DNA of 64,000 nt, taken from contig NZ_JAQNDL010000001.1 of assembly GCF_028368995.1 (NCBI RefSeq), positions 3,552,001 to 3,616,000 on the forward strand. The letters run 5' to 3'. Of this stretch, positions 1 to 64,000 are shown in pieces; the stretch's first letter is position 1, and each line of letters opens with the position of its first letter. Source of the DNA: Nannocystis bainbridge. Its GTDB lineage: Bacteria; Myxococcota_A; Polyangia; Nannocystales; Nannocystaceae. The position numbers and the translations under genes are program-made. A model generated the notes under the pieces. That model was not told the origin of the DNA and searched no databases. It was given only the letters and a program-made list of their open reading frames with translations.

Positions 1-206
1 GGCTCGATCTTCATCACCATGCCCGGGCTGCCGCCGTACGGGGCGTCGTCGACGGTGCGGTAGCGGTCGGTGGCGAACTCGCGGTAGTCGGTGCAATGCA
101 CGCTGACGAGCTCGCGTGCGACCGCCTTGCCGACCAGGCCGCCGCGCAGGAAACCGGCCACGGCCTCGGGAAACAGCGTGAAGACCTCGAAGGTCTGGCC
201 GCTCAC
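1..206 (-). CDS. trmD: tRNA (guanine-N1)-methyltransferase, 5' part (runs off window edge)
   Basis: Manual translation MSGQTFEVFTLFPE...RTVDDAPYGGSPGMVMKIEP; GTG start overlaps the rimM stop; canonical rpsP-rimM-trmD order. Confidence 0.95.
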   Translation of the reverse strand, partial: MSGQTFEVFTLFPEAVAGFLRGGLVGKAVARELVSVHCTDYREFATDRYRTVDDAPYGGSPGMVMKIE

Positions 207-796
207 GGCGCCTCTCCGCCCTCCTCGAGGGCGTCGGGCAGGAGACCGAGCGGCAGGTCGACGCGCAGGCGCTCACCGTCGAGGTCGGCGATGAACTGCG
301 GCAGCGCGGGCAAGAGCCAGGTGTCGCGGCGACCGTCGGGGCGCGTCCACTCGACCTCGAGCAGATCTTGCACCCCATTGCTGGTGACACCGGCGACGAC
401 CCCGAGCGCCTGGGTGCGGCCGTCCGCGTGCACGCGCTCGACCGGGAGGCCGATCGTGTCGGAGATGTAGAACTCGTCCTCGGCCAGCGCAGGCAGATCG
501 GCGCGAGCGACCCACACCTCGAGCCCGCGCAGGCGCTCGGCATGGTCGCGGTCGGCGACCCCGTCCAGCTGGACGCGCGCCGACGGCTTGCCGGGGATCG
601 GCTCGACCGAGACGATCACGAAGGACATGTCCGATCGGGCATGTCCTTCGGGGCTACCGGATGGCCGGAGCTCGACCCGCAAGCCGCGCCTCAGGGCGCG
701 CGAGTCGGGGTCGAAGAGGTGGAAACGAAGCTGACCGCGAACGCCGTGCGGCGCGGAGACCTCGGCGACGGCGATCGCGGCGGAGCGGCCCGACAC
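203..796 (-). CDS. rimM: Ribosome maturation factor RimM
   Basis: PHGVRG, DRDHAERLRG, LPALAEDEFY and GVQDLLEV motifs; operon context. Confidence 0.93.
   Translation of the reverse strand: MSGRSAAIAVAEVSAPHGVRGQLRFHLFDPDSRALRRGLRVELRPSGSPEGHARSDMSFVIVSVEPIPGKPSARVQLDGVADRDHAERLRGLEVWVARADLPALAEDEFYISDTIGLPVERVHADGRTQALGVVAGVTSNGVQDLLEVEWTRPDGRRDTWLLPALPQFIADLDGERLRVDLPLGLLPDALEEGGEAP
623..655. repeat. 14-bp TGTCC-N4-GGACA units inside rimM
   Basis: GGACA|TGTCC GATC GGGCA|TGTCC TTCG GGGCT. Confidence 0.75.
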
Positions 797-808
797 GGCG
801 GCCTCCGG

Positions 809-1066
809 CTACTCGAGGATCTCGAGGTCGGCGCGCTTGCGGAGCTTGGCCGAAGCGGCGCTGAGCAGCGAGCGCATGGCCTTGACGGTGCGCCCCTGCT
901 TGCCGATGACCTTGCCGAGGTCGTCGCGGGCGACGCGGAGCTCGAGCACCACGGTCTGCTCGCCGGCGATCTCGGAGACGTGAACTTCGTCGGGACGATC
1001 GACGAGGGCACGCGCGAGGAACTCGACGAGGTCCTTGAGGGAGATGTTCGCGGACGCTGCGGGCAT
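809..1066 (-). CDS. khpA: KH-domain RNA-binding protein KhpA/YlqC
   Basis: LVDRPDEV...[12 protein letters not shown]; lies between rpsP and rimM; start could be 1090. Confidence 0.92.
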
Positions 1067-1165
1067 GGGTGCCTCCGGGGGGTGTAGCACCGTCGCGGCT
1101 CATGCGAGCGCGACGGGGCGAGGCGCGAGGACGAGGGACCGGACGAGGAACGCGGGCCGGGAGGC

Positions 1166-1459
1166 CTACTTCGTCTCGGTCTTCTTGGTCTTCGGCTTGG
1201 CGGCCCGGGGGGCCTTGCCGGCGGCGATGTTGCGCGCGCGACGGAGCAGGCGCTCGACGGTGTCGGTCGGCGAGGCACCCTGGCTCTCCCAGTACTCGAC
1301 GCGGGGCGCATTGAGGGTGACCGACTCGGCGTGCGGGTCGTAGGTCCCGAGGCGCTCGAGGAAGCGACCGTCGCGCGGGCTGCGGGCGTCGGCGGCGACG
1401 ATGCGGTAGTAGGGACGCTTCTTGGAGCCCATGCGGGCGAGCCTGATCTTGACGGCCAT
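1166..1459 (-). CDS. rpsP: 30S ribosomal protein S16
   Basis: [42 protein letters not shown]. Confidence 0.98.
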
Positions 1460-1509
1460 GAGTGCGTGCTTTGCTGGAGATCGTGCGCCGGAGGCGAAAA
1501 GGGGTGCGA

Positions 1510-1539
1510 AGCCTAAACGGCTCGCCGTGCGCGGGTCAA
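1510..1539 (-). promoter_or_regulatory. Putative sigma70 promoter of the rpsP operon
   Basis: Minus strand TTGACC-18 nt-TAGGCT about 50 nt upstream of rpsP. Confidence 0.5.
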
Positions 1540-1706
1540 GTCGCTGCGCGCGATAGCCCGGGAGACGGGCGACGCCGCTGGCGGAGGCGTATACCTCGCC
1601 CCGGCGGGCAGGCAAAGCCGGCTGGGCGGGGGCGGACGTGCGCAATGTCCCCTCCCGCGAAGCGGCGTCGGCGGCGGCGCGATCTAAGATCTCCGCCCCC
1701 GCGACC

Positions 1707-3497
1707 ATGCCGATCTCCCCTCCCCGCGCCGCCGGCCTCGCCGTCCTCGGGTCCCGCCCCCGCGCGTTTGCCGGGCTCGCCGCGATCGTGACCTCGGCCA
1801 TCCTGGCCTGTGCGACCTGCGGCGGCCCGGGTTCCGGGCCGACCAAGACCACCCATGTAGAGCCGGCGGCCGCCCCTGCGCGGCTGACGATCGACCTGGT
1901 GGCTTTCGCCCGGGTGATGGGGGCGGTGGCCCCGTGTGGCTGCACCACCGAGCCGCTGGGCGGGCTGCAGTACGTGTTCGGCTATCTCGGGCACGACCTC
2001 GACGCGCAGCGACGCCTGGTCGTCGAGCCGGGCGGGCTCCTGATCCCCGACCCCAAGGGGCCGGAGGCGCCGCCCGACGAGGCGGCGTGGGCGCAGGCGT
2101 ATCAGCGGGCCGACGCGCTCCAGGAGCGGTTCGCGTCGCTGGGCGGTTCGCTGGTGTCGGGCGTGGGCGCCAACGACCTTTCGAGCCCGCTTGCGCAGGA
2201 GGCGCTGAAGAAGTGGCCGCTGCCGCGGGTGCTCGCCAACAGCCGCGCGTTCGACGACGCGGGGGTGGTGCCGCACCGCGTGGTCGATGTCCCCGGGCTC
2301 GACGGCAAGCCGGCGCTGCAGTTCGGCGTGACCGCGGTGCATGAGCCGAGCCCGGAGGCGATCAAATTGCTCGGGCCGCTCGAGCCGACCAAGAGCGCGG
2401 CCCAGCGTGAGGTCGCGGCGATGCGGGCGGCCGGGGCCGACGTGGTGATCGTGCTGGTCCATGGCACGCGCGCCGCGGCGGTCGAGATCGCCGAGGGCGT
2501 GCCGGGGGCGGACATCGTGGTGACGGGCGTGCCGGAGGGCACCGAAAAGGCGCGGCTCGGCGCTCCGGCGACCCGCGTCGGCCACGGCTGGGTGCTGGAG
2601 CCGGGCGACCAGGCGCAGACGCTGACGCACGTGCGGCTCTCGATCGATCCGTCGGCGCTCGCGGCGATGCCCGGGCCCGACGCGTGGAAGGTCCAGCCGT
2701 CGGCCGCGGTGCAGACCAGGGAGCTCGAGCGGCTCGACGCGCGGCTCACCAAGTTCCGCGCCGATCCCGGCGCCGATCCGGGGTACATCGCCCGGCTCGA
2801 GCAGGAGCGCGCGACGCTCGCCGCGGCGATGACGACCGGCGCGGCGCCGACGGGCGCGGTGGCCGTCACGTTCGAGCAGCAGAAGATCACTTGCAAGCTG
2901 CCGGTCGACGCGGCCGGCGCCGAGGCGCTGCGCAGCTACGACGCGTGGGTGGCGACGCAGAACCAGCGGCGCTTCGCGGGCGTGAAGCCGCCGGCGCCGG
3001 CGAAGGGCCAGGCGAGCTACATCGGCGGCGAGCAGTGCGGCGCGTGCCACGACAAGGCCGAGGAGCACTGGGCCGGCACCCGCCACGCGGGCGCCTACGA
3101 GACGCTGGTGAAGGTCAACAAGCAGTTCGACCTGTCGTGCGTCGGCTGCCACGTGACCGGGTTTCGTCAGCCGGGTGGGTCGGAAGTGGTCGAGGTCGCC
3201 GGCCTCGAGGACGTGCAGTGCGAGGTCTGCCACGGGCCTGGCAGCATCCACGCGGAGTCGCCGGAGAAGGCGGGCAAGGCGTTCGGGATCCGCCGCGAGG
3301 CTGCGGTCGACGTGTGCCTCGGTTGCCACACGGCGGAGCACTCGGACACGTTCAACTACGAGGCGTACCTGCGCGACGTGCTGGGCGCCGGCCACGGCGA
3401 GGGGCGGCGCTCGTTGCTCGGGGACGGGCCGACCGGGCGCGAGCTGCGGGCGGAGGGCCTGGAGAAGGCCGGCGGCGCCTGTCCGAAGCAGATGTGA
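1707..3497 (+). CDS. Exported UshA/5'-nucleotidase-like domain fused to a tetraheme cytochrome c (c554-like)
   Basis: Signal/lipobox-like N-terminus; PCGC..PLGGL and VGAND motifs; four CxxCH sites (CGACH, CVGCH, CEVCH, CLGCH). Confidence 0.8.
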
Positions 3498-3570
3498 GCC
3501 GCCCGGGGCGTGCGCAAGGTCTTGAGCGGCCGGCGTTGACCCCCGGGTGCGCGCGTGCTCTCTTGCCCCG

Positions 3571-4914
<1,344 letters not shown>

Positions 4915-5060
4915 CGGCGTCCCTCGCGGATCAGCGCCGAGCATCCCTCGGCGCTTTTCGCAGGTCACCGCCGCTCACGCCGGGAACGCCTCGCATCGAG
5001 GCGCTCGCCAATCACTCGCGCCGCCGATGACCCGGGCGGCGCGCATCCATTCTCACCGCG

Positions 5061-5993
5061 TCACTTGAGCGCGACCACGTAGCCGAGCCAGGCTTCCTGG
5101 TTCTCGATCTCCGTGTGCTCGACGAACTCGCCGGTGCCGGTCAGGTACTCGTCGTCGTCCTCGTCGGCCTCGACGCGCTCGAAGTAGAACTTCACGCTCG
5201 AGAAGCCGGCCTCGCGCAGCAGCTCACCGAGCTCCGGCAGGGTCCACAGGCGCCAGTCGTAGGTGAAGGCGCGGTACAGCTGCGAGCCGTCGCGGAACTT
5301 CCACGTGATGTGGCACAGCGTGTGGTGGTTGATCGGGTTGAACTTCTCCTGCTCCCACACGTACGTCAGCCCGCCGCGCAGCTCGCGTTCGTCGCTGAGC
5401 TCGACCACCGCCTCGGTGCCGCCGTAGACCTCGAGCGCGAAGGCGCCGTCGGCGACCAGGTTCTCGTGGGCGGCGGCGAAGTAGCCGCGCAGCTCCTCGC
5501 GGGTCTTGAAGATGCAGTAGCTGAAGTTCATCGCCACGATCAGGTCGACCGCGGGCAGGCTGGTGTCGCGCACGTCGGCCTGGGCCAGCGTCACGCGCTC
5601 GACCGCGTCCGGGGGCGCGCCGGCGAGGGTGTTGGTGCGGCCCCACTCGAGCGTCGGGCCGTCGAGGTCGACGCCGAGCGCCGTGCGGCGCGGGTCGGAC
5701 TTGCACCACTCGGTGGAGAACAGCGCGGTGCCGCAGAAGTCCTCACGCACGCTGAGCGGGGGGCGGCCGCGGTGCTTCTGGAACTCGGCGTCGAAGAACT
5801 CGATGTCGACGCCGGGCGACTGGACCGAGCGCTGGTAGAGCGCGAACTTGTCGGCGCTCTCGGCCTGCGTCGGCCCGCGCTTGCGCGCCGGCGGCTTCGA
5901 CGACTTCTTCTTGGCCGCCGCGCTGGCCTGCTTCTTGGCGGGCTGCTGCTTCGGCGACTTCTTGGCGGGGGCCTTCGCGGTCTTTTTGGACAT
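5061..5993 (-). CDS. Class I SAM-dependent methyltransferase with Lys/Ala-rich N-terminal tail
   Basis: REDFCGTA, ALGVDLD, AMNFSY motifs; paralogue of the adjacent gene. Confidence 0.8.
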   Translation of the reverse strand: MSKKTAKAPAKKSPKQQPAKKQASAAAKKKSSKPPARKRGPTQAESADKFALYQRSVQSPGVDIEFFDAEFQKHRGRPPLSVREDFCGTALFSTEWCKSDPRRTALGVDLDGPTLEWGRTNTLAGAPPDAVERVTLAQADVRDTSLPAVDLIVAMNFSYCIFKTREELRGYFAAAHENLVADGAFALEVYGGTEAVVELSDERELRGGLTYVWEQEKFNPINHHTLCHITWKFRDGSQLYRAFTYDWRLWTLPELGELLREAGFSSVKFYFERVEADEDDDEYLTGTGEFVEHTEIENQEAWLGYVVALK

Positions 5994-6006
5994 GTTCGTT
6001 CAGACA
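5979..6006. repeat. Two 14-bp units spanning the methyltransferase start codon
   Basis: GGTCT TTTT GGACA|TGTTC GTTC AGACA; the junction CATG supplies the minus-strand ATG. Confidence 0.65.
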
Positions 6007-6013
6007 GGTTGCG

Positions 6014-6844
6014 TCAGCGCTCGGCGGCCAGGTAGGTCCACCAGATCTCCTGGTTCTCGACGTAGTCCGGCTCGTAGAACACGCCGGTGCCCTCACCCTC
6101 GGCGTTGGTCTTCTCCCAGTAGGCGTGGACCTTGGAGAAGCCGGCCTCGAGCAGCAGGTCGCGCAGCTCGGGGGCCATCCACAGGCGCCAGTCGTAGGTG
6201 AAGGCCTCGAGCAGCTTGGAGCCGTCGGGGAACAGGAAGTGGATGTGGCACAGGAAATCGTGGGTCAGGGCGTCGAAGCGGGCCTGCTCCCAGCGGTAGA
6301 TGAAGTCGCCGTGGTCGTTGTCGGTCGAGCCTTCGACGATCGCCTCGGTGCCGCCGAGCAGGTCGAGGAAGAACAGCCCGTCCTTGGCGAGACCGGCGTG
6401 CACGGCCCGGAAGTAGTCGAGCAGCTCGTCGCGGCGCTTGAAGCAGTAGTAGGAGAAGTTGAGCGCGCAGGCGATGTCGACCTTGGGCTTCTTGACCTCG
6501 CGGACGTCGGCGCAGAGCAGCGAGACGCGGCTGGCGACGTTGCGGCCGGCGGGGACGATGCGGTGCTCCAGGCCCCAGTTGATCGTCTCCTGCGACAGGT
6601 CGACGCCGAGGGCCGTGCGGTCGGCCCCGCTCTTGACCCATTCGGCGCACAGCACCGCGGTGCCGCAGAAATCTTCGCGCAGCGACACCGGGTCGTGGCC
6701 GCGGAGCTTCTTGTAGATGCGGTTGAAGAACTTGACGTCGCTGCCCGGGTCCTGGACGGCGCGCTCGTAGAGGGCGTGCACGTCGGCCTGGGCGGCCTGG
6801 GTCTTCTTCGCGGCGGACTTGCTCTTCGCGGTGCGTGCGGTCAA
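6014..6844 (-). CDS. Class I SAM-dependent methyltransferase
   Basis: LREDFCGTA, ALGVDLS, ALNFSY, AFTYDWRLW. Confidence 0.82.
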   Translation of the reverse strand: MTARTAKSKSAAKKTQAAQADVHALYERAVQDPGSDVKFFNRIYKKLRGHDPVSLREDFCGTAVLCAEWVKSGADRTALGVDLSQETINWGLEHRIVPAGRNVASRVSLLCADVREVKKPKVDIACALNFSYYCFKRRDELLDYFRAVHAGLAKDGLFFLDLLGGTEAIVEGSTDNDHGDFIYRWEQARFDALTHDFLCHIHFLFPDGSKLLEAFTYDWRLWMAPELRDLLLEAGFSKVHAYWEKTNAEGEGTGVFYEPDYVENQEIWWTYLAAER

Positions 6845-6914
6845 CGGGTCCTCGAGACCGGCGCACGGTACCGCAAAAACCGCGCAGCGCCGCGCGGACT
6901 TTTTGCCGCGCGGC

Positions 6915-7391
6915 TCAGCCCTGCTGCTCGAGCAGCGTGGTCAGGCCGTCGTAGGCGCCCGTGATGTTGCGCGTGACCTCGGTCGCGACCTTGTACTTCT
7001 CCGGGTCCTTGGCGAAGCGGTCGGGGTGGTACTGCTTCAGCAGGCGCCGGTAGGACTTGCGGATGTCCTCGAGCGGGGCGCCGGGCTCGAGCTCGAGGGT
7101 CCGGTACCAGCGCAGGCGGTCGGCCTCGGAGCTGCGCTGGCGCGGCGGGTTGTTGCCAGCGGCGCGCTGGCTGGCCTCGAAGGCCCGGTCCCACATATCC
7201 TCGGCGGCGTCGCGGACCAGGCGGGCGCGCTTGCCGGCCTTGGTGCCGACGGTGTCCTTCTCGACCTCGTCGTCGATGACGCGGCGCTCATCCTCGCTGA
7301 GCCCCTCGAGTGGGTCGCCCTTGCGGAAAGCCTGGGAGAAGTCGGTGATGTTGGCCCGCGCGAGGTCGAAGAAGCGGCGAGTGATGCTCAC
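6915..7391 (-). CDS. J-domain (DnaJ-like) protein
   Basis: C-terminal YRTLEL...IRKSYRRLLKQYHPD J-domain. Confidence 0.88.
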   Translation of the reverse strand: MSITRRFFDLARANITDFSQAFRKGDPLEGLSEDERRVIDDEVEKDTVGTKAGKRARLVRDAAEDMWDRAFEASQRAAGNNPPRQRSSEADRLRWYRTLELEPGAPLEDIRKSYRRLLKQYHPDRFAKDPEKYKVATEVTRNITGAYDGLTTLLEQQG

Positions 7392-7457
7392 CCGCTCACG
7401 ATAGTGAAAATCGCCTCGCTCGCAAGACGGGCGGCCGCGCGCGGGGGGCGGCCGCGC

Positions 7458-8102
7458 CTAGAAGTCCTCGTAATCGTCGTCCTTGGGCGGCGGCGGCGGC
7501 GGCTTGCGGGCTGCCGGGACCGGGGCCGAGGCGCCGAAGCGCGGCGGGGGCGGGAGCGACTGGTGCGACTCGTCGAGGCTGGCGCGCAGCGAGTCCTCGC
7601 GGCCGCGGCGAGCGAGGCCGCTGCGAGCGGCTGCGGGAAGGCTGTCCTCGGCGAGCACCGCGGAGGCGCTGAGGCTCGTGACCGACTCGCCGGCCATCTC
7701 GTCGCCCTCTTCGAGCTGCGCCATCTCCTCCGCGGTGAGCTCGCGCGTGCGGAAGCCCGGCTCGGCGGAGCGTGAGGCCTCGCGCGTGCGATGCCAGGCG
7801 ATCGCGTCGATGACCCGCAAGGTCATCTCGGCGCTGAGGTTGTGGAACGCCACGCCCATGCCGCGCGGCTCGTCCTGCTGATGGACGACGCGGCCGGTGC
7901 CGCTGATGACGACCGGGTCGTCGAGCAAGATCGTGAAGCGGAGGTCGATCGCGGCGCCGACCGGCAGGCGCGCGCGCGTGTTGATGAACACGCCCTGCTC
8001 GCTCAGGTTGCTGACGAAGGAGATGCTGCCAGGCTCGAGCTCGGCGAACTCGGCGTTCACCGTGTAGCGCTCGCCCCGTCGCCGTTCCATCGCTTTCGCC
8101 AT
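7458..8102 (-). CDS. PilZ-domain protein
   Basis: ERRRGER (RxxxR), NLSEQG (D/NxSxxG), GMGVAF; disordered C-terminus. Confidence 0.85.
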   Translation of the reverse strand: MAKAMERRRGERYTVNAEFAELEPGSISFVSNLSEQGVFINTRARLPVGAAIDLRFTILLDDPVVISGTGRVVHQQDEPRGMGVAFHNLSAEMTLRVIDAIAWHRTREASRSAEPGFRTRELTAEEMAQLEEGDEMAGESVTSLSASAVLAEDSLPAAARSGLARRGREDSLRASLDESHQSLPPPPRFGASAPVPAARKPPPPPPKDDDYEDF

Positions 8103-8119
8103 GGGTCGCTCCTTCTCGC

Positions 8120-9685
8120 TCAGTCGGCCGCGTTGCTGTTGTTGCTGCGGTTGCCGCCCTTGTTCTTGGTGCGGATCTCGAAGTGCTCGATGTGGAAGTC
8201 CTTGCGGCCCTGGATGTCGATGCCCTTCTGCAGCCGCTTGACCATGTTGTCGATCGCGGCGACCTCGGGACCGTTCATCAGATCGGCCACCGCGGGCGCG
8301 GCCTGGACGACGATGGTGTCGCCGACGAGGTGCGGCCCTTCGCGCCGGACCTCGCGCAAGATCTCGTAGCACATCGTGGACGGGCTCTTGGTGTAGCCCT
8401 TACCGTTGCAGACCTCGCAAGGGGCCGTCAACAGCCGCAGCAGCGACTCCTTGGTCCGCTTGCGGCTCATCTCGACCAGGCCCATCTCCGAGATCTTGGT
8501 GATGTGCGCCTTGGCGCGGTCGCGGCGGAGGACCTCCTGCAGCTTGCGGTAGACCTTGCGCCGGTTCGACTCCTTGTCCATGTCGATGAAGTCGATGATG
8601 ACCAGGCCGCCGAGGTTGCGCAGGCGCAGCTGGTCGGCCAGCTCCTCCGCCGCCTCGAGGTTGGTCTGCGTGATCGTCTCCTCGAGCGTCTTGCCCTTGG
8701 CGCCGACGAACTTGCCGGTGTTGACGTCGATCGCCGTCAGCGCCTCGCCCTGGTCGAACACCAGCGAGCCGCCGCTCTTGAGCTGGACCTTGCGCTCGAG
8801 CGCGCGGTTGATCTCGAGCTCGATGCCGTAGCCGTCGAAGATCGGCTCGCGGCCGGTGTAGAGCTCGACGCGGTCGACCAGCTCGGGCATGAACGCGCCG
8901 ATGAACCGGACCGCCTTGTCGTGGGCGATGCGGTCGTCGACGATGACCTTCTTGAACTCGGGCGTCAGGTTGTCGCGCACGACCCGGAGCATGAGGTTGA
9001 GGTCGCGGTAGAGCAGCGCCGGCGCGCGCTGGTGGCGCTCGTTGAACTGGATGTTCTCCCACAGGCGCAGGAGGTAATCCATGTCGGCGCGGACCTGGTT
9101 GTTGCTGGCCGACTCGGCGACGGTGCGGACGATGAAGCCCGAGCCCGCGGGGCGCATCTGGTCGATCAGGCGGCGCAGGCGACGGCGCTCGCGGTCGCCG
9201 GCGATCCGGCGCGAGATCCCGATGTGGCTCACCGTCGGCATGAACACGACGTTGCGCCCGGGCAGCGAGATGTACGTGGTGATCCGCGCGCCCTTGCTCG
9301 AGATCGGATCCTTCACGACCTGGACCAGGATCTCCTGGCCGGGGCGCACCAGCTCGGTGATGTCGCCGTGGCGACCGGTGCGGCGCGGCGCGACGTCGTC
9401 GTCGTCGTCGCCGCCGAGGGCGCGCAGGGCGGCTTCCTTCTCGCCCTGACCGCCCGGCGCGGCGATGTCACCGGCGTACAAGAACGCGGCCTTCTCCTCG
9501 CCGATGTCGACGAACGCGGCCTGCATGCCCGGGAGCACGCGCAGGACCTTGCCCTTGTACACGTTACCGACCGTGCCGCGCTCGCGCTCGCGCTCGACGT
9601 AGTACTCGGAGAGGATCCCCTGTTCGATGAGAGCGACCCGCGTCTCGGGTCCATCGGCGTTGATGACAATGACGGAATCTGACAC
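8120..9685 (-). CDS. rng: Ribonuclease E/G family (RNase G-sized)
   Basis: GNVYKGKVLRVLPGMQAAFVDIG, TAIDVNTG, IDFIDM, Zn-link CEVCNG. Confidence 0.93.
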   Translation of the reverse strand: MSDSVIVINADGPETRVALIEQGILSEYYVERERERGTVGNVYKGKVLRVLPGMQAAFVDIGEEKAAFLYAGDIAAPGGQGEKEAALRALGGDDDDDVAPRRTGRHGDITELVRPGQEILVQVVKDPISSKGARITTYISLPGRNVVFMPTVSHIGISRRIAGDRERRRLRRLIDQMRPAGSGFIVRTVAESASNNQVRADMDYLLRLWENIQFNERHQRAPALLYRDLNLMLRVVRDNLTPEFKKVIVDDRIAHDKAVRFIGAFMPELVDRVELYTGREPIFDGYGIELEINRALERKVQLKSGGSLVFDQGEALTAIDVNTGKFVGAKGKTLEETITQTNLEAAEELADQLRLRNLGGLVIIDFIDMDKESNRRKVYRKLQEVLRRDRAKAHITKISEMGLVEMSRKRTKESLLRLLTAPCEVCNGKGYTKSPSTMCYEILREVRREGPHLVGDTIVVQAAPAVADLMNGPEVAAIDNMVKRLQKGIDIQGRKDFHIEHFEIRTKNKGGNRSNNSNAAD

Positions 9686-9909
9686 GGCGGCCGGGCATTG
9701 GTAGCACAACCGGGGCTCCGGGTGACAACCGCGGACACGCGGGCGGGCCGCTGACAATTCACGGCCGACCGGCGCCCGATGGGCGCCGCCTGCCCGGGGA
9801 GACCCGGGCGTGACCTGGAGCACCCTCGCGCGCGCCGGCCGGCGACGTCGCGCGGCGCGGGATTTTCGACTTTCCTGGCCCGGCCGTCTTCTGTAGTGTT
9901 CCCCGCGCC

Positions 9910-10407
9910 ATGGCCTTCCAGTACCAACCGGGGATCTTCAAGACCACGAAGTTCCTGCCCGAGCACGAGGCGACCGTCGCCCCCAACCTGCTCATCCTGA
10001 TCCGGACCGACGCCGAGTTCGCGCCCGCCTCGGTCCTGCTTCCGGTGCAGAACATCCACAATCAGTGGCGCTTCCAGATGCCCGGGGTGAAGGTCCCGAA
10101 GGTCGACTACGGCTGGGGCTCGTCGCTCGTCAAGCTGCCGCACGAGGGCTTTTACCGGCTGACCCGCGAGTTCAAGTTCGGCGACAACGGCCGCTGGCTG
10201 CCCAACGCGATCGTCCAGCTCGGCTACACCCGCGGCGGCGATCCGATCCTCTTTATCGCCCAGCGCCGCAACCCGCTGGTCGCCAACGACCTGTTCTTCA
10301 GCGACAAGGGCGTCAAGGTCGAGCTCAGCGACATCACCGGCAACAACGCGATGCTCGAGGCCCTGACCTGGTTCCAGGAGCAGGAAGGCGCCGCCGCCAA
10401 GCGCTGA
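9910..10407 (+). CDS. Hypothetical protein
   Basis: 165-aa ORF with host-like codon usage and globular composition; no family recognised. Confidence 0.75.
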   Translation: MAFQYQPGIFKTTKFLPEHEATVAPNLLILIRTDAEFAPASVLLPVQNIHNQWRFQMPGVKVPKVDYGWGSSLVKLPHEGFYRLTREFKFGDNGRWLPNAIVQLGYTRGGDPILFIAQRRNPLVANDLFFSDKGVKVELSDITGNNAMLEALTWFQEQEGAAAKR

Positions 10408-10431
10408 GCGGCGCCCCGCCGTCCGACCCGG

Positions 10432-10734
10432 TCAGCGGGTCGGTCGGTCCTCTTCGGTGATCTCGTCACCGACCTCGACGCGGATCGTCTGGCCCTTCTG
10501 ACCCCGGGCCTGGATCCGCTGCAAGAACATCGCACTGGCGCCGCCCTGGTTGATCCAGCCCTCGTTGGACTCTTCGACGACCTTGTTGAAGACGACGATC
10601 CGCAGGGGCACCGGCGGCGTCACGCGCAGGCCGTTGCGCTGCCAATAAAAGAACGGGCTGTACCACAACGTGTCGATGGTCTCCCAGTCGCCGTCGGTCC
10701 TGAACGTGTGGCTCTTGATATGCATCTCGGCCAT
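10432..10734 (-). CDS. Hypothetical protein
   Basis: 100-aa ORF with host-like codon usage; no family recognised. Confidence 0.7.
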   Translation of the reverse strand: MAEMHIKSHTFRTDGDWETIDTLWYSPFFYWQRNGLRVTPPVPLRIVVFNKVVEESNEGWINQGGASAMFLQRIQARGQKGQTIRVEVGDEITEEDRPTR

Positions 10735-10824
10735 AGCGGGGTCCCCGTGGGGGTTTTAAACCTCGCGGCCGCGCCAGGCAAGCGACGCGGTGTCGCAGGC
10801 GACCGCGGCTGCTAAGGTTCGCGC

Positions 10825-11910
10825 GTGACCGGGGTGGACCAGGTCGACGTCGTCGTCGTCGGCGCCGGCGTGGTCGGCTGCGCGGTCGCTGCGACGCTCG
10901 CCCGCCAAGGCCGCGAGGTGCTCGTGCTCGAGCGCGAAGCCCGGGAAGGCACCGGGGTGTCGAGCCGCAACAGCGGCGTCATCCACTCGGGGCTCTACTA
11001 CCCGCCGGCTTCGCTCAAGGCCGAGACATGTCTGCGAGGACAGGAACTTTTGTACAGCTGGTGCGCGCGTCATCGGGTCGACCACGCGCGCCTCGGCAAG
11101 CTGGTGGTCGCCCGCAGCAGCGAAGAAGAGGCCGCGTTGCAGGCGCTGGCGGACAATACGAGCGCGGCCGGGGCGCGGGATTGTGTGCTCGTCGGCGCGG
11201 GCGCGGTGCGGGCGCGTGAACCCGGGTTGCCGGGCGTGCGGGCGGCGCTGTGGTGCCCGAACACGGGGATCGTCGATGTCCACGGGCTGTGCGGCTCGCT
11301 GCGCGCCGAGGCCGAGGCGCACGGGGCGGTGTTCGGCGTGCACGCGCGGGTCGACGGGGCCGAGATCGCCGGCGCCGCGGTGACGCTGCGGACCACGCGC
11401 GGGCCGGTGGTGGCGGGGCGGATCGTCAACGCCGCCGGGCTGCACGCCGACGAGCTGGCGGCGCTGCTCGGGGCCGCGTCGCCGCGGATTCACCCGTGCC
11501 GCGGGGATTACTTCCGCCTGCGCACGCCCGTGCGCTACCGCCACCTGATCTACCCGGTGCGAGCGCGCGGCGCCGCCGGTCTTGGCGTGCACCTCACGCT
11601 CGACCTCGCGGGCGCGTACCGACTCGGACCTGACGTCACGTACGTCGAGGCGCGCGACGACTTCGGCCCCGCGGCCCACAAGCTCGCGGCGTTTCATCGC
11701 GCCGCGTGCGCTCTGCTCGGCCCGATCGGCGAGGACCAGCTGAGCTACGAGGGTTGTGGGATCCGCCCCAAGCTGCGCGGCCCCGACGAACCGGCCGAGC
11801 GCGACTTCGCGGTGTTCACGAGCCCCGGCTGCGTGCACCTGGTCGGCATCGAGTCGCCCGGGCTGACCGCCGCGCTCGCGCTGGCCGAGAAGGTCGCCGC
11901 GCTGGTGTGA
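10825..11910 (+). CDS. FAD-dependent oxidoreductase, LhgO/L-2-hydroxyglutarate oxidase-like
   Basis: VVVVGAGVVG, SSRNSGVIHSGLYY, GIESPGLT. Confidence 0.88.
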   Translation: MTGVDQVDVVVVGAGVVGCAVAATLARQGREVLVLEREAREGTGVSSRNSGVIHSGLYYPPASLKAETCLRGQELLYSWCARHRVDHARLGKLVVARSSEEEAALQALADNTSAAGARDCVLVGAGAVRAREPGLPGVRAALWCPNTGIVDVHGLCGSLRAEAEAHGAVFGVHARVDGAEIAGAAVTLRTTRGPVVAGRIVNAAGLHADELAALLGAASPRIHPCRGDYFRLRTPVRYRHLIYPVRARGAAGLGVHLTLDLAGAYRLGPDVTYVEARDDFGPAAHKLAAFHRAACALLGPIGEDQLSYEGCGIRPKLRGPDEPAERDFAVFTSPGCVHLVGIESPGLTAALALAEKVAALV

Positions 11911-11922
11911 GCGACGCCCGTC

Positions 11923-12711
11923 TCAGGGCTTCTCGATGCGGCAGAGGATCGCGGTGATGTTGTCGCCGCCGCCGGCGTCGTTGGCGGCCTTGATCAGCTC
12001 GTTGCAGCTGGTATCGAGGCTGTCGCGGGCGGTGATGATCTCGAGCAGGACTGGGTCGTCGAGCATGCCGCTGAGGCCGTCGCTGCACAGCAGGTACACG
12101 TCGCCGACCTTGAAGGCGTCGGCGATGACGTCGACGTTGACCTGGTCGGCGAGGCCGAGGGCGCGGACCACCACGTTCTTCTGGGGGAAGTGGACCCCTT
12201 CGTCGCCGCTCAATTCCTTCATGCGCAGGTAGTCATTGAGCAGCGAGTGGTCCTCGGTGAGCATCTGGATCCGCCCCTCGCGGATCCGGTAGACCCGGCT
12301 GTCGCCGACGTGGCCGATGAAGAACCGGCCCTGGTTGAAGTAGATGGCGTCGACGGTGCAGCCCATGCCCTTCTTGCTGCCGTCGACGGCGGCCGTCTGG
12401 AAGATGTTGGAGTTGGCGAGCTGGATGGCGACGCTCATGCGCTGCTTCTCGATCTCGAGCGAGGGCAGCTTGAACGGCCAGGTGTTCTGGCCGCTGCGGG
12501 CGGTGTCGCGGTAGTGCTGGTCGATGGTCTCGACGGTGATCCGGCTGGCGACGTCGCCGGCGGCGTGGCCACCCATGCCGTCGGACACGACGGCGAGGGC
12601 CATCTCGCGCGGGATCAGCAGGCTGTCTTCGTTGTGGGCGCGGACCAGGCCGATGTCGGTCTTGCCGGCGAAGCGGACCCGGTGCGGGCCGACCATGAAG
12701 CTGATGCTCAT
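11923..12711 (-). CDS. PP2C-family Ser/Thr protein phosphatase
   Basis: RAHNED, DGMGGH, HVGDSR, LCSDGL, DNIT. Confidence 0.95.
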   Translation of the reverse strand: MSISFMVGPHRVRFAGKTDIGLVRAHNEDSLLIPREMALAVVSDGMGGHAAGDVASRITVETIDQHYRDTARSGQNTWPFKLPSLEIEKQRMSVAIQLANSNIFQTAAVDGSKKGMGCTVDAIYFNQGRFFIGHVGDSRVYRIREGRIQMLTEDHSLLNDYLRMKELSGDEGVHFPQKNVVVRALGLADQVNVDVIADAFKVGDVYLLCSDGLSGMLDDPVLLEIITARDSLDTSCNELIKAANDAGGGDNITAILCRIEKP

Positions 12712-12761
12712 GCGAGGCCAAACGTAGCAGGCCGGCGCGCCGAAGTGCTAGCATCGAAGCC

Positions 12762-14405
12762 ATGGAGACGGCCCCGCCGAGCGCCGACCCGCAGGTCGTC
12801 GACCTGGCCAGGATGAGCCTGCCCCGGCTCATGTTCGCGCTGCTGCACCGCCGCTTCACCGGCACGATCAGCCTCACGCCGGCGGCCCCGGACGCGCCCG
12901 GCCGCAGCGCCGACGTCGGCGCGCGTCGGGTGTGGTTTCAGGGCGGGATGCCGATCTTCACCGACTTTTCCAGCCCGCACGACTCGATCGGCCAGGTGCT
13001 CGTCGATCTCGGGCTCATCGAGCCGGCCGAGCGGGACCGCGCGATGGCCGAACTGGCCCGCCTGGCCCAGCCAGGGGCCCCGCGCGAGCGTTTCGGCCAT
13101 TACCTCGTGCGCCGCCGCCTCGTCACCGGCGGCCAGCTCCGCAAGGCGCTGCGCGTCCAGTGCGCCCGCAAGGTGGTCCACCTGTTCGCCCTGCGCGCCG
13201 GCTCGGCCCAGATCGTCGCCGGCGACGCCGCCGCCGCCGAGACCGACGCCTCGCAGCCGACCCAGGTCAACACCCTCGAGCTCATCCACGCCGGCGTGGT
13301 CGCCCACTTCGACCCACGCCGGATCGCCGCCGAGATGGGCCTCCTGCTCGACGGCCCGCTGCGCCTGCGCTCGTCGTTCGACCGCTACCGGACCCAGTTC
13401 CACTTCGCCAAGGGCGACGAGGCGATCGTCGACGCCCTGCGCCCCGGCAACCTCTACGTCACCGACGTCGCCCGCCTGTCCGGTCAGCCCGAGGCCCGCG
13501 TCGCCGCGGTGGTCTACACGCTGTGGGCCTGTCAGATGTTGAAGTCGGCCAACGCACCGCCCGACCAGGCGACCGGGCCGAACGCCATCCTGCCCGAAGC
13601 GACAGGTTCTTCGATACCTGTCCTCAAGAACAGCAAGCCGGCGGGGCGCGACAGCCTGCGCGCGGCCGAGTTCGCCGGCGAGCTCGAGCGGCTCGAAGCG
13701 GCGATCGCCGGCGGGGCCAACGCGTTCGACCTGCTCGGCCTGGCGGCCACCGCCGACCGGGCCCAGGTCCGCGCCGCCTGGCATGTGCTGAGCCGGCGCT
13801 TTCACCCCGACAGCCTGCCGCACCAGGGCCTCGGCCACCTGCGCGAGCGCTCGCAGGCGGTGTTCGCCGCGCTCAGCGAGGCCTACCAGCGGCTTTCCGA
13901 CGACGCCCAGCGCGAGCAGATCGCGGCGCTGCTGCGCGGCGGGCAGCCGGCCCCGCGCGCGACCGCGGGCCCGAGCGCGCAGGCGGTGCTCGAGAGCGAG
14001 GTGGTGGTCCGCGAGGGCGACAAGCTGCTGCGCGCCGGCAACTTCGACCGCGCGCTCGAGCGCTACCGCAAGGCCGCGGCCCTCAACCCCGACGAGCTCG
14101 AGGTCCGCGCCGCGATCGCGTGGTGCGAGTACCAGCTGGCCGCCGACAAGGCGCCGGTCCGCGACGCCACCCGCGCGGCCCTGTTCGAGGTCCTGGCCCG
14201 CCAGCCGCGCTGCGTCCGCGCCCACTACGACCTGGGCCTGCTGTCCCTCGGGTCCGGTGACGACGAACAGGCGCTGCTGCATTTTAATCAGGTGCTCGAG
14301 CTGGAGCCCGACAGCATCGACGCGAAGCGGCAGATCCACGCGATCCAGCTGCGCCGCTCGACGCCCGAGGGCCCGCGCCGCAAGCTGTTCGGCCCGCGCC
14401 GGTGA
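12762..14405 (+). CDS. Myxobacterial DUF4388-like / J-domain / TPR protein
   Basis: N-terminal SLPRLMFALL..FTG; RRFHPD J-like motif; C-terminal TPRs. Confidence 0.8.
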   Translation: METAPPSADPQVVDLARMSLPRLMFALLHRRFTGTISLTPAAPDAPGRSADVGARRVWFQGGMPIFTDFSSPHDSIGQVLVDLGLIEPAERDRAMAELARLAQPGAPRERFGHYLVRRRLVTGGQLRKALRVQCARKVVHLFALRAGSAQIVAGDAAAAETDASQPTQVNTLELIHAGVVAHFDPRRIAAEMGLLLDGPLRLRSSFDRYRTQFHFAKGDEAIVDALRPGNLYVTDVARLSGQPEARVAAVVYTLWACQMLKSANAPPDQATGPNAILPEATGSSIPVLKNSKPAGRDSLRAAEFAGELERLEAAIAGGANAFDLLGLAATADRAQVRAAWHVLSRRFHPDSLPHQGLGHLRERSQAVFAALSEAYQRLSDDAQREQIAALLRGGQPAPRATAGPSAQAVLESEVVVREGDKLLRAGNFDRALERYRKAAALNPDELEVRAAIAWCEYQLAADKAPVRDATRAALFEVLARQPRCVRAHYDLGLLSLGSGDDEQALLHFNQVLELEPDSIDAKRQIHAIQLRRSTPEGPRRKLFGPRR

Positions 14406-14410
14406 GGCGG

Positions 14411-15154
14411 TCAGTAGGGGCGACTCGCAGCGTCTGCCAAGCCACGACGAACGACTTCAGAGCTGCGGAGTCGGGCCATCGTGGCGAAGTAGGACTTACG
14501 TGCTTGGACGAGCGCCGCGACCGGAAAGCCATTCTTAAGCTGCACGAGTTCGAGGTTGCGAGTGCCGCCGATCTTGAGCTCATCCTTGATGTCTGCGATC
14601 TCGTCGAGGCACCCCGCCGTGGTCTGCCACCTCACCAGCGTCACGTTGTCTGTCAGTTCGGTGACGATCTTGCCGAGATGTCCGAAGTTGGTGAACGCCC
14701 AACTCTCCAGCTCATAGAACGGCATGGCGAGGATCAAGACCCGCTCCAGCTCGGTCAGATCGCCAGGGCCAGTCGCCGACTTGCTTGCCTGGAGGAGTCG
14801 CAAGACGTCCGCGCAGAACCGAGGCCAGTGCTCGCTAAGATGTTCGCAACCGCGCCAGCCGCCCGACCATACCGCGTCTGCATCGACGTGGAAAAACACG
14901 ATTTTCCCGAGCGCAAGAGCTCGCGCCACAGCGCCGACGAGGAGTCGCCGCAGTCTCTGAGCATCGTATGACTTCCAATAGCTGCCCGAGACGCGTTCCT
15001 GCGCGGGCAAGACAGGCTCGACCAACACGTGGTTCGACTTCAACGCCGGCTCCATATGCTTGAGCATGCCCCGGAGCAGATGCTCCAGAGTCTGCAACGC
15101 ATCACCCGCGCGGTCCTCGGAGTAGAGCACGAAGCGGATCGCCGGCTCGCTCAC
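14411..15154 (-). CDS. Putative TOPRIM-like (DUF4276-like) partner of the ATPase
   Basis: FVLYSED, FFHVDAD (DxD), YELESW; GTG overlaps the ATPase stop (GTGA); atypical codon usage. Confidence 0.65.
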   Translation of the reverse strand: MSEPAIRFVLYSEDRAGDALQTLEHLLRGMLKHMEPALKSNHVLVEPVLPAQERVSGSYWKSYDAQRLRRLLVGAVARALALGKIVFFHVDADAVWSGGWRGCEHLSEHWPRFCADVLRLLQASKSATGPGDLTELERVLILAMPFYELESWAFTNFGHLGKIVTELTDNVTLVRWQTTAGCLDEIADIKDELKIGGTRNLELVQLKNGFPVAALVQARKSYFATMARLRSSEVVRRGLADAASRPY

Positions 15155-16443
15155 CACAGCCCCTCCGCCTCGAGCACATCACTGGGACTCTGGAGGCCGA
15201 CCTCGATGTTTTTGTAGAGCTCGCGCGCCATCGCCTCGTCGAAGGTGTTGACGACCTGTCGGCCGTCTCCTCGGCGACGGATGATGTGGATCTTCTCGCT
15301 AATATCCTGGGGGCTCCAGAAGTTCGTCGAGTCGATGACGAGATGGTTGTGGCTCGCCAGGAACAGCTGTCGAGCGTCCCATAACTCGAGGAGGTTCCTC
15401 ACCAACCTTGGATGCATCCCGTTGTCGATCTCGTCGCAGACGATGGGGATTCCTGGACGGGGTAGCGAGACAAGGCCGGCGTACAGGTAGCGCCTCTGTC
15501 CGAACGTCAGCCCTGAGTGTGCCACTCGCGTCCCGGCGCCCAGGTCAACACGAAGTCCGAGGCCCCTGCACTCGAACTCTGGCTCTCCATCTCGCACGGC
15601 TTCACGAACGACTTGCGGGTGAAGAGTGATTTTTCGGATCCGAAGAGGCGCCTGCCACTTGTCGAGAAGCTCAACGGGTATCGCTAGATCGACCCCATTT
15701 AGCCAACGGTTCTCGCGGGATGACCATGCCCGAACGAGCAGTCGCACGACGTCATGCCACCACATCCGGCCGGTACCGTCGCCGAATCCGGTGAACGTGG
15801 CCAGGTGCTTGGGATCGAAGTAACGACCGAAGCTGAATTCGAGGGAGTTGGTGAGCACTTCGAATTCGCGGTCGGACTCGCCAACGAAGCACGCCTCACA
15901 CACCGGGAGGAGCGACCCCGTCATCTGCTTCAGGCTGGGACCTTGGGCGGTCACCAATTTCCGGGGCTTGAGTTCGCCGCGATCGCGATATGCGTACTCT
16001 TCGACAAAGCTGCCGTCGTCCGCCTGGTAACGTATGGTGTCCCCTGCGAGCACGAGCGAGAACCCTCCCCCGTCGCTCTCGAAATGGACCGTCGCTCCAA
16101 GCGTGTCACTCTCTTCTGCAGCCTTATCCAGCTTCTTGAGTAAGTCTTCCGAATTCTGAAAGCGCGGCAGATGGATCGCGTTGAAGACGTGGCCTCGGAC
16201 GACGATCGCCGCCGCATCCTCCCCTACTCCATGGGTAGAGAGCTCGAACTCGACATCGAAGGGTTGACGCAAAAACTCACCGAAATCCAGATGGAGGACC
16301 GCCCGGATCAATTTCAGAAGCTGCGTCTTCCCGGCCCCGTTGAGCCCGAGGATCAAATTTTCGCTTCGAGAGAAATCGATGCGGGCTGGCTCGAACTGCT
16401 CGTACTGGTGGATCTGCAGCCAGCGGAGGGTCGGTGTGCTCAT
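15151..16443 (-). CDS. ABC-class (AAA_21-like) ATPase
   Basis: Walker A GLNGAGKT, signature LTFGQ, Walker B IVCDEIDNGMHP, H-loop ASHN; no transmembrane partner. Confidence 0.88.
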   Translation of the reverse strand: MSTPTLRWLQIHQYEQFEPARIDFSRSENLILGLNGAGKTQLLKLIRAVLHLDFGEFLRQPFDVEFELSTHGVGEDAAAIVVRGHVFNAIHLPRFQNSEDLLKKLDKAAEESDTLGATVHFESDGGGFSLVLAGDTIRYQADDGSFVEEYAYRDRGELKPRKLVTAQGPSLKQMTGSLLPVCEACFVGESDREFEVLTNSLEFSFGRYFDPKHLATFTGFGDGTGRMWWHDVVRLLVRAWSSRENRWLNGVDLAIPVELLDKWQAPLRIRKITLHPQVVREAVRDGEPEFECRGLGLRVDLGAGTRVAHSGLTFGQRRYLYAGLVSLPRPGIPIVCDEIDNGMHPRLVRNLLELWDARQLFLASHNHLVIDSTNFWSPQDISEKIHIIRRRGDGRQVVNTFDEAMARELYKNIEVGLQSPSDVLEAEGLW

Positions 16444-16453
16444 GGTGGTCCCT

Positions 16454-17428
16454 TCACAGCCCGTAGCGGCAGTTCTTCACGCAGGTCTGGTTGTGCCGGT
16501 CGGCCGCCGCCCCGAGCTCCGCCGGCTTGAAGTCGTCCTTGAGCACCTCGACCGCGTCTTCCCAGTCGCGGCGCACGTAGTAGCGGGCGGCGAGGCCGAG
16601 CATGTCGGCGTCGAACTGCGGCTGGACCGCGCGGGCGTTGCTGCGGATCTGGTAGGTGCCGACGCGCTCGCGGCCGGCCGAGGCGACCAGCGTGGTCTGG
16701 TTGCCGGTCTCGCTGACGAAGCTGTAGCGCTGGGGGAACACGGCCGAGGTGGTCTCGCGGTCGTGCGGGTACATGCGGGTGACGTTGTGGAGGTTGGCGA
16801 CCACCACCCCGTCGGGCGCCAGGCGGGCCAGGCAGGCCCGGTAGAACTCCTCGGTCTTGAGGTGGTAGGGCACGAACACCCCGCGGAACGCGTCGAGCAT
16901 GATCATGTCCCAGCGCACATCCGCGGCCGCGCGCTCGACGAACAGCCGCGCGTCGGCGACGTGGACCCGATAGGACGGGTCGTCCTTCGGCACGGCGAAG
17001 AACTCCTGGGCCAGGCGCACCACCTCCGGGTCGATGTCGACCGCGTCGATCTCGAGCTCGGGGAAGCGGGCCTTCAAGTAGTTGCTCATGCCGCCGCCGC
17101 CGAGGCCGAGCATCAGCAGCCGGCGCGGGCGCGGCTGCAGCAGGAAGCCGGCCATCATCGTCCGCGTGTAGTCGAGATCGAGGCTCTGCGGGCGCGAGCG
17201 GTCGTGGCGCGACTCGATGAACTGGGTGCCGTCGTCGCCGACGAAGTACATGGTGCGGACGCTGCCGCTCTCGGCCACGCGGATCCGGTTGTAGCGGGAG
17301 ACGGCCTCGGCGAGCACCGTCTCGGCCGCCGCGGCCGGGCGCGCCAGCGTGGCTGCCCCGAAGGCCAGGCTGCCGCCGCCGAGGAGCAAGAGGCCGCGGC
17401 GCGAGAGCGAGGGCGAGGCGTCGGTCAC
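16454..17428 (-). CDS. Tat-signal spermidine-synthase-like SAM-dependent transferase
   Basis: SRRGLL twin-arginine signal; LMLGLGGG, AVDIDP, IMLDAF. Confidence 0.85.
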   Translation of the reverse strand: MTDASPSLSRRGLLLLGGGSLAFGAATLARPAAAAETVLAEAVSRYNRIRVAESGSVRTMYFVGDDGTQFIESRHDRSRPQSLDLDYTRTMMAGFLLQPRPRRLLMLGLGGGGMSNYLKARFPELEIDAVDIDPEVVRLAQEFFAVPKDDPSYRVHVADARLFVERAAADVRWDMIMLDAFRGVFVPYHLKTEEFYRACLARLAPDGVVVANLHNVTRMYPHDRETTSAVFPQRYSFVSETGNQTTLVASAGRERVGTYQIRSNARAVQPQFDADMLGLAARYYVRRDWEDAVEVLKDDFKPAELGAAADRHNQTCVKNCRYGL

Positions 17429-17471
17429 GGCCAGACCATAGCCCGAGCGCCGGCCCGGCGGTAGGCGGCGC

Positions 17472-18467
17472 CTAGCGGTAGGTGCAGCCGCGCAGGCACG
17501 AGCCGTTGTTGCGCTCGGCGGCGGCGGCCAGGCTGTCGGCGGGGAAGTCGTCGCGCAGCACCTGGGCGCGCTCCCAGTCGCGGCGGACGTAGTAGCGGGC
17601 GCACAGGCCGAGCAGGTCGACGTCGTCGAAGCGCGGCTGGGCCCGGCGGGCGTTGGCGCGGAGCTCGTAGGGGCCGACGCGGGTCCTGGCGGCGCTGGCG
17701 ACCAGAGTGGTTTGATTGCCGGCCTCGCTGAGGAAGCCGTAGCAGCTCGGGTAGACCGCGGCGATCGTCTCGCGGTCGTGCGGGTACATGCGCGTGCCGT
17801 TGTGGAGGTTGGCGACCGCGACCCCGCCGGCGGCGAGGCGCCCCAGGACCTCGCCGTGGAACTCGGCGGTCTTGAGGTGGGGCGGCACCTGGACCCCGCG
17901 GAACGCGTCGAGCACGATCATGTCCCAGCGCTCGGCCGCCGGCGCGCGCTGCAGGAACAGCCGCGCGTCGGCGACGTGGACGCGGTAGCGGGGATCTGCC
18001 GTGGGCACGCCGAAGAACGCCTGGGCCAGGCGCACCACCTCGGGGTCGATGTCGACGGCGTCGAGCTCGAGCCCGGGCATGCGCTCGTAGAAGTAACCGG
18101 GCAGCGCGCCGCCGCCGAGGCCGAGCACGAGGATCCGCCGCGGCTCGGGATGGACGACGAAGCCGGCCAGCATGGTGCGGAAGACGTCGAGGTCGAGGCT
18201 GCGTCGGTGCGCCGCGTCGATGCGGGTCTCGATGAACTGCGTGCCGTCGTCGCCGATGAACAGCATCGTCCGCACCGAGCCGCGCTCGACCACGCGCACG
18301 TGGTTGTAGCGCGAGCGGCCCTCGCCGAGCACGCGCTCCGCGTCGCCTGTCCCCGAGGACATGTGATTGCCCGGCCCGGCGGCTGCGGCCGCGCGAGACC
18401 CGAGGACGCTGCCGAGCCCGGTGACCGCCGCCCCGCCGAGCTGCTGGAGAAAGCCCCGCCGCTGCAC
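17472..18467 (-). CDS. Tat-signal spermidine-synthase-like SAM-dependent transferase (paralogue)
   Basis: QRRGFL twin-arginine signal; LVLGLGGG, AVDIDP, IVLDAF. Confidence 0.85.
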   Translation of the reverse strand: MQRRGFLQQLGGAAVTGLGSVLGSRAAAAAGPGNHMSSGTGDAERVLGEGRSRYNHVRVVERGSVRTMLFIGDDGTQFIETRIDAAHRRSLDLDVFRTMLAGFVVHPEPRRILVLGLGGGALPGYFYERMPGLELDAVDIDPEVVRLAQAFFGVPTADPRYRVHVADARLFLQRAPAAERWDMIVLDAFRGVQVPPHLKTAEFHGEVLGRLAAGGVAVANLHNGTRMYPHDRETIAAVYPSCYGFLSEAGNQTTLVASAARTRVGPYELRANARRAQPRFDDVDLLGLCARYYVRRDWERAQVLRDDFPADSLAAAAERNNGSCLRGCTYR

Positions 18468-18546
18468 CGCGCGACTGTAGCCCACCGCCCCGGTCGTCGC
18501 GCCGCAAACTTGGCCGCGCGCGCAGACCATGGCATAGGCCGCGGTC

Positions 18547-18996
18547 GTGAGACCCGCTGCCCTGATCGGCTTCGCCGTTGCCGCCCTTCTGCTCGGCGCG
18601 ATCGTCGTCGGTTACTTCGTCGCAATCCCGACGCTGTCGGCCTCGCCGCTGCTCGACGCCAACCTCGCGCGCGCCCTCGCGGCCCCCCTCGGCCAGCGCC
18701 TCGCCGAGCTCGTGGTCGCCGCCAGCGTCGTGCTCGCGCTCGCCACCCCGCGGTGGATCGCCTCCCGGGCCGGCACCACCATCGCCCTCGTCCTCACCGC
18801 CGCCGCCCTCGCCCACCGCCTGCTGCTCGTGCCGCACCTCGACCGCCTGTGGGCCCGCGTCGACGTCGTGGCCGCTCGCCCGGTCGACGTCCTCGCCGAG
18901 GCCCAGCGCTGGAGCGACCATCAGCAGTGGCTGCTGCTGGCGATGTGTGTGCTCGTCCTCGCGCTGTTCGGCCTGGCCTCGCGCCGGGCCGTCTGA
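18547..18996 (+). CDS. Small integral membrane protein (about 4 TM)
   Basis: Four hydrophobic segments. Confidence 0.65.
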   Translation: MRPAALIGFAVAALLLGAIVVGYFVAIPTLSASPLLDANLARALAAPLGQRLAELVVAASVVLALATPRWIASRAGTTIALVLTAAALAHRLLLVPHLDRLWARVDVVAARPVDVLAEAQRWSDHQQWLLLAMCVLVLALFGLASRRAV

Positions 18997-19046
18997 CACC
19001 TTCTGCCTGGCCCCGATCTTGCTACGGCGAGGTGGCCCCCGCCGAC

Positions 19047-20153
19047 ATGCCCGAAACTCGCCGCGCTCTTCGCCCCTCGCTCGCCCTCTCTGGCCGCCGT
19101 GCTGGCCTTTCGGCCGTGTTCGCCGCCGTCGCGGTGGTTGTCATCCCGTCACGGGCGCAGGCCGCCCCGGGACTCGATGGCACGCGCAACCTCGGGATGG
19201 GCGGAGCGACGCGCGCCTCGTCGACCGGCTCGGGGGCCATGCTGGCCAACCCGGCCAACATGGGCTTCACGCGCCAGTTCTTGATCGATCCGGTCTACCA
19301 GGCCCAGGTCGAGAACAACACCCACGGGGTCGGCATCCAGGCGATGGACTCGCTGATGAACCCGCGGGTGGCCGTCGGCCTCGGCTACGTGGCCACGCTC
19401 GGCCTGCCCAACGTCACCTTCAAGGACGACCGCGGCGGCGATCATCAGATCGCGCTGTTTCACATGGCCCACGAGGTCGGCCTGCCGATCGCCATCAACG
19501 CGGCGCCCGGGTGGCTCGCGTTCGGCGTGCGGCCCAAGTTCCTGCAGTCGAGCCTGCGCTTCGTCGACGCCCAGGGTGATCCGCACGACGCCAAGAAGCA
19601 GCGCCTCGCCTTTGGCCTCGACCTGGCGATGACCGTGTCGATCCTGCAGTTCGCCAACGTCTCGGTGGTCGGCCAGAACCTGGTCGGCCCGGCGCCGCCG
19701 GCGACGTCGCTGAAGCTCGACCCGTACGTGGTCGCGCCCGACAGCCTCGGCCGCAGCCACGTCAGCCTGCTGTCCGACTTCCCGCGCACGCTGGCCCACG
19801 GCCTGGCGGTCTTCCCCACCCGCCAGAGCGGCTTCTCGATCAACTTCGACGGCCTCTACGACTTCACGTCGTTCCGTCACCAGGACAAGTACACGCGGAT
19901 GATCTTCGCCGGCGGCGCCGAGTACACCATCAAGCGCGTGGTGCCGCTGCGCTTCGGCGGCTACTGGGACAGCCGCGGCCGCGGCAAGCAGGACGACCGC
20001 GGCTTCATCGCCTGCGGCATCGGCTTCGTCCGCGACGCGCCCAAGCGAGGGATCGGCTTCGACCTCGGGTTCGGGTTCTCGCGCCAGATCACCGGACCGA
20101 ACCCCGAGACCCGCCTGGCGGTCAACCTCGGCATCCGCATCAATCCCCAGTAA
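19047..20153 (+). CDS. Putative outer-membrane beta-barrel protein
   Basis: Signal peptide ending AQA; RNLGMGGA...NPA start typical of FadL/PorV-like barrels; amphipathic beta strands. Confidence 0.65.
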   Translation: MPETRRALRPSLALSGRRAGLSAVFAAVAVVVIPSRAQAAPGLDGTRNLGMGGATRASSTGSGAMLANPANMGFTRQFLIDPVYQAQVENNTHGVGIQAMDSLMNPRVAVGLGYVATLGLPNVTFKDDRGGDHQIALFHMAHEVGLPIAINAAPGWLAFGVRPKFLQSSLRFVDAQGDPHDAKKQRLAFGLDLAMTVSILQFANVSVVGQNLVGPAPPATSLKLDPYVVAPDSLGRSHVSLLSDFPRTLAHGLAVFPTRQSGFSINFDGLYDFTSFRHQDKYTRMIFAGGAEYTIKRVVPLRFGGYWDSRGRGKQDDRGFIACGIGFVRDAPKRGIGFDLGFGFSRQITGPNPETRLAVNLGIRINPQ

Positions 20154-20277
20154 AAGCCTCAGTAAAAGCCGCGACAAAGCCGGCCGGGGCCTGCGCCGGG
20201 CCCGCCTGCGCGCGCGGACGTGCCCGTGACGGACATTCGCACAGGAACCTTGCCCCGGCCCCGCGGTCTGGACGACA

Positions 20278-21015
20278 GTGAGTGGCGTGACCGACCCCGA
20301 GCGAGTGTACAGCGCCGAGGAGCTCGCCGCTGCCGCGCCGCCCGACGAGCCCGAGCCGGCGCCGGCTCCCGATGAGACGTTGACCCCGGAGCAGCGGGCC
20401 GAGAACGCCCGCCGCGCCGAGCAGGACCGCCGCGATCGCCAGCTCGTCCGTCGCCTCAAGCAGGGCGACGAGGCCGCGTTCCGCGAGCTGGTGCACACCT
20501 ACCAGAACCGGATCTTCAGCCTCATGCTGCGCATGATCGGCAACCGCCAGGAGGCCGAGGATCTCGCGCAGGAGGTGTTCATCATCGTCTACCGCGCGAT
20601 CGGCAACTACCGCGGCGAGGGTCGCTTCTACACCTGGCTCTACCGGGTCGCCAGCAACACCTGCAAGAACCGGATCAAGTACCTCAAGGGCCGCAACTTC
20701 CACCGCAGCCTCGACATCGACGAGACGCCGCAGGCGCAGATGCCCGCCGCCGAGACCGGCGCCGTCATCACCTTTCAGAGCCAGGTGCCCGGCCCCGAGG
20801 CCGTGACCGAGGGCATGCGCATGGAGAAGATCGTCCAGCGCGAGCTCGCCGCCCTCGATCCGGACCATCGCCTGCTCATCGTCCTCCGCGACGTGCAAGG
20901 CATGTCGTACCAGGACATCATCAAGATCACCGGCCTGCAGGAGGGCACGCTCAAGTCACGCCTGCACCGGGCGCGCCTGGCGCTGAAGGAGCGCCTGGAG
21001 CCGTTCATGCGCTGA
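20278..21015 (+). CDS. ECF RNA polymerase sigma factor (RpoE-like)
   Basis: AEDLAQEVF, FYTWLYRVASN, GTLKSRLHRAR. Confidence 0.95.
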   Translation: MSGVTDPERVYSAEELAAAAPPDEPEPAPAPDETLTPEQRAENARRAEQDRRDRQLVRRLKQGDEAAFRELVHTYQNRIFSLMLRMIGNRQEAEDLAQEVFIIVYRAIGNYRGEGRFYTWLYRVASNTCKNRIKYLKGRNFHRSLDIDETPQAQMPAAETGAVITFQSQVPGPEAVTEGMRMEKIVQRELAALDPDHRLLIVLRDVQGMSYQDIIKITGLQEGTLKSRLHRARLALKERLEPFMR

Positions 21016-21033
21016 CGCGCCGAGGACCGTCGT

Positions 21034-21447
21034 ATGGCCGAGCCCGAGACCGACAACGCCGAAGCGCTGATGAGCGCCTACCTCGACGAGGAGCTCGACG
21101 CCGAGGGCAAGAGCAAGCTCGAGGCGATGCTCGCGACCTCGCCCGCGGCGCAGAAGGAGCTGTCCGGCCTGCAGAACATGCTGCGGCTGGTCAAGGGCCT
21201 GCCCGAGGAGCAGGCCCCGCCCGACTTCTACGAGAAGGTCGCCAAGAAGATCCGCCGCCGCCGCTGGCTGCGCGGCGAGTACCTGATCGCGCTGGCCCTG
21301 CCGTTCCAGATCATCAACGTCCTCGTGATCCTCGCCGTCGCGGTCGTCTACATGATGCTCCACCTGGACGTCGACGTCGCCGGCCGCAAGCTCGAGCGCG
21401 ACCCGACGGTCCAGCAGGCCAAGCCGCCCGCGACGCCTGCGCCTTAG
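21034..21447 (+). CDS. Membrane anti-sigma factor
   Basis: LMSAYLDEEL N-terminal anti-sigma motif, one TM helix, directly after the ECF sigma. Confidence 0.85.
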   Translation: MAEPETDNAEALMSAYLDEELDAEGKSKLEAMLATSPAAQKELSGLQNMLRLVKGLPEEQAPPDFYEKVAKKIRRRRWLRGEYLIALALPFQIINVLVILAVAVVYMMLHLDVDVAGRKLERDPTVQQAKPPATPAP

Positions 21448-21507
21448 GGCATGTTCTCCGGGGCATGTCCTCGCGGGCATGTCCCCGGGCGCATGTCCTC
21501 GCGGACA
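21438..21507. repeat. Array of five 14-bp spaced palindromes
   Basis: TGCGC CTTA GGGCA|TGTTC TCCG GGGCA|TGTCC TCGC GGGCA|TGTCC CCGG GCGCA|TGTCC TCGC GGACA. Confidence 0.9.
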
Positions 21508-21520
21508 GCCGCCTTGGCGC

Positions 21521-23785
21521 TCACTTGTGGTGGAACACGGCCACACCGTCCCAGTCGGGCGGCGCCGCCTCGCCGAGGCCTTCCAGCCGCCCCAGGTGCA
21601 GGCGCACCACCGGGTCGTCCGGGTTCTCGGCGGCGAACGCCTGCCAGTGCGCGCGCGCGGCCGCGAAGTCGCCGGCGCGGAAGGCCGTCAGGGCCGCGCT
21701 CCAGCGGTCCAGCGCCGCGTACTCGGCGACGGCCCCGTCCGGCCCCGCCAGCAGCTCGAAGATCGCCACCGGTCGGCCCTTGCCCTTCACGCGCACCAGG
21801 TCGACCTCGCGGAAGCGGTAGCTCGGCGGCGCGGCGGCGCGGGTGCCGGCGCCGACCAGGCAGAACACCCCGTACGTCTTCGTCAGGCCCTCGAGGCGCG
21901 ACGCCAGGTTGACCGCGTCGCCGCACACCGTGTAGTCGAAGCGGTCGGCCGAGCCCATGTTGCCGACCACCATGTCGCCGGTGTTGATGCCGACGCCGAT
22001 CTGCAGCGCCTCGACCCCGAACTGGCGCAGCGACGGCTGCAGCCGGGCCAGCGCGGCGTGCATCGCCAGCGCGGTGGCGAGGCCGCGCGCGGCGTGGTCG
22101 GCCCGGGCCACCGGCGCGCCGTACACCGCCATCACCGCGTCGCCGATGTACTTGTCGAGGTAGCCGGCGCGCGCCATCACCTCCTGCGTCATCGGCGTGA
22201 GGAACGTGTTGAGCAGCGCCACCAGGTCCTCGGGCGACAGCCGCTCGGCCACGCCGGTGAAGTCGCGGATGTCGGAGAACAGCACCGTCAGCTCGCGCCG
22301 CGCCCCGCCGAGCCCGAGGGCCTTGGGGTCGGCCAGCAATTCGTCGAGCACCTCGGCCCCGAGGTAGCTGGAGAACGTCCGCCGCAGCCGCGCCCGCTGC
22401 AGCGCCTCGCCGGCGTACGCGGCCGCCAGCGCCGCCGAGCCCGCGACCACCGCGGCCAGCAGCGGCCACACCAGCGCCAGCCACAGGTGCATGCGCGTGA
22501 ACGCCAGCGCCGCCGCGGCGACGTCGAGGCCGATCACCGCCAGCACCCCGGCGATGCGCGCGAGCGGCCCGGCCCGCAGCGCCGCGGCGAACAGCAAGCT
22601 GACCAAAAGGCCAGATATCAGCGTGACCAGGGCGTCGGTCAGGGCCGAGCTGCGGACCAGCGGGTCGCCGGCGAGGATCGTGTCGACGGCGGTGGCCTGC
22701 AGCTCGACGCCGGGCAGATCGCCGGCGAACGGGGTGCGGACGACGTCGTGGCCGAAGTAGGTCACGCCGAGCAGGACGATCTTGCCGCGCAGCAGCGCGT
22801 CGGCGCGGCCCTCGACGACATCGGCCGCCGACACCGTGGGGAAGGTCCCGGGCCCGCCGCGGAAGTTGAGCACCACCGCCTCGTCGGCGCCGAGCGGGAC
22901 CCGGCGTGCGCCGATCTGCAGGCTCGCCTCGCCGCCGAGGAACGCCAGCTCGGCCCGCCCGAGGCCCTCGCGCAGGGCGACCAGCTGGACCGACAGCGGC
23001 GCGTAGGCGGCGTCGCCGACCCGCCAGGCCGCGGGGATCGTGCGCACCGCGCGGCCTGGGTCCTCCTCGACGGTGATCCCGCCGAGCGCCCGCGCCCGCG
23101 CGACCAGCTCGGGCAGCGACACCAGCCCCGCCTCGGCGATCCGGATCGGGGGCGAGCGCGCGTCCTGCTGGCCGTAGCGCCCGTGACGCAGCGTCGCCGG
23201 GTCCGGCAGAGGCCGCCCATCACCTGACTCTTGGGTCAGATGAATCGCCAGCGCCACGTTGCCCGCGGCCGCCACCGCGCTCGCCAGCTCGGCGTCGCCC
23301 GTCAGCTCGCGCGCGACCTCCCGCAGCAGCGCCTCGGCCTGGCCTTCGGGACCTGCTCCGACGGGCATGTCCTTTTCGACATGTCCCTTGATGCGGGCGC
23401 CGAGCTCCGGCGACAGCAGCTCCTCGGGGTCGACGTAGACCTGGTCGATGCCGATCGCCGCCGGCCGCGCCGCCGCCAGCGCGCGCACCAGCGCGGCCGT
23501 GCCGGCGCGGCGCTGGTAGAGCTCGGGCCGGCGCTCGAGCGTGGCGTCGTCGATGGCCACGATCACCACCTCGCCGGTGGTCGGGACCGGCCCGCGCCAG
23601 CGGAACCGCTGGTCGAGGCTGGCCCGCTCGAGCGCGTCGACCCACCGCACCCGCCAGCCCGCGCGCTCCAGACCGCACAGCAGGGCGATCGCCACGCTGA
23701 GCAGCCCGGCCAGCAGCGCCGGCGAGCGCAGCAAGGCCCGCCGGCGCGCGCCGGGCCGCGACGGGCTGGCCGGGGCGCCGCGCAT
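21521..23785 (-). CDS. CHASE2-domain adenylate/guanylate cyclase
   Basis: VIVAIDD CHASE2 start, PGVELQA, three TMs, LFSDIRDFT, DKYIGDAVM, GDAVNLASRLEG. Confidence 0.95.
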   Translation of the reverse strand: MRGAPASPSRPGARRRALLRSPALLAGLLSVAIALLCGLERAGWRVRWVDALERASLDQRFRWRGPVPTTGEVVIVAIDDATLERRPELYQRRAGTAALVRALAAARPAAIGIDQVYVDPEELLSPELGARIKGHVEKDMPVGAGPEGQAEALLREVARELTGDAELASAVAAAGNVALAIHLTQESGDGRPLPDPATLRHGRYGQQDARSPPIRIAEAGLVSLPELVARARALGGITVEEDPGRAVRTIPAAWRVGDAAYAPLSVQLVALREGLGRAELAFLGGEASLQIGARRVPLGADEAVVLNFRGGPGTFPTVSAADVVEGRADALLRGKIVLLGVTYFGHDVVRTPFAGDLPGVELQATAVDTILAGDPLVRSSALTDALVTLISGLLVSLLFAAALRAGPLARIAGVLAVIGLDVAAAALAFTRMHLWLALVWPLLAAVVAGSAALAAAYAGEALQRARLRRTFSSYLGAEVLDELLADPKALGLGGARRELTVLFSDIRDFTGVAERLSPEDLVALLNTFLTPMTQEVMARAGYLDKYIGDAVMAVYGAPVARADHAARGLATALAMHAALARLQPSLRQFGVEALQIGVGINTGDMVVGNMGSADRFDYTVCGDAVNLASRLEGLTKTYGVFCLVGAGTRAAAPPSYRFREVDLVRVKGKGRPVAIFELLAGPDGAVAEYAALDRWSAALTAFRAGDFAAARAHWQAFAAENPDDPVVRLHLGRLEGLGEAAPPDWDGVAVFHHK

Positions 23786-24930
23786 CACCGCCTTACGTGC
23801 ACGATCGCCCAGCCGTCGGCCACGCCGCCGACCCGCTGGTTCAGCAGCTCCCGCGCGCACGCCGGGGCCGGCTTGCCGCCGCCGAGCGCGACCTCCTTGA
23901 CCACCCCGCCCACGACCTTGAGCCGCAGCTCGGGCCCCGCCACGCCGGGCAGCGCCTCGGCGACGCACTGCGCCAGCGCCTGCCGTCGCGCCTTGAGGGC
24001 CTCGGGCAGGCTGGTGCGCGTGACCCGGGTGTCGGGCGCCGTCTCGAAGATCCACGTGTCGGCCAGGTCGACCGCGGCCGACGACGACTCGGCCTCCGCG
24101 CTGCCGAGGCCGGGCGCGCCGCCGGGCGGCTCCTGGCTCGGCTCGGCCGGCCGCGACTCGGGGCTCTTCGTCGACGACTTCTTCCCGGGGCCCGCTGGCG
24201 ACTGGGGCGGCGGCGCCGGGTCGGCCGGGCCGGCGAGAGCGTCGTCCTGATCGGTCGGCGGCGCCGTCGGGCGGTTCTTGTCCGCCGGCGCCTTGGCCTC
24301 GGTCTTGGGCTTGGCGCCGTCGAGGTCGTCGTTGTGGCCGCGCGTCGTCTCCGGCTCGTCGGTGAGCGGCGCCGTCGGCCGGTCCTCTGCTTCGGGCGCG
24401 GGCTCGGCGATGGATTTCGTCGGCGCCGGCGGGGCCTCTGTCCGGGTGACCGGCGCCGGCGTCTCGCCCGAGGCGCGGCGGGCGTTCCAGCCGGCGATGC
24501 GCTCGAGCCGGTCGGCCCCGCCCACGCGGGCCAGCGCCTCCGGGCCCAGCGCCCGGGCGAACAGCTCGGCCACGCTCTCGGCCGGCGGAGGGTCGTCGAG
24601 GTGGGCCAGCGCGCGCACCGGCGTCGCCTGGTCCTCCTCGAGCTTGATCACGTAGCCGCTCGCCAGCACCACCACCGCCAGCGAGCCGGGCGTGGTGATC
24701 ACCGTGTCGCCGCGGCGCAGCGGCAGCTCCGGGCGCCCGGGCGTCTCGGCCCCCCCGGCGTCGCGGACCGTCACCGTGCCCTCGACCACCGCCAGGAGCG
24801 CCACTTCGGCGGCCGGATCTGCCACCGGCGCCGGCCCCGTCGCCGCGCTCGTGGCCGGCTCTCCGCAGCCCAGCAGCAGCAGCAGCGCCGCTGGAACCCC
24901 CCACATGCCTCGACGAGCCGTGACGCGCAT
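23785..24930 (-). CDS. Lipoprotein with FecR-like N-terminal domain and Pro-rich linker
   Basis: LLLGC lipobox; VEGTVTV...LRRGDTVIT FecR-like motif; TGATG coupling to the cyclase. Confidence 0.7.
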   Translation of the reverse strand: MRVTARRGMWGVPAALLLLLGCGEPATSAATGPAPVADPAAEVALLAVVEGTVTVRDAGGAETPGRPELPLRRGDTVITTPGSLAVVVLASGYVIKLEEDQATPVRALAHLDDPPPAESVAELFARALGPEALARVGGADRLERIAGWNARRASGETPAPVTRTEAPPAPTKSIAEPAPEAEDRPTAPLTDEPETTRGHNDDLDGAKPKTEAKAPADKNRPTAPPTDQDDALAGPADPAPPPQSPAGPGKKSSTKSPESRPAEPSQEPPGGAPGLGSAEAESSSAAVDLADTWIFETAPDTRVTRTSLPEALKARRQALAQCVAEALPGVAGPELRLKVVGGVVKEVALGGGKPAPACARELLNQRVGGVADGWAIVHVRR

Positions 24931-25198
24931 CGTGCCTCCTGCCGCTCAGACGCGCCTATACCACGAAATCCGGCCACCTCGCGGCGCCGCGGCCCCGCGG
25001 CTGGCCACGAGGACAGCCGCCCATCGGGCCGGCGCGCGGCCCCGCCCATTTTCGCCGTGCGGGCGCGCGTGACCGCGAATTCGCCGCTTGACATTTCGAG
25101 TTCTTCGCGCCTCCCCCCCTCTACGTGGTTCCCTCGGGCGGCTCGCAAAAGCTCCGCGGAATCTTAGCGGACCTGTGATAAAAACCGGCTGTTCCCTC

Positions 25199-25819
25199 AT
25201 GCCGCGCGAAGTCATCCTGGTCGACAGTCAGCTCGGGAACCTGGACAGCGTCGAGCACGCGCTCATCCAGGTCGGCGCCTCGGTGATCGTCTCCAGCGAC
25301 CCGGACCGCGTCGCCACCGCGCGCATGGTCGTGTTCCCCGGCCAGGGCTCGTTCGGACCGACCACCCGCGCGCTGGTCGACGGGGCCATGGGCGCGGCCC
25401 TGCGCATGGTCATCGAGCGCGGCGACCCGTTCCTCGGCATCTGCCTCGGCATGCAGCTGCTGTTCGAGCAGAGCGACGAGGGCGGCGGCTTCGACGGCCT
25501 CAAGGTCCTGCCGGGCCGCGTGCGCCGGTTCCCGGCCGACATGCGGGCCGGCGACGAGCCCGACGCCGCGCGCCTGAAGATCCCCCACATGGGCTGGAGC
25601 GACGTGCAGCCGACCGGCGAGCACTTCTACTTCGCCCACAGTTACTACGTCGAGACCACCGACCCCAGCCTCGTGATGTGGTGGTGCCGCTACGGGAGCA
25701 TCGAGTTCCCGGCCACCATCTCGCGCGGCAACGTGTTCGGCTGTCAGTTCCACCCCGAGAAGAGCCAGTGGTCGGGGCTCCGCTTCCTCCGCAGCTTCAT
25801 CCTCGGAGGCCGCGCCTGA
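25199..25819 (+). CDS. hisH: Imidazole glycerol phosphate synthase, glutaminase subunit
   Basis: GNLDSV, PGQG, GICLGMQ, YFAHSY, QFHPEKS. Confidence 0.95.
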   Translation: MPREVILVDSQLGNLDSVEHALIQVGASVIVSSDPDRVATARMVVFPGQGSFGPTTRALVDGAMGAALRMVIERGDPFLGICLGMQLLFEQSDEGGGFDGLKVLPGRVRRFPADMRAGDEPDAARLKIPHMGWSDVQPTGEHFYFAHSYYVETTDPSLVMWWCRYGSIEFPATISRGNVFGCQFHPEKSQWSGLRFLRSFILGGRA

Positions 25820-26541
25820 TGCTGGCGATCCCCGCCATCGACCTGATGGGCGGCAAGGCGGTGCGCCTGCGCGAGGGCGACCCGCGGCGCGCCACGGTCT
25901 ACGCCGACGACCCCGGCGCCGCGCTGCGCGACTTCCTGGCCGCGGGTGCGCGACGGATCCACGTCGTCGATCTCGACGGCGCCTTCGCCGGTCGCCCGGT
26001 CCAGACCGACCTCATTCGCGAGCTCGTCGGCATCGCCCACGCCGCGGGCGCCGAGGTCGAGGTCGGCGGCGGTCTGCGCGACGTCGCCGCCGTCACCGCC
26101 GTGCTCGACACCGGCGCCGACTACGTCGTGGTCGGCACCCTCGCCGTGCGCGACCCCGACGCGGTCTCGCTGCTGTGCCGCCAGTACCCCGGCCGCATCA
26201 TCGTCGCCATCGACGCCCGCGACGGCCTGGTCGCCATGGCCGGCTGGCAAGAGCCGACCACCGTGCCGGCGCTGGCGCTGGCCAAGACCGCGGCGATCTG
26301 GGGCGCGGCGGCCTTGCTGCACACCGACATCGCCCGCGACGGCCTGCAGTGCGGGCCGGCCGTCGACGCCACCATCAGCCTGCAGCGCGCCGTCCCCAGC
26401 GTCCTCGTGATCGCCAGCGGGGGCGTCGGCTCGCTCGCCGACCTCGACGCCCTGCGCGCCGCCGACGTGCGCGCGGTGGTCCTCGGGCGCGCGCTCTACG
26501 AAGGTAGCTTTACGTTGGAGGAGGCCCTCGCTCGATGTTGA
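25819..26541 (+). CDS. hisA: ProFAR isomerase
   Basis: [28 protein letters not shown]. Confidence 0.95.
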
Positions 26542-27350
26542 AGCGCCGTGTGATCCCCTGCCTCGATATCAAGAACGGCCGGGTCGTCAAGGGCGTCCAT
26601 TTCGCCAACCTGCGCGACACGGGCGACCCTGTCGAGGCTGCGCGCGCCTACGACACCCAAGGCGCCGACGAGCTGTGCCTCCTCGACATCACCGCGACCA
26701 CCGAGGGGCGTGACACCTTCGTCGACGTGGTCCGGCGCGTGGCCGGGCAGATCTTCACGCCGCTGACCGTCGGCGGAGGCGTGCGCCGCGAGGCCGACGT
26801 CCGCCGCCTGCTGGCCGCCGGCGCCGACAAGGTCGCGGTCAACAGCGCCGCCGTCGCCAACCCACTGCTGATCCGCCAGCTCGCCGACCGCTACGGCAGC
26901 CAGTGCATCGTCGTCGCCGTCGACGTGCGCCAGCTGAAGCCGCTGCCGGGCGAGACCGACCCGCTGTACGAGGTCGTGATCCACGGCGGCACCCGCTCGA
27001 CGGGCCTCGACGCGGTGTCGTGGTGCGAGCAGGCGACGGCGCTCGGCGCCGGGGAGATCTTGCTGACCTCGATGGACAAGGACGGGACCCGCGACGGCTA
27101 CGACCTGGCGATCACCCGCGAGGTGTCCAGGCGTGTGCCGATCCCGGTGATCGCCTCCGGCGGCGTGGGCTCGCTCGAGCACCTGCGCCAGGGCCTCGAC
27201 CCCAAGGAGGGCGCCGCCGACGCCGCCCTCGCCGCGTCGATCTTCCACTTCGGCCTCTACACCATCGCCCAGGCCAAGCACTACCTGGCCGACCACGGCA
27301 TCCCCGTCCGCCCGCAAGAGGCGCCGCGCGGGGTGCTCATCACCGGCTGA
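26535..27350 (+). CDS. hisF: Imidazole glycerol phosphate synthase, cyclase subunit
   Basis: [29 protein letters not shown]. Confidence 0.97.
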
Positions 27351-27431
27351 CCGAACGGACATGTCCTCCGGGGCATGTCCGTTCGCACCTGGCCATTTGA
27401 ACCTGGCGACTCGGACATGTCCCTCCAGACA
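27348..27431. repeat. Array of six 14-bp units filling the hisF-hisI gap
   Basis: TGACC GAAC GGACA|TGTCC TCCG GGGCA|TGTCC GTTC GCACC|TGGCC ATTT GAACC|TGGCG ACTC GGACA|TGTCC CTCC AGACA. Confidence 0.85.
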
Positions 27432-28133
27432 GACCCCGCCGCGCTGTGGTCGACGCTGACGCCCGGCCCCGACGGCCTGGTCGCCGCGGTGGTCCAGCAC
27501 TTCAGCACCGGCGAGGTGCTGATGCTCGGGCACATGAACGCCGAGGCGCTGGCGCGCACGCTGGCGAGCGGGCGGGTGACGTTCTGGAGCCGCAGCCGGC
27601 AGCAGCTGTGGGAGAAGGGCGAGACCTCGGGGCACACGCTCGAGCTGCGCGGGCTCGCGGTCGACTGCGACGCCGACGCACTGCTGGTCCGCGCCGCGCC
27701 GCGCGGGCCGACCTGCCACACCGGGGCGCCGAGCTGCTTCTTCAGGCCGGTCGGTGAGCCGGCGGCGCCCGGACCGAGCGCGGTGTTCGAGCGGCTGTTC
27801 GCCGAGATCTGCGAGCGCAAGGCCGGGCGCGGGATGACGAGCCGCGGCGGCAAGAGCTACGTCCGCGACCTCATCAGCGCCGGGACGCCGAAGATCGCCG
27901 CCAAGCTGCACGAGGAGGCCGGCGAGCTGGCCGAGGCGCTGGCCGAGGACGACCGCGGCCACATCGCCCGCGAGGCCGCCGACCTGCTGTTCCACGCCCT
28001 CGTCGGCCTGGCCCACCGCGACGTCCCGCTGGCCGACGTCGCCGCCGAGCTGGCGCGCCGCATGGGCCGCAGCGGCCTCGACGAGAAGGCCGCCCGCGCC
28101 CCGGCGGCGGGCCCCGACGGCCACGAGAGCTGA
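27417..28133 (+). CDS. hisI: Bifunctional PR-AMP cyclohydrolase / PR-ATP pyrophosphatase (HisIE)
   Basis: FWSRSRQQLWEKGETSG, DCDAD, CHTG; KLHEEAGE, EAADLLFH. Confidence 0.95.
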   Translation: MSLQTDPAALWSTLTPGPDGLVAAVVQHFSTGEVLMLGHMNAEALARTLASGRVTFWSRSRQQLWEKGETSGHTLELRGLAVDCDADALLVRAAPRGPTCHTGAPSCFFRPVGEPAAPGPSAVFERLFAEICERKAGRGMTSRGGKSYVRDLISAGTPKIAAKLHEEAGELAEALAEDDRGHIAREAADLLFHALVGLAHRDVPLADVAAELARRMGRSGLDEKAARAPAAGPDGHES

Positions 28134-28152
28134 CGCCGCGCGCGTCAGCCAG

Positions 28153-28306
28153 CGCTGCACCGATCGCCGCGCCCGCGCAGGCCGCTCGCGCCTCGTCGTC
28201 GCGTGCGCCGATCGCCGGGCCCGCGCGGGCCCAATTGCGCAGCCATCGCTGCACCGATCGCCGGGCCCGCGCAGGCCGCTCGCGCCTCGTCGTAGCGTGC
28301 GCCGAT
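28153..28306. repeat. About 60-bp imperfect direct repeat (28153-28212 and 28247-28306)
   Basis: CGCTGCACCGATCGCCG(C/G)GCCCGCGCAGGCCGCTCGCGCCTCGTCGT(C/A)GCGTGCGCCGAT occurs twice. Confidence 0.8.
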
Positions 28307-28572
28307 TTCCTCCGCCGTGGGCCGCGACCGTCGCGCCCGCTCGGGCGCTCGGGCCGCGGCGTGCGCGTGCGTGGGCGACTCTACCGCCAGCGACAGGCGA
28401 GCCGACCGCGACCGCGCCTGCGAGGCTGCTCGTGCCGATCCGTCGGCGAATCACCGCTCACCGTGGCCGCTGCGCGCGAGACCACGAGCGACGCGGCCCG
28501 CGACGAGCGCGACCCGGCCCCTCCGCGCTCTCCCGCGACGGCGCGGCGGAGAGCGGATATGCTGGGCGTGTC

Positions 28573-29169
28573 ATGGCTCTGAGCGTCCTCGGGTGGTCTC
28601 TCTTCGCCTACCTCATCGCAGCGATCCCCATGGGCGTGGTGGTCGGCTATTTGCGCGGGGTCGACATCAGACAGCTCGGCTCCGGCAACATCGGCGCCAC
28701 CAATGCGTCGCGGGTGCTTGGCGCGCGGTGGGGCCTCGTCGTGTTCGCGCTCGACGTCGTCAAGGCCTACTTGCCCGTCCGCATGGCCATGGACTCCGGC
28801 CTCGGCGACCTGCCGGACGCGCCGTCGGCACTCGCCTGGGTCGGTCTTGCGGCGACCCTGGGGCACATCTTCCCCGTCTATCTCGGGTTCCGCGGCGGCA
28901 AGGGTGTCGCCTGCGCGCTCGGGGTCTTCTCCGCCCTGTTGCCGGCCGCGGGCCTGCTGGCCGCGGTCATCTACGTGCAGACCCTCGCCCTCACCCGCGT
29001 GTCTGCGATCGGCTCGCTCACCGCCGTCAACGCCGCCGCGCTCCACATCTTGATCACCGATGCGCCGCCGGCCTACAAAGGGCTGGTCGTCGCGATCGCC
29101 GCGCTCATCTGGGTCCGGCACCGCGGGAACCTCCGCGAGCTCGTCCGCTCGCGCCGCGCCTCGCCCTGA
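28573..29169 (+). CDS. plsY: Glycerol-3-phosphate acyltransferase PlsY
   Basis: DIRQLGSGNIGATN, GHIFPVYLGFRGGKGVA, RHRGN. Confidence 0.95.
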   Translation: MALSVLGWSLFAYLIAAIPMGVVVGYLRGVDIRQLGSGNIGATNASRVLGARWGLVVFALDVVKAYLPVRMAMDSGLGDLPDAPSALAWVGLAATLGHIFPVYLGFRGGKGVACALGVFSALLPAAGLLAAVIYVQTLALTRVSAIGSLTAVNAAALHILITDAPPAYKGLVVAIAALIWVRHRGNLRELVRSRRASP

Positions 29170-29172
29170 ATT

Positions 29173-29415
29173 ATGCCCGCGCCCAAGTCTCGCACGCTCT
29201 ACATCGGAGGCTTACCGCCCTCGGCCTCCCCCGAAGCGCTGCGCGAGGCCTGGGCCCGCTTCGGCGTCATCCACGACGTGCGCCTGATCCCCCGCCGCGA
29301 GCTCGTCATCGCCTACGTCACCTTCGCCGACGAGGCCGCCGCCCACGGCGCCCGCCGGGCCCTCGACGGCTCGACCTTCGCCGGCCACCGCCTGCGCGTC
29401 GAGTTCGCCATCTGA
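29173..29415 (+). CDS. RRM-domain RNA-binding protein
   Basis: RNP2 LYIGGL, RNP1-like IAYVTF, LDG...LRVEFA. Confidence 0.85.
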   Translation: MPAPKSRTLYIGGLPPSASPEALREAWARFGVIHDVRLIPRRELVIAYVTFADEAAAHGARRALDGSTFAGHRLRVEFAI

Positions 29416-29496
29416 CCACACGGACATGCCCTTGGGAGCATGTCCATGCGGTCATGCTCCCAAGAACATGCCCTCGGGGACATGTCCCAAGCGACA
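29413..29496. repeat. Array of six 14-bp units
   Basis: TGACC ACAC GGACA|TGCCC TTGG GAGCA|TGTCC ATGC GGTCA|TGCTC CCAA GAACA|TGCCC TCGG GGACA|TGTCC CAAG CGACA. Confidence 0.9.
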
Positions 29497-29543
29497 AGGC
29501 TCGCACCGTGCTGGAGCTATGGGTGAGCCAGGCGCTCGCCGCC

Positions 29544-30647
29544 TCAGGCCGCGCGCGACCACAGCGCCGCGTCGAGCTCGCCGCACAGGCGGACCGCCGT
29601 GGCCACCGGCGGCAGGCCGAGCGCGCGCAGGCCGGGCGCCTCGAACCCCGCCAGCGACGCCTGCAGCTCGGCGATCGCCGCCCGCCGGGCGGTCGCCACC
29701 GCCTCGCGGCCGGCGGCGTCGAGCTGTCCCATGAACCAGGCGTCGATCGCCCACGCCAGCTCGGCGTGGCGCGCCTCGTCGCCGGCGATCTCGGCGTACA
29801 TCGCCCGCAGCGCGGGCGCGGCGGCGAAGCGGGCCTGATGCGCGGCGGCCAGCGCGGCCCAGGTCTCGCGCACGCAGCCCTCGACCGCGTTCTCGACCGC
29901 GATCGCCAGCAGCTCGCGCACCGCGAGGGCCGCGTGCGCCGGCGGCGTGACCTCGGCCCCGCGGGCGCGCGCCGCGGCGGCCACGACCTCGGCGTGGCGC
30001 ACCTCGTCGGCGGCGGCGGCGTCGATGCGCGCCAGCAGCTCGGCCGGCGCGCCCCAGGCCGCCAGCTCGCGCGCGAGCGAGCGGAACGCGTGGACCGAGG
30101 CGGCCTCGTCGTGGGCCGCGCGCGCCAGCCAGGCCCCGGCGGCGTCGGCCTCGGCCCGTTCGCCCCGCGAGGTCACGCAGGCGTGGCGCCGACCCTCGCA
30201 GTAGGCCGGATACGTGCACGCGACGGTCACCTTCGTCGCCTCCTCGGTGACCTCGCACCCCAGCAGCTCCTCGAAGTCGTTGACCCGGGTCTTGCACACC
30301 AGCGCGCACGTCTCCGCCTCGGACAGCAGCTCACCCCCGGTGGTGCTCGTCTCGGTCGCGCTTCCGTCCCCGTCGGTCGTGCCCGTGCTCGCGTCCGTCG
30401 TGCCCGTGCTCGCGTCCGTCGTGCCCGTGCTCGCGTCCGTCGTGTCGGTGCCGGCGGACGTGGTCACCGCATTCGGATCCGGCTCGATGGGATTGTTCTT
30501 CTGAAACTCGGCGTACACCTCGGGGGTCAGCTCGACCTTTTCGGTGTACTTGGAGGCCTTGCAGCCGTGGACCGAATCGCCGCAGCCGGCCAAGAGGTTG
30601 GCGAACAGCGCAGCGAGGGGCAGCGACAAATAATGAGGCGAATGCAT
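29544..30647 (-). CDS. Lipoprotein with Cys-rich N-terminus and ferritin-like (diiron) domain
   Basis: LAGC lipobox; CEGRR; EAASV, DEVRH, EGCVRET, DEARH (paired ExxH). Confidence 0.8.
   Translation of the reverse strand: MHSPHYLSLPLAALFANLLAGCGDSVHGCKASKYTEKVELTPEVYAEFQKNNPIEPDPNAVTTSAGTDTTDASTGTTDASTGTTDASTGTTDGDGSATETSTTGGELLSEAETCALVCKTRVNDFEELLGCEVTEEATKVTVACTYPAYCEGRRHACVTSRGERAEADAAGAWLARAAHDEAASVHAFRSLARELAAWGAPAELLARIDAAAADEVRHAEVVAAAARARGAEVTPPAHAALAVRELLAIAVENAVEGCVRETWAALAAAHQARFAAAPALRAMYAEIAGDEARHAELAWAIDAWFMGQLDAAGREAVATARRAAIAELQASLAGFEAPGLRALGLPPVATAVRLCGELDAALWSRAA
30376..30444. repeat. 21-bp tandem repeat x3 (TTDASTG linker)
   Basis: GTCGTGCCCGTGCTCGCGTCC repeated three times. 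Confidence 0.9.
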
Positions 30648-30686
30648 GCGGCCGAGCGTAGCAGCCCGTTCGCTGCGCGCCACGCT

Positions 30687-32132
30687 TCAGCCGCCGCGGG
30701 CGATGCCCAGCAGCTTCATCTTTTTATGAAGGTGTGTGCGCTCGACATCGAGGGTCTCGGCCGTCTTTGAAACATTCCAGTTCTGCTCGCTCAAGCGCTG
30801 GAGGATGAACGCCCGCTCGACCGAGTCGCGGAACGCCTTGAGCGACATGCCCGGAGGGACAGCTCCCTCGCCGAACTGGACCACCGCGTCGCCACCGACC
30901 GGCGCCCCGGCTTCTTCTTCTAAATCGCCGCGGATCTCCAGCGGCACGTCGCCGATGTCGATGTCGCCGTCGGACAGGATCGCGGTCCGCTCCATCACGT
31001 TGCGCAGCTCGCGGACGTTGCCCGGCCACGGGTAGGTCTCGAGCACCGCCTGGGCGGCCGGCGACAGCCGCTTGGGCGCGATGCCGTTCTCGTGGCAGGC
31101 CAGGTCGAGGTAGTAGCGGCACAGCAGCGCGACGTCGCCCGGGCGCTCGCGCAGCGACGGCACGGCGATCGGCACCACCGCCAGGCGAAAATAAAGGTCC
31201 TCGCGAAACTCGCCGGTGCCCACGAGCTCGCGCAGGTTGCGGTGGGTCGCCGCGAGCACGCGGACGTCGACCTTGATGGGCCGCTCGCCGCCGACCCGCA
31301 TCAACTCGCCGCTCTGCAGCACGCGCAACACCTTGGCCTGCGCGTTCAGGTCCATGTCGCCGATCTCGTCGAGGAAGAGCGTGCCGCCGTGGGCCAGCTC
31401 GAACAGCCCGCGCTTCTGCGCGGTCGCGCCGGTGAACGAGCCGCGCTCGTGGCCGAACAGCTCGCTCTCGATCAGCTCGCGCGGGATCGCGGCGCAGTTG
31501 ACCTTCACGAACGCCGCGGCCCGCCGCTCGCTGGCGTCGTGGATGGCCCGCGCCACCAGCTCCTTGCCGGTCCCGCTCTCGCCCTCGATCAGCACCCGCG
31601 CCCGCGTGCCGCCGACCTTGATCACCTGCCGCAGCAGCTCCTGCATCGGCCGCGACTCGCCGATGATCTCGCGCCGCGCCAGCGCCCGCAGGCTGCGCAG
31701 CTCGGCCTCGGTCTGGTAGTGACGCAGGGCGTTGCGCACGCTGACGATCACGCGGTCGCGCGCGAGCGGCTTCTCGAAGAAATCAAAGGCGCCGAGCCGG
31801 GTCGCCCGCACGGCGTCGGTCACGGTGGCGTGGCCGCTGATGAGGATGATGGGCAGCGGGGGCGTGCCGCCGCCGATCTCGCACAACTTCTCGAGCAGCT
31901 GCAGGCCCGACATGCCGGGCAAGCAGACGTCGACCATGACGACCTGGATCGGTCGCTGGCCCTCGGGACCCTCGACGAGGGCGCGCTGGATCATCGCCAG
32001 GCCGTCCTCCGCGCTGTCGGCGTCGAGCACGGTGGCGCCCTCGCCCTCGAGCACCATGCGGAGCGTGCGACGGATGTTGCGCTCGTCGTCGATGACGAGG
32101 ATCGTCCCGTCCAGGGCCGTGGTCTCGCTCAT
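30687..32132 (-). CDS. Sigma54-dependent response regulator (NtrC/NtrX-like)
   Basis: Receiver domain, [29 protein letters not shown], Fis-type HTH. Confidence 0.95.
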
Positions 32133-32365
32133 GCGGGCCCGATCCTAGCACCGCCGGCGGCGGCCTCGCCCCGCCCGCGAGAGCGCCCGCGACGACCGCC
32201 AGCGACGGTGTCGCTTTGAAGTGCGCGGCGCCCGCAGCGTGGCTCGCACCGCGAATCTCGAATCATCGCGCGGCGCGTCGTCGCTCCGCGCTCGCAGCAG
32301 CCTCTCTGCGCACGCCGCGGTCTGCTCGAACTCACCGCGCAAGCAGCGAGCTGCGGGTCCTCGCC

Positions 32366-32498
32366 TCGCTCGCGCGTGGGCGTCGCGCCTCTACGGGCGC
32401 TCGCCCACGCTGCGAACGGAGTCACTGACGCATCGCTCGCGCGTGGGCGTCGCGCCTCTACGGGCGCTCGCCCACGCTGCGAACGGGAGTCACTGACG
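32366..32498. repeat. Tandem 67-bp REP-like hairpin repeat at the hisS 3' end
   Basis: Two copies, each with stem GCGTGGGCG...CGCCCACGC; the second copy contains the hisS stop codon. Confidence 0.85.
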
Positions 32499-33977
32499 GA
32501 TCAGCGCGCGCACTGCTTCGCCGGCGCCGTCGAGCGCGACGCGCTCCTGCGTGCCGCTGGCCAGGTGCTTGAGCGTGACCTGCCCGGCCTTGAGCTCCTC
32601 GCCGCCGACGATCGCCGCGACGGGGGCCTTCACGCCGGGCGCGTCGGCGTACTGCAGCTGCTTGCCGAGCTTGGCGTCCTCCGGGAACACCTCGACCTTG
32701 AGGCCCTGCCGGCGCAGCGCGTGCGCCACTCGCAGCGCCTCGACCCGCGGCGTGCCCTCCATCCAGCACAGCAGCACGTCTGGCCCGATGGACAGGTTGG
32801 GGAACATCCCGCGCTCCTCCATGACCACGAGGATCCGCTCGAGCCCGAGCGAGAACCCGACCGCCGGCACCTGCTTCTTGCCGAACATGCCGACCAGTTC
32901 GTCGTAGCGCCCGCCGCCGCCGAGGCTGCCCGCGAGGTCCGGCACCGCGATCTCGAAGATCGCGCCGGTGTAGTAGCCGAGCCCGCGCGCGAGATCGAGG
33001 CTGATCTGGACGTGCGGCCCCGCCGGCGTCGCCGCCAGCAGGTCGAACAGCTCGTCCAGCTCGTCGAGCGCCTTGAGCCCGCGCTCGTCGGTGATCTGCT
33101 TGCGCACCCGGTGGATCGGCGTCTTCACGCCCTGGGCGATCTGGTTGAGATCGAAGCCGAACAGCGCCTCCCCGTCGGCGGTGAGCACGAGCATCATCAA
33201 CTTGTTGGCCGCCTCGGTGCCGATGCCCCGCGTCGCCAGCTCGGCGAGCACGCCGCCGTGGCCGAGCTTGTCGAGCTTGTCGAGCGCCACCAGAGCCGCC
33301 GCCTCGTGGGCCAGGTCGATGCCGGCGTGGTGCATCATCGCCCGCAGCAGCTGGCGGTGGTTGACGCGGATCTTGAAGTCGGTGAACCCGAGCGCGTGCA
33401 GCACCTCGGCGACCGCGCCGCACACCTCGGCCTCGGCGACCAGAGAGCTCGTGCCGGTGACGTCGACGTCGCACTGGTAGAACTCGCGGAACCGGCCCTT
33501 GCCCGGGCGATCGGCCCGCCACACCGGCTGGATCTGGTAGCGCTTGAAATACTTGGGGAGGTCGTACTGCGCCGCCACGCGGGCCAGCGGCACGGTGAGG
33601 TCGTAGCGCAGCCCCTGGTCGGCGAGCTGCCCCTCGTAGGCCCGCACGTCAGCCCGCGACTCGCGGTTCGCGTCGTCGCCCGCCGCCGCGCGCGCCTCGT
33701 CCGAAAGCCCGGCCACCAGCTTGGCCCCCGCCTCGAGCCCGCGCTGGAGCGCGTCGCGCCGGTGCAGCAGGCGATACAGCAGCTGGTCGCCCTCCTCGCC
33801 GTACTTGCCGAGCAAGGTGCTGAGGTTCTCGATCGCGGGGGTCTCGAGCGGGACGAACCCGTAGCTGCCGTAGATCCGGCGGACCACGTCGATGACGTGC
33901 TGTCGCCGCGCGATGTCGGCGGGCAAGAAGTCACGCATGCCGCTCGGCGGCTTGGTGGAGAGCTTGGGGGCGTTCAT
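32490..33977 (-). CDS. hisS: Histidine--tRNA ligase
   Basis: PSGMRDF, LRYDLTVP, WRADRPGKGRFREFYQCD, ARGLGYY, GGGRYD, C-terminal anticodon domain. Confidence 0.97.
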   Translation of the reverse strand: MNAPKLSTKPPSGMRDFLPADIARRQHVIDVVRRIYGSYGFVPLETPAIENLSTLLGKYGEEGDQLLYRLLHRRDALQRGLEAGAKLVAGLSDEARAAAGDDANRESRADVRAYEGQLADQGLRYDLTVPLARVAAQYDLPKYFKRYQIQPVWRADRPGKGRFREFYQCDVDVTGTSSLVAEAEVCGAVAEVLHALGFTDFKIRVNHRQLLRAMMHHAGIDLAHEAAALVALDKLDKLGHGGVLAELATRGIGTEAANKLMMLVLTADGEALFGFDLNQIAQGVKTPIHRVRKQITDERGLKALDELDELFDLLAATPAGPHVQISLDLARGLGYYTGAIFEIAVPDLAGSLGGGGRYDELVGMFGKKQVPAVGFSLGLERILVVMEERGMFPNLSIGPDVLLCWMEGTPRVEALRVAHALRRQGLKVEVFPEDAKLGKQLQYADAPGVKAPVAAIVGGEELKAGQVTLKHLASGTQERVALDGAGEAVRALIRQ

Positions 33978-34128
33978 GAGGTAGCGGAGGCGCAGCGGTC
34001 GGCTCGCCCGCTCATTGCCATGCCAGGACTGTGCCGCCGGCGCAAGACCGTCGCGCCCCGCGCGGTTGTGTGCCAAACAGGAAGCCGTGGGGCCCCGATC
34101 GAACCAGCCGCGCGAGCCGCCCCGCGTT

Positions 34129-34317
34129 TTTCACCCGGTCAGCGACGACGTGGGCCAGAGCGGCCTGCAGTGCTCCGTGATCCACCTCCTGCTCGACCTG
34201 CTCGGCGATTACTTCGCGGCCAGGCAGCGCGAGGTGTTCGTCGGGGCCAACCAGTTTTTTTACTACCGGCAGGGTGACCCACGCTCGGTGGTCGCGCCCG
34301 ACGTGAGCGCCGGCTGA
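34129..34317 (+). pseudogene. Truncated Uma2-family endonuclease fragment
   Basis: SGLQCSVIHLL...VFVGANQFFYYRQGDPRSVVAPDV followed by an early stop; resembles a Uma2 N-terminus ending at the PD motif. Confidence 0.55.
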
Positions 34318-34374
34318 GAGACCTGGGAGCGGCGGGCAACGGGCCGAGCTGGCCGCGATCCGCGGCGGCTGAGC

Positions 34375-34471
34375 TGCCCTTTCAGCCAGGTCGATTGCCG
34401 TGAGGTCGCCGCGCGGCCTGTCCTTCAAGACATGCCGCAACGGCGACCCGACAGACCTGGCCTTTCAGCCA
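34375..34471. repeat. Three dispersed 14-bp units
   Basis: TGCCC TTTC AGCCA (34375), TGTCC TTCA AGACA (34419), TGGCC TTTC AGCCA (34458). Confidence 0.6.
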
Positions 34472-34482
34472 GGCCCGCAGGC

Positions 34483-37400
34483 TCACGCCTTTGTCAGCGT
34501 GATCGCCACCGGCTCGTCGTCGATCGTGTCCTCGAGGACATGTTCGCCCGCCAGCGCCGTCTCCGGACCTACCACTTGCAGCGCGTCCGCGCGGGTCTCG
34601 CTGCGGATCTCCGCCGCGTGGGTCGCGTCGGCCAGGGCTGCCGCCAGCTCGCCGCTGCAGCGGAAGGTCACCACGATGCGCTCGTTCATCTCGAGGTCGT
34701 GGTCGCGCCGGAGGTCCTGCACGCGCTTCGTCAGCTCGCGGGCCAGGCCCTTGCGGCGCAGCGCCGGGGTCTGGGTGGTGTCGAGCACCACCGTCACCCC
34801 GGCCTCGTGCGCGACCACCAGGCCCGGACGCGGCGTGCGGGTCAGCAGCACGTCCTCGAGGCCGAGCGCCTCGCCCTCGACCTCGACGCGGCCCTCGGCG
34901 AGGAACCGGCGCAGGGCCGCCTGGTCGAGCGTCTGCACCGCCGCCGCGACCGCCTTCATCTTGCCGCCGAGGCGCTTGCCCAGCGTCTTGAAGTTGGCCT
35001 TGGCGCCGAGCTCGACCAGCGCGCTGTCGTCGGCCGAGGCCGCGACCTCCTCGACGTTGAGCTCGCCCTTGAGCTCCTCCTGCACCGCCGGGTCAGCGAA
35101 GCGGGCCAGCTCCTCCGCGCGCTCGTGCACGATCGTCAGCCGCGCCAGCGGCCGGCGCACGTTGATGCGCTCGCGCTCGCGCAGGCCGAGGCCGAGGCCG
35201 ACGACCTGGCGCTGGGCCGCGACCTCGCGCTCGAGCGCCTCGTCGCGGGCGAACGCGGCGGCCTCGGGGAAGCGGGTGAAGTGCACGCTCTCCTCGCCGG
35301 CCGCCGCCAGGCCCGCGTCGACCACCAGCCGCTGATAAAGATGCTCGGTGAAGAACGGCATCACCGGCGCCATCGCCCGCGCGATCGTCACCAGCGCCCG
35401 GTAGAGCGTCGCGTAGGCGCGCTGCTTGTCGACATCGGCCGGGTTGTTGGCGCGCCAGTAGCGACGCCGGCCGCGGCGGATGTACCAGTTGTTGAGGTCG
35501 TCGCAGATCTCGAGGAAATGCGGGACCAGGTTGGACAGCTCGTAGGCCTCGTACTCGCGGGTGAGGTTGTCGAGGAAGCCGCCGACGCGCGAGGTGATCC
35601 AGCGGTCGAGCGGGTGCTCGAGCGGCTGCGCCTCGAGGTCGGCGGCCGTCGGCGCCCAGCCGTCGGCCAGCGCGTAGGTGGTGAGGAAGTAGTACGCGCT
35701 CCACAGCGGCAAGATCGCCAGGCGGACCGTGTCCTTGACGCACTCGCCGGTCAGGTCGTTGGCGTCCCGGCCGAACTTCATCGGCTCGCCGCGGACCACC
35801 GCGCTGTTGATCAGGTAGGCGCGCAGGGCGTCGGCGCCGAAGCTGTCGATCACGCCCGCCGGGTCCGGGTAGTTCTTGAGCCGCTTCGACATCTTCTTGC
35901 CGTCGGCGGCGAGGATCAGCCCGTTGACGATCACGTTCTTGAACGCCGGCCGGCCGAACAGCGCAGTCGAAAGCACGTGCAGGGTGTAGAACCACCCGCG
36001 GGTCTGATCGAGGCCCTCGGCGATGAAGTCGGCCGGCAGGTTGTCCTCGACGTAGGCCCGCTTGTCGGCGTCGAACGGGTAGTGGTTCTGCGAGTAGGGC
36101 ATGCTGCCCGACTCGAACCAGCAGTCGAAGACCTCGGAGATCCGTCGGTAGGTGCCGCCGCCCGGCGCGGGCCAGCGGATGCCGTCGACGTTCTCGCGGT
36201 GGAGGTCGACGAGGCTGCCGGGGTCGAGGCCGGCGAGGCGCTCGAGCTCGCCGACGCTGCCGATGCAGATCATGTCCGCGGGGTCGCGATCGTTGCGCCA
36301 CACCGGCAGCGGCGTGCCCCAGTAGCGGTTGCGGCTGAGGTTCCAGTCGCGCGCGTTCTCCAGCCAGTTGCCGAACCGGCCGCTGCCGACGTGCTCGGGG
36401 ACCCACCGGATCTTCTTGTTGTTGGCGACCAGCTCGTCGCGCATGCCCTCCACGCGCATGAACCACGTCGAGAGCGCCATGTAGATCAGCGGCTGCTCGG
36501 TGCGGTAGCAGTGCGGGTACGGGTGGACGATCGTGTCCTGGTCGACGACCTTGTGCTCGCGCTTGAGGCGGTCGACGATCGGCTTGTCGGCGTCCTTGAC
36601 GAACAGGCCGGAGAACTCGCCGACGCGGTCGTCGAAGATGCCCGAGAGGTTGACCGGGCAGACGATCGGCAGGCCGTTGGCCTGGCCGACCTGGTAGTCG
36701 TCCTCGCCGAACGCCGGGGCCTGGTGGACGATGCCGGTGCCGCTGTCGGTCGACACGTAGGTCGCGCCGAGCACCTTGAAGCACCAGCGCCCGCCGTCAG
36801 GCCGCTCGCGCAGCTCGGCGAAGAACGGCAGCAGCGGCGCGTAGGGGCGGCCGACCAGGTCCTTGCCCTTGAGGCGCGCGAGCTCCTCGGTGGCGCCGAC
36901 GCGGCCGCGCTGCTGGTAGTCGGCGAGGCGACCGGGCTCGAGGTACGCGACCTCGCCGGTGTCGACCACGCGGACTTTGACGTAGTCGATGTCGGGGTGG
37001 ACCGCGAGCGCCAGGTTGCTCGGCAAGGTCCACGGGGTCGTGGTCCACGCCCACAGGTTCGCGTCCTCGTCCTCGAGGCGGAAGCGGACCGTGAGGCTCG
37101 GGTCCTGGCGCCGCTTGTGGCCCTCCTTGCGGGTCACCGGGTCCTTCTCTTGCGGGCCCTGGGCGACCTCGAAGTTGGACAGCGGGGTGCCCAGCGCCGG
37201 CGACACCGGCTGGACGCGGTAGCCCTCGTAGATGAGGCCCTTCTGCCACAGCTGGCCGAAGCACCACCACACGGACTCCATGAACGTGAAGTCCATGGTC
37301 TTGTAGTCGTCGCGGAAATCGACCCATCGGCCCATGCGACCGACGACCTTCTCCCACTCGGAGGTGAAGCGGAGGACGCCGGCGCGGCAGGCCGCGTTGA

Positions 37401-37785
37401 ACTGCGGCACGCCGTAGCCCTCGATGTCCGCCTTGCCGTGGAGGCCGAGCTCGCCCTCGACGAGGCTCTCGATCGGCAGGCCGTGGCAGTCCCAGCCGAA
37501 CCGGCGCTCGACGCTCCGCCCGCGCATGAACCAGAACCGCGGCACGATGTCCTTGATCGTGCCGGCCAGGAGATGGCCGTAGTGAGGAAGCCCGGTGGCG
37601 AACGGCGGGCCGTCGTAGAACACGAACGCGGGCCGGTCCGAGCCGTCGGCGCGCGTGGTGGTGCGCAAACTCTTGCCCTCGATGTCCCCGTCGCGCCAAA
37701 ATTGGAGGATCTCCTGCTCGAGGCGCGGGAGGTCGAGCTGCGAATTGGGCCTCAAGAACGGGGAAGCGGGCTTCGGGGCGGACAT
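34483..37785 (-). CDS. ileS: Isoleucine--tRNA ligase, type 2
   Basis: DGPPFATGLPHYGH, GWDCHGLP, WTTTPWTLP, DWNLSRNRYWG, KMSKR. Confidence 0.97.
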   Translation of the reverse strand: MSAPKPASPFLRPNSQLDLPRLEQEILQFWRDGDIEGKSLRTTTRADGSDRPAFVFYDGPPFATGLPHYGHLLAGTIKDIVPRFWFMRGRSVERRFGWDCHGLPIESLVEGELGLHGKADIEGYGVPQFNAACRAGVLRFTSEWEKVVGRMGRWVDFRDDYKTMDFTFMESVWWCFGQLWQKGLIYEGYRVQPVSPALGTPLSNFEVAQGPQEKDPVTRKEGHKRRQDPSLTVRFRLEDEDANLWAWTTTPWTLPSNLALAVHPDIDYVKVRVVDTGEVAYLEPGRLADYQQRGRVGATEELARLKGKDLVGRPYAPLLPFFAELRERPDGGRWCFKVLGATYVSTDSGTGIVHQAPAFGEDDYQVGQANGLPIVCPVNLSGIFDDRVGEFSGLFVKDADKPIVDRLKREHKVVDQDTIVHPYPHCYRTEQPLIYMALSTWFMRVEGMRDELVANNKKIRWVPEHVGSGRFGNWLENARDWNLSRNRYWGTPLPVWRNDRDPADMICIGSVGELERLAGLDPGSLVDLHRENVDGIRWPAPGGGTYRRISEVFDCWFESGSMPYSQNHYPFDADKRAYVEDNLPADFIAEGLDQTRGWFYTLHVLSTALFGRPAFKNVIVNGLILAADGKKMSKRLKNYPDPAGVIDSFGADALRAYLINSAVVRGEPMKFGRDANDLTGECVKDTVRLAILPLWSAYYFLTTYALADGWAPTAADLEAQPLEHPLDRWITSRVGGFLDNLTREYEAYELSNLVPHFLEICDDLNNWYIRRGRRRYWRANNPADVDKQRAYATLYRALVTIARAMAPVMPFFTEHLYQRLVVDAGLAAAGEESVHFTRFPEAAAFARDEALEREVAAQRQVVGLGLGLRERERINVRRPLARLTIVHERAEELARFADPAVQEELKGELNVEEVAASADDSALVELGAKANFKTLGKRLGGKMKAVAAAVQTLDQAALRRFLAEGRVEVEGEALGLEDVLLTRTPRPGLVVAHEAGVTVVLDTTQTPALRRKGLARELTKRVQDLRRDHDLEMNERIVVTFRCSGELAAALADATHAAEIRSETRADALQVVGPETALAGEHVLEDTIDDEPVAITLTKA

Positions 37786-37975
37786 ACGGCCTGACTGCCT
37801 GCATGGCTCGCCCGCGGCCACAGGTCAAGTCCCCGCCGCGGGCGCGGCGAGGACGCCCTGCGCGCCGTGAAACCCGACCGGCTTCGGACCCGTCTCAGGC
37901 AAGCCTGCCGCGACGTTGTCGACACGCTCACGGCTGGGTATCCTGTCCCTCACCCCTCGCGAGGCCCTCCGGACC

Positions 37976-39112
37976 ATGACCATGAAACACCTCACTTCCG
38001 CTCTCTTCCTCGTCGCCCTCACGGGCGCGGCCTGCGGCGACGACACCAACGCCACCACCGACTCGGGCGGCGATGCAGAGCGCAAGCCCCAGGTCGGCGA
38101 GTGGAAGAAGGAGGTCGACGCGCTGCCGTTCCCGCTGAGCGGCGACGCCCGGATCACGACGCTGACGATCGGCCGCAAGGAGTACGACGAGAACTTCGCC
38201 AACCGCGGCAACATCGAGGTCCTGTTCGATCACCCCGAAGAGACGATCACCATCGAGACCCGCAAGTACGTGTTCGGCGACAGCATCGACCGCGATAACA
38301 CGTTCGACAAGCTGTCGCTGTGGGCCTTCGTCAGCTCGGGCAACCCGACCAAGCCCGAGTCGCAGTCCGACGCCACGGACTGCTCCTCGAACACGTGGAA
38401 GGACAACTGCGCGATCTTCGCCTACTACGACGGCAAGTCGCAGCCCGAGCGCTCCGGCATGGACTTCCGCGTCCACCTGCCGACCGGCTACCGCGGCAAG
38501 CTGTTCGTCAGCACCGAAGACAACACCACCGAGCAGTCGTACCCGCGCCGCGGCAACATCACGATCGACAACCTCTGCACCCACGGCGACGTGGCGATGG
38601 AGGCCGGCTGGGCCAAGATCAAGATGTGCCGCGAGCTGACGCCGGCGCCGGCCTGTCCGCCCGCGGGCATCGCGGACTGCGAGAATTGGGCCGAGGGCGC
38701 GTGGTCCAAGGACTGCCAGTGCGGCGACGGCAGCCTGTTCGGCCAGCTGATCGTGCGGGCGCCCCAGCCGTGGGCGGCCAACATCACGATCGACATCCCG
38801 GAGACGGTGTGGATGAACACCACGCTGAAGAACACCGAGGTGATGAAGCCGCACGACTGCAAGCCGACGATCACGGCCTGCAACGGCGCCAACTGCGTCG
38901 ACAACACCGACGACGTGTACTCGCCGTCGGCCGAGTTCAACTACCCGAGCAAGGAAGCTCCGTCGGGCGCCGGCTTCAACGTCACCGTCGAGAGCGGCGG
39001 CTGCACCAAGATCCCGTTCGTCGACGACCCGAAGAAGTGGAAGCCGGAGAGCGAGGGCGAGCCGGGCGAGGAGCTGCGCGGCCTGCTCGACGTCTGCAGC
39101 GGCTGCCTGTGA
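37976..39112 (+). CDS. Cys-rich lipoprotein of unknown function
   Basis: MKHL...GAAC lipobox; more than a dozen Cys; host-like codons. Confidence 0.8.
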   Translation: MTMKHLTSALFLVALTGAACGDDTNATTDSGGDAERKPQVGEWKKEVDALPFPLSGDARITTLTIGRKEYDENFANRGNIEVLFDHPEETITIETRKYVFGDSIDRDNTFDKLSLWAFVSSGNPTKPESQSDATDCSSNTWKDNCAIFAYYDGKSQPERSGMDFRVHLPTGYRGKLFVSTEDNTTEQSYPRRGNITIDNLCTHGDVAMEAGWAKIKMCRELTPAPACPPAGIADCENWAEGAWSKDCQCGDGSLFGQLIVRAPQPWAANITIDIPETVWMNTTLKNTEVMKPHDCKPTITACNGANCVDNTDDVYSPSAEFNYPSKEAPSGAGFNVTVESGGCTKIPFVDDPKKWKPESEGEPGEELRGLLDVCSGCL

Positions 39113-39140
39113 TCGCCTGACCCTCGGGACAGGTCCCAGC

Positions 39141-39177
39141 GAGCGCGTCGCCCCCAGGCGGCGCGCTCTTCGCTTTC
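39141..39177 (+). terminator. Putative intrinsic terminator
   Basis: GAGCGCGTCGCC-CCCA-GGCGGCGCGCTC hairpin followed by TTCGCTTTC. Confidence 0.5.
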
Positions 39178-39252
39178 TCGTCGGAGGTCATTTAGTAGCG
39201 AGACGGGACGTCGCCTCGCCGCGAATCTCTGTCCCGAAGGACAGGCGCGACC

Positions 39253-40302
39253 TCACCGCTCGGGCAGCGCCGCGATCGCCTCGGCGTGGCGGCCCTCGCC
39301 GACCACGTAGATCATCTCGGTGTTGCGCAGGTGGCTGACGCGGCCGACCTTCTCGCCGCGCGGGCTGTAGATCCCGATCTGGGCCCCGACGTAGCGCTTG
39401 TAGTCGAACGAAAGCACCCGCACCGGACCACGGCGGGCCAGCAGCGCCTCCAGCTCGGGGCGGCTCAGGTAGCCCTCGTCGCTGAACGAGACCACCATCA
39501 GCGGCGCTCGCACGGCGTCGATCAGCGCCTCCATGCTGGCGCGGATCTTGGTGCGGGCGTTGAACGGGCTGCGGCGCTCCTGGCAGTCGATGCGCTTGCG
39601 CGCGATCCCGTAGGCCTCGGGCGCGTCGCCGCGCACGATCGTCTCCCACACGTGGTAGTTGCCGAGGTACGAGTGTTGATTGTAGGGCGGGTCGAGGTAG
39701 GCGAGGTCGGCCTCGAGCACCGCCGCTGCCGCGACCGCGTCGAGCCCGTGCGCCTGGCCTTTCCCCCATGTCGCGCGGGACAGGACCTCCGGGACACGCA
39801 GCTCGAGGTCGCCGTGGGCGCGGGCGGCCCACGACTTGAGGTAGGCCATCTGCACGCCGGTGGTCGAGTCGACGCGGTCGGCGGCCTCGATGAGGGCGAC
39901 CAGCAGCACCGCCTCGAGCTCGGGCGCCAGGCCCTTGGCGGCGATCGCCCGGCGGATGGCGTCGATGCGGGCCCCGTTCTTCGGCTGGAAGAAGCGGGCC
40001 TCCTCGCAGAACGTGCGGGTCACGTAGCCGGGCTCGCCGGGCAGGGCGTTGAACTCGGTGACCAGGCGGCGGACATCCTCGACCACGTCCTCGCGGTCGG
40101 CCTCGACGTAGCAGCGGGCCAGCGTCTCCGCGTACTTGTTGTGGTCGTTGGCGAGCACGCGGTAGCCCGCGGCCTTGAGCGCGTGCCCGACCCGAGATGT
40201 CCCGGAGAACAGGTCGATCACCGTGCGGACCTCGGGCAGGCCGCGCACGATTCGCAAGATCTGCGGGATCAGCAGCCGCTTCGAGCCGAGGTACTTGATC
40301 AC
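39253..40302 (-). CDS. Orphan N6-adenine DNA methyltransferase (D12 class, NlaIII/HpyI-like)
   Basis: KYLGSK, DLFSGT, AND, NGARIDAIR, YLDPPYN...NYH, SFSDEG; GTG start overlaps the cpoB stop. Confidence 0.9.
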   Translation of the reverse strand: MIKYLGSKRLLIPQILRIVRGLPEVRTVIDLFSGTSRVGHALKAAGYRVLANDHNKYAETLARCYVEADREDVVEDVRRLVTEFNALPGEPGYVTRTFCEEARFFQPKNGARIDAIRRAIAAKGLAPELEAVLLVALIEAADRVDSTTGVQMAYLKSWAARAHGDLELRVPEVLSRATWGKGQAHGLDAVAAAAVLEADLAYLDPPYNQHSYLGNYHVWETIVRGDAPEAYGIARKRIDCQERRSPFNARTKIRASMEALIDAVRAPLMVVSFSDEGYLSRPELEALLARRGPVRVLSFDYKRYVGAQIGIYSPRGEKVGRVSHLRNTEMIYVVGEGRHAEAIAALPER

Positions 40303-41258
40303 TTCTTCTTGGTGCTCTTGGCCGGCGCCGGAGCCGGCTCCTTGGCCGCCGGCTTCTGCGTCTCCTGCACCCCGAGCTTGGCGGCGGCGCCGGAGTTGGC
40401 GTCCTCGCGGTCGAAGCAGAGGTCGCCGTTGTCCCGCTTGAGCAGGTCGATCTGGTCCTTCGCCGCCTTCTGGTACTGCGCCGGCGCGGTCGACTTGGGC
40501 CGGTTCAGCGCCTCGAAGTAGGCGATCGCGTTCTTGCACTGGCCGAGCTTGGCGAACCCGAGGCCCGAGTAGTAGAGCGCGTCGCTGACGACCGGCGCCT
40601 CGGCGTGGTCCTGGATGATCTTGTAGAAGATGCCGAGGGCGCTCTTGTAATCGCGCTCGCTGTAGAACGTCAGGCCGACCTTGAAGTCGGCGTCGGGCAG
40701 CTTGGGGTCGCCCGGGTAGCGCGAGATGAAGGTGCGGAACAGGGTGCGCGCCTGCTTGAAGTCCTTGCGCTGCAGCCGGCGGTCGGCCTCGGCCCACAGC
40801 TCGTCCTTGCCCTCGGGGATGTTGGTCGCCTCGTTGAGCTTCTCTTCGAGCTTCTTGAGCCGCTCGTCGATGTCGGCGCGCAGCTCGAGCAGCGCCTGCT
40901 GGGTCGACGACGCCACCAGCTCGGCGTTCTCGGTCGACCCGCGCAGCTGCTGGGTGTCCTGCTCGACGACGTCCATGCGCACGCCGATGCCGGCCTGGCT
41001 GCCGCGCAGCAGCGCCTCGGCCTGGTCGAGCTTGGCTTGCAGCTCGGCGAGCTTCGTGTCGGCCTCGACGACCTTCTCGTCGAGCTCCTTGCTGCGATCG
41101 ATCGTCTGGGTCTCGATCTTGTCGACCTTCTTGGCGAGGTCGTCGTGTTCGGCTTTGAGGGTGAGGCAGCCTGGCGCGACGAGAGCGGCCGCGAGCAGGC
41201 TCGCGACCGCCCTTGGGCGTCCGAGGCCGCCGAGGAGTCGGCGGCGCGGGTTCATCAT
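40299..41258 (-). CDS. cpoB: Tol-Pal associated coiled-coil/TPR protein CpoB (YbgF)
   Basis: Lipoprotein-like signal, coiled coil, TPRs; downstream of the OmpA/Pal gene. Confidence 0.8.
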   Translation of the reverse strand: MMNPRRRLLGGLGRPRAVASLLAAALVAPGCLTLKAEHDDLAKKVDKIETQTIDRSKELDEKVVEADTKLAELQAKLDQAEALLRGSQAGIGVRMDVVEQDTQQLRGSTENAELVASSTQQALLELRADIDERLKKLEEKLNEATNIPEGKDELWAEADRRLQRKDFKQARTLFRTFISRYPGDPKLPDADFKVGLTFYSERDYKSALGIFYKIIQDHAEAPVVSDALYYSGLGFAKLGQCKNAIAYFEALNRPKSTAPAQYQKAAKDQIDLLKRDNGDLCFDREDANSGAAAKLGVQETQKPAAKEPAPAPAKSTKKK

Positions 41259-41292
41259 GGAGTCTTTCGGGTACCGTGCGGGACGGTGAGCG

Positions 41293-42144
41293 TCACTGGT
41301 AGATGAAGTCGACGCGGCGGTCTTCCTTCATGCTGCCGTCGTCGGTCCCGGTCGCCTCGAGGTCGCCCTTGGACACGACGGTCATGCGCGAGGGGTCGAC
41401 GCCGAGGTTCTGCAGGAACTCCTTGACCGTCACGCCGCGCTTGTCGGTGAGCATGATGTTGTACTCCTCGGTGCCGCGCGAGTCGGCGTGCGCCTCGAGG
41501 ATGAGCTGGGCCTGGTTGCTCTGCAGGCAGGCCGCGAGCGCCTTGAGCTTCTCCTGGTCGGCCGGCTCGGGGTTCGGGTTGTCGAACCCGAAGTAGATCT
41601 TCGGGACATCCGGGCACGGGTTGGTGCCGCCGCCCATGCTGCCCGAGAACTCGCAGGCGCCCGCGTTGCAGATCTCGTCCATCGCGCACTGGTCGTCGGT
41701 CTGGCAGCCGCCCGAGCCGCCCGAGCCCTGCGAGTTGCAGCGGCCGGAGCCGATGTCGCACGTGCCGGGCTGGCAGTCGAAGTCCTCCGAGCAGGCCGCG
41801 CACGCGCCGGCCTTGCACACGAGGCCGTTGGTGCACTCGATCGTCTGCTGGCACGGCGCGCCCACGCCCTCGCCGCCGCCGGTGCCGGCCAGCGCCGGGT
41901 CCTGGCAGCGGAAATCGGAGCACTTCCACGCCGTCCCGTTCGGCCCCTTGGTGGCGCAATCGGCGTCGGTCTTGCAGTTCTGGCACTGCTTGTCGACGCA
42001 CTTCTCGTCGAGGTCGACGTTGCAGTGCTTGTCCTTCTTGCAGGCCGGGTAGACCGGCGGCTTGCAGGCAGCGCTGCCGAGCGCGACAAAGCCCAAACCG
42101 AGAGCGAGCAGGTGGGGTTGGATGCGGGAGAACATGGCGCGCAT
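41293..42144 (-). CDS. pal: OmpA/Pal-family lipoprotein with Cys-rich N-terminal repeats
   Basis: SAAC lipobox; C-x3-4-C repeats; IYFGFD, HADSRGTEEYN, RRVDF. Confidence 0.8.
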   Translation of the reverse strand: MRAMFSRIQPHLLALGLGFVALGSAACKPPVYPACKKDKHCNVDLDEKCVDKQCQNCKTDADCATKGPNGTAWKCSDFRCQDPALAGTGGGEGVGAPCQQTIECTNGLVCKAGACAACSEDFDCQPGTCDIGSGRCNSQGSGGSGGCQTDDQCAMDEICNAGACEFSGSMGGGTNPCPDVPKIYFGFDNPNPEPADQEKLKALAACLQSNQAQLILEAHADSRGTEEYNIMLTDKRGVTVKEFLQNLGVDPSRMTVVSKGDLEATGTDDGSMKEDRRVDFIYQ

Positions 42145-42208
42145 GAGGGGCGACTCCGGGGAGGCAGTGTTTCTCGAGGCCGAGGGGCCGGGGAGACAAG
42201 GTTCAGGG

Positions 42209-42257
42209 CGAAGGCCGTGAAGCGAGTGGCCGAAGGCCGTGAAGCGAGTGGCCGAAG
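42209..42257. repeat. 22-bp tandem repeat in the pal leader
   Basis: CGAAGGCCGTGAAGCGAGTGGC x2 plus a partial copy. Confidence 0.8.
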
Positions 42258-42399
42258 GGCCGGGGGGAAAGCGTGTGGGCCAAAGGGCCGTGGAGAGCGA
42301 GAGGCCAGGGAGCTCTGGCGTGGACGGAGGCCGGAGGCAAACTGTCGTGCGGGGGTCCGGGAAGCAAATTTCCGGCGAAACTTCCGTCTGGCGGGCCAA

Positions 42400-42428
42400 G
42401 GGATACCGAGCGGTGCGAGGGGTGTCAA
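42400..42428 (-). promoter_or_regulatory. Putative sigma70 promoter for pal-cpoB-MTase
   Basis: Minus strand TTGACA-17 nt-TATCCC. Confidence 0.5.
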
Positions 42429-42610
42429 CCGCACGGGCGGGCGACCCGGCGCCGGACCGAGCCGCGGGGGCCAGGGCCCCGGTGGGCCTCGCCGCCGGTT
42501 CGCAGAGGCCGCACCGGGCGGCCGCAGAGGTCGCCTGCATGCGGCCGGGCCGGCCAGGTCACGCCCCCCCGGCTTTTGCTTCGGGGCCGCGTCTGGCATG
42601 GTTCGCGGCG

Positions 42611-42922
42611 ATGGTCGCCAAGGTCAGCCCCGCCGCCTCGGACAACAAGACGATGTTCGAGATCTACCGCGAGTCCGACTATAATCGCGCGTTTCATTTC
42701 GTCTTCTTCACCGACCTCGACGAGCACAACCGGGGCAAAGAGATCGCCCGCGCAGCGGCCGGAGAGACGGTGTTCCACGGGTTCGTCGCCGACGAGCGCA
42801 AGGATGCCGCCCGCGCCGAGATCGAGGCGATCGTCGACGAGCTCAACGCGATGGACGAGGACACCGCCGGCATGCCGGAGGCCGATATCCGGCGCCGACT
42901 CGGCCAATTCCTGGTCCCCTGA
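42611..42922 (+). CDS. Hypothetical protein
   Basis: 103-aa ORF with host-like codon usage. Confidence 0.7.
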   Translation: MVAKVSPAASDNKTMFEIYRESDYNRAFHFVFFTDLDEHNRGKEIARAAAGETVFHGFVADERKDAARAEIEAIVDELNAMDEDTAGMPEADIRRRLGQFLVP

Positions 42923-42926
42923 GCCC

Positions 42927-43943
42927 ATGCGCTCGCGCCTGCTCCACCGCGTCGGCCTCCGCGCGCTGCCCGCGAGCCTCGCCGCCCTCGCCTGCGCCCC
43001 TGTCGACGACGCAATCCCCGTCGACCTGTCCGCCGACTACGACGGCCTGGTGTTGACCGACGCCCCCAGCGCCGTGGCCCACCTGGCCTGGCACGCGCCC
43101 CGCGCGGACTGCCCCCTCGCCTACCGCGTCCGCATCGACGAGACCTTCCCGCCCGGCCTGGCCGAGTTCCTCCACGCCCAGCCGGAGCGCAGCGAGTCGC
43201 TGCTGGTGCTCGGCTGGGGCGTGCAGTCCACGGCTGACCGAGAGAACATGACCGAAGGGCAAGGTTCGCAAGGACCTGTCCCCAAGGGCAGGCCGTTCGT
43301 CGGCCAATTGACGTACCGCGGGCCCAAGTCGGCCGGCCGCGAGCTGCTGCGCGAGTGGGCCGCCTCGGCCGAGTTGGTCGGCCCGGGCTCGCCCGACGCG
43401 GCCTGCTACGAGCGCACGTGGGACCCGGTCGAGGACGCGCTGGCGCTGGGGTTCCCGCAGCTGCCGGGCCGCCACACCCGCGTCGGCGAGGTCTGGCGCG
43501 GCGCCCGGGTCGAGGGCCGCTGCAACCGCTCGGCCTGCGTCGACCCCGAGAGCGGCGCCGGCGGGGCCGCGGCCCACGAGCGCCCGTGCGCGACGATGTC
43601 GTGGCGCGAGCGCCTGGTCGGCCTCTACGCGCTGGCCGGCGCCGGCGGCGAGGTCACCACGGTGGCCCAGATCGCCGGGTTTTGGAGCGACGGCCAGCCG
43701 CTCGACAAGGGCGTGTGGAGCGAGCGGACCGTGCTGGTCGACGCCGACCACGGCCGCCCGCTGCGCGCCGAGGTGTTCGTCCACCACAACTTCACCGGGA
43801 TCGAGCGGCACGTCGTGATCGACGCGGTCGACACCTGTCCCGGAGGACTGGTCGCGGCCGGCTGGGCCGCACCACAGGCCGTCGTCGACGAGCGGGCCGC
43901 CCTCACGGCCGCGCTGGAACGCGCGACTCAACGCAAGCGTTAG
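42927..43943 (+). CDS. Hypothetical lipoprotein
   Basis: ALAC lipobox; ends 6 nt before murA. Confidence 0.7.
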   Translation: MRSRLLHRVGLRALPASLAALACAPVDDAIPVDLSADYDGLVLTDAPSAVAHLAWHAPRADCPLAYRVRIDETFPPGLAEFLHAQPERSESLLVLGWGVQSTADRENMTEGQGSQGPVPKGRPFVGQLTYRGPKSAGRELLREWAASAELVGPGSPDAACYERTWDPVEDALALGFPQLPGRHTRVGEVWRGARVEGRCNRSACVDPESGAGGAAAHERPCATMSWRERLVGLYALAGAGGEVTTVAQIAGFWSDGQPLDKGVWSERTVLVDADHGRPLRAEVFVHHNFTGIERHVVIDAVDTCPGGLVAAGWAAPQAVVDERAALTAALERATQRKR

Positions 43944-43949
43944 GGGTCC

Positions 43950-45198
<1,249 letters not shown>

Positions 45199-45215
<17 letters not shown>

Positions 45216-45933
45216 CGGCCTCACCCTGGCCCTCCCCAAGGGCCGGATCCTCAAGCAGGCGCTACCGCTGCTGCGCCGGGTCGGGATCGACCTCACGGCC
45301 GCGTGGGAGGGCGAACACGACCGCCGGCTGCTGTTCGAGCTGCCGGCGGCCCGCGGCCTGGCCGGCGGCGTGCGCGTGCTCCTGGTCAAGCCGGTCGACG
45401 TGCCGACCTACGTCGAGCACGGGGTGGCCGACGTCGGCGTCGCCGGGGCCGACACCCTGGGCGAGGAGGCCCGCGACCTCTACGAGCCGCTGGACCTCGG
45501 CATCGGCGCCTGCCGGCTGGCGATCGCGGAGCCCGCCGCGCGCCCGACCCCGCTCCGCCGCGGCATGAGCCTCCGGGTGGCCACGAAGTACCCCCGCCTG
45601 ACCCTGAACCATTATCGCTCCAAGGGGGTCCAGCCGGAGATCATCCCCCTGTTCGGGTCGGTCGAGCTCGGGCCCATCACCGGCCTGTCGGACCAGATCG
45701 TCGATCTGGTGGAGAGCGGCGAGACGCTCCGGCAAAATAACTTGCGGGAGGTCGAGACCATCCTGTACGTGACAAGCCGGCTCATCGTGCACCCGGCCAG
45801 CCTCAAGCTCAAGCAGGCGCCCATCACCGCGCTCATCGCCGCCCTCCGTGACGCGCTCGCGACCGAAGGGTCCGCGTCCGCCGCTCGCAACGATTCGCCT
45901 GCTCGACCCACCGGGTCTGAAGGGACCGCATGA
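45199..45933 (+). CDS. hisG: ATP phosphoribosyltransferase, short form
   Basis: [29 protein letters not shown]; no C-terminal ACT domain. Confidence 0.95.
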
Positions 45934-46637
45934 GCAAACCCGACGACCCAGCACTCGTCCGCGCCGCGGTGCTCCAGCGCCTCAAGGTCCACGTCCGCAT
46001 CGCCCAGCAGGGTCTGGCGCCGACGCCCGACCAGCGGCGCCGCCTGGCCGCCTCGCTGCCGGAGTTGGTCGCGTTCGGCGACCGCCGCTACGCCCAGTGC
46101 CACGCCGTGCTCGACTGGGACCACCGTTTGCCCAGCGACGCGGCGGTGCTGCGGCTTTATCTGTCGTACACCGACCGCGAGGCCGGCGCGATCGAGAGCG
46201 CCCTCAAGTCGCGCGACCGCGAGATCGACGCTGGCAACCTCTACCCCGAGTTCGACGTGCCGGACTACGCCGACGTCGACGCCAGCGAGTCGTACGTCGC
46301 GGTCCTGAAGCCAGGCACCCACGAGGTCGGCGACCTGCGGTTCTTCAGCGACTGGCGCAAGGGCGTCCACCAGTCGGTCGCCCGCGAGGCCGTCGCGGCC
46401 GTGCGCACCAGCCCCAGCTACGAGCGCTCGATGCGGGAGCGCAGCCACGACAACCTCGGCCCGCCGGTGGTGATCGGCTGGACCCCGCCGTGCCTGGCCC
46501 AGAGCAAGCACTGGGCGATCGAGGTGTGGCTGCTGGTCGACTTCGACGGCCACGTCGGCCGCGCCCACGTGTTCATGGTCGACAGCAAGTCGCACCTGGT
46601 CACCCGCGAGTACTTCACCGAGGTCCAGATCGGCTGA
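45930..46637 (+). CDS. Hypothetical protein
   Basis: 235-aa ORF coupled to hisG (ATGA overlap). Confidence 0.75.
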
Positions 46638-46704
46638 CCTCGGAGACATGTCCCCTCGGGCATGCCGCATCGAGCATGCCCTGGGGGACATGTCCGCCAG
46701 GACA
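46635..46704. repeat. Array of five 14-bp units
   Basis: TGACC TCGG AGACA|TGTCC CCTC GGGCA|TGCCG CATC GAGCA|TGCCC TGGG GGACA|TGTCC GCCA GGACA. Confidence 0.9.
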
Positions 46705-46706
46705 GC

Positions 46707-47186
46707 CTAGCTGTCCTGGATCTTGATCGTCCGGCAGCTCTCGCCGGCGATCTTCGGCATCTTGAGGGTCAGCACGCCCTTCTCGAGGTGGGCGTCGGCG
46801 GCGCTCGAGTCGACGTGGCACGGCAGCTCGACCCGGCGGATGAACGAGCCGAAGCTGCGCTCGTGGTAGAAGTAGTTCTCGTTGTCGTCGCGCAGCTCCT
46901 CGCGCTTCTCGCCGCGCAGGGTCAAGATGTTGCCCTCGACGCTGCACTCGACGTCCTTGCCGTCGAGGCCGGGGACCTCGGCGCGGACCATGATGCAGTC
47001 GCCGCAGTCGCTGACGCTGAGCATGGGGTAGTTGCCGACCTGTTCGAAGCCGAGCGGGAAGCGGCCGAACACGCGGTCGAACATGCGGTGCATGTCCTGC
47101 TGGAACGGCGACATCGGCGACGTCGGCGACGTCGGCGACATCAGGTTGCTGGCAGGTTGATTCTTCTTCCAGGGGAGCAGCGACAT
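46707..47186 (-). CDS. Hsp20/alpha-crystallin small heat-shock protein
   Basis: AEVPGL, LTLRGEK, ERSFGSFIR, GVLTLKMPK. Confidence 0.93.
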   Translation of the reverse strand: MSLLPWKKNQPASNLMSPTSPTSPMSPFQQDMHRMFDRVFGRFPLGFEQVGNYPMLSVSDCGDCIMVRAEVPGLDGKDVECSVEGNILTLRGEKREELRDDNENYFYHERSFGSFIRRVELPCHVDSSAADAHLEKGVLTLKMPKIAGESCRTIKIQDS

Positions 47187-47273
47187 GATCATCTCCTCAG
47201 CGCGGAGAACCATGGGCCGGACCCTCTCGCCCGCAAACGCAAAAATTTTGCGCGTGCGGGCCGAACTAAGCCG

Positions 47274-48539
47274 TCAGCGACCGACCACGCGGCCGCCGTG
47301 GACCACCGCGTCGATGAGCGGCGAGCCGGCGTGATAGACGAGGTCGCGGAAGTCGCCGGTCGCCAGCAGCACCAGATCGCCGGCCAGCCCGACCTCGACG
47401 CGGCCGCGCTCGCCGTGCAGGCCGAGCGAGGCCGCCGCGTTGTGGGTCGTCGCCGTCAGCGCCTCGGCGGGCGACAGCCGGTTGCCGTAGCAGGCCAGCG
47501 CCAGCACCGTCGACAGCGACTCGAGCGCGCACGAGCCCGGGTTGCAGTCGGTCGCCACCGCCACCGCCACGCCCGCCTTCACCAGCGCGCGCCCGTCGGC
47601 GAAGCCCTTGCCGAGCACCAGCGAGGTGCCGGGCAGCAGCGTCGCCACCACCCCGGCGTCACGCAGCGCCGCCCGCTCGACGTCGTCGAGGTGCAGCAGG
47701 TGGTCGGCCGAGCGGGCCCCGAACTCGGCCGCCAGCAGCGCCCCGCCGGTGTGGCCGAACTCGTTTGCGTGCAGGCGGATCGGCAGGCCCAGCGCGCGGG
47801 CGCGGAGCAAGATCTGCCGCGTCTCCTCGGGCGTGAACGCCCCGCGGTCGCAGAACACGTCGCAGAAGTCGGCCAGCCCCGCCGCCACGACCGCCGGCAG
47901 CACCTCGTCGCCGACCCGGCGCACGAACTCCTGCCGCCCCTCCGGCCGGTCGCGCAGCTCGGCCGGCAGCGCGTGCGCGGCCAGGCAGGTGGTGACCACG
48001 CGAACACCTGTCTCTTCAGCCAGGCGCCGCGCGACCCGCAGCTGGCGCAGCTCGGTCTCGAGGTCGAGCCCGTAGCCGCTCTTGATCTCGACCGCGGTGG
48101 TGCCGGCCCGGACCATGCGCCGCAGCCGGGTCGCGCTCTCGGCCAGCAGCGTGTCCTCGTCGCGCTCGCGAGTCTTGCGCACGCTGGAAAGAATCCCGCC
48201 GCCGGCGGCGAAGATCGCCTCGTAGTCGGCGCCGGCCAGCCGCATCTCGAGCTCGTCCTTGCGATCGCCGCCCCACACCAGGTGCGTGTGGCTGTCGACC
48301 AGCCCCGGCAGCAGCGCGCGCCCGCGGCAGTCGAGCTCGACGGCGCCGGCCGGAACCCGCTCGGGCTTCAGCTCGGCGTCGGGCCCGGCCCAGGCGATCG
48401 TCCCGGCGCGCACGACCACGCTCCAGCCCTCGCGCACGCCGAGCGCGGCCATCTCGGCGCCGGCGCGCGGCCTGTCCTTCGGGCCATCCGCGAGCGTGTA
48501 CACCCGCGCCGCCGCGCGCAGCAGCAGGTCGCCGCTCAT
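47274..48539 (-). CDS. hutI: Imidazolonepropionase
   Basis: [34 protein letters not shown]. Confidence 0.95.
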
Positions 48540-50206
48540 CGCCCGTCCTCGAAGGTCGTGCGGCCGGGCACGCGCACGTCGTGCTCGCGGGCGAACTGGA
48601 GCGCCTCGTCGTAGCCGGCGTCGACGTGGCGGACCACGCCCATGCCCGGGTCGGTGGTCAGCACCCGCTGCAGCCGCCGCTCGGCGCTCGCGGTGCCGTC
48701 GGCGACCACGACCATGCCCGCGTGCAGGCTGTAGCCCATGCCGACGCCGCCGCCGTGGTGCACGCTGACCCACGTCGCGCCGGCGGCGACGTTGATCATC
48801 GCGTTGAGGATCGGCCAGTCGCCGATCGCGTCGGAGCCGTCCTTCATGCCCTCGGTCTCGCGGTTGGGCGAGGCCACGCTGCCGCAGTCGAGGTGGTCGC
48901 GGCCGATCACGATCGGCGCCTTGACCTTGCCGGTGCGCACCAGCTCGTTGAAAAGCAGCCCCGCCCGCTCGCGCTCGCCGTAGCCGAGCCAGCAGATCCG
49001 CGCCGGCAGGCCCTGGAACTTGACCTGCGCGCGCGCCAGCTCGATCCACCGCCGCAGCCCGGCGTTGTCGGGGAACAGCTCCAGCACCGCACGGTCGGTC
49101 ACCGCGATGTCCTCCGGGTCGCCCGACAGCGCCGCCCAGCGGAACGGGCCCTTGCCCTCGCAGAACAGCGGGCGGATGTACAGCGGCACGAAGCCCTTGA
49201 TCTCGAACGCGTCGTCGACCCCGGCGCGGACCGCCTGGGCGCGGATGTTGTTGCCGTAGTCGAACGCGATCGCGCCCCTGTCCTGCATCGCCCGCATCGC
49301 CGCCACGTGGCGGCCCATCGCGTCGACGCTGCGGCGCACGTACTCCTCGGGGTCGCTGCGGCGCAGCTCGTCGGCTGCCTCGAGGGACATGTCGTCGGGG
49401 ACATATCCGTGAAGCTCGTCGTGGGCCGAGGTCTGGTCGGTGACGACGTCGGGGATCACCCCGCGGCGGACCAGCTCCGGCAGCACGGTGGCGCAGTTGC
49501 CGAGCAGACCGACCGACAGCGGCTCTTTGGCCTTGCGGGCGGCGTCGAGCCAGCGCAGCGCCTCGTCGAGGTCGGTCGTGCTGCGCATCAGATACTTGTG
49601 CTGCAGCCGGCGCTCGATGCGTTGCGGGTCGACGTCGACGCACAGGATCGCCGCGCCGTTCATGGTCGCCGCCAGTGGCTGGGCCCCGCCCATCCCGCCG
49701 AGCCCGCCGGTGACCACCAGTCGCCCGCGCAGATCGCCGCCGAAGTGGGTCTGCCCGCACGCCGCGAACGTCTCGAACGTGCCTTGAAGGATCCCCTGCG
49801 TGCCGATGTAGATCCAGCTACCGGCCGTCATCTGCCCGTACATCGTCAGCCCGAGCGCGCTCAGCCGCTCGTGCTCCGCCAGCGTCGCCCACTTCGGCAC
49901 CAGCAGGCTGTTGGCCAGCAACACCCGCGGCGCGTCCTCATGGGTTTTAAAGATCGCCTGGGCCCGACCGCTCTGGACCAGCAGGGTCTCGTCGGCCTCG
50001 AGGCTCCTCAGGCTGGCGACGATCCGGTGGTAGTCGGGCCACGAGCGGGCCGCCTTGCCGGTGCCGCCGTAGACCACCAGGTCTTGCGGGCGCTCTGCCA
50101 CCTCGGGGTCGAGGTTGTTCATCAACATGCGCAGGGCGGCCTCCTGCGGCCAACCCTTGCACGACAGCGCGGTGCCGCGCGGCGCGCGGATCTCGGGGGC
50201 GTTCAT
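48536..50206 (-). CDS. hutU: Urocanate hydratase
   Basis: [42 protein letters not shown]. Confidence 0.98.
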
Positions 50207-50301
50207 GGTGCCCGAGGGTAGCAAGCCCACGCCGCCCCGGCGGCCCGCGCGGGCGTGACTTTGTCGGCGGCACGGCCTGCGCAGGCCGTGCCCGCCCGGC
50301 C

Positions 50302-51567
50302 TCAGCCCGGGTTGCAGAAATACAGGGCCTGGACCTTGCCTGTCTCTTTGAGCATGTCGCAGGCCGCGCCGCACAGCGTGACCTCGGTGTGCGGCACGCT
50401 CCACACGTAGCCGTCCTCGGCGCAGCTGGCGACCTCGGGCACCGGCTGGCCGTCGATCCACACCTCGAACAGCTCCGGCTCACTCGGGGCCGGGTCGACC
50501 GCGATCACGCACGACAGCGTGTCCTTCACGATCTGCTGGATCGCCGCCTGCAGCTCGTTCTGATTGGCGGTCTGGTAGAAGGGCTCGGGGCCGGGCTTGG
50601 GCTTGCCGCCGGCGAGCGCGAGGGTCGACAGTTGCTCGCTGGTGGAGGGGTCGACGTCGATGCCGACCACGTAGGTCGGGATGCCGAAGTCATTGAAGGT
50701 CTCCTCGACGGCGGCCTGGGCCTCGAGGAAGTTCTCGCCCTGGCAGGTGTCGGAGATCTCGCCGTCGGCGACGAGGATGGCGAACCGCTGCAAGCCCGGA
50801 TCGAGGGTCTTGAGGTACTCGTAGCCGCGCTTCAGGCCGGTCTCCATCGGCGTGCCGCCGAGCACCGCGAAGCCGGCCGCCGGGATGCCGGCCAGCACCG
50901 CGGCCGCGTTCATCGCCGCGATCGGGACCTCGACGCCCGGGGTGACCTCGCAGGCGCCGACGTTCACGAACGAGCCGGCGTCGATCTTCGGGTACAGCTT
51001 CACGCCGAAGTGAACCTCCTCGTCGAAGGTCGTCACCACGCCTTCGACGACCTGGTGGAGGCTGGTCCAGCGGGTCACCTCGGCGGTCTGCGGCTTGGCG
51101 TCGTGGTCCCACTTCTCCATCGACATCGAGCCCGACTTGTCGAGGATCAGCAGCACGCTCGGCGGCACTGGCACGACCTCGGTCTCCTCGCTGTCGCAAG
51201 GGATCTTGTCGGGCATGGTGGTGCCGACGCTGGTGCCGCTCGGGTCGCCGGTGGTGGTGGTCGTCGTCGAGGTGCCGGGCTCGGTCGTCGAGGTCGTCGG
51301 CTCCGGGCCGGTGGTCGGCACGACCGGGCCGGTGGTCGTGCCGGAACCGCTGGCGGTCCCGTCCGTCTCTGTCTCTTCGGACATGGTCGAAGAGACAGTC
51401 TCGCCGCCGGTCGGATCGGTGGCCGCGCCGGTGGTGGCGGTGGTCGGCTGGTTGCCGACGGACAGGCCGGAGCTGCTCCCGTTGGAGTCGCCACAGGCGA
51501 GGGGTACGCTCACGAGCGGGAGCAGGAGCGCGAACGCGCGGGCGTTCGAGAGGGCGATCGGCGTCAT
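50302..51567 (-). CDS. VWA-domain lipoprotein (CglB/CglD-like architecture)
   Basis: PLAC lipobox, Thr-rich linker, MIDAS DKSGS, GGTP, VADG, Cys-containing tail. Confidence 0.85.
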
Positions 51568-51706
51568 GGGCAACCTCCGGGCGGACTCATCATGCGCGAT
51601 AGCGTGACGCTCGGCCACGCCGTTCGCGGGCCTCCAGCACACGCGGCGAGGCCGCGGCGCGGACCCGCGCGTGCGCCGGGGTCCGGGGTCCGATAAGGTG
51701 GTCGGC

Positions 51707-54256
51707 ATGTTGCGGTCGCCGCTCCGCCGCGCCTTCGCGGCGCTCTCGCTCGCCATCCCGCTCGGGTGCACCGACGACACCACCACGACCCTGGCGAGCG
51801 CCAGCGAGGTCACCAGCACGGGGATCGGCACCGACGGCACCGCGACCGACACGGACGGCCCGGTCCCCACCACCGGCGTCGGCACCACGACCACCGGCCC
51901 CGACCCGACCACCGGCCCGGTCCCCACCACCGGCGAGCCGCCGACGACCAGCACCACCGACGCGTCGACCACCACCGGCCCGTTCCCCACCATCAACCAG
52001 CCGCCGGTCGCCCTGGTCGATCACTACGTCACAAAGGCCAAGCAGGCGCTCTCGGTCAGCGCCGCCGAGGGCCTGCTCGCCAACGACTACGACGTCGACG
52101 GCGACCCGCTCACCCTCGTGTCCGCCGACCCGATCACCCCCGGCGGCGCCATGAACACCGCCTTCGTCGACGGCGGCTTCAACTACATGCCGCCCGCCAA
52201 GCTGTGGGGCAGCGACACCTTCCTCTACAAGATCTGGGACGGCAAGGACGGGTTCGCCCAGGCCCCCGCGCGCATCGAAGTGCGCCCGACCTCGATCGAC
52301 CTCGAGTACGTCGCCGACGGCATCGGCGGGTTCGCCATCGACGGCCAGGCGCCGGGCCACTACTCCGGGCGCAGCGTGCACGCCGTCGGCGACCTCGACG
52401 GCGACGGCCTCGCCGAGGTCGCGGTGGCCGCCCGCAACGCCGACGGCAACACCGGCCGCGTCTACGTCGTGCGCGGCAAGGTCGCCGGCGAGTCGGTCGC
52501 GCTCGGCAAGCTCGAGGCGCAGCAGCGCGGCTTCATCATCTATGGCGAGCTGCCCGGTGATTTCGCCGGCACCACGATCGCCGCCGCCGGCGACGTCGAC
52601 GGCGACGGCTTCGCCGACCTGGTGATCGGCGCACCGAAGGCCTCGACCAACGGCACCTCGTCGGGCTCGGCCTACGTGGTGTTCGGCAAGGACAACCTCG
52701 ACGCGGTCTATCTCGATGCGATCGCCTCGGGCGTCGGCGGGTTTGCGATCCTCGGCGAAAAGGCCGGCGACGGGGCCGGGCGCAGCGTCGCCGGCGCGGG
52801 CGACGTCGACGGCGACGGGCTCGCCGACCTCGTCATCGGCGCGTACGGAGCCGACCCCGGCGGCTCGTTCTCCGGCGCGGCCTACGTGGTGTTCGGCCAC
52901 GGCGAGGACAAGCCGACCCTGCTGGCCGACATCAGCGCCGGCGTCGGCGGCGGCTTCGCCATCAACGGCGAGGTCAGCCTCGATTTCGCCGGCTTCGCGG
53001 TCAGCGGCGCCGGCGACGTCGACGGCGATGGCCTCTCGGACATCCTCGTCGGCGCCTACGGCCACGACACCGCGGGCGACAGCGCCGGCCGCACGTACGT
53101 CGTCTACGGCAAGCCCGACCCGCAGGCGGTGCTTCTGACCGACGTCGCCGCCGGTCAGGGCGGGCGCGTGTTCGACGGCGCGAACGCCTACGACAAGTCG
53201 GGCTTCGCGGTCGCGGGCCTCGGCGACGTCGACGGCGACGGCTTCGCCGACCTGGCGATCGGCGCCCCGCTGGCCGACGCCGGCGGCGAGGACAGCGGCC
53301 GCGCCTACGTCGTGTTCGGCGGGCCCGACCTGGTCTCCGGCGCGCTGCCGGACCTCGCCAAGAGCCCGACCGGCTTCACGCTCGCGGGCGTGCAGGGCCG
53401 CGACTACGCCGGCACCTCGGTCGAGCGCGCCGGCGACGTCGACGGCGATGGCCACGACGACGTGCTGGTCGGCGCCCCCGGCTCCAACCCGCACGGCGGC
53501 GACTCCGGCCGCGGCTACGTGGTGTTCGGCGGGCCCGAGGTGCAGAGCACCTCGCTGGCGTGGCTCGAGAACGGCGACGGCGGGTTCTCGCTGGCCGGCG
53601 AGGCGACCGAGGACTACTGCGGGTTTTCGGTCGCGCCCGCCGGCGACGTCAACGGCGACGGCCACGCCGACGTGATCGTCGGCGCCCGCGGCAACGACGG
53701 CAAGGGCGAGGACGCCGGCCGCAGCTACGTGGTGTTCGGCGGCAACTTCAGCGGCGCCTCTCACATGTCCTACGGGCCAGGTCCGGAGAACATCGCCGGC
53801 ACGCCCGCGGGCGAGTCGCTGATCGCCGGCCGCGGCAACGACGTCATCGCGGTCGAGGGCCCCGACGTGGTCTATGCCGGCGCCGGCGACGACGACCTCG
53901 ACTGCGCCGGGACCGATTTTGTCCGCCTCGACGGCGGCGCCGGCCGCGACACGCTGCGCCTCGCCGGCCAGGGCCTCTCCCTCGACCTCACGGTCCGCTC
54001 GGAGCTCGACGTGGTCGACATCGAGGTGGTCGACCTCGGCGACGGCAACACCCTGAAGCTCGAGTGGCGCGACCTCCGGGCCCTGTCCTCCCGCACCCAC
54101 GCGCTGACGGTCGACGGCCAGTCCGGCACCCTCACGGCCGACCTCGGCGGCGCCGGCTTCGTCGACGCCGGGGTCCAGAACGGCTACCAGGTCTACCAGA
54201 GCCCGACGTTCACCCTCCGGGTCGCGCCCGCGATCGCGTCGCAGGTCATCCTCTGA
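51707..54256 (+). CDS. FG-GAP/integrin-alpha repeat lipoprotein with Ig-like domain
   Basis: LGC lipobox, Thr-rich linker, GLLANDYDVDGD Ig-like domain, seven GD(V/L)(D/N)GDG repeats, RTX-like GAGDD tail. Confidence 0.9.
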   Translation: MLRSPLRRAFAALSLAIPLGCTDDTTTTLASASEVTSTGIGTDGTATDTDGPVPTTGVGTTTTGPDPTTGPVPTTGEPPTTSTTDASTTTGPFPTINQPPVALVDHYVTKAKQALSVSAAEGLLANDYDVDGDPLTLVSADPITPGGAMNTAFVDGGFNYMPPAKLWGSDTFLYKIWDGKDGFAQAPARIEVRPTSIDLEYVADGIGGFAIDGQAPGHYSGRSVHAVGDLDGDGLAEVAVAARNADGNTGRVYVVRGKVAGESVALGKLEAQQRGFIIYGELPGDFAGTTIAAAGDVDGDGFADLVIGAPKASTNGTSSGSAYVVFGKDNLDAVYLDAIASGVGGFAILGEKAGDGAGRSVAGAGDVDGDGLADLVIGAYGADPGGSFSGAAYVVFGHGEDKPTLLADISAGVGGGFAINGEVSLDFAGFAVSGAGDVDGDGLSDILVGAYGHDTAGDSAGRTYVVYGKPDPQAVLLTDVAAGQGGRVFDGANAYDKSGFAVAGLGDVDGDGFADLAIGAPLADAGGEDSGRAYVVFGGPDLVSGALPDLAKSPTGFTLAGVQGRDYAGTSVERAGDVDGDGHDDVLVGAPGSNPHGGDSGRGYVVFGGPEVQSTSLAWLENGDGGFSLAGEATEDYCGFSVAPAGDVNGDGHADVIVGARGNDGKGEDAGRSYVVFGGNFSGASHMSYGPGPENIAGTPAGESLIAGRGNDVIAVEGPDVVYAGAGDDDLDCAGTDFVRLDGGAGRDTLRLAGQGLSLDLTVRSELDVVDIEVVDLGDGNTLKLEWRDLRALSSRTHALTVDGQSGTLTADLGGAGFVDAGVQNGYQVYQSPTFTLRVAPAIASQVIL

Positions 54257-54258
54257 GG

Positions 54259-54328
54259 TGCACTCGAGAGCATGTCCCGAGGGGCATGCTCTGAGAGACA
54301 TGCCCTTCGGAGCATGCCCGAACAGACA
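54259..54328. repeat. Array of five 14-bp units
   Basis: TGCAC TCGA GAGCA|TGTCC CGAG GGGCA|TGCTC TGAG AGACA|TGCCC TTCG GAGCA|TGCCC GAAC AGACA. Confidence 0.9.
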
Positions 54329-54666
54329 TATCATCGAGGCGGCCGCTGCTCGCGTCACGCGACCCGACCGCCCCGACGCGAACGGTCACGCCGCCTCGCG
54401 GCACGAACCATCGGCGCGACGCGGCCCGCTGGCGCTCGCGCCATCGCCTGCCGACGCTCGCCGCCGCCGCTCGTCCGCCGCGATGCGACGCGTCACCGCT
54501 CGCTCCCCGGTCCGCTCCGCAGCGATCGCAACCTCGCGTCACGCTCGACCGCGACGCCGCGCTGAAACGACGCGACCGCACCGCTCGCGCCTATCGCGAC
54601 ACTCGCGGCCGCGTCATCGCTCGCCCGCCGCGCCCGCCCGCGCGGCGAGCCTGCTATCGTCGGCGC

Positions 54667-55713
54667 ATGGGCGAACGCCTCGAGGTCCTGAGCTCGCGTC
54701 ACTTCCCCGGCCTGCTCGCCGAGCTCGGCGTCAGCCTGGCGTTCACCACCTACCAGGCTGGCAAGCTGTTCCTGCTCGGCAGCGGCGAGCACGGTCGGCT
54801 GTCGCTGTTCGAGCGCACCTTCGCCCGCTGCATGGGCCTGTGCGTCGACGGCGACTCGCTGTGGCTGGCGACGCTCTATCAACTGTGGCGCCTCGACAAC
54901 GCCTTGCCCGCGGGCCAGACCCACGACGGCTACGACCGCCTGTACGTGCCGCGCGTCGCCCACACCACCGGCGACCTCGACGTGCACGATCTGGCGATCG
55001 ATCGCGCCGGCCGCCCGGTGTTCGTCAACACCCTGTTCAGCTGCCTGGCCACCCTGGCCCCGCGCGCCAGCTTCGCCCCGCTGTGGCGCCCGCCGTTCAT
55101 CTCGCGCCTGGCCGCCGAAGACCGCTGCCACCTCAATGGCCTGGCGCTGCAGGACGGCAGCCCTGCGTTCGTCACCGCGGTCGGCCGCAGCGACGTCGCC
55201 GACGGCTGGCGCGACCATCGGCGCGGCGGCGGCGTGGTCCTCGACGTGCGCACCGACGCGGTCGTCGCCGAGGGCCTTTCGATGCCCCACTCGCCGCGGC
55301 TGCACGCCGGCGCGCTGTGGCTGCTCGAGGCCGGCACGGGCTTCCTCGGCAAGCTCGACGCCGCCGGCAAGTTCGAGCCGGTCTGCTTCTGCCCCGGCTA
55401 CGCCCGCGGCCTGTGCTTCGCCGGCCCGTACGCGATCGTCGGCCTTTCGAAGCCTCGCGGCAGCCGCACGTTCGCCGGCCTCGAGCTCGAGACGAACCTG
55501 GCCGCCCGCAACGCAGAGCCCCGCTGCGGCCTTCTGGTCGTCGACACCCGCACCGGCGAGGTGGCCCACTGGCTCCGCCTCGACGGGGTGGTCGAGGAGC
55601 TCTACGACGTGGCGGTCCTGCCCGCGGTCCGCCGCCCGATGGCGCTGGGCCTGATGACGGAGGAGATCCACCGCACGATCACGATCGCCGACCCGGCCCC
55701 GCTGCGCCCGTGA
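54667..55713 (+). CDS. TIGR03032 (DUF4915) family protein
   Basis: FTTYQAGKL, TGDLDVHD, FVNTLFSCL, EDRCHLNG, GLSMPHSPR. Confidence 0.85.
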   Translation: MGERLEVLSSRHFPGLLAELGVSLAFTTYQAGKLFLLGSGEHGRLSLFERTFARCMGLCVDGDSLWLATLYQLWRLDNALPAGQTHDGYDRLYVPRVAHTTGDLDVHDLAIDRAGRPVFVNTLFSCLATLAPRASFAPLWRPPFISRLAAEDRCHLNGLALQDGSPAFVTAVGRSDVADGWRDHRRGGGVVLDVRTDAVVAEGLSMPHSPRLHAGALWLLEAGTGFLGKLDAAGKFEPVCFCPGYARGLCFAGPYAIVGLSKPRGSRTFAGLELETNLAARNAEPRCGLLVVDTRTGEVAHWLRLDGVVEELYDVAVLPAVRRPMALGLMTEEIHRTITIADPAPLRP

Positions 55714-55736
55714 TGCGTGTCCGACGAGGAATCACA

Positions 55737-56005
55737 TGTCCCTTCGGACATGTCTGTCGCACCGCGTTCCGCAGCTCGCGGTCGCCGGCTCGCTCGCATC
55801 GTCTTGCGTGTTCGGCAGCGACGGGCCGGTCGCGTCCCGCCACCGAACGGCGAGCGTCGCATCGCCACACGGCCCCGACGGTCCACGCCCTTCGTCACCG
55901 AGGCTGCGAGGAGCGGGCCATTCGCCGCCGTTGACATGACCTCCGAGACGCAACCCGGAGCAACCGTCGGACGACGCACGCCCCCATGTCCCTTCGGACA
56001 TGTTC
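55737..56005. repeat. Two identical TGTCCCTTCGGACA units (55737, 55987) plus degenerate copies
   Basis: CATGTCCCTTCGGACATGT occurs at both ends of the intergenic region. Confidence 0.75.
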
Positions 56006-56010
56006 CATCA

Positions 56011-57762
56011 TCACGGCTGCGCGCGTTCGCAGGCCAGCAGCGCCTCGAAAGTCGCCCACGCCTTGCCGCCGCGCGCCTTGAGCCGCCCCGCGAGGACCCG
56101 GTTGGCCAGCGCGCGCACCAGCCGCTCGAGCCGCGCGCTGCGGACCAGCAGCTCCGCGACCTCCGCCTGGACCGCCCCGACTGCGGCCCCCGCCGCCTCG
56201 AACTCCGAGTACGCCGCGCTGCCGGTCAGCGCTGCCTCGATCTCGGCGCGGTGATGCTTCAACGTCGACGCGAAGTCGGGGTGCCACGGATCGTCGAGCA
56301 CAGGGAAGCGCGCCAGCAGCTCGGCCGCCACCGCGCGGTAGGCCGCGTCCTCGCGCTCGCTCGCCGCCCCGAGGCGCCCGTACGCCTCGTCCATCGCTTT
56401 TAATAAAGTTTGTTCGAGGTCGGCGGCGGCCTCGGCCTCGCGGCCCGCGTAGCCGAGCTCCGCCGTCAGCGCGGCGATCACCGCGTCCTCCTCGACCAGC
56501 GCCGCCGGGCGCGACTTCCCGCGGTTCGGCGCCGCCGCCCGCAGCCACCGCTCCGAGGTCGTCGTCGGCACGTCGATCCCCTGCCCGGCGATCCGCGCTC
56601 GCGCGTGCGCCTCGAGCGGCGACACCTTGCCGTCGCCGTCGAGGTCGAGCTGTGCCACTGGCAGCGGTTGACCCGCGCGATCGCGGCCGCGCAGCGCATT
56701 CAAAAAGTGCAGCGCGTAGCCCTCCTGGGCTGCGCGATCGGGGTTCGGATCGCAGCCCGACGCCTCGCGCTCGGCCGTCGCCGCGAACAGCCCGCAGCGC
56801 AGCGTCGCCGCCGGCCCCACCGCCGGCTCGCCCTTTTTAAAAAGGGCATCGGCGAACGCGCCTGAAAAGCAGCTCGTCGCCACGATCTGCACCGGGCGTT
56901 CGCCCGCGTCCAGCGCCTCGGCAAGATCGGCCACCTGCAGCGACGTCTGGCCCCACAGCCCGAGACCGCCGTGGCGCGGCGTCTCGCCGCGCTCGCCGTG
57001 GCCCGCGAGGTACAGCCGCAGCAGCGGCCCCGGCTCGGCGACCGCCTGCTTCACCGCTGCCAGCGCGTTGGCCCGCGTGGCCGCGGCCAGCGGCGACAGC
57101 TGCGTCGGCCGATAGCTCGCCTCCCGCCCGCCTCGCGGCGCGAACAGCTGCGCCAGCCTGGCCAGCAGCGGATCGCCGCGCGCCTCCGCGTCCTCGACCT
57201 GCACCCCGTGGCTGCCCGGCCCGCCCGCGAACAGCAGCGCACCACCTGTCCCGAAGACCTCTTTTGCGAGCAGCAGGTCCTGCTCGATCGACACCTGATT
57301 GAACTCCGGCGTCGCACCGCCGCCGATCGCCAACCAGCGCAGCGAGGGCAGCGGCGCCGGCAGCTCCCCATGCACCGGCCCGACCCCCAACGGCGATGAA
57401 TCACTCCCTCGCGGCACTGCGCCCGCGCCGTCACCCGCCGCATTCGTGCTCGTGATGTCCGGGCTCACCGCGCCCGCGCCGTCACGCGCCGCATTCGTGC
57501 TCGTTATCCCCGCACTCACCGATTCCACGCCCGCCACGCCCAGCCCCGCATCGGCGTGATTCGCCACGCCCACGGTGAGGCTCGAGTGCATCGCGCTGCC
57601 CGCCGCACGCGACCTCGCATCACTCGCCTGCGTCGCAGCCTCGTTCGCGCTCGCCGGGCCTGCATCCGCGGCCGCGCTCGCTGGCGGCGGCGTGCACGAG
57701 CCCATCAGCCCCGCGACCGCCATCGCGGCCACCGCCACCCTGCCTCGCCTCGTCCGGCTCAC
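56011..57762 (-). CDS. Lipoprotein with caspase-like (clan CD) peptidase motifs
   Basis: GSC lipobox; LYLAGHG and VATSCFSG His/Cys dyad motifs; EF-hand-like DLDGDGKVS. Confidence 0.65.
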   Translation of the reverse strand: MSRTRRGRVAVAAMAVAGLMGSCTPPPASAAADAGPASANEAATQASDARSRAAGSAMHSSLTVGVANHADAGLGVAGVESVSAGITSTNAARDGAGAVSPDITSTNAAGDGAGAVPRGSDSSPLGVGPVHGELPAPLPSLRWLAIGGGATPEFNQVSIEQDLLLAKEVFGTGGALLFAGGPGSHGVQVEDAEARGDPLLARLAQLFAPRGGREASYRPTQLSPLAAATRANALAAVKQAVAEPGPLLRLYLAGHGERGETPRHGGLGLWGQTSLQVADLAEALDAGERPVQIVATSCFSGAFADALFKKGEPAVGPAATLRCGLFAATAEREASGCDPNPDRAAQEGYALHFLNALRGRDRAGQPLPVAQLDLDGDGKVSPLEAHARARIAGQGIDVPTTTSERWLRAAAPNRGKSRPAALVEEDAVIAALTAELGYAGREAEAAADLEQTLLKAMDEAYGRLGAASEREDAAYRAVAAELLARFPVLDDPWHPDFASTLKHHRAEIEAALTGSAAYSEFEAAGAAVGAVQAEVAELLVRSARLERLVRALANRVLAGRLKARGGKAWATFEALLACERAQP

Positions 57763-57852
57763 GACCCGCCGACGATACGACCTCCCGCGGTCCGGCGAAA
57801 GCCGGCGCCCGGGCGTCTGCGGCGCGAATTCACCGGTTCCCGCGATCCATGC

Positions 57853-57883
57853 TTGACTCTCCAGCTACGGGAGGCTCCACGGT
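57853..57883 (+). promoter_or_regulatory. MerR-type promoter/operator (19-bp spacer)
   Basis: TTGACT-19 nt (contains CTCC...GGAG dyad)-CACGGT, 6 nt before the ATG. Confidence 0.6.
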
Positions 57884-57889
57884 GTCGCC

Positions 57890-58819
57890 ATGGTGAACGA
57901 GCGAATCACGATCGGCGCGCTCGCGCGTCGGTCGGGCGTGCCGGTCAAGACCCTGCGCTTCTACTCCGACGAGGGGCTCCTGCCGCCCGTCGGGCGGACG
58001 CACAGCGGCTACCGCGTCTACGCCGAGGACGCGATCGTGCGGCTCGACCTGATCCGCACCCTGCGCGAGGCCGGGCTGGCGATCGCCGCCATCAAGGCGA
58101 TCCTCGCCCGCGACATGACCCTGGCCGAGGCCCTGCGCCTGCGGCTCGGCGCCGTCGAGGCCCACATCGCCTCGCTGCAGCACATCGCCGCGGCCCTGCG
58201 CGCCACGCTTCGCTCCGAGCCTGAACCTGCAGACATCCGGAGGTTGAGTACCGTGACCCGAATTACCAGTGACCAACGCAAAGCCATCATCGAGCGCTTC
58301 CACCAGCAGATCTCCGAGGGCGTGCCGATTGACGACACCTGGAAGCGCCAGGTCATGCAGGCGAGCACGCCGACCCTGCCGGAGGTGCCGACGCCCGAGC
58401 AGCTCGACGCGTGGATCGAGCTGACGGAGCTGGTCCAGGACGAGGCGTTCGTCGCGACGATGCGCGCCGCCGCGGCCGAGACCTGGAACTCCGGCTTCGA
58501 CGCCGTCGTGCACCAGCGCGTCAGCCACGAGGCCCACGCGGCCGCCCGCGAGCTCATCGCCCGCGGCGTCGCCCCGACCGACGCCGCCGCCCGCGCCGTC
58601 GTCGACCGCATGGCCGCCGGCCTCGCCGCCGCCCGGGGCGAGCCCGACACGCCCGCCTGGCGCGCCACCCTGCACGAGAAGAGCCGCGGCCACGACCCGC
58701 GCACGACTCGCTACTGGCAGCTCGCCGCCATCCTCAAGGGCGAGCCGCTCCAGGGCGGTCCGGGCGAGGAGTGGCACTGGCTCAACGCCGCCGTCGCCCA
58801 CCAGCTCGCGCCGGACTGA
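57890..58819 (+). CDS. MerR-family transcriptional regulator
   Basis: TIGALARRSGVPVKTLRFY...GYRVY; helical C-terminal domain (TipAS-like possible). Confidence 0.93.
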   Translation: MVNERITIGALARRSGVPVKTLRFYSDEGLLPPVGRTHSGYRVYAEDAIVRLDLIRTLREAGLAIAAIKAILARDMTLAEALRLRLGAVEAHIASLQHIAAALRATLRSEPEPADIRRLSTVTRITSDQRKAIIERFHQQISEGVPIDDTWKRQVMQASTPTLPEVPTPEQLDAWIELTELVQDEAFVATMRAAAAETWNSGFDAVVHQRVSHEAHAAARELIARGVAPTDAAARAVVDRMAAGLAAARGEPDTPAWRATLHEKSRGHDPRTTRYWQLAAILKGEPLQGGPGEEWHWLNAAVAHQLAPD

Positions 58820-58908
58820 CTCGCGGGACATGTCCGATCGGACATCGACGCCTTCACGCGGCCCTTTCGGCCGCGTGACCGAGCGGACATGTCCTTGAAG
58901 ACATGCTC
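58817..58908. repeat. Two doublets of 14-bp units between convergent genes
   Basis: TGACT CGCG GGACA|TGTCC GATC GGACA and TGACC GAGC GGACA|TGTCC TTGA AGACA|TGCTC. Confidence 0.85.
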
Positions 58909-59548
58909 ACTCCTCGCGCGCCACCGACGAAGCGATCAGCACCTGCGCAACCCAGTAGAGCACCATCAACAGCACCTCGACCCCGAGCGACCAGGCGATG
59001 AAGCGGTTGACGGCGATCAGCGTGTCGCTCAGCGCGAACGCGATCGCCCCGGCCAGCCCGGCCCACGCGCGGCCCTCCTGGCCCGGGCGTTCGCCGACCT
59101 GGGCGGCCGCGCGCCACATCATCGCGCAGATCACGATCACGTAGGCCAGCACCGGCCCGCGCAGCTCGCCGAGGTTCGGCGCCAGCCAGCCGTACACCGA
59201 CCAGCCGAACGCGACGATCGGCGCCAGCCGCAGCAGGTGCAGCGCGCGCGTGCGGCCGACGAACGCGGCCACGTAGGCCACGTGGGCCAGCAGGAACGCC
59301 GCCAGCCCGGCGATGAACAGGTCGATCGCCTCGGCGAGCAGGATGTCGCCGAGCAGCGAGAGCACGAGGCCCGCGCGGAGCCGCCTGGCATCGGCGCCGC
59401 GCACCGGCCACAGCCACGCCAGCACGCACAGCACCGGGATCGGCTTGAGCAGCAGGCAGGCGAGCTTCCACTCGGCGATCAGCGCGACGAAGAACAGCGC
59501 CGCGGCGACGAGCCCGACGCGCACCAACTGGACCGACCGGCGAGACAC
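58907..59548 (-). CDS. YhhN/lysoplasmalogenase family membrane protein
   Basis: LKPIP, GDILL, GLAAFLLAHVAY, FALSD, YWVAQ. Confidence 0.9.
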   Translation of the reverse strand: MSRRSVQLVRVGLVAAALFFVALIAEWKLACLLLKPIPVLCVLAWLWPVRGADARRLRAGLVLSLLGDILLAEAIDLFIAGLAAFLLAHVAYVAAFVGRTRALHLLRLAPIVAFGWSVYGWLAPNLGELRGPVLAYVIVICAMMWRAAAQVGERPGQEGRAWAGLAGAIAFALSDTLIAVNRFIAWSLGVEVLLMVLYWVAQVLIASSVAREE

Positions 59549-59650
59549 GCGCACGAGGATCGCCGAGCCCGCGCCCGCACGCGAGCCCGAAGTTGACCCG
59601 GCGCGAATTCGCCCGACTCGAACCGCGAAGACCGGGCCTGACCCATGGCC

Positions 59651-59907
59651 TGTCCTGAGGGACAGGCGTCCCGACGCGAGCCCGACTTCCCGTGTTGGCC
59701 TCTCCGCCGCCCATCCCATGTCCGAACGGACAGGCAGCCAGGGCGAGCCCGTTCACCCCGGCCTATGGCCTGTCCAAACGAACCGGTGCGGTGAGCCGAC
59801 GTGCCGGGCGATCAGCCCCTCGCGCCGCTGCCCCCGACCTGTCCGAACGGACAGGCGACGAGAGGCGCCGCCCCTCCGCCGCCTCCCATCACATGTCCGA
59901 AAGGTCA
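59651..59907. repeat. Five singleton 14-bp units
   Basis: TGTCC TGAG GGACA (59651), TGTCC GAAC GGACA (59719, 59840), TGTCC AAAC GAACC (59771), TGTCC GAAA GGTCA (59894). Confidence 0.85.
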
Positions 59908-59909
59908 GC

Positions 59910-62900
59910 TCAGTTCGGCGCCGGTCCGAGGTGCAGCGAGAACTTCGTGTGCAGCGAGCGCGCGTCGGGGCCGGCTGCGTCCGGCTCCTTGTCGAACGAC
60001 ACCTCGCCGCGGACCGCCGTCAGGCGCTGCATCAGCCGTTCGATCGGCGAGCCTGCGATCGGCAGCGGCGGGAACGACGGCGCGATCGTCGAGCCCTGCA
60101 GTGGGTCGGCCGCGCCTTCGGGGCGGAGCGTGAACTCGGGCGTCCCGTGGGCGTTGAGCGGCGCGAACCCGAAGTATTGCAGCCCGAGCTGCGCCAGCCC
60201 GCTCGTCGACTGCGTCGCCTGCGGGTCCCCGCGCAGCAAGATCTCCGCCGAGCGCAGCGCCGAGCTCCCGGCCACGTTCGCCTGGCCCTGCAGCGTCCAC
60301 AGCAGCGCCGTCCACAGCGGCGCCCCCACGGCCGTGCGCGTCTGCACCACGAATTGCGGGTCCGTCGCCGCCCCGGCCTTCGGCAGCTTGCCGTCGAGCA
60401 GGTCGTCGATCATCCGCGTCACCGTCGGTCGGTCGAGGCCGACCACGATCGCCGCCCCGGTCTGCACGTAGTGGATCGCCGCCGCGTCCGCGATCGCCTT
60501 GTCGGGCAGCAGCGGCGCGCCCGGACTGATGCCGACGCGCACGATCGGCAGCTCGCGGTGGCGGGCCACCTCGCCCCACTCGACCATGCCCGGCGCCACC
60601 GACTCGATCGTGGTCCTGAACGCCGCCAGCGTCGCCACCAGCATCGTCGGGTTCTTGACCTCGGCGATCGCGTAGACCGGGAACTTGCCGACTTGCCGCC
60701 ACAGCTCCTGGTCCTCGAACGCGCTGCGCGAGCGCTTCGGCGGCAGCTGCGTCGTGTCGTCCCACTGCGACAGCATCCCGACCAGGCCCGCGCGGTCGTC
60801 GACCCCGAGCATCACCCAGTCGCCGAGCCAGCCGAGGCCGACATCGCCCTTGCCGGTCAGCGTGCGCATCAGCTGGTCCATGTCGCGGCGCAGCCCGCTG
60901 TCCTGGCCGACCGCCCACACCGCCGACAGCCCGCGCTCGCCCGCCGTCACCGACACCCGCGACTTGCCGACCACCCCCTCGATCTCGCTGTAGTCGGTCG
61001 CCGAGATCAGCGGCAGCACGCGCACGTCGACGTCGGCCAGCGAACCATCGGCCGCGTCGCGCACGTCGAGGCGGATCGCCACCGGGTCGATGAACTGCCG
61101 CCAGTAGTTCTGATAGCCGAGCGCGAAGTTGTCGTAAGCGGTGCGCTCCTCCTCGCTGACCTTCTCGACCGCCGGCAGGTCGATCAGCGGCGTGAGGGCC
61201 GCGGGCGAGCCCCAGGTCGAGCGCGCCCCCTGGCCCGGCGCGAACGCGATCGCCTCGCCGCCCGCGTGCTTGAGCTCGTCGGCCGCCAGCAGCCCGGCGG
61301 CGATCAAACCTTGCGTGTCCTTCGGGGCATGTCCGAACAGCCAGCCGTGGAGCAGCGCCGCGTAGCCGGGCACCAGCAGCTCGGCCAGCGCCTCCTGGCG
61401 GCGGGCGGCGAGCAGCTTCTGCTGCGGGCCGACGACCGCGGCGATGAACTTGTCGCTGAGGAACGCCAGCGCCTGGTGCGTGCCCGGGTCGCGCGCCAAC
61501 ATGTACTTCAGGTCAGGTTCATCCGCGAGCCGGGGCGCCTGACCCTGCGCCGCCGCGAGCACCCGGGCCAGCGCGCCGGGGCTGTTGGACACGAACGCCA
61601 GCTCGCCGACGCGGGCGCGGTGCTGGTTCACCAGCCCGGTCGGGTCGGCCGCGCGCTGGACATCGACCCCTGCCAGCTTGACCGTCGTCGCCTCGATCCC
61701 CGCGATCTCGGCGCGGAAGCCGTCGAGCTGGCGCGTCAGCTCGGCGTCGAACACCTCCGCCTGCTTGAGCGTGAAGATCAGCGTCACGTCGGTGCCCTCG
61801 CGCAGGTACGGATCGCTGCCGACGATCGCCACCTCGCCCACCACCGTGTGGCCGAACAGCTTGGCCAGGTCGCTGCGGCGCAGCCCGAGCTGTCGCTGGT
61901 AGCGCGCCGTCAGCCCGCGGTCCTCCGGGTTCTGTTGCAAGATCTGCACGACTGGCGTGATCCACGTGTCCGCCTCGTCGAGCAGGCGCAGCAGCAGGCG
62001 CACGTCGTCGATCCGCGCGTACCAGAACTCCGCCGGCGTCGCCGCGGCCAGCGGCTCGGCCGCGCCGCCGTTCGGGTTCGGCAGCGCCGCCTGCATCGCC
62101 GCGAACGGGTGAGCGGCCAGCGGCGGCGGCTTGAGGTCGGCCAGCGCGACCTTGCGCGGACCTTCCTCTCGGGACAGGCGCAGCCCGCGGTCGTGCTGCA
62201 GCGCCTCCTGCATCGACATCACCCCGGTGGTCGTGTCCATCAGCCGCGACAGGTCGGTGCGCGGTGGTTGACGGCTCAGCAGATCCGACCCGCCCAGCGC
62301 CTTGGACCCCGGCTGTCTCTTGAGCCACGTGGCGATCCGCCCGGCCGCGAATTGCTTCCACGGGTGCGGCTCGTTCCACGTGTCGCCGAGCGTCTGCACC
62401 ATCGCCTCGGCCCAGCGCACTTGCAGCCCGGCGTCGTCGGCCTGCTTCGGCGCACCCGCCCCGGCGAACGGCACCCGCACCCAGTCGTTGCGCCCGTCCT
62501 GCCAGCGGCGGGCGTAAAACGCCCCGCGCAGCGACGTCGGCGCGGCCGGCGATTTCGGCCGGCGGACCTGGATCACCGCCTCGCTGGCCCCGGTCCCGCT
62601 CGCCATCACCGCGACGTGGCCGGGGGTGTTGCCCTCGAGCTCGACGTGCAGGCGGTCCCAGTCGAGCGACAGGTCGTCGCCGACGATCGGCACCCGGACC
62701 TCGACGTACTCGACCTCGCCCTCGACCCGGTAGGCCGCGATCGCGCCCTGCAGCTCGGCGTGCTCGAGCGGCGCGCGGGTGCCGGTGCGCAGCGCGGGCA
62801 GCGGGTCCGGCGGATCTTCGGCGCGCACCGTCGGCGCCGGCGTCCCGACCTGCTCGTTCGAACCTGTCTCTTCGGACTTGTCCTTGCCGCAGCCGGCGAG

Positions 62901-62963
62901 CATCAGCGGCGCGGCGAGGAGCGGAGCGAACCAACGGAGGGCGGGGCGACGCATTCGCCGCAC
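59910..62963 (-). CDS. Large hypothetical lipoprotein (about 1015 aa)
   Basis: LAGC lipobox; long ORF with host-like codon usage; no family recognised. Confidence 0.8.
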   Translation of the reverse strand: MRRMRRPALRWFAPLLAAPLMLAGCGKDKSEETGSNEQVGTPAPTVRAEDPPDPLPALRTGTRAPLEHAELQGAIAAYRVEGEVEYVEVRVPIVGDDLSLDWDRLHVELEGNTPGHVAVMASGTGASEAVIQVRRPKSPAAPTSLRGAFYARRWQDGRNDWVRVPFAGAGAPKQADDAGLQVRWAEAMVQTLGDTWNEPHPWKQFAAGRIATWLKRQPGSKALGGSDLLSRQPPRTDLSRLMDTTTGVMSMQEALQHDRGLRLSREEGPRKVALADLKPPPLAAHPFAAMQAALPNPNGGAAEPLAAATPAEFWYARIDDVRLLLRLLDEADTWITPVVQILQQNPEDRGLTARYQRQLGLRRSDLAKLFGHTVVGEVAIVGSDPYLREGTDVTLIFTLKQAEVFDAELTRQLDGFRAEIAGIEATTVKLAGVDVQRAADPTGLVNQHRARVGELAFVSNSPGALARVLAAAQGQAPRLADEPDLKYMLARDPGTHQALAFLSDKFIAAVVGPQQKLLAARRQEALAELLVPGYAALLHGWLFGHAPKDTQGLIAAGLLAADELKHAGGEAIAFAPGQGARSTWGSPAALTPLIDLPAVEKVSEEERTAYDNFALGYQNYWRQFIDPVAIRLDVRDAADGSLADVDVRVLPLISATDYSEIEGVVGKSRVSVTAGERGLSAVWAVGQDSGLRRDMDQLMRTLTGKGDVGLGWLGDWVMLGVDDRAGLVGMLSQWDDTTQLPPKRSRSAFEDQELWRQVGKFPVYAIAEVKNPTMLVATLAAFRTTIESVAPGMVEWGEVARHRELPIVRVGISPGAPLLPDKAIADAAAIHYVQTGAAIVVGLDRPTVTRMIDDLLDGKLPKAGAATDPQFVVQTRTAVGAPLWTALLWTLQGQANVAGSSALRSAEILLRGDPQATQSTSGLAQLGLQYFGFAPLNAHGTPEFTLRPEGAADPLQGSTIAPSFPPLPIAGSPIERLMQRLTAVRGEVSFDKEPDAAGPDARSLHTKFSLHLGPAPN

Positions 62964-62989
62964 TGTATCAGGGCGCCCGCCGCCTCACC

Positions 62990-63559
62990 TCACCAGCGGA
63001 CCCGATAGACGCAATTCGCTCCGCCCCGAGCCCGACACTCGCCGGGCTCGTGCTCGACCTCCACATCGGTCACGAACCGCGCGGCGAACCCTGCCACCAG
63101 CCCCATGTCGAAGCGGCACGGGTAGGGCGTGTCGCAGCACATCCGGGCCTCGCGCTCGTCGACGCGCTCGTAGTGGTAATGGCCGATGCCCTCGGTCATC
63201 TCGCCGGTCGCGAGATCGAGCATGACGACGCCGTCCCGGCTGTGATTGAGGTGATAGGTCGCGTCGAGCCCGGAGAGCACGGTGTGGGGGTCGTCGATGC
63301 CCGGCGGGAACGCGACCAGCGGCGGGACCTGGCGGCCGAACCGCTCGAGGCCGCGGCTGCCGAGCACGAGGTCGACCTTTTGATAGGCGCGGAGGATCCG
63401 CTCCTGGGGGTACCACGCCTGCGGGTCGACCGCGTCGACGCCGAGCGCCTCGAGCATCGCCTTTTGCAGCACCGAGAACGACTTGAGGACCTCGATGAAC
63501 ACGCTGGTCGTCTGCCCGAACACCGTGATGTCGGGGACCATCGGCTGGTAGGAAGTCAC
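62990..63559 (-). CDS. V4R-like small-ligand-binding protein
   Basis: PYPC.FD.G...EH...CRARGGANCVYRVRW pattern; GTG overlaps the upstream stop. Confidence 0.65.
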   Translation of the reverse strand: MTSYQPMVPDITVFGQTTSVFIEVLKSFSVLQKAMLEALGVDAVDPQAWYPQERILRAYQKVDLVLGSRGLERFGRQVPPLVAFPPGIDDPHTVLSGLDATYHLNHSRDGVVMLDLATGEMTEGIGHYHYERVDEREARMCCDTPYPCRFDMGLVAGFAARFVTDVEVEHEPGECRARGGANCVYRVRW

Positions 63560-64000
63560 GGCGACCTCCGGGCCGTCGCGCGGCCGAGGTGGGTGAAGCA
63601 GGCCTTGAGCCCGTCCTTGAGGGTCGCGAGCGTCGGCGTGCGGCCCATGTCGATGCCGAGCTCGGTCATCGCGTCGGCGATCTGCGGGCTCAGCCCGGTG
63701 ATGACGCAGAAGGTCCCGACCAGCCGCGTGGTGGCGACGAGGCGCAGGAAGTGGCCCGAGGTCGCGTCGTCGATCCGCTCGACGCCGGTGAGGTCGATGA
63801 TGACGCAGCGGGCCCGCGCCTGCGTGACCCGCTCGAGCAGCGCGGCGATCATCTCGTCGGCCCGCCGCGCGTCGACCAGGCCGACGACCGGCAGCGCCAG
63901 CACGTCGTCCCACAGCTCGACCACCGGCGTCGACATCGTCCGGAGCGCCGCCCGCTGCTCGTCGATGGTCGTCAGCTGCGACTCGAGCTCGCGGCGCGAC
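63556..64000 (-). CDS. STAS-domain RsbR-like protein, 3' part (runs off window edge)
   Basis: MSTPVVELWDDVLALPVVG, IIDLTGV, ITGLSPQIA. Confidence 0.9.
   Translation of the reverse strand, partial: SRRELESQLTTIDEQRAALRTMSTPVVELWDDVLALPVVGLVDARRADEMIAALLERVTQARARCVIIDLTGVERIDDATSGHFLRLVATTRLVGTFCVITGLSPQIADAMTELGIDMGRTPTLATLKDGLKACFTHLGRATARRSP

Follow-up and report, generated by a model that had tools for sequence, protein, structure and literature searches.

We identified, in a 64,000-nucleotide window of the soil myxobacterium Nannocystis bainbridge (the whole stretch of DNA analyzed here), recurrent copies of one 14-letter palindrome, TGTCC-N4-GGACA in its perfect form, which lies in packed rows past gene ends and singly inside genes and has thousands of copies genome-wide. 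The five arrays named in the initial annotation were all present, in register, where it had placed them. A 5-unit array (21438–21507) fills the convergent spacer between an ORF at 21034–21447 (+) and a CHASE2/cyclase gene (Pfam) at 21521–23734 (−), its position being conserved and its sequence diverged in the comparison genomes G005 and G007. A second array of 6 units with degenerate middle units (27348–27431) constitutes the entire hisF–hisIE spacer; its first unit takes its TG from the hisF stop TGA, its last CATG junction contains the hisIE ATG, Pfam assigned His_biosynth to 26550–27350 and PRA-CH/PRA-PH to 27417–28133, and the arms are conserved in G005 and G007. Another 6-unit array (29413–29496) begins directly 3' of the TGA of an 80-aa RRM-domain gene (Pfam) at 29173–29415 (+) in a convergent spacer. 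Further, a 5-unit array (46635–46704) takes up the convergent spacer that separates an ORF at 45969–46637 (+) from an Hsp20 gene (Pfam) at 46707–47192 (−) and is partially conserved in G005 and G007. The remaining 5-unit array at 54259–54328 starts 3 bp past the stop of an FG-GAP/cadherin-like gene (Pfam) at 51698–54256 (+), with the next gene about 340 bp on; in G005 and G007, this last spacer has shorter and differently placed units. Tandem Repeats Finder recovered only parts of two arrays (21447–21504 and 29439–29491), because the array units are too dissimilar to each other.

Two doublets (58817–58844 and 58876–58917) share the convergent spacer between a MerR-family gene at 57890–58819 (+) and a YhhN gene at 58907–59524 (−; both Pfam), and a doublet at 614–655, conserved in G005 and G007, sits at the start codon of a RimM-like gene at 203–628 (−), where the junction CAT is the minus-strand ATG. 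The supposed doublet at 5979 turned out to be one good unit (5993–6006) behind a degenerate one. An in-phase doublet or triplet (23354–23395), poorly conserved in G005 and G007, falls within the CHASE2/cyclase ORF as called and may sit at its true start codon. Of the elements reported initially, the doublets at 58817 and 58876 were present, as were the singletons at 39230, 59651, 59719, and 59840. Among the single units, two identical copies of TGTCCCTTCGGACA at 55737 and 55987 (55723–56014), with CATG on both sides, are 250 bp apart in one convergent spacer, in place of which G005 and G007 have arrays of 5–6 CATG. Three isolated units occupy 59651–59853 (C-TGTCC-N4-GGACA-G at 59651 and 59840; 59719 flanked A-...-G), a region with 2–4 similar units in G005 and G007. 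The isolated unit C-TGTCC-CGAA-GGACA-G (39230–39243) shares a convergent spacer with a classical hairpin-plus-T-run site (39141–39168), and its arms are identical in G005 and G007 while 3 of the 4 spacer bases differ. Within genes, the perfect unit TGTCCTCGAGGACA (34527–34540; 1,090-aa ORF at 34483–37755, −, read V-L-E-D) and a unit at 61316–61329 (997-aa ORF at 59910–62903, −) are identical in G005 and G007; other intragenic units occur at 30848, 40198, and 49376.

Matches to TGYYYNNNNRRRCA numbered 39 in the window, compared with 2.40 ± 1.41 expected and 6 at most in 100 dinucleotide shuffles; the roughly 30 loci originally counted by eye were real, enriched over the shuffle null, and an underestimate. 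The 11-Mb genome holds 5,521 matches to TGYYY-N4-RRRCA and about 2,300 arrays. Successive matches were spaced by 14 bp in 811 cases, by 28 bp in 271, and by 42 bp in 128, and the CATG autocorrelation peaked at 14 bp as the initial annotation had expected (3,736 pairs vs 72 at 13 bp and 262 at 15 bp), with further peaks at 28 (2,073), 42 (1,586), and 56 bp (751). The perfect unit TGTCC-N4-GGACA has 1,987 genome copies, against 16 with a 3-nt spacer, 5 with a 5-nt spacer, at most 16 with any other spacer of 0–12 nt, and 3 for the reversed-pattern control. Direct abutment (GGACA/TGTCC) occurred 956 times and each gap of 1–12 at most 19 times.

Arrays with at least 4 CATG (621) were located in convergent (384), tandem (199), and divergent (12) spacers and in genes (26), and rows with at least 2 CATG were present in 622 of the 1,146 convergent spacers of 30–500 bp. 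In tandem spacers, the median distance from the array to the upstream stop was 16 bp versus 229 bp to the next start, and the upstream stop codon was often in register with the first unit. A global regulator, as the initial annotation had suggested, is unlikely, since the divergent, promoter-bearing spacers are avoided and arrays hug stops. This placement would be expected of an element at the 3' end of the transcript and counts against reading the units as protein-binding sites. So does the search for a binder, which yielded no candidate: the genes adjoining promoter-side arrays included no sequence-specific DNA binder, and the D12 adenine methyltransferase of the window is equally present in genera without the motif. 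Array RNA folds very stably on both strands (−38 to −54 kcal/mol, z −3.2 to −6.8), G.U-compatible arm variants mildly exceed C-A variants in sense-oriented tandem spacers (298/186, 195/163, and 279/241), and doubly changed transition pairs are about 1.3–2.4 times commoner than under independence; these three observations, too, speak against protein-binding sites.

A rival reading is a REP/BIME-like structural element acting in the transcript, in which arrays would be 3' untranslated ends folding into stacked hairpins, adjacent 10-nt junction palindromes pairing across the 4-nt spacer, with the singles as seeds or by-products. The hairpins would block exonucleases or, where genes converge, terminate or attenuate transcription in both directions. 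The placement in convergent and tandem spacers just past stops, the folding, and the G.U-compatible excess on the sense strand all favor this reading, as does the chance-level frequency of classical hairpin-plus-T-run terminators (6 found vs 4.6 ± 2.3 expected in 20 kb of the window), so that a different type of 3' end may be required in this genome. However, other long hairpins are about as frequent per base in array-bearing convergent spacers as in those lacking an array, and the array between hisF and hisIE lies within the his gene cluster. Along 116 sense-oriented arrays, we found no T-run, no T enrichment downstream, no quality gradient, and no strand polarity; on the missing T enrichment and the array inside the his gene cluster, we rejected an intrinsic (Rho-independent) terminator, and the latter also makes obligatory termination an unlikely role.

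The anatomy of the unit bears on the same question. Positions G1/C12 are nearly invariant, with single-variant classes of 25, 13, and at most 6 copies compared with 1,987 for the consensus, and compensated transversions were absent from the variant tables at every arm pair. Double variants of pair 1/12 were limited to 1 (A..T), 4 (C..G), and 2 (T..A) copies, and those of pair 2/11 (G..C 78, A..T 25) did not exceed the prediction from single-variant rates and background; within arrays, the 2/11 pair showed no association (odds ratio 0.99). The initial annotation had described arms varying mostly by transitions without compensatory changes; the second part held up, whereas the variation is not confined to transitions, because position 2/11 tolerates all four bases. 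The arms are read as sequence, not by base pairing. Spacer bases are biased to Y at position 5 and R at position 8, flank and spacer preferences are symmetric, and a spacer and its reverse complement are equally common (CGAA 82 vs TTCG 71 in sense-oriented tandem spacers). In 413 isolated units flanked by C...G, a preference for R-S-C before and G-S-Y after the unit persisted, so the site is wider than 14 bp; array neighbors have RCATGY in common. Folding in the transcript is thus opposed by the missing compensatory changes, by a G1/C12 fixed in sequence, and by a spacer of exactly 4 nt where hairpins tolerate 3–6. Moreover, PF01797, the Y1 transposase family, had 0 matches in the whole genome (90% complete by marker genes), although the same search recovered it in 6 of 14 control genomes, and Rfam gave 0 matches at or above the gathering score on both strands of the 64-kb window, which also argues against membership in an Rfam RNA family. 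We consider the transcript-hairpin explanation unlikely.

Of the 1,987 perfect units, 747 (about 38%) fall in called genes, a share that the placement picture of the initial annotation had missed and that, running against codon bias, is hard to reconcile with hairpins at transcript ends. In the comparison with codon permutation, called CDS contained 740 perfect units versus 4.8 expected and 1,681 strict units versus 109.5 ± 14.4. Intragenic units are distributed evenly along gene length, and 612 perfect units lie deep within genes, with a GC3 of 0.93–0.95 on either side. The rare codon ACA illustrates that the motif overrides coding constraints: 564 of 2,739 ACA codons (20.6%) fall in units that cover 0.22% of codons. 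Regional deserts of low GC3 were poor in units both in genes (0.04–0.08 vs 0.21–0.24 per kb) and in spacers (0.07–0.4 vs 2.4–3.4 per kb).

The unit is abundant across one genus, identified by named records as probably Nannocystis; two sister genera carry it weakly, and all others stay at background, with copy numbers descending from 1,550–2,090 through 114–959 and 87–161 to a background of 0–7. Perfect units number 161 and 87 in the two sister genera, where the reversed-pattern control gave 1 and 10, and in one of these genera they occur singly in both genes and spacers; single units are older than arrays, because these genera hold perfect units and 0 strict doublets. Such a range and gradient, together with the presence of units in genes as well as spacers and the poverty of the low-GC3 deserts, as expected of recently acquired DNA, would also suit a "self" tag spread by molecular drive in the manner of DNA uptake sequences, where the preference of a DNA receptor, recombination factor, or repair factor for unit-bearing DNA lets units accumulate in resident DNA over time and pile up where they are harmless. 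The uptake sequences of Neisseria and Haemophilus likewise form inverted pairs behind genes, but known uptake sequences are asymmetric 9–12-mers that are not known to form arrays, and arrays of 5–6 units would give a tag no obvious benefit. The conservation of arms at orthologous places described below would be expected under site-by-site selection no less than under drive, and we regard such a tag as very unlikely.

We compared units between one species pair with crude gene calls. Between this genome and G005, 30 intragenic singles differed at 13 of 300 arm positions versus 176 of 1,440 in the flanks (p = 2e-5) and 13 of 120 in the spacers. For the alignable subset of intergenic singles (19 of 58), differences affected 22 of 190 arm and 175 of 912 flank positions (p = 0.012), and for that of array units (9 of 43), they affected 14 of 90 arm, 17 of 36 spacer, and 120 of 432 flank positions. 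These patterns show selection on the arms. A CATG array of 14-bp period follows the 80-aa RRM-domain gene in 6 of 6 same-genus genomes, with 10-nt interiors that differ and are unalignable. Both results weigh against the absence of any cellular function, whereby the units would be a by-product of biased repair or modification, or a selfish short repeat growing by slippage where tolerated. The arrays do gain and lose whole units between species and are confined to the least constrained DNA, and spacers, which rarely repeat as initially noted, are identical in 4.5–5.9% of within-array pairs versus 1.1% of random pairs, so that some duplication is recent. However, most spacers are mutually unrelated, and the arrays are therefore not recent copies; the arms stay conserved beyond the flanks in genes and spacers alike while the spacers drift, and no transposase of the REP-associated type was found in the genome. 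The D12 adenine methyltransferase of the window, the one orphan enzyme compared for co-distribution, was rejected as a partner, as it is equally present in genera without the motif (homologues 58–71% identical in genera with background motif counts), and a modification by-product does not gain from it. Lack of function is, to our mind, the least probable of the explanations weighed here.

We propose, with a probability of about one half, that the unit is a dyad-symmetric putative recognition site of about 20 bp for a dimeric DNA-binding protein and that the rows are overlapping sites. The pattern looks like the docking code of a putative DNA-binding protein: dyad symmetry, fixed half-site spacing, and conservation of sequence rather than pairing, as in operators, are all present. 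The initial annotation had likewise proposed a dimeric-protein site with arrays as platforms for several dimers; the exact, free spacer, G1/C12, the symmetry, the absence of polarity, and the conservation of arms while spacers drift agree with it, and from these sequence statistics, which a dimeric site would fit better than any rival, we infer protein binding, cooperativity, and a role. On double-stranded DNA, the site would read T-G-t-C-C-(Y N N R)-G-G-a-C-A with weaker symmetric flanks, R-S-M before and K-S-Y after, and its reader would be a dimeric sequence-specific protein, or, fitting equally well, a pair of small dimers with a 7-bp half each. Selection would keep single sites across the resident chromosome, genes included, and where DNA is otherwise unconstrained, sites would be packed at the closest spacing that allows shared flanks, in the promoter-free DNA just past stop codons and above all between convergent genes. 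There, the terminal CA of each unit would fuse with the TG that opens its neighbor to form CATG, producing the strict 14-bp periodicity and, with it, a platform on which several dimers could sit side by side. Our best guess for the role is chromosomal, either nucleoid organization or the marking and insulating of gene ends; promoter control is unlikely.

Literature searches found no description of the element, in agreement with the initial annotation, which knew none, and the element appears to be previously undescribed on the strength of these searches. It resembles HIP1, REP/BIME, and uptake sequences; it belongs to neither of the first two and probably not to the third. Passages of the HIP1 literature describe a highly iterated palindrome, GCGATCGC, of cyanobacteria (PMC5861425; PMC4390886), and those of PMC5861425 present it as lineage-restricted, found inside ORFs as well as between them and conserved from genome to genome, a sign of selection, with a chromosome-level role suspected. 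Both HIP1 and the unit are short lineage-restricted palindromes whose over-representation amounts to one to two orders of magnitude, and the unit shows the HIP1-type excess of at least 15-fold both inside ORFs and between them and is likewise conserved across genomes. In contrast, HIP1 is a contiguous 8-mer containing methylase sites, whereas the unit (5-N4-5) is interrupted by a freely variable spacer, and a HIP1-type element with a co-distributed orphan methyltransferase was rejected because the palindrome is spaced and the D12 enzyme, the one methyltransferase compared, does not track it. The unit differs further in its phased abutting arrays at gene 3' ends, which HIP1 is not known to form.

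REPs are imperfect hairpins of 20–40 nt, extragenic copies of a master sequence that occur with a RAYT (Y1) gene. The arrays share with REP/BIME the clusters of palindromic units past stops, common in convergent and tandem spacers and rare in divergent ones, and a copy and unit number that varies among related genomes; the unit, however, is 14 bp long with 5-bp arms and unrelated spacers. Membership was rejected given that no Y1 transposase was found in the 90% complete genome, and given the intragenic share of perfect units, and the mostly unrelated spacers within arrays. Uptake sequences (DUS of Neisseria, USS of Pasteurellaceae) are asymmetric, unspaced words, often paired behind genes and not known to form phased arrays. 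The unit is similarly lineage-specific at the level of genus or family, has thousands of copies in genes and spacers, and is depleted in atypical regions, but it is symmetric, spaced, and arranged in phased arrays. CRISPR arrays, whose repeats are about 24–48 bp and spacers about 26–72 bp, were rejected on the 14-bp period and 4-nt spacer.

Stoperators of Cluster A mycobacteriophages, like the unit, are an operator-like word scattered over genes and spacers, bound by the phage repressor; they are asymmetric, oriented with transcription, and number a few dozen per genome, whereas the units are symmetric, chromosomal, and present in thousands of copies. The met-boxes of MetJ are abutting 8-bp palindromes and the inc18 plasmid omega-repressor binds heptad arrays, with one dimer per unit and at least two units or halves required. 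Here, too, short units stand end to end without gaps at an exact period, and the 14-bp unit divides naturally into two inverted 7-bp halves; however, the MetJ and omega arrays lie in a few promoters and control transcription initiation, whereas the roughly 2,300 N. bainbridge arrays avoid promoter-bearing spacers. With a 14-bp period, each dimer would be rotated by about 120 degrees around the helix relative to its neighbor, a geometry that may be sterically difficult and that we list against protein-binding sites.

We found the looser form of the 14-bp spaced palindrome, TGYYY-N4-RRRCA, 39 times in the window, against 2.40 ± 1.41 matches expected from 100 dinucleotide shuffles, and 5,521 times in the whole genome (G000; 11.05 Mb, 5 contigs, 71.5% G+C). 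Neighboring genomic matches were exactly 14 bp apart in 811 cases, 28 bp apart in 271, and 42 bp apart in 128, and the CATG that forms where 2 units abut gave 3,736 CATG-CATG pairs 14 bp apart, compared with 72 that were 13 bp apart and 262 that were 15 bp apart, with harmonics at 28, 42, and 56 bp. The initial annotation had anticipated both the excess over a shuffled null and an autocorrelation peak at 14 bp, and both were borne out; its 5 arrays were all recovered, in register, where it had placed them, with 5 units each at 21438-21507, 46635-46704, and 54259-54328 and 6 units each at 27348-27431 and 29413-29496. Chaining CATGs at the 14-bp period, by which arrays were defined, yielded 2,338 arrays in the genome, including 1,350 with 2 CATGs, 367 with 3, 283 with 4, 212 with 5, 94 with 6, 23 with 7, and 9 with more than 7, so that counts drop sharply beyond 6-7 junctions. 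The longest array (contig C3, 1237916-1238200) holds ~20 in-phase units with 16 CATGs and is unusually A+T-rich, with degenerate arms that retain little beyond (A)CATG; it is flanked by YbjQ-like and threonine-synthase-like genes, identified by eye from translations.

The perfect unit, TGTCC-N4-GGACA, was present 1,987 times in the genome, against 16 copies with N3, 5 with N5, and at most 16 at each remaining spacer length between 0 and 12, in agreement with the earlier proposal that the unit is a spaced palindrome. The reverse arrangement, GGACA-TGTCC, occurred 956 times without a gap and at most 19 times at gaps of 1-12. We analyzed the arm pairs through tables of all 16 base combinations per pair, with positions numbered 0-13 within the unit. 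Sequence itself is what is read at T0/A13, G1/C12, and C3/G10, with G1/C12 nearly invariant, and complementary transversion pairs at the arm positions were not above expectation in these tables. Doubly changed transition pairs alone were in excess (1.3- to 2.4-fold), a pattern also expected if well-preserved sites are mixed with decaying ones, and the 2/11 pair showed no association within arrays (odds ratio 0.99). Spacers prefer a pyrimidine first and a purine last, a symmetric preference, and their A+T content was ~55% in intergenic arrays and, in perfect single units, 41% between genes and 37% within them, compared with 28.5% genome-wide. Further, 413 isolated units with C...G flanks retain a preference for R-S-C before and G-S-Y after the unit, so the recognized stretch extends to ~20 bp. 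Adjacent sites in an array have the 6 bases RCATGY in common, and CATG is the juxtaposition of the best-conserved dinucleotides of neighboring units (the CA end and the TG start), which accounts for the exact 14-bp period and the near-invariant CATG.

We infer that a protein binds the unit and assign a probability of about one half to a symmetric dimer, or 2 small dimers each on a 7-bp half, reading double-stranded DNA directly, because half-site spacing is exact with a free spacer and sequence, not pairing, is conserved. Arrays would then be the densest packing of overlapping sites and could bind several putative dimers side by side. The inner bases at 811 junctions were ACATGC in 261, GCATGT in 221, ACATGT in 232, and GCATGC in 97, the symmetric GCATGC being avoided across junctions (odds ratio 0.39) though it has 3,803 copies in the whole genome. 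Arrays were also considered as long perfect palindromes, and this was rejected, with mirrored spacers matching barely above chance; at separation 2, spacers mirrored across the array matched at 4/4 bases in 3.8% of pairs vs 1.0%.

The initial annotation was right that the family spans the window, and it missed the units within genes. Genes were called with our own crude codon-model caller (7,877 ORFs, 82% of the genome), in which start codons are unreliable. In called coding sequences, 1,681 strict units were identified vs 109.5 ± 14.4 when codons were permuted within each gene, and for perfect units the same permutation gave 4.8 expected vs 740 found. Intragenic units are evenly distributed along genes, and 612 perfect units deep in genes had a flanking GC3 of 0.93-0.95 on both sides, which places them in real coding regions rather than in mis-called spacers. 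ACA, a rare codon that makes up 1.9% of Thr codons, fell inside units in 564 of 2,739 cases (20.6%), while units span only 0.22% of codons. Some of the window's units assigned to genes more probably belong to true start codons or spacers instead, and the genome-wide figures are independent of them. A small fraction of intragenic units belongs to a repeated Cys-rich protein motif, as 57 perfect phase-0 units read C-P-x-G-Q/H in Cys-rich contexts such as QDCPEGQKC.

Arrays with at least 4 CATGs numbered 384 in convergent spacers (1,427 spacers of that type), 199 in tandem spacers (4,323), and 12 in divergent spacers (1,451), and 26 lay inside genes. Among spacers of 30-500 bp, arrays with at least 2 CATGs, a single unit only, or neither were found in 622, 133, and 391 of 1,146 convergent spacers, in 455, 316, and 2,283 of 3,054 tandem spacers, and in 56, 70, and 989 of 1,115 divergent spacers, respectively. 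The initial annotation had suggested a global regulator as one possible binder; the placement, with 12 arrays in divergent spacers vs 384 in convergent ones, speaks against a promoter regulator. Arrays in tandem spacers start at a median of 16 bp past the upstream stop codon and end at a median of 229 bp ahead of the next start codon. The TG(A) of the first unit is often the stop codon itself, and distances from the stop to the beginning of that unit show peaks at 14 bp (77 cases) and at 0 bp (23).

An RNA-level element of the REP/BIME kind would suit this placement and the very stable folds of the arrays, and a slight sense-strand preference for G.U-compatible variants (772 vs 590 over 3 pairs) points the same way, except that transcription-linked mutation bias would also produce it. 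Such an element accounts poorly for the fixed N4, the fixed G1/C12, the absent compensation, and the intragenic units, and we consider it doubtful. Sense-oriented arrays had no T-run downstream, no quality gradient, and no strand skew. Other long stems in convergent spacers occur at a similar rate per base with and without arrays, and classical terminator-like sites in 20 kb of the window were at chance level (6 found vs 4.6 expected). The sole convincing one in that stretch (39141-39168, + strand), with a G+C-rich stem of 12 bp closed by a 4-nt loop and followed by a T-rich tail, lies behind the ORF at 37976-39112 and 60 bp ahead of an isolated 14-bp unit.

The his cluster (25819-28133, + strand) includes hisA-like, hisF-like, and hisIE genes, and the 6-unit array at 27348-27431 forms the whole hisF-hisIE spacer of 66 bp; the array's first unit contains the hisF stop codon, and its last junction includes the hisIE ATG. 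We take hisF and hisIE to be co-transcribed, as is usual for a his operon, and an obligatory terminator or roadblock is therefore disfavored. Metagenome contigs over 20800-30700, from runs that contained a small share of the words sought (0.08-0.16), represent relatives at 90-99% identity, and their pieces break at arrays; these breaks carry no information on transcript ends.

The array at 29413-29496 follows a stand-alone 80-aa RRM-domain gene (PF00076; 29173-29415, + strand), whose final 135 coding bases show 95-99% identity among 6 same-genus genomes. In all 6, a CATG array of period 14 runs from the stop codon, with 3-6 junctions and 10-nt interiors that are barely alignable. The neighbors of this gene are 84-94% identical, far below the gene's own value. 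In 3 relatives (loci L016 in G007, L009 in G010, and L008 in G001), the convergent spacer behind the RRM gene is 300-400 bp longer and, past the CATG array, carries G+C-rich tandem repeats of ~60-100 bp. These belong to a second repeat family, distinct from the 14-bp one and absent from G000 at that place.

We compared 520 kb of G000 with the syntenic sequence of the relative G005, that is, tens of units in 1 species pair; these samples are small, and the intergenic units that can be aligned form a biased subset. All 30 intragenic singles aligned, with changes at 13/300 arm, 13/120 spacer, and 176/1,440 flank positions (arm vs flank, p = 2e-5), and 26 of the 30 retained the strict pattern in G005. 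For intergenic singles (19 of 58 aligned), the corresponding changes were 22/190, 14/76, and 175/912 (p = 0.012), and for array units (9 of 43 aligned), 14/90, 17/36, and 120/432 (p = 0.017). Symmetric flanks, lack of polarity, arm-specific conservation, and persistence against codon bias add to the grounds for direct read-out by a dimeric protein. Conservation specific to the arms is at odds with a functionless by-product or a selfish repeat, which we hold to be highly improbable. Whole units are gained and lost in arrays, so orthologous spacers vary in unit number and placement, and identical spacers in ~5% of within-array unit pairs vs 1.1% by chance indicate that some unit duplication is recent.

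Mean unit density in the genome is 25 per 50 kb, with deserts. In the desert at 1.10-1.30 Mb of contig C1, intragenic and intergenic densities are both down 3- to 40-fold, and GC3 is 0.89-0.93 vs 0.94-0.95. Further near-unit-free regions of 100-200 kb, affecting genes and spacers alike, were noted at C1:0.50-0.60, C2:0.75-0.85, and C5:0.40-0.50 Mb; near-unit-free regions may be acquired islands, given their lower GC3 and lower called coding fraction. Deserts fit a slow build-up of units in resident DNA and their absence from recently acquired DNA.

We counted perfect units in each genome, taking the reversed pattern as a control. G000 had 1,987 (control 3), 5 other large same-genus genomes 1,550-2,090 (3-6), and 5 smaller, fragmented same-genus genomes 114-959 (1-4). 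The sister genera G013 and G011 had 161 and 87 (1 and 10), 6 other genera of the family 3-5 (0-5), and 12 other families 0-7 (0-4). A drive-spread "self" tag resembling uptake sequences would suit the taxonomic range, deserts, and intragenic copies; symmetry and arrays do not fit it, and such a tag seems very unlikely. Outside the large-genome group, arrays are far scarcer than single units, with 4 in-phase CATGs found 869 times in G000 vs 1-13 times in the 5 smaller same-genus genomes. Of 10 other same-genus genomes, 8 carried the strict doublet pattern; none of 20 further genomes did. Among 400 other genomes sampled from the phylum (255 genera, including that of G000), 15 had 1-5 matches to 4 in-phase CATGs, the matches listed being identical-unit satellites in all except 1 genome (G064). 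We scanned 1 genome per species from 185,579 species for 6 in-phase CATGs and obtained at least 110 loci, 19 of them from Nannocystis records (exedens, pusilla, radixulma, and sp. RBIL2). Among the matches listed, all 5 interiors differed at 19 loci, 18 from Nannocystis and 1 from a Gluconobacter MAG, in an A+T-rich stretch. The other 91 listed, including the remaining Nannocystis record (L046), had at least 1 interior repeated and were mostly near-identical-unit satellites (mean pairwise identity 0.73-1.0; 0.64 in locus L082). In G013, units occur singly, both within genes and between them; single sites are the ancestral state, with arrays elaborated later.

Our best guess is that the role is chromosomal, such as nucleoid organization or the marking and insulating of gene ends. 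In a more specific form, which we think unlikely, a dedicated abundant protein would read the unit, polymerize on the phased arrays that follow over half of all convergent gene pairs, and form protein-DNA boundaries insulating adjacent transcription units, topologically or against read-through, with the thousands of intragenic single sites as a reservoir or scaffold for nucleoid folding. If true, this arrangement would amount to sequence-programmed, chromatin-like organization, for which no bacterial counterpart has been described. If a protein reads the unit, a cultivable genus would have its gene ends marked by a simple readable sequence code, with thousands of natural sites of graded strength, from singles and doublets to rows of up to ~7 junctions. 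Testable questions would then include the purpose of hyper-abundant palindromes such as HIP1, how convergent transcription units are separated in very G+C-rich genomes without classical terminators, and to what extent a DNA motif can prevail over codon choice, about one-fifth of ACA codons being due to the unit here. The unit gives the genus a sharp genomic signature, its absence marks recently acquired regions, and any refactoring of Nannocystis gene clusters for expression needs to take it into account.

Operator arrays such as MetJ boxes and omega heptads would be closest in mode of working, and uptake sequences and, for arrays, REP/BIME elements are similar in distribution. HIP1 is also similar in distribution (PMC5861425). 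The 14-bp unit fails defining features of each of these. That no described element matches, as first supposed, held up against Rfam (no match in the 64-kb window) and open-access full texts, where searches on Sorangium and Nannocystis repeats and on TGTCC/GGACA palindromes gave no account of this unit. The junction RRRCATGYYY coincides with the p53 half-site, and in these texts the junction word returned p53-site papers only.

Several candidate partners were considered. No sequence-specific DNA binder was seen by eye among translations of 10 small genes beside 38 arrays in divergent spacers, many of which are long and may conceal genes missed by the caller; 1 of the small genes resembled Dps. 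The genes beside the 5 longest arrays gave no binder candidate, and no Y1 transposase was found in the genome. Rho binds ~13 nt per subunit with 6 subunits. A Rho-loading role was considered because arrays seldom exceed 6-7 junctions and dropped because units are symmetric and not C-rich. A D12-class N6-adenine methyltransferase (39253-40302, - strand; PF02086, E = 3e-35) acting on the junction CATG was considered as an explanation of the arrays and discarded as a specific partner, since genera with background motif counts have close homologues too. The gene is solitary, with no adjacent restriction gene, and adjoins a TPR/YfiO-like lipoprotein gene; its homologues, at 58-96% identity, occur across the family and in 2 other families, and the copy in G007 may be frameshifted, as it matches in 2 pieces (residues 1-128 and 126-349). 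GATC, CATG, and CTAG occur 85,878, 39,940, and 1,509 times in the genome. Tandem Repeats Finder also identified repeats in the window unrelated to the 14-bp family, at 28141-28306 (period 46-48, ~3 copies), 30371-30451 (period 21, 3.9 copies, 95%), 32362-32511 (period 67, 2.2 copies, 93% matches), 42209-42258 (period 22, 2.3 copies, 100%), and 57415-57521 (period 51, 2.1 copies, 87%).

Follow-up and report, generated by a model that had tools for sequence, protein, structure and literature searches.

The question raised by this locus is why a short palindrome that recurs between the genes of a soil myxobacterium of the genus Nannocystis should also be found inside them. The original prediction, made from a stretch of 64,000 nucleotides (the window), held that the same motif is written in phase into coding sequences, with selection at the DNA level bending the choice of codons and residues. 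We have examined this in the window, in the whole genome (G000) and in the genomes of relatives. We consider it probable (roughly 0.6) that the object of selection is a 24-nt element comprising two GGACATGTCC palindromes exactly 14 bp apart, with a putative sequence-specific reader and a putative role as a hairpin at transcript ends. Two aspects were missed by the prediction: the selected unit is the pair, and its main habitat is the 3' ends of genes.

The motif and its 14-bp register

The motif combines the 10-nt palindrome GGACATGTCC with a spacer of four variable nucleotides, generating a strict 14-bp period. The exact decamer is present 956 times in the 11-Mb, 71.5% GC genome, compared with genome-wide counts of 0-26 for five decamers of the same composition. 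There are about two thousand copies of the palindrome, mostly in hairpins right after gene ends. The spacing between units peaks at 14, 28, 42 and 56 bp. Pairs at 14 bp number 468 in tandem gaps, 736 in convergent gaps and 340 in coding sequences, and no other spacing between 10 and 22 bp has a count above 5. The palindrome-pair element is ~100-fold over-represented, and such pairs are extendable into arrays, the longest of which have up to 12 units. At one position (C3:1085840) there are eight near-identical units, a local tandem amplification. The CATG core of the units is almost invariant, and the arms are fixed as GGA/TCC, with covariation within the unit that is absent or negative (0.349 compared with 0.428 expected).

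The element is specific to the genus Nannocystis. Arrays were found in all 10 congeneric genomes, in one of 14 other genera of the family (two hits) and in none of 16 genomes of the class. Amongst 185,579 species genomes, 75 of the 78 exact-pair stretches came from records of Nannocystis, Nannocystaceae or Myxococcales. Searching the whole window with Rfam covariance models gave no match at the gathering score.

Arrays are present in every 250-kb bin of all five contigs, at 24-74 per bin. The likeness to matS or KOPS that had been suggested fails on this distribution and on the inability of a palindrome to carry polarity, since matS is confined to one region and KOPS has strand polarity toward dif. 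The distances between arrays have a coefficient of variation of 1.56, and are thus more clustered than random with no long-range regularity, as judged by a simple test, unlike the sine-fit of the HIP1 paper. Filling of the gaps between other arrays by in-gene arrays was not seen (p = 0.11). The biggest array-free stretches reach 200 kb and each includes 4-23 convergent gaps; the GC content of the five largest is 0.684-0.702 in four and 0.723 in the fifth.

Arrays at the 3' ends of genes

Gap classes rest on gene models from our own codon-usage caller, and with these calls an array is found in a fraction of 0.383 of convergent gaps (n = 1362), 0.090 of tandem gaps (n = 4837) and 0.041 of divergent gaps (n = 1361). 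For convergent gaps of 40-140 nt the proportion is 313 of 533. Arrays lie chiefly 0-100 nt past stop codons, above all in convergent gaps, with a median distance of 28 nt to the stop codon compared with 176 nt to the start codon. Units are 8-fold denser outside genes than inside, and for pairs in convergent gaps the difference approaches 60-fold. The arrays occupy orthologous places in four congeners, where the CATG register is kept but the sequence is not. Turnover is fast, with a spacer identity of 0.417, and 35 of 70 units could not be aligned to the relative G005. The features of the window are collected in Table 1; the gene identities given in the original prediction agree with Pfam.

Table 1. 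Arrays, pairs and listed sites in the window. Fractions are matches to the decamer; folds are in kcal/mol, followed by z. Sites classed as moderate are either paired or able to form a hairpin, and four congeners conserve them.
Position	Strand	Class	Feature	Fold	Relatives
21447..21498	.	Intergenic	4-unit array filling convergent gap, stop codons at 21447 and 21521	-44.5, z -6.4, single nested hairpin	Orthologous in 4 congeners; CATG in register, spacers differ
27357..27422	.	Intergenic	Array in hisF/hisIE gap; units 1, 2, 5 strong, 3-4 degenerate	-36.9, z -4.0, 15-bp stem	Found in G001, G003, G005, G010; absent from G009
29422..29487	.	Intergenic	5-unit array 3' of RRM-protein gene, convergent gap; spacers TTGG/CCAA complementary	-38.6, z -4.4	
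46644..46695	.	Intergenic	4-unit array, convergent gap (45930-46637 + / 46707-47213 -)	-46.3, z -6.5	Units 2 and 3: compensatory changes across G000, G001, G003, G005, G010
55732..55755	.	Intergenic	2-unit array 3' of DUF4915 gene, convergent gap	-12.3, z -1.6, weak hairpin	4-5 units here in relatives
58826..58895	.	Intergenic	Two exact units 59 bp apart, bracketing another GC-rich hairpin, convergent gap	-48.2, z -6.6	
623..646	.	In-gene, strong	Pair in rimM, 10/10 + 9/10, encodes GHARSDMS	-20.7, z -5.2, hairpin	
23349..23386	.	In-gene, strong	3-unit array in CHASE2 part of cyclase gene; 7, 9, 9 of 10; encodes GHVEKDMPVGAGP		Register kept but diverging in 4 congeners; region has indel vs G009
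43244..43281	.	In-gene, strong	Array in hypothetical gene 42927-43940; 8, 6, 9 of 10		
49385..49408	.	In-gene, strong	Pair in hutU, 9/10 + 9/10, encodes GYVPDDMS, conserved enzyme region		
62846..62883	.	In-gene, strong	3-unit array in gene 59913-62963; 6, 7, 9 of 10; just past lipobox		
13600..13623	.	In-gene, moderate	Variant pair GACAGGT..ACCTGTC in linker of DUF4388/DnaJ/TPR gene	Hairpin, z -2.3	Nearly invariant in 4 congeners, flanks vary
30843..30866	.	In-gene, moderate	Weak pair in sigma-54 activator gene, 8/10 + 8/10		Protein same as in G009 here; 5 synonymous differences from G009, 4 improving motif match (GGA, GCT, GTC, GGC)
51365..51402	.	In-gene, moderate	11-bp inverted repeat around CCATGTCC, Thr/Gly-rich linker of CglB-like gene	-18.9, z -3.0	Conserved in 4 congeners, flanks vary
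61311..61334	.	In-gene, moderate	9/10 unit + 6/10 partner, encodes GHAPKDT		Identical in 4 congeners
11024..11047	.	In-gene, listed	DAO oxidoreductase gene, 8/10 + 7/10		Residues similar in G009
34522..34545	.	In-gene, listed	Near ileS 3' end, 7/10 + 9/10		Variable among congeners
40193..40216	.	In-gene, listed	D12 methyltransferase gene, 8/10 + 7/10, over DLFSG motif		

Neighboring intergenic units pair to give stems of 10 bp closed by 4-nt loops, and in longer arrays these become nested. In the window five of the six arrays have folding energies between -36.9 and -48.2 kcal/mol, with z from -4.0 to -6.6; 55732 is a weak exception. Complementarity extends to the flanks of intergenic arrays of two units (z = 9.9), and adjacent units of intergenic arrays covary (p = 1e-7). 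In tandem gaps the sense strand has more G.U than A.C (1043 compared with 729, p = 9e-14), although this bias could alternatively arise from a transcription-linked asymmetry of mutation.

As in an intrinsic terminator, a GC-rich hairpin is located just 3' of the stop codon, and the arrays resemble the bidirectional intrinsic terminators of convergent genes in both their position and their strong symmetric hairpins. Ordinary terminators share no sequence, in contrast to these arrays, in which one stem sequence and one loop length (4 nt) recur throughout the genome. The arrays are not followed by a T-run. Canonical terminator-like patterns are at chance level between 20001 and 40000 of the window (6 compared with 4.6). 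Array-free convergent gaps also have an excess of structure (-6.0 kcal/mol, compared with -0.6 in divergent gaps). One non-array convergent-gap structure, at 39141-39168, is a 12-bp stem with a T-rich tail. We suggest that the arrays following genes might function as two-way hairpins at transcript ends, either as terminators or in protection of the 3' end.

Pairs within coding sequences

Pairs inside genes greatly exceed the number expected from synonymous-codon shuffling, as the original prediction had anticipated for its in-phase motif. The 51 genes wholly within the window contain 11 units matching at 9/10 or better, compared with 1.95 +/- 1.24 in the shuffled genes, and none of 500 shuffles reached 11. 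They contain three pairs in the 14-bp register compared with 0.17, and 15 loose pairs (7/10 with 7/10) compared with 2.8, where the shuffle maximum was 8. In the gene interiors of the whole genome there are 292 exact decamers compared with 35 in the shuffles, 340 pairs compared with 12.5 (27-fold) and 80 strict pairs compared with 0.8 (about 100-fold).

There is no such excess for single units. Single 8/10 units in the window genes are at chance (35 compared with 36.6 shuffled), and solitary units of at least 9/10 within genes over the genome are not enriched (283 compared with 303). Several of the single-unit sites listed in the original prediction are therefore at chance level, and this part of the original claim falls. 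Six sites (11024, 34536, 39778, 40193, 48004 and 50350), being single units of 6-9/10, are individually at chance.

It might be supposed that chance resemblance, together with constraint on the protein, accounts for the in-gene copies, or that a peptide motif is what is selected. Some listed single units do fall on conserved residues (DLFSG in the methyltransferase, ETCLRGQ in the oxidoreductase) without rising above chance, and in HutU the residues GY-VP..MS, part of the pair, are ancestral protein sequence. The 27-fold and about 100-fold excesses of pairs and strict pairs stand against this. In addition the pairs use all three reading frames (181/96/63), encoding three different peptides, so that no peptide is the target, and the rare codons of the motif are conserved. 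As a general account it is scarcely credible; for the pairs it is already refuted, and it holds only for isolated single units.

The motif draws on codons that are otherwise scarce, as had been proposed for A/T-ending codons. The shares in the motif and in the background are 0.92 and 0.12 for CAT, 0.82 and 0.03 for ACA, and 0.51 and 0.09 for GAA, to which can be added GGA (0.41 and 0.03) and TGT (0.83 and 0.11). AAA, also named in the proposal, shows no difference (0.06 and 0.06). These choices are maintained in evolution. In a comparison of 45 units in one 285-kb block with one relative (G005), A/T-ending third positions are conserved at 28 of 32 motif positions, compared with 1802 of 3942 (46%) elsewhere (p = 2e-6). 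In the same comparison the identity of third positions is 141 of 152 in the motif and 0.851 outside, and 40 of the 45 units still match at 8/10 or better. The element, once formed in a gene, is retained along with its rare codons, while rare codons elsewhere are not.

The in-gene pairs lack the features specific to a hairpin. G.U and A.C are balanced (516 to 498), flank complementarity has a z of only 0.8 and covariation of adjacent units is absent. A role in RNA within genes is therefore unsupported. It is the sequence and not just pairing that is conserved, and this, together with the near-invariance of CATG, the strict spacing of 14 and the lack of enrichment of solitary units, leads us to infer a sequence-specific reader of fixed geometry. 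This would most likely be a protein whose binding site is a pair of neighboring palindromes, in duplex DNA or in the hairpin. Such a reader would give the element its value inside genes as well as behind them.

Origin of the in-gene pairs and known repeat systems

How the pairs came to be in genes was analyzed by comparing orthologues in a small sample of nine informative cases, chosen for the strength of the pair and the presence of Pfam domains. In five (HutU, Nth-like, DDAH-like, ABC and TrkH) there is no change in length, but rather stepwise substitutions toward the motif with intermediates in relatives. The other four lie in variable loops differing by +6, +5, +3 and -1 codons, and none of the nine comparisons contained a gap of the size of the element (24, 28 or 42 nt). 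The hutU pair was reached by point substitutions (TAC>TAT, GGC>GGA, GGC>GAC and CTC>ATG, of which GGA and TAT are rare codons) with no indel among 20 aligned orthologue loci; the rimM loop is six codons longer than in distant congeners. In the endonuclease III-like (Nth-like) gene GGC GAG GTG..AGC TTC has become GGA CAT GTC..GAC ATG, which replaces E by H, S by D and F by M. The element lies in at least 340 gene interiors and was reached there by such stepwise point substitutions, some of them synonymous changes to rare codons and others amino acid replacements. The substitution routes, the conserved rare codons and the use of three frames bear out the proposal in that selection on the nucleic acid bends codon and residue choice.

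The REP and BIME elements of enterobacteria and pseudomonads are stereotyped extragenic hairpin palindromes clustered after genes, with a copy number that varies between relatives. The preference of the Nannocystis arrays for extragenic positions and convergent gaps, and their hairpin form, recall these elements. Inserted mobile repeats of REP, BIME or MITE type, with in-gene copies as in-frame insertions tolerated in loops, would also fit the fast intergenic turnover, the local tandem amplification and the four cases in loops of differing length. However, the five same-length cases with their intermediates and the lack of element-sized gaps are not those expected of insertion. The in-gene units are conserved rather than decaying, and intergenic arrays are at orthologous places in the congeners. 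The unit is 14 bp rather than about 35 bp, and no Y1/RAYT transposase gene (PF01797) was matched in the genome, where the same search matched 6 of 14 control genomes. Mobile repeats are thus very improbable, in keeping with the original prediction.

A bias of mutation or repair acting without selection might push near-matches toward the pair, by template switching at quasi-palindromes or by motif-directed mismatch repair. Adjacent units are mutual inverted repeats, and so a substrate for quasi-palindrome correction that would mimic conservation, and HIP1 has been considered in terms of such biases (PMC5861425). Template switching would give complementary arms rather than a match to a consensus, whereas the arms of in-gene pairs do not covary. 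Changes such as GAG>CAT and TTC>ATG require several independent hits, in both arms, and relatives carry intermediates. The D12 methyltransferase (39256-40302), the only one tested, occurs across the family: 22 of 24 genomes have it, among them those of genera that lack arrays. We regard this origin as quite improbable.

The uptake sequences DUS (Neisseriaceae) and USS (Pasteurellaceae) were among the likenesses originally proposed, and with HIP1 and REP are indeed among the closest analogues. They too are taxon-specific and short, with thousands of evenly spread copies in genes and terminators. Their inverted pairs form terminator hairpins, while copies in genes, produced by point mutation, favor certain reading frames and change the peptides encoded (Findlay & Redfield, PMC2817400; Helsem et al., bioRxiv 10.1101/2025.10.24.684340). 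A molecular drive of this kind would have the element favored by the DNA-uptake or recombination machinery of natural transformation, accumulating by point mutation where tolerated, with terminators co-opted from inverted pairs and no need of a local function in genes. The Nannocystis motif matches this pattern in its taxon specificity, thousands of copies, even spread and concentration at putative terminators, and in having entered genes through substitutions, with some frames preferred. The lower GC of four of the five largest array-free stretches, in spite of the convergent gaps that they contain, would be expected of acquired DNA lacking the motif. Homologues of ComEC and DprA are present in the genome, but these are near-universal, matched in 10 and 11 of 14 control genomes, respectively. 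DUS and USS function as single copies, whereas solitary in-gene units are not enriched here. The Nannocystis motif is itself palindromic and enriched only as exact 14-bp pairs, and known uptake sequences display neither such strict pairing nor arrays that reach 12 units. Nor does uptake by itself predict the hairpin-level signs of the intergenic arrays. Drive by uptake is consequently unlikely, though not negligible.

The selected palindrome pair has a further parallel in HIP1 (GCGATCGC) of cyanobacteria. Conservation of HIP1 within and between ORFs is read as selection over neutral replenishment (PMC5861425). Both are palindromes hyper-abundant in one lineage and conserved in and between ORFs. 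A HIP1-like palindrome is expected to be over-represented 15- to 300-fold and to be conserved, and the Nannocystis motif fits this with its 956 copies compared with 0-26 for the control decamers and with its conserved in-gene units, the intergenic arrays conserving place and CATG register but not sequence. For the methyltransferase idea linked to HIP1 we found no counterpart with the D12 enzyme that was tested. HIP1 acts as a single 8-mer, common inside genes and periodic at 10-90 kb, whereas the Nannocystis motif has a tandem period of 14 bp and a preference for 3' ends.

The element and its place in the genome

Read directly from the sites in the window, the motif is a palindrome of ten bases, GGACATGTCC, with a spacer of four variable bases, and recurs head to tail at a 14-bp period. 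We call each decamer a unit, two units in this register a pair, and a run of them an array. Allowing up to one mismatch, there are 66 occurrences of the nine-nucleotide core in the window, compared with 12.1 ± 4.8 in shuffled sequence, and none of 100 shuffles reached this number. The genome holding the window (11.05 Mb in five contigs, 71.5% GC) contains 956 exact decamers, against 0-26 for five controls of identical composition. Distances between units peak at 14, 28, 42 and 56 bp only. In a matrix of 2196 units CATG is nearly invariant and GGA/TCC strong, while the spacer is weakly symmetrical and otherwise without base preference. Pairs at 14 bp number 468 in tandem gaps, 736 in convergent gaps and 340 in coding sequence, with five or fewer at the other spacings from 10 to 22 bp. 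The arrays are evenly spread, at 24-74 per 250 kb, and no regular spacing was found (CV 1.56); this spacing test does not support a role of the in-gene arrays as gap-fillers or regular spacers.

Genes were called with our own codon-usage model, giving 7565 genes and 85.6% coding sequence. Within the window the calls are consistent with Pfam, and the gene names of the original prediction agree with both. Units matching at least nine of the ten bases occur at 1.52 per kb outside genes and 0.18 inside, an 8.5-fold difference in density. An array is present in 38.3% of convergent gaps (n = 1362), 9.0% of tandem gaps (n = 4837) and 4.1% of divergent gaps (n = 1361), and in 313 of the 533 convergent gaps of 40-140 nt. 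The median distance from the array edge is 28 nt to a stop codon and 176 nt to a start codon. All six intergenic arrays of the window follow stop codons, five of them between convergent genes.

Features in the window (unprefixed) and elsewhere in the N. bainbridge genome (contigs C1 and C3)
Feature	Position	Observation
14-bp tandem repeat	21447-21504	Tandem Repeats Finder
14-bp tandem repeat	29439-29491	Tandem Repeats Finder
14-bp tandem repeat	62848-62882	Tandem Repeats Finder
In-gene site, rimM	623-646	strong
In-gene site, cyclase	23349-23386	strong
In-gene site	43244-43281	strong
In-gene site, hutU	49385-49408	strong
In-gene site	62846-62883	strong
In-gene sites	13600, 30843, 51365, 61311	moderate; conserved in four congeners
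In-gene sites	11024, 34536, 39778, 40193, 48004, 50350	individually no better than chance
Intergenic array	46644	compensatory inner-unit changes across five species
Intergenic array, two-unit	55732	weak fold, -12.3 kcal/mol, z -1.6
Ordinary hairpin	39141-39168	12-bp GC-rich, T-rich tail; convergent gap without motif array (37916-39112 + / 39253-40302 -)
End of CglB-like gene	50305-50374	overlapped by hutU ORF
Tandem repeat, 22 bp	42209-42258	perfect, 2.3 copies, 100% matches; called OmpA-family gene 41296-42540
Repeat, 21 bp	30343-30451	3.9 copies, 95% matches, 42-bp higher order; gene 29547-30683, without Pfam family
Tandem repeat, 67 bp	32362-32511	2.2 copies, 93%; between sigma-54 activator and hisS
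Repeats, 46-48 bp	28141-28306	about 3 copies; start of PlsY-like gene
Variant array	C3:1085840-1085947	eight near-identical units GGTCATGYCCCTGA; a variant unit recently amplified in tandem at this place
12-unit array	C3:1487045-1487208	fills convergent gap exactly, stop codon to stop codon
Array-free stretch	C1:1098834-1299353	200 kb despite 23 convergent gaps; GC 0.689 vs 0.715

Copies written into genes

Genome-wide counts were made in gene interiors, leaving out 50 codons at the start and 5 at the end of each gene, and compared with ten synonymous-codon shuffles. There are 292 exact decamers (35 in the shuffles), 1207 units matching at nine or more positions (464), 340 pairs (12.5) and 80 strict pairs (0.8). 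The 51 complete genes of the window hold 11 units of at least 9/10 compared with 1.95 (none of 500 shuffles reached 11), three pairs compared with 0.17, and 15 loose pairs, 7/10 with 7/10, compared with 2.8. Single 8/10 units in these genes are at chance level (35 vs 36.6), and partnerless units of at least 9/10 in genes are not enriched (283 vs 303). Since solitary units are not enriched and pairs are in excess, the enriched in-gene entity is the pair. The original prediction had listed in-register units in many coding sequences; the observation holds for its paired sites, and its isolated ones lie at chance level (graded in the table). It had also held that the patches use scarce A/T-ending codons. 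GC3 inside 95 arrays with clearly coding flanks is 0.616, compared with 0.931 for all genes, and ACA, CAT and GAA, together with GGA and TGT, occur at 5 to 27 times their usual share; AAA does not bear the claim out.

Such copies might have arrived as inserted mobile repeats or arisen by point substitution. We aligned orthologues of the two strongest conserved window genes and of eight Pfam-domain genes from 21 strict coding-flank pairs elsewhere. Nine of the ten were informative, a beta-lactamase-like gene without an outgroup orthologue being dropped from the indel count. No length change is seen in five: HutU, where GGC TAC GTC CCC GAC GGC CTC TCC became GGA TAT GTC CCC GAC GAC ATG TCC; an endonuclease III-like gene (E>H, S>D and F>M, with intermediates in the congeners G004 and G010); TrkH (R>H, A>V, H>N and A>S); a DDAH-like gene; and an ABC ATPase. 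The other four copies lie in variable loops with a length difference (RimM +6 codons, PurH +5, an MFS transporter +3 and an amine oxidase -1), and in none of the nine comparisons was there a gap of 24, 28 or 42 nt, the size of the element. The sigma-54 activator and its counterpart in the congener G009 do not differ in protein sequence at the site, but four of five synonymous differences raise the match to the motif. A search of the N. bainbridge genome for a Y1/RAYT transposase found none. Insertion of a mobile repeat therefore fits worse than selection at the nucleic-acid level that bends codons and residues, and the main claim of the original prediction is supported.

Conservation was measured over 285 kb of colinear sequence in N. 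bainbridge and the congener G005 only. There, 40 of 45 in-gene units still match at eight or more positions in G005. Third codon positions within units agree in 141 of 152 cases (0.928); the corresponding fractions are 0.851 outside units (p = 0.006) and 0.832 at positions up to 150 nt away (p = 0.001). For third positions ending in A or T the figures are 28/32 in units and 1802/3942 elsewhere (p = 2e-6); these are rare codons whose loss would be expected. All three frames are used by the in-gene pairs (181/96/63), giving the peptides GHV(P/L)xDMS, xDMSxGT(G/C)P and GT(G/C)PxGHV, and the variant GGACAGGTCC often replaces the motif in the frame that would otherwise give Cys. Chance, or a motif selected as peptide, fits worse. 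The retention of rare codons, the use of three frames and the Cys-frame variant together indicate a constraint that acts at the nucleic-acid level, in a trade-off with the protein.

The motif is free of stop codons in all six frames. Open reading frames can therefore more easily run through arrays, and ORF calls can be inflated, a warning for annotation. The hutU ORF is 612 aa long with a Pfam match from residue 62, and its start is probably over-called.

Hairpins after genes

Adjacent units are mutual reverse complements, so that a pair can form a stem of 10 bp closed by a 4-nt loop, and an array of four can nest one hairpin within another. The folding energy is -36.9 to -48.2 kcal/mol (z -4.0 to -6.6) in five of the six intergenic arrays of the window. 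Tests of covariation can be confounded, since typical variants at mirrored positions complement each other owing to symmetry, and a mixture of true and chance arrays inflates correlations; we therefore used contingency tests and a flank test. In intergenic arrays mirrored positions covary between adjacent units (p = 1e-7). Within a single unit there is no covariation (0.349 complementary compared with 0.428 expected), and these tests give no support to a hairpin centred on the unit with CATG in its loop. The six-base flanks of two-unit intergenic arrays are complementary (2.25 matches vs 1.76 by chance, z 9.9). In tandem gaps, the sense strand has more G.U than A.C (1043 to 729, p = 9e-14). 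Flank complementarity, covariation of adjacent units, the excess of G.U and the compensatory changes point to structure, beyond sequence alone. A special tetraloop is unsupported, with UUCG and CGAA each found 22 times on the sense strand and GNRA weakly favored over its complement (54 vs 33).

In a survey of 50 gaps per class, excess structure reaches -14.5 kcal/mol in those with arrays and is -6.0 in convergent gaps without arrays, compared with -0.6 in divergent gaps. From these folds we read the arrays as the probable main form of transcript-end hairpin in this genome. Against this reading, there is no T-run 3' of the arrays, and canonical terminator patterns are at chance level between 20001 and 40000 of the window. 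A generic hairpin also leaves unaccounted for the constraint on CATG and GGA/TCC and the strict 14-bp spacing. Rfam gave no match. The ordinary hairpin at one array-free convergent gap of the window (table) shows that generic and motif-built gene-end hairpins coexist. Intergenic arrays are found at the same places in N. bainbridge and G005, with CATG still in register; their spacers are only 41.7% identical, however, and 35 of 70 units are not alignable. Local amplification occurs.

Among in-gene pairs G.U and A.C are balanced (516 to 498), the flanks are not complementary (z 0.8) and the arms do not covary. Whatever reads them would seem to read sequence and spacing.

A trait of the genus and its possible reader

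The two-unit pattern, with up to two mismatches, occurs 7-532 times per genome in all ten congeneric genomes. Outside Nannocystis there are two matches in one of 14 other genera of the family and none in 16 genomes of the class's other families; a reversed control pattern gave 0-1 matches. Among 185,579 species, each represented by one genome, exact pairs were found in 78 stretches, of which 75 are from Nannocystis, Nannocystaceae or Myxococcales MAG records. From these two scans the element is a trait of the genus Nannocystis. One stretch turned up in 2.9 million viral contigs, too little to be informative. N. bainbridge has 848 arrays compared with 366-532 in five close relatives of similar genome size (G001, G003, G005, G007 and G010), and this difference of more than two-fold in some cases indicates that the element is still expanding or sharpening in its lineage. 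Full-text searches, covering literature outside subscription journals, found no published account of the motif in Nannocystis, and the matches to the decamer string among those listed are eukaryotic studies, mostly of p53.

We favor a genus-specific two-palindrome element under selection at the nucleic-acid level. Its chief use would be as a hairpin that ends transcripts in both directions, and a putative sequence-specific factor with fixed geometry would read it. That Nannocystis has a reader protein for two copies of GGACATGTCC 14 bp apart, to which some 2000 selected sites including rewritten coding sequence would answer, is a tentative proposal that we rate at clearly below even odds. The putative reader might bind duplex DNA, or an RNA or DNA hairpin formed by the pair. 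Selection for these sites would have standardized the transcript-end hairpins of the genus and rewritten coding sequence, including conserved residues of endonuclease III, HutU and TrkH. In-gene copies may stop untranslated or antisense transcription both ways, with translating ribosomes masking them on the sense strand. The D12 adenine methyltransferase of the window was rejected as partner of the motif, which it does not track: it is found in 22 of 24 family genomes including array-free genera. In NCBIfam it has only a weak Dam-family match.

The strongest rival is a drive like that of uptake signals, by which the motif would spread through DNA uptake. The overall pattern fits, and ComEC and DprA homologues are present. 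The longest array-free stretches, of up to 200 kb, are also in keeping with it; four of the five largest have a GC content of 0.684-0.702 and the fifth 0.723. Long stretches other than the 200-kb one on C1 also show 0.684-0.706, and those of low GC may be acquired DNA yet to gain the motif. However, single units are not enriched and the pairing at 14 bp is strict, which such a drive does not lead one to expect. A mutational bias that wrote the motif fits worse than this drive, as do inserted mobile repeats and chance or a peptide motif.

For the Nannocystis element we found no U-tract, RAYT, long-range periodicity or single-copy enrichment, and these are the points at which it parts from known systems. 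DUS/USS and HIP1 are most alike in working, as motifs written genome-wide including genes, but the element lacks the single-copy enrichment of the former and the long-range periodicity of the latter. What HIP1 is for has been an open question for decades. REP/BIME elements and bidirectional terminators look most alike, as stereotyped hairpins after genes; the RAYT of the former and the U-tract of the latter are missing. If the reader proposal is true, this would be a third, mechanistically distinct instance of a motif written genome-wide, after uptake sequences and HIP1. The element is in any case a myxobacterial addition, of other architecture, to that small set. It is a clean natural example of a nucleic-acid signal that overrides the preference for codons, and even the conservation of amino acids, throughout a genus. 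The exact pair geometry points to a specific reader that could be fished for, and the element provides a testable handle on transcript ends in very GC-rich myxobacteria without canonical U-tract terminators.

The window holds other repeats (table). Those of 67 bp and 46-48 bp are unrelated to the 14-bp motif, and the 21-bp repeat looks like a repeated heptapeptide tract. A length of 22 bp does not divide by three, and the call or the frame of the OmpA-family gene may be wrong at this position.
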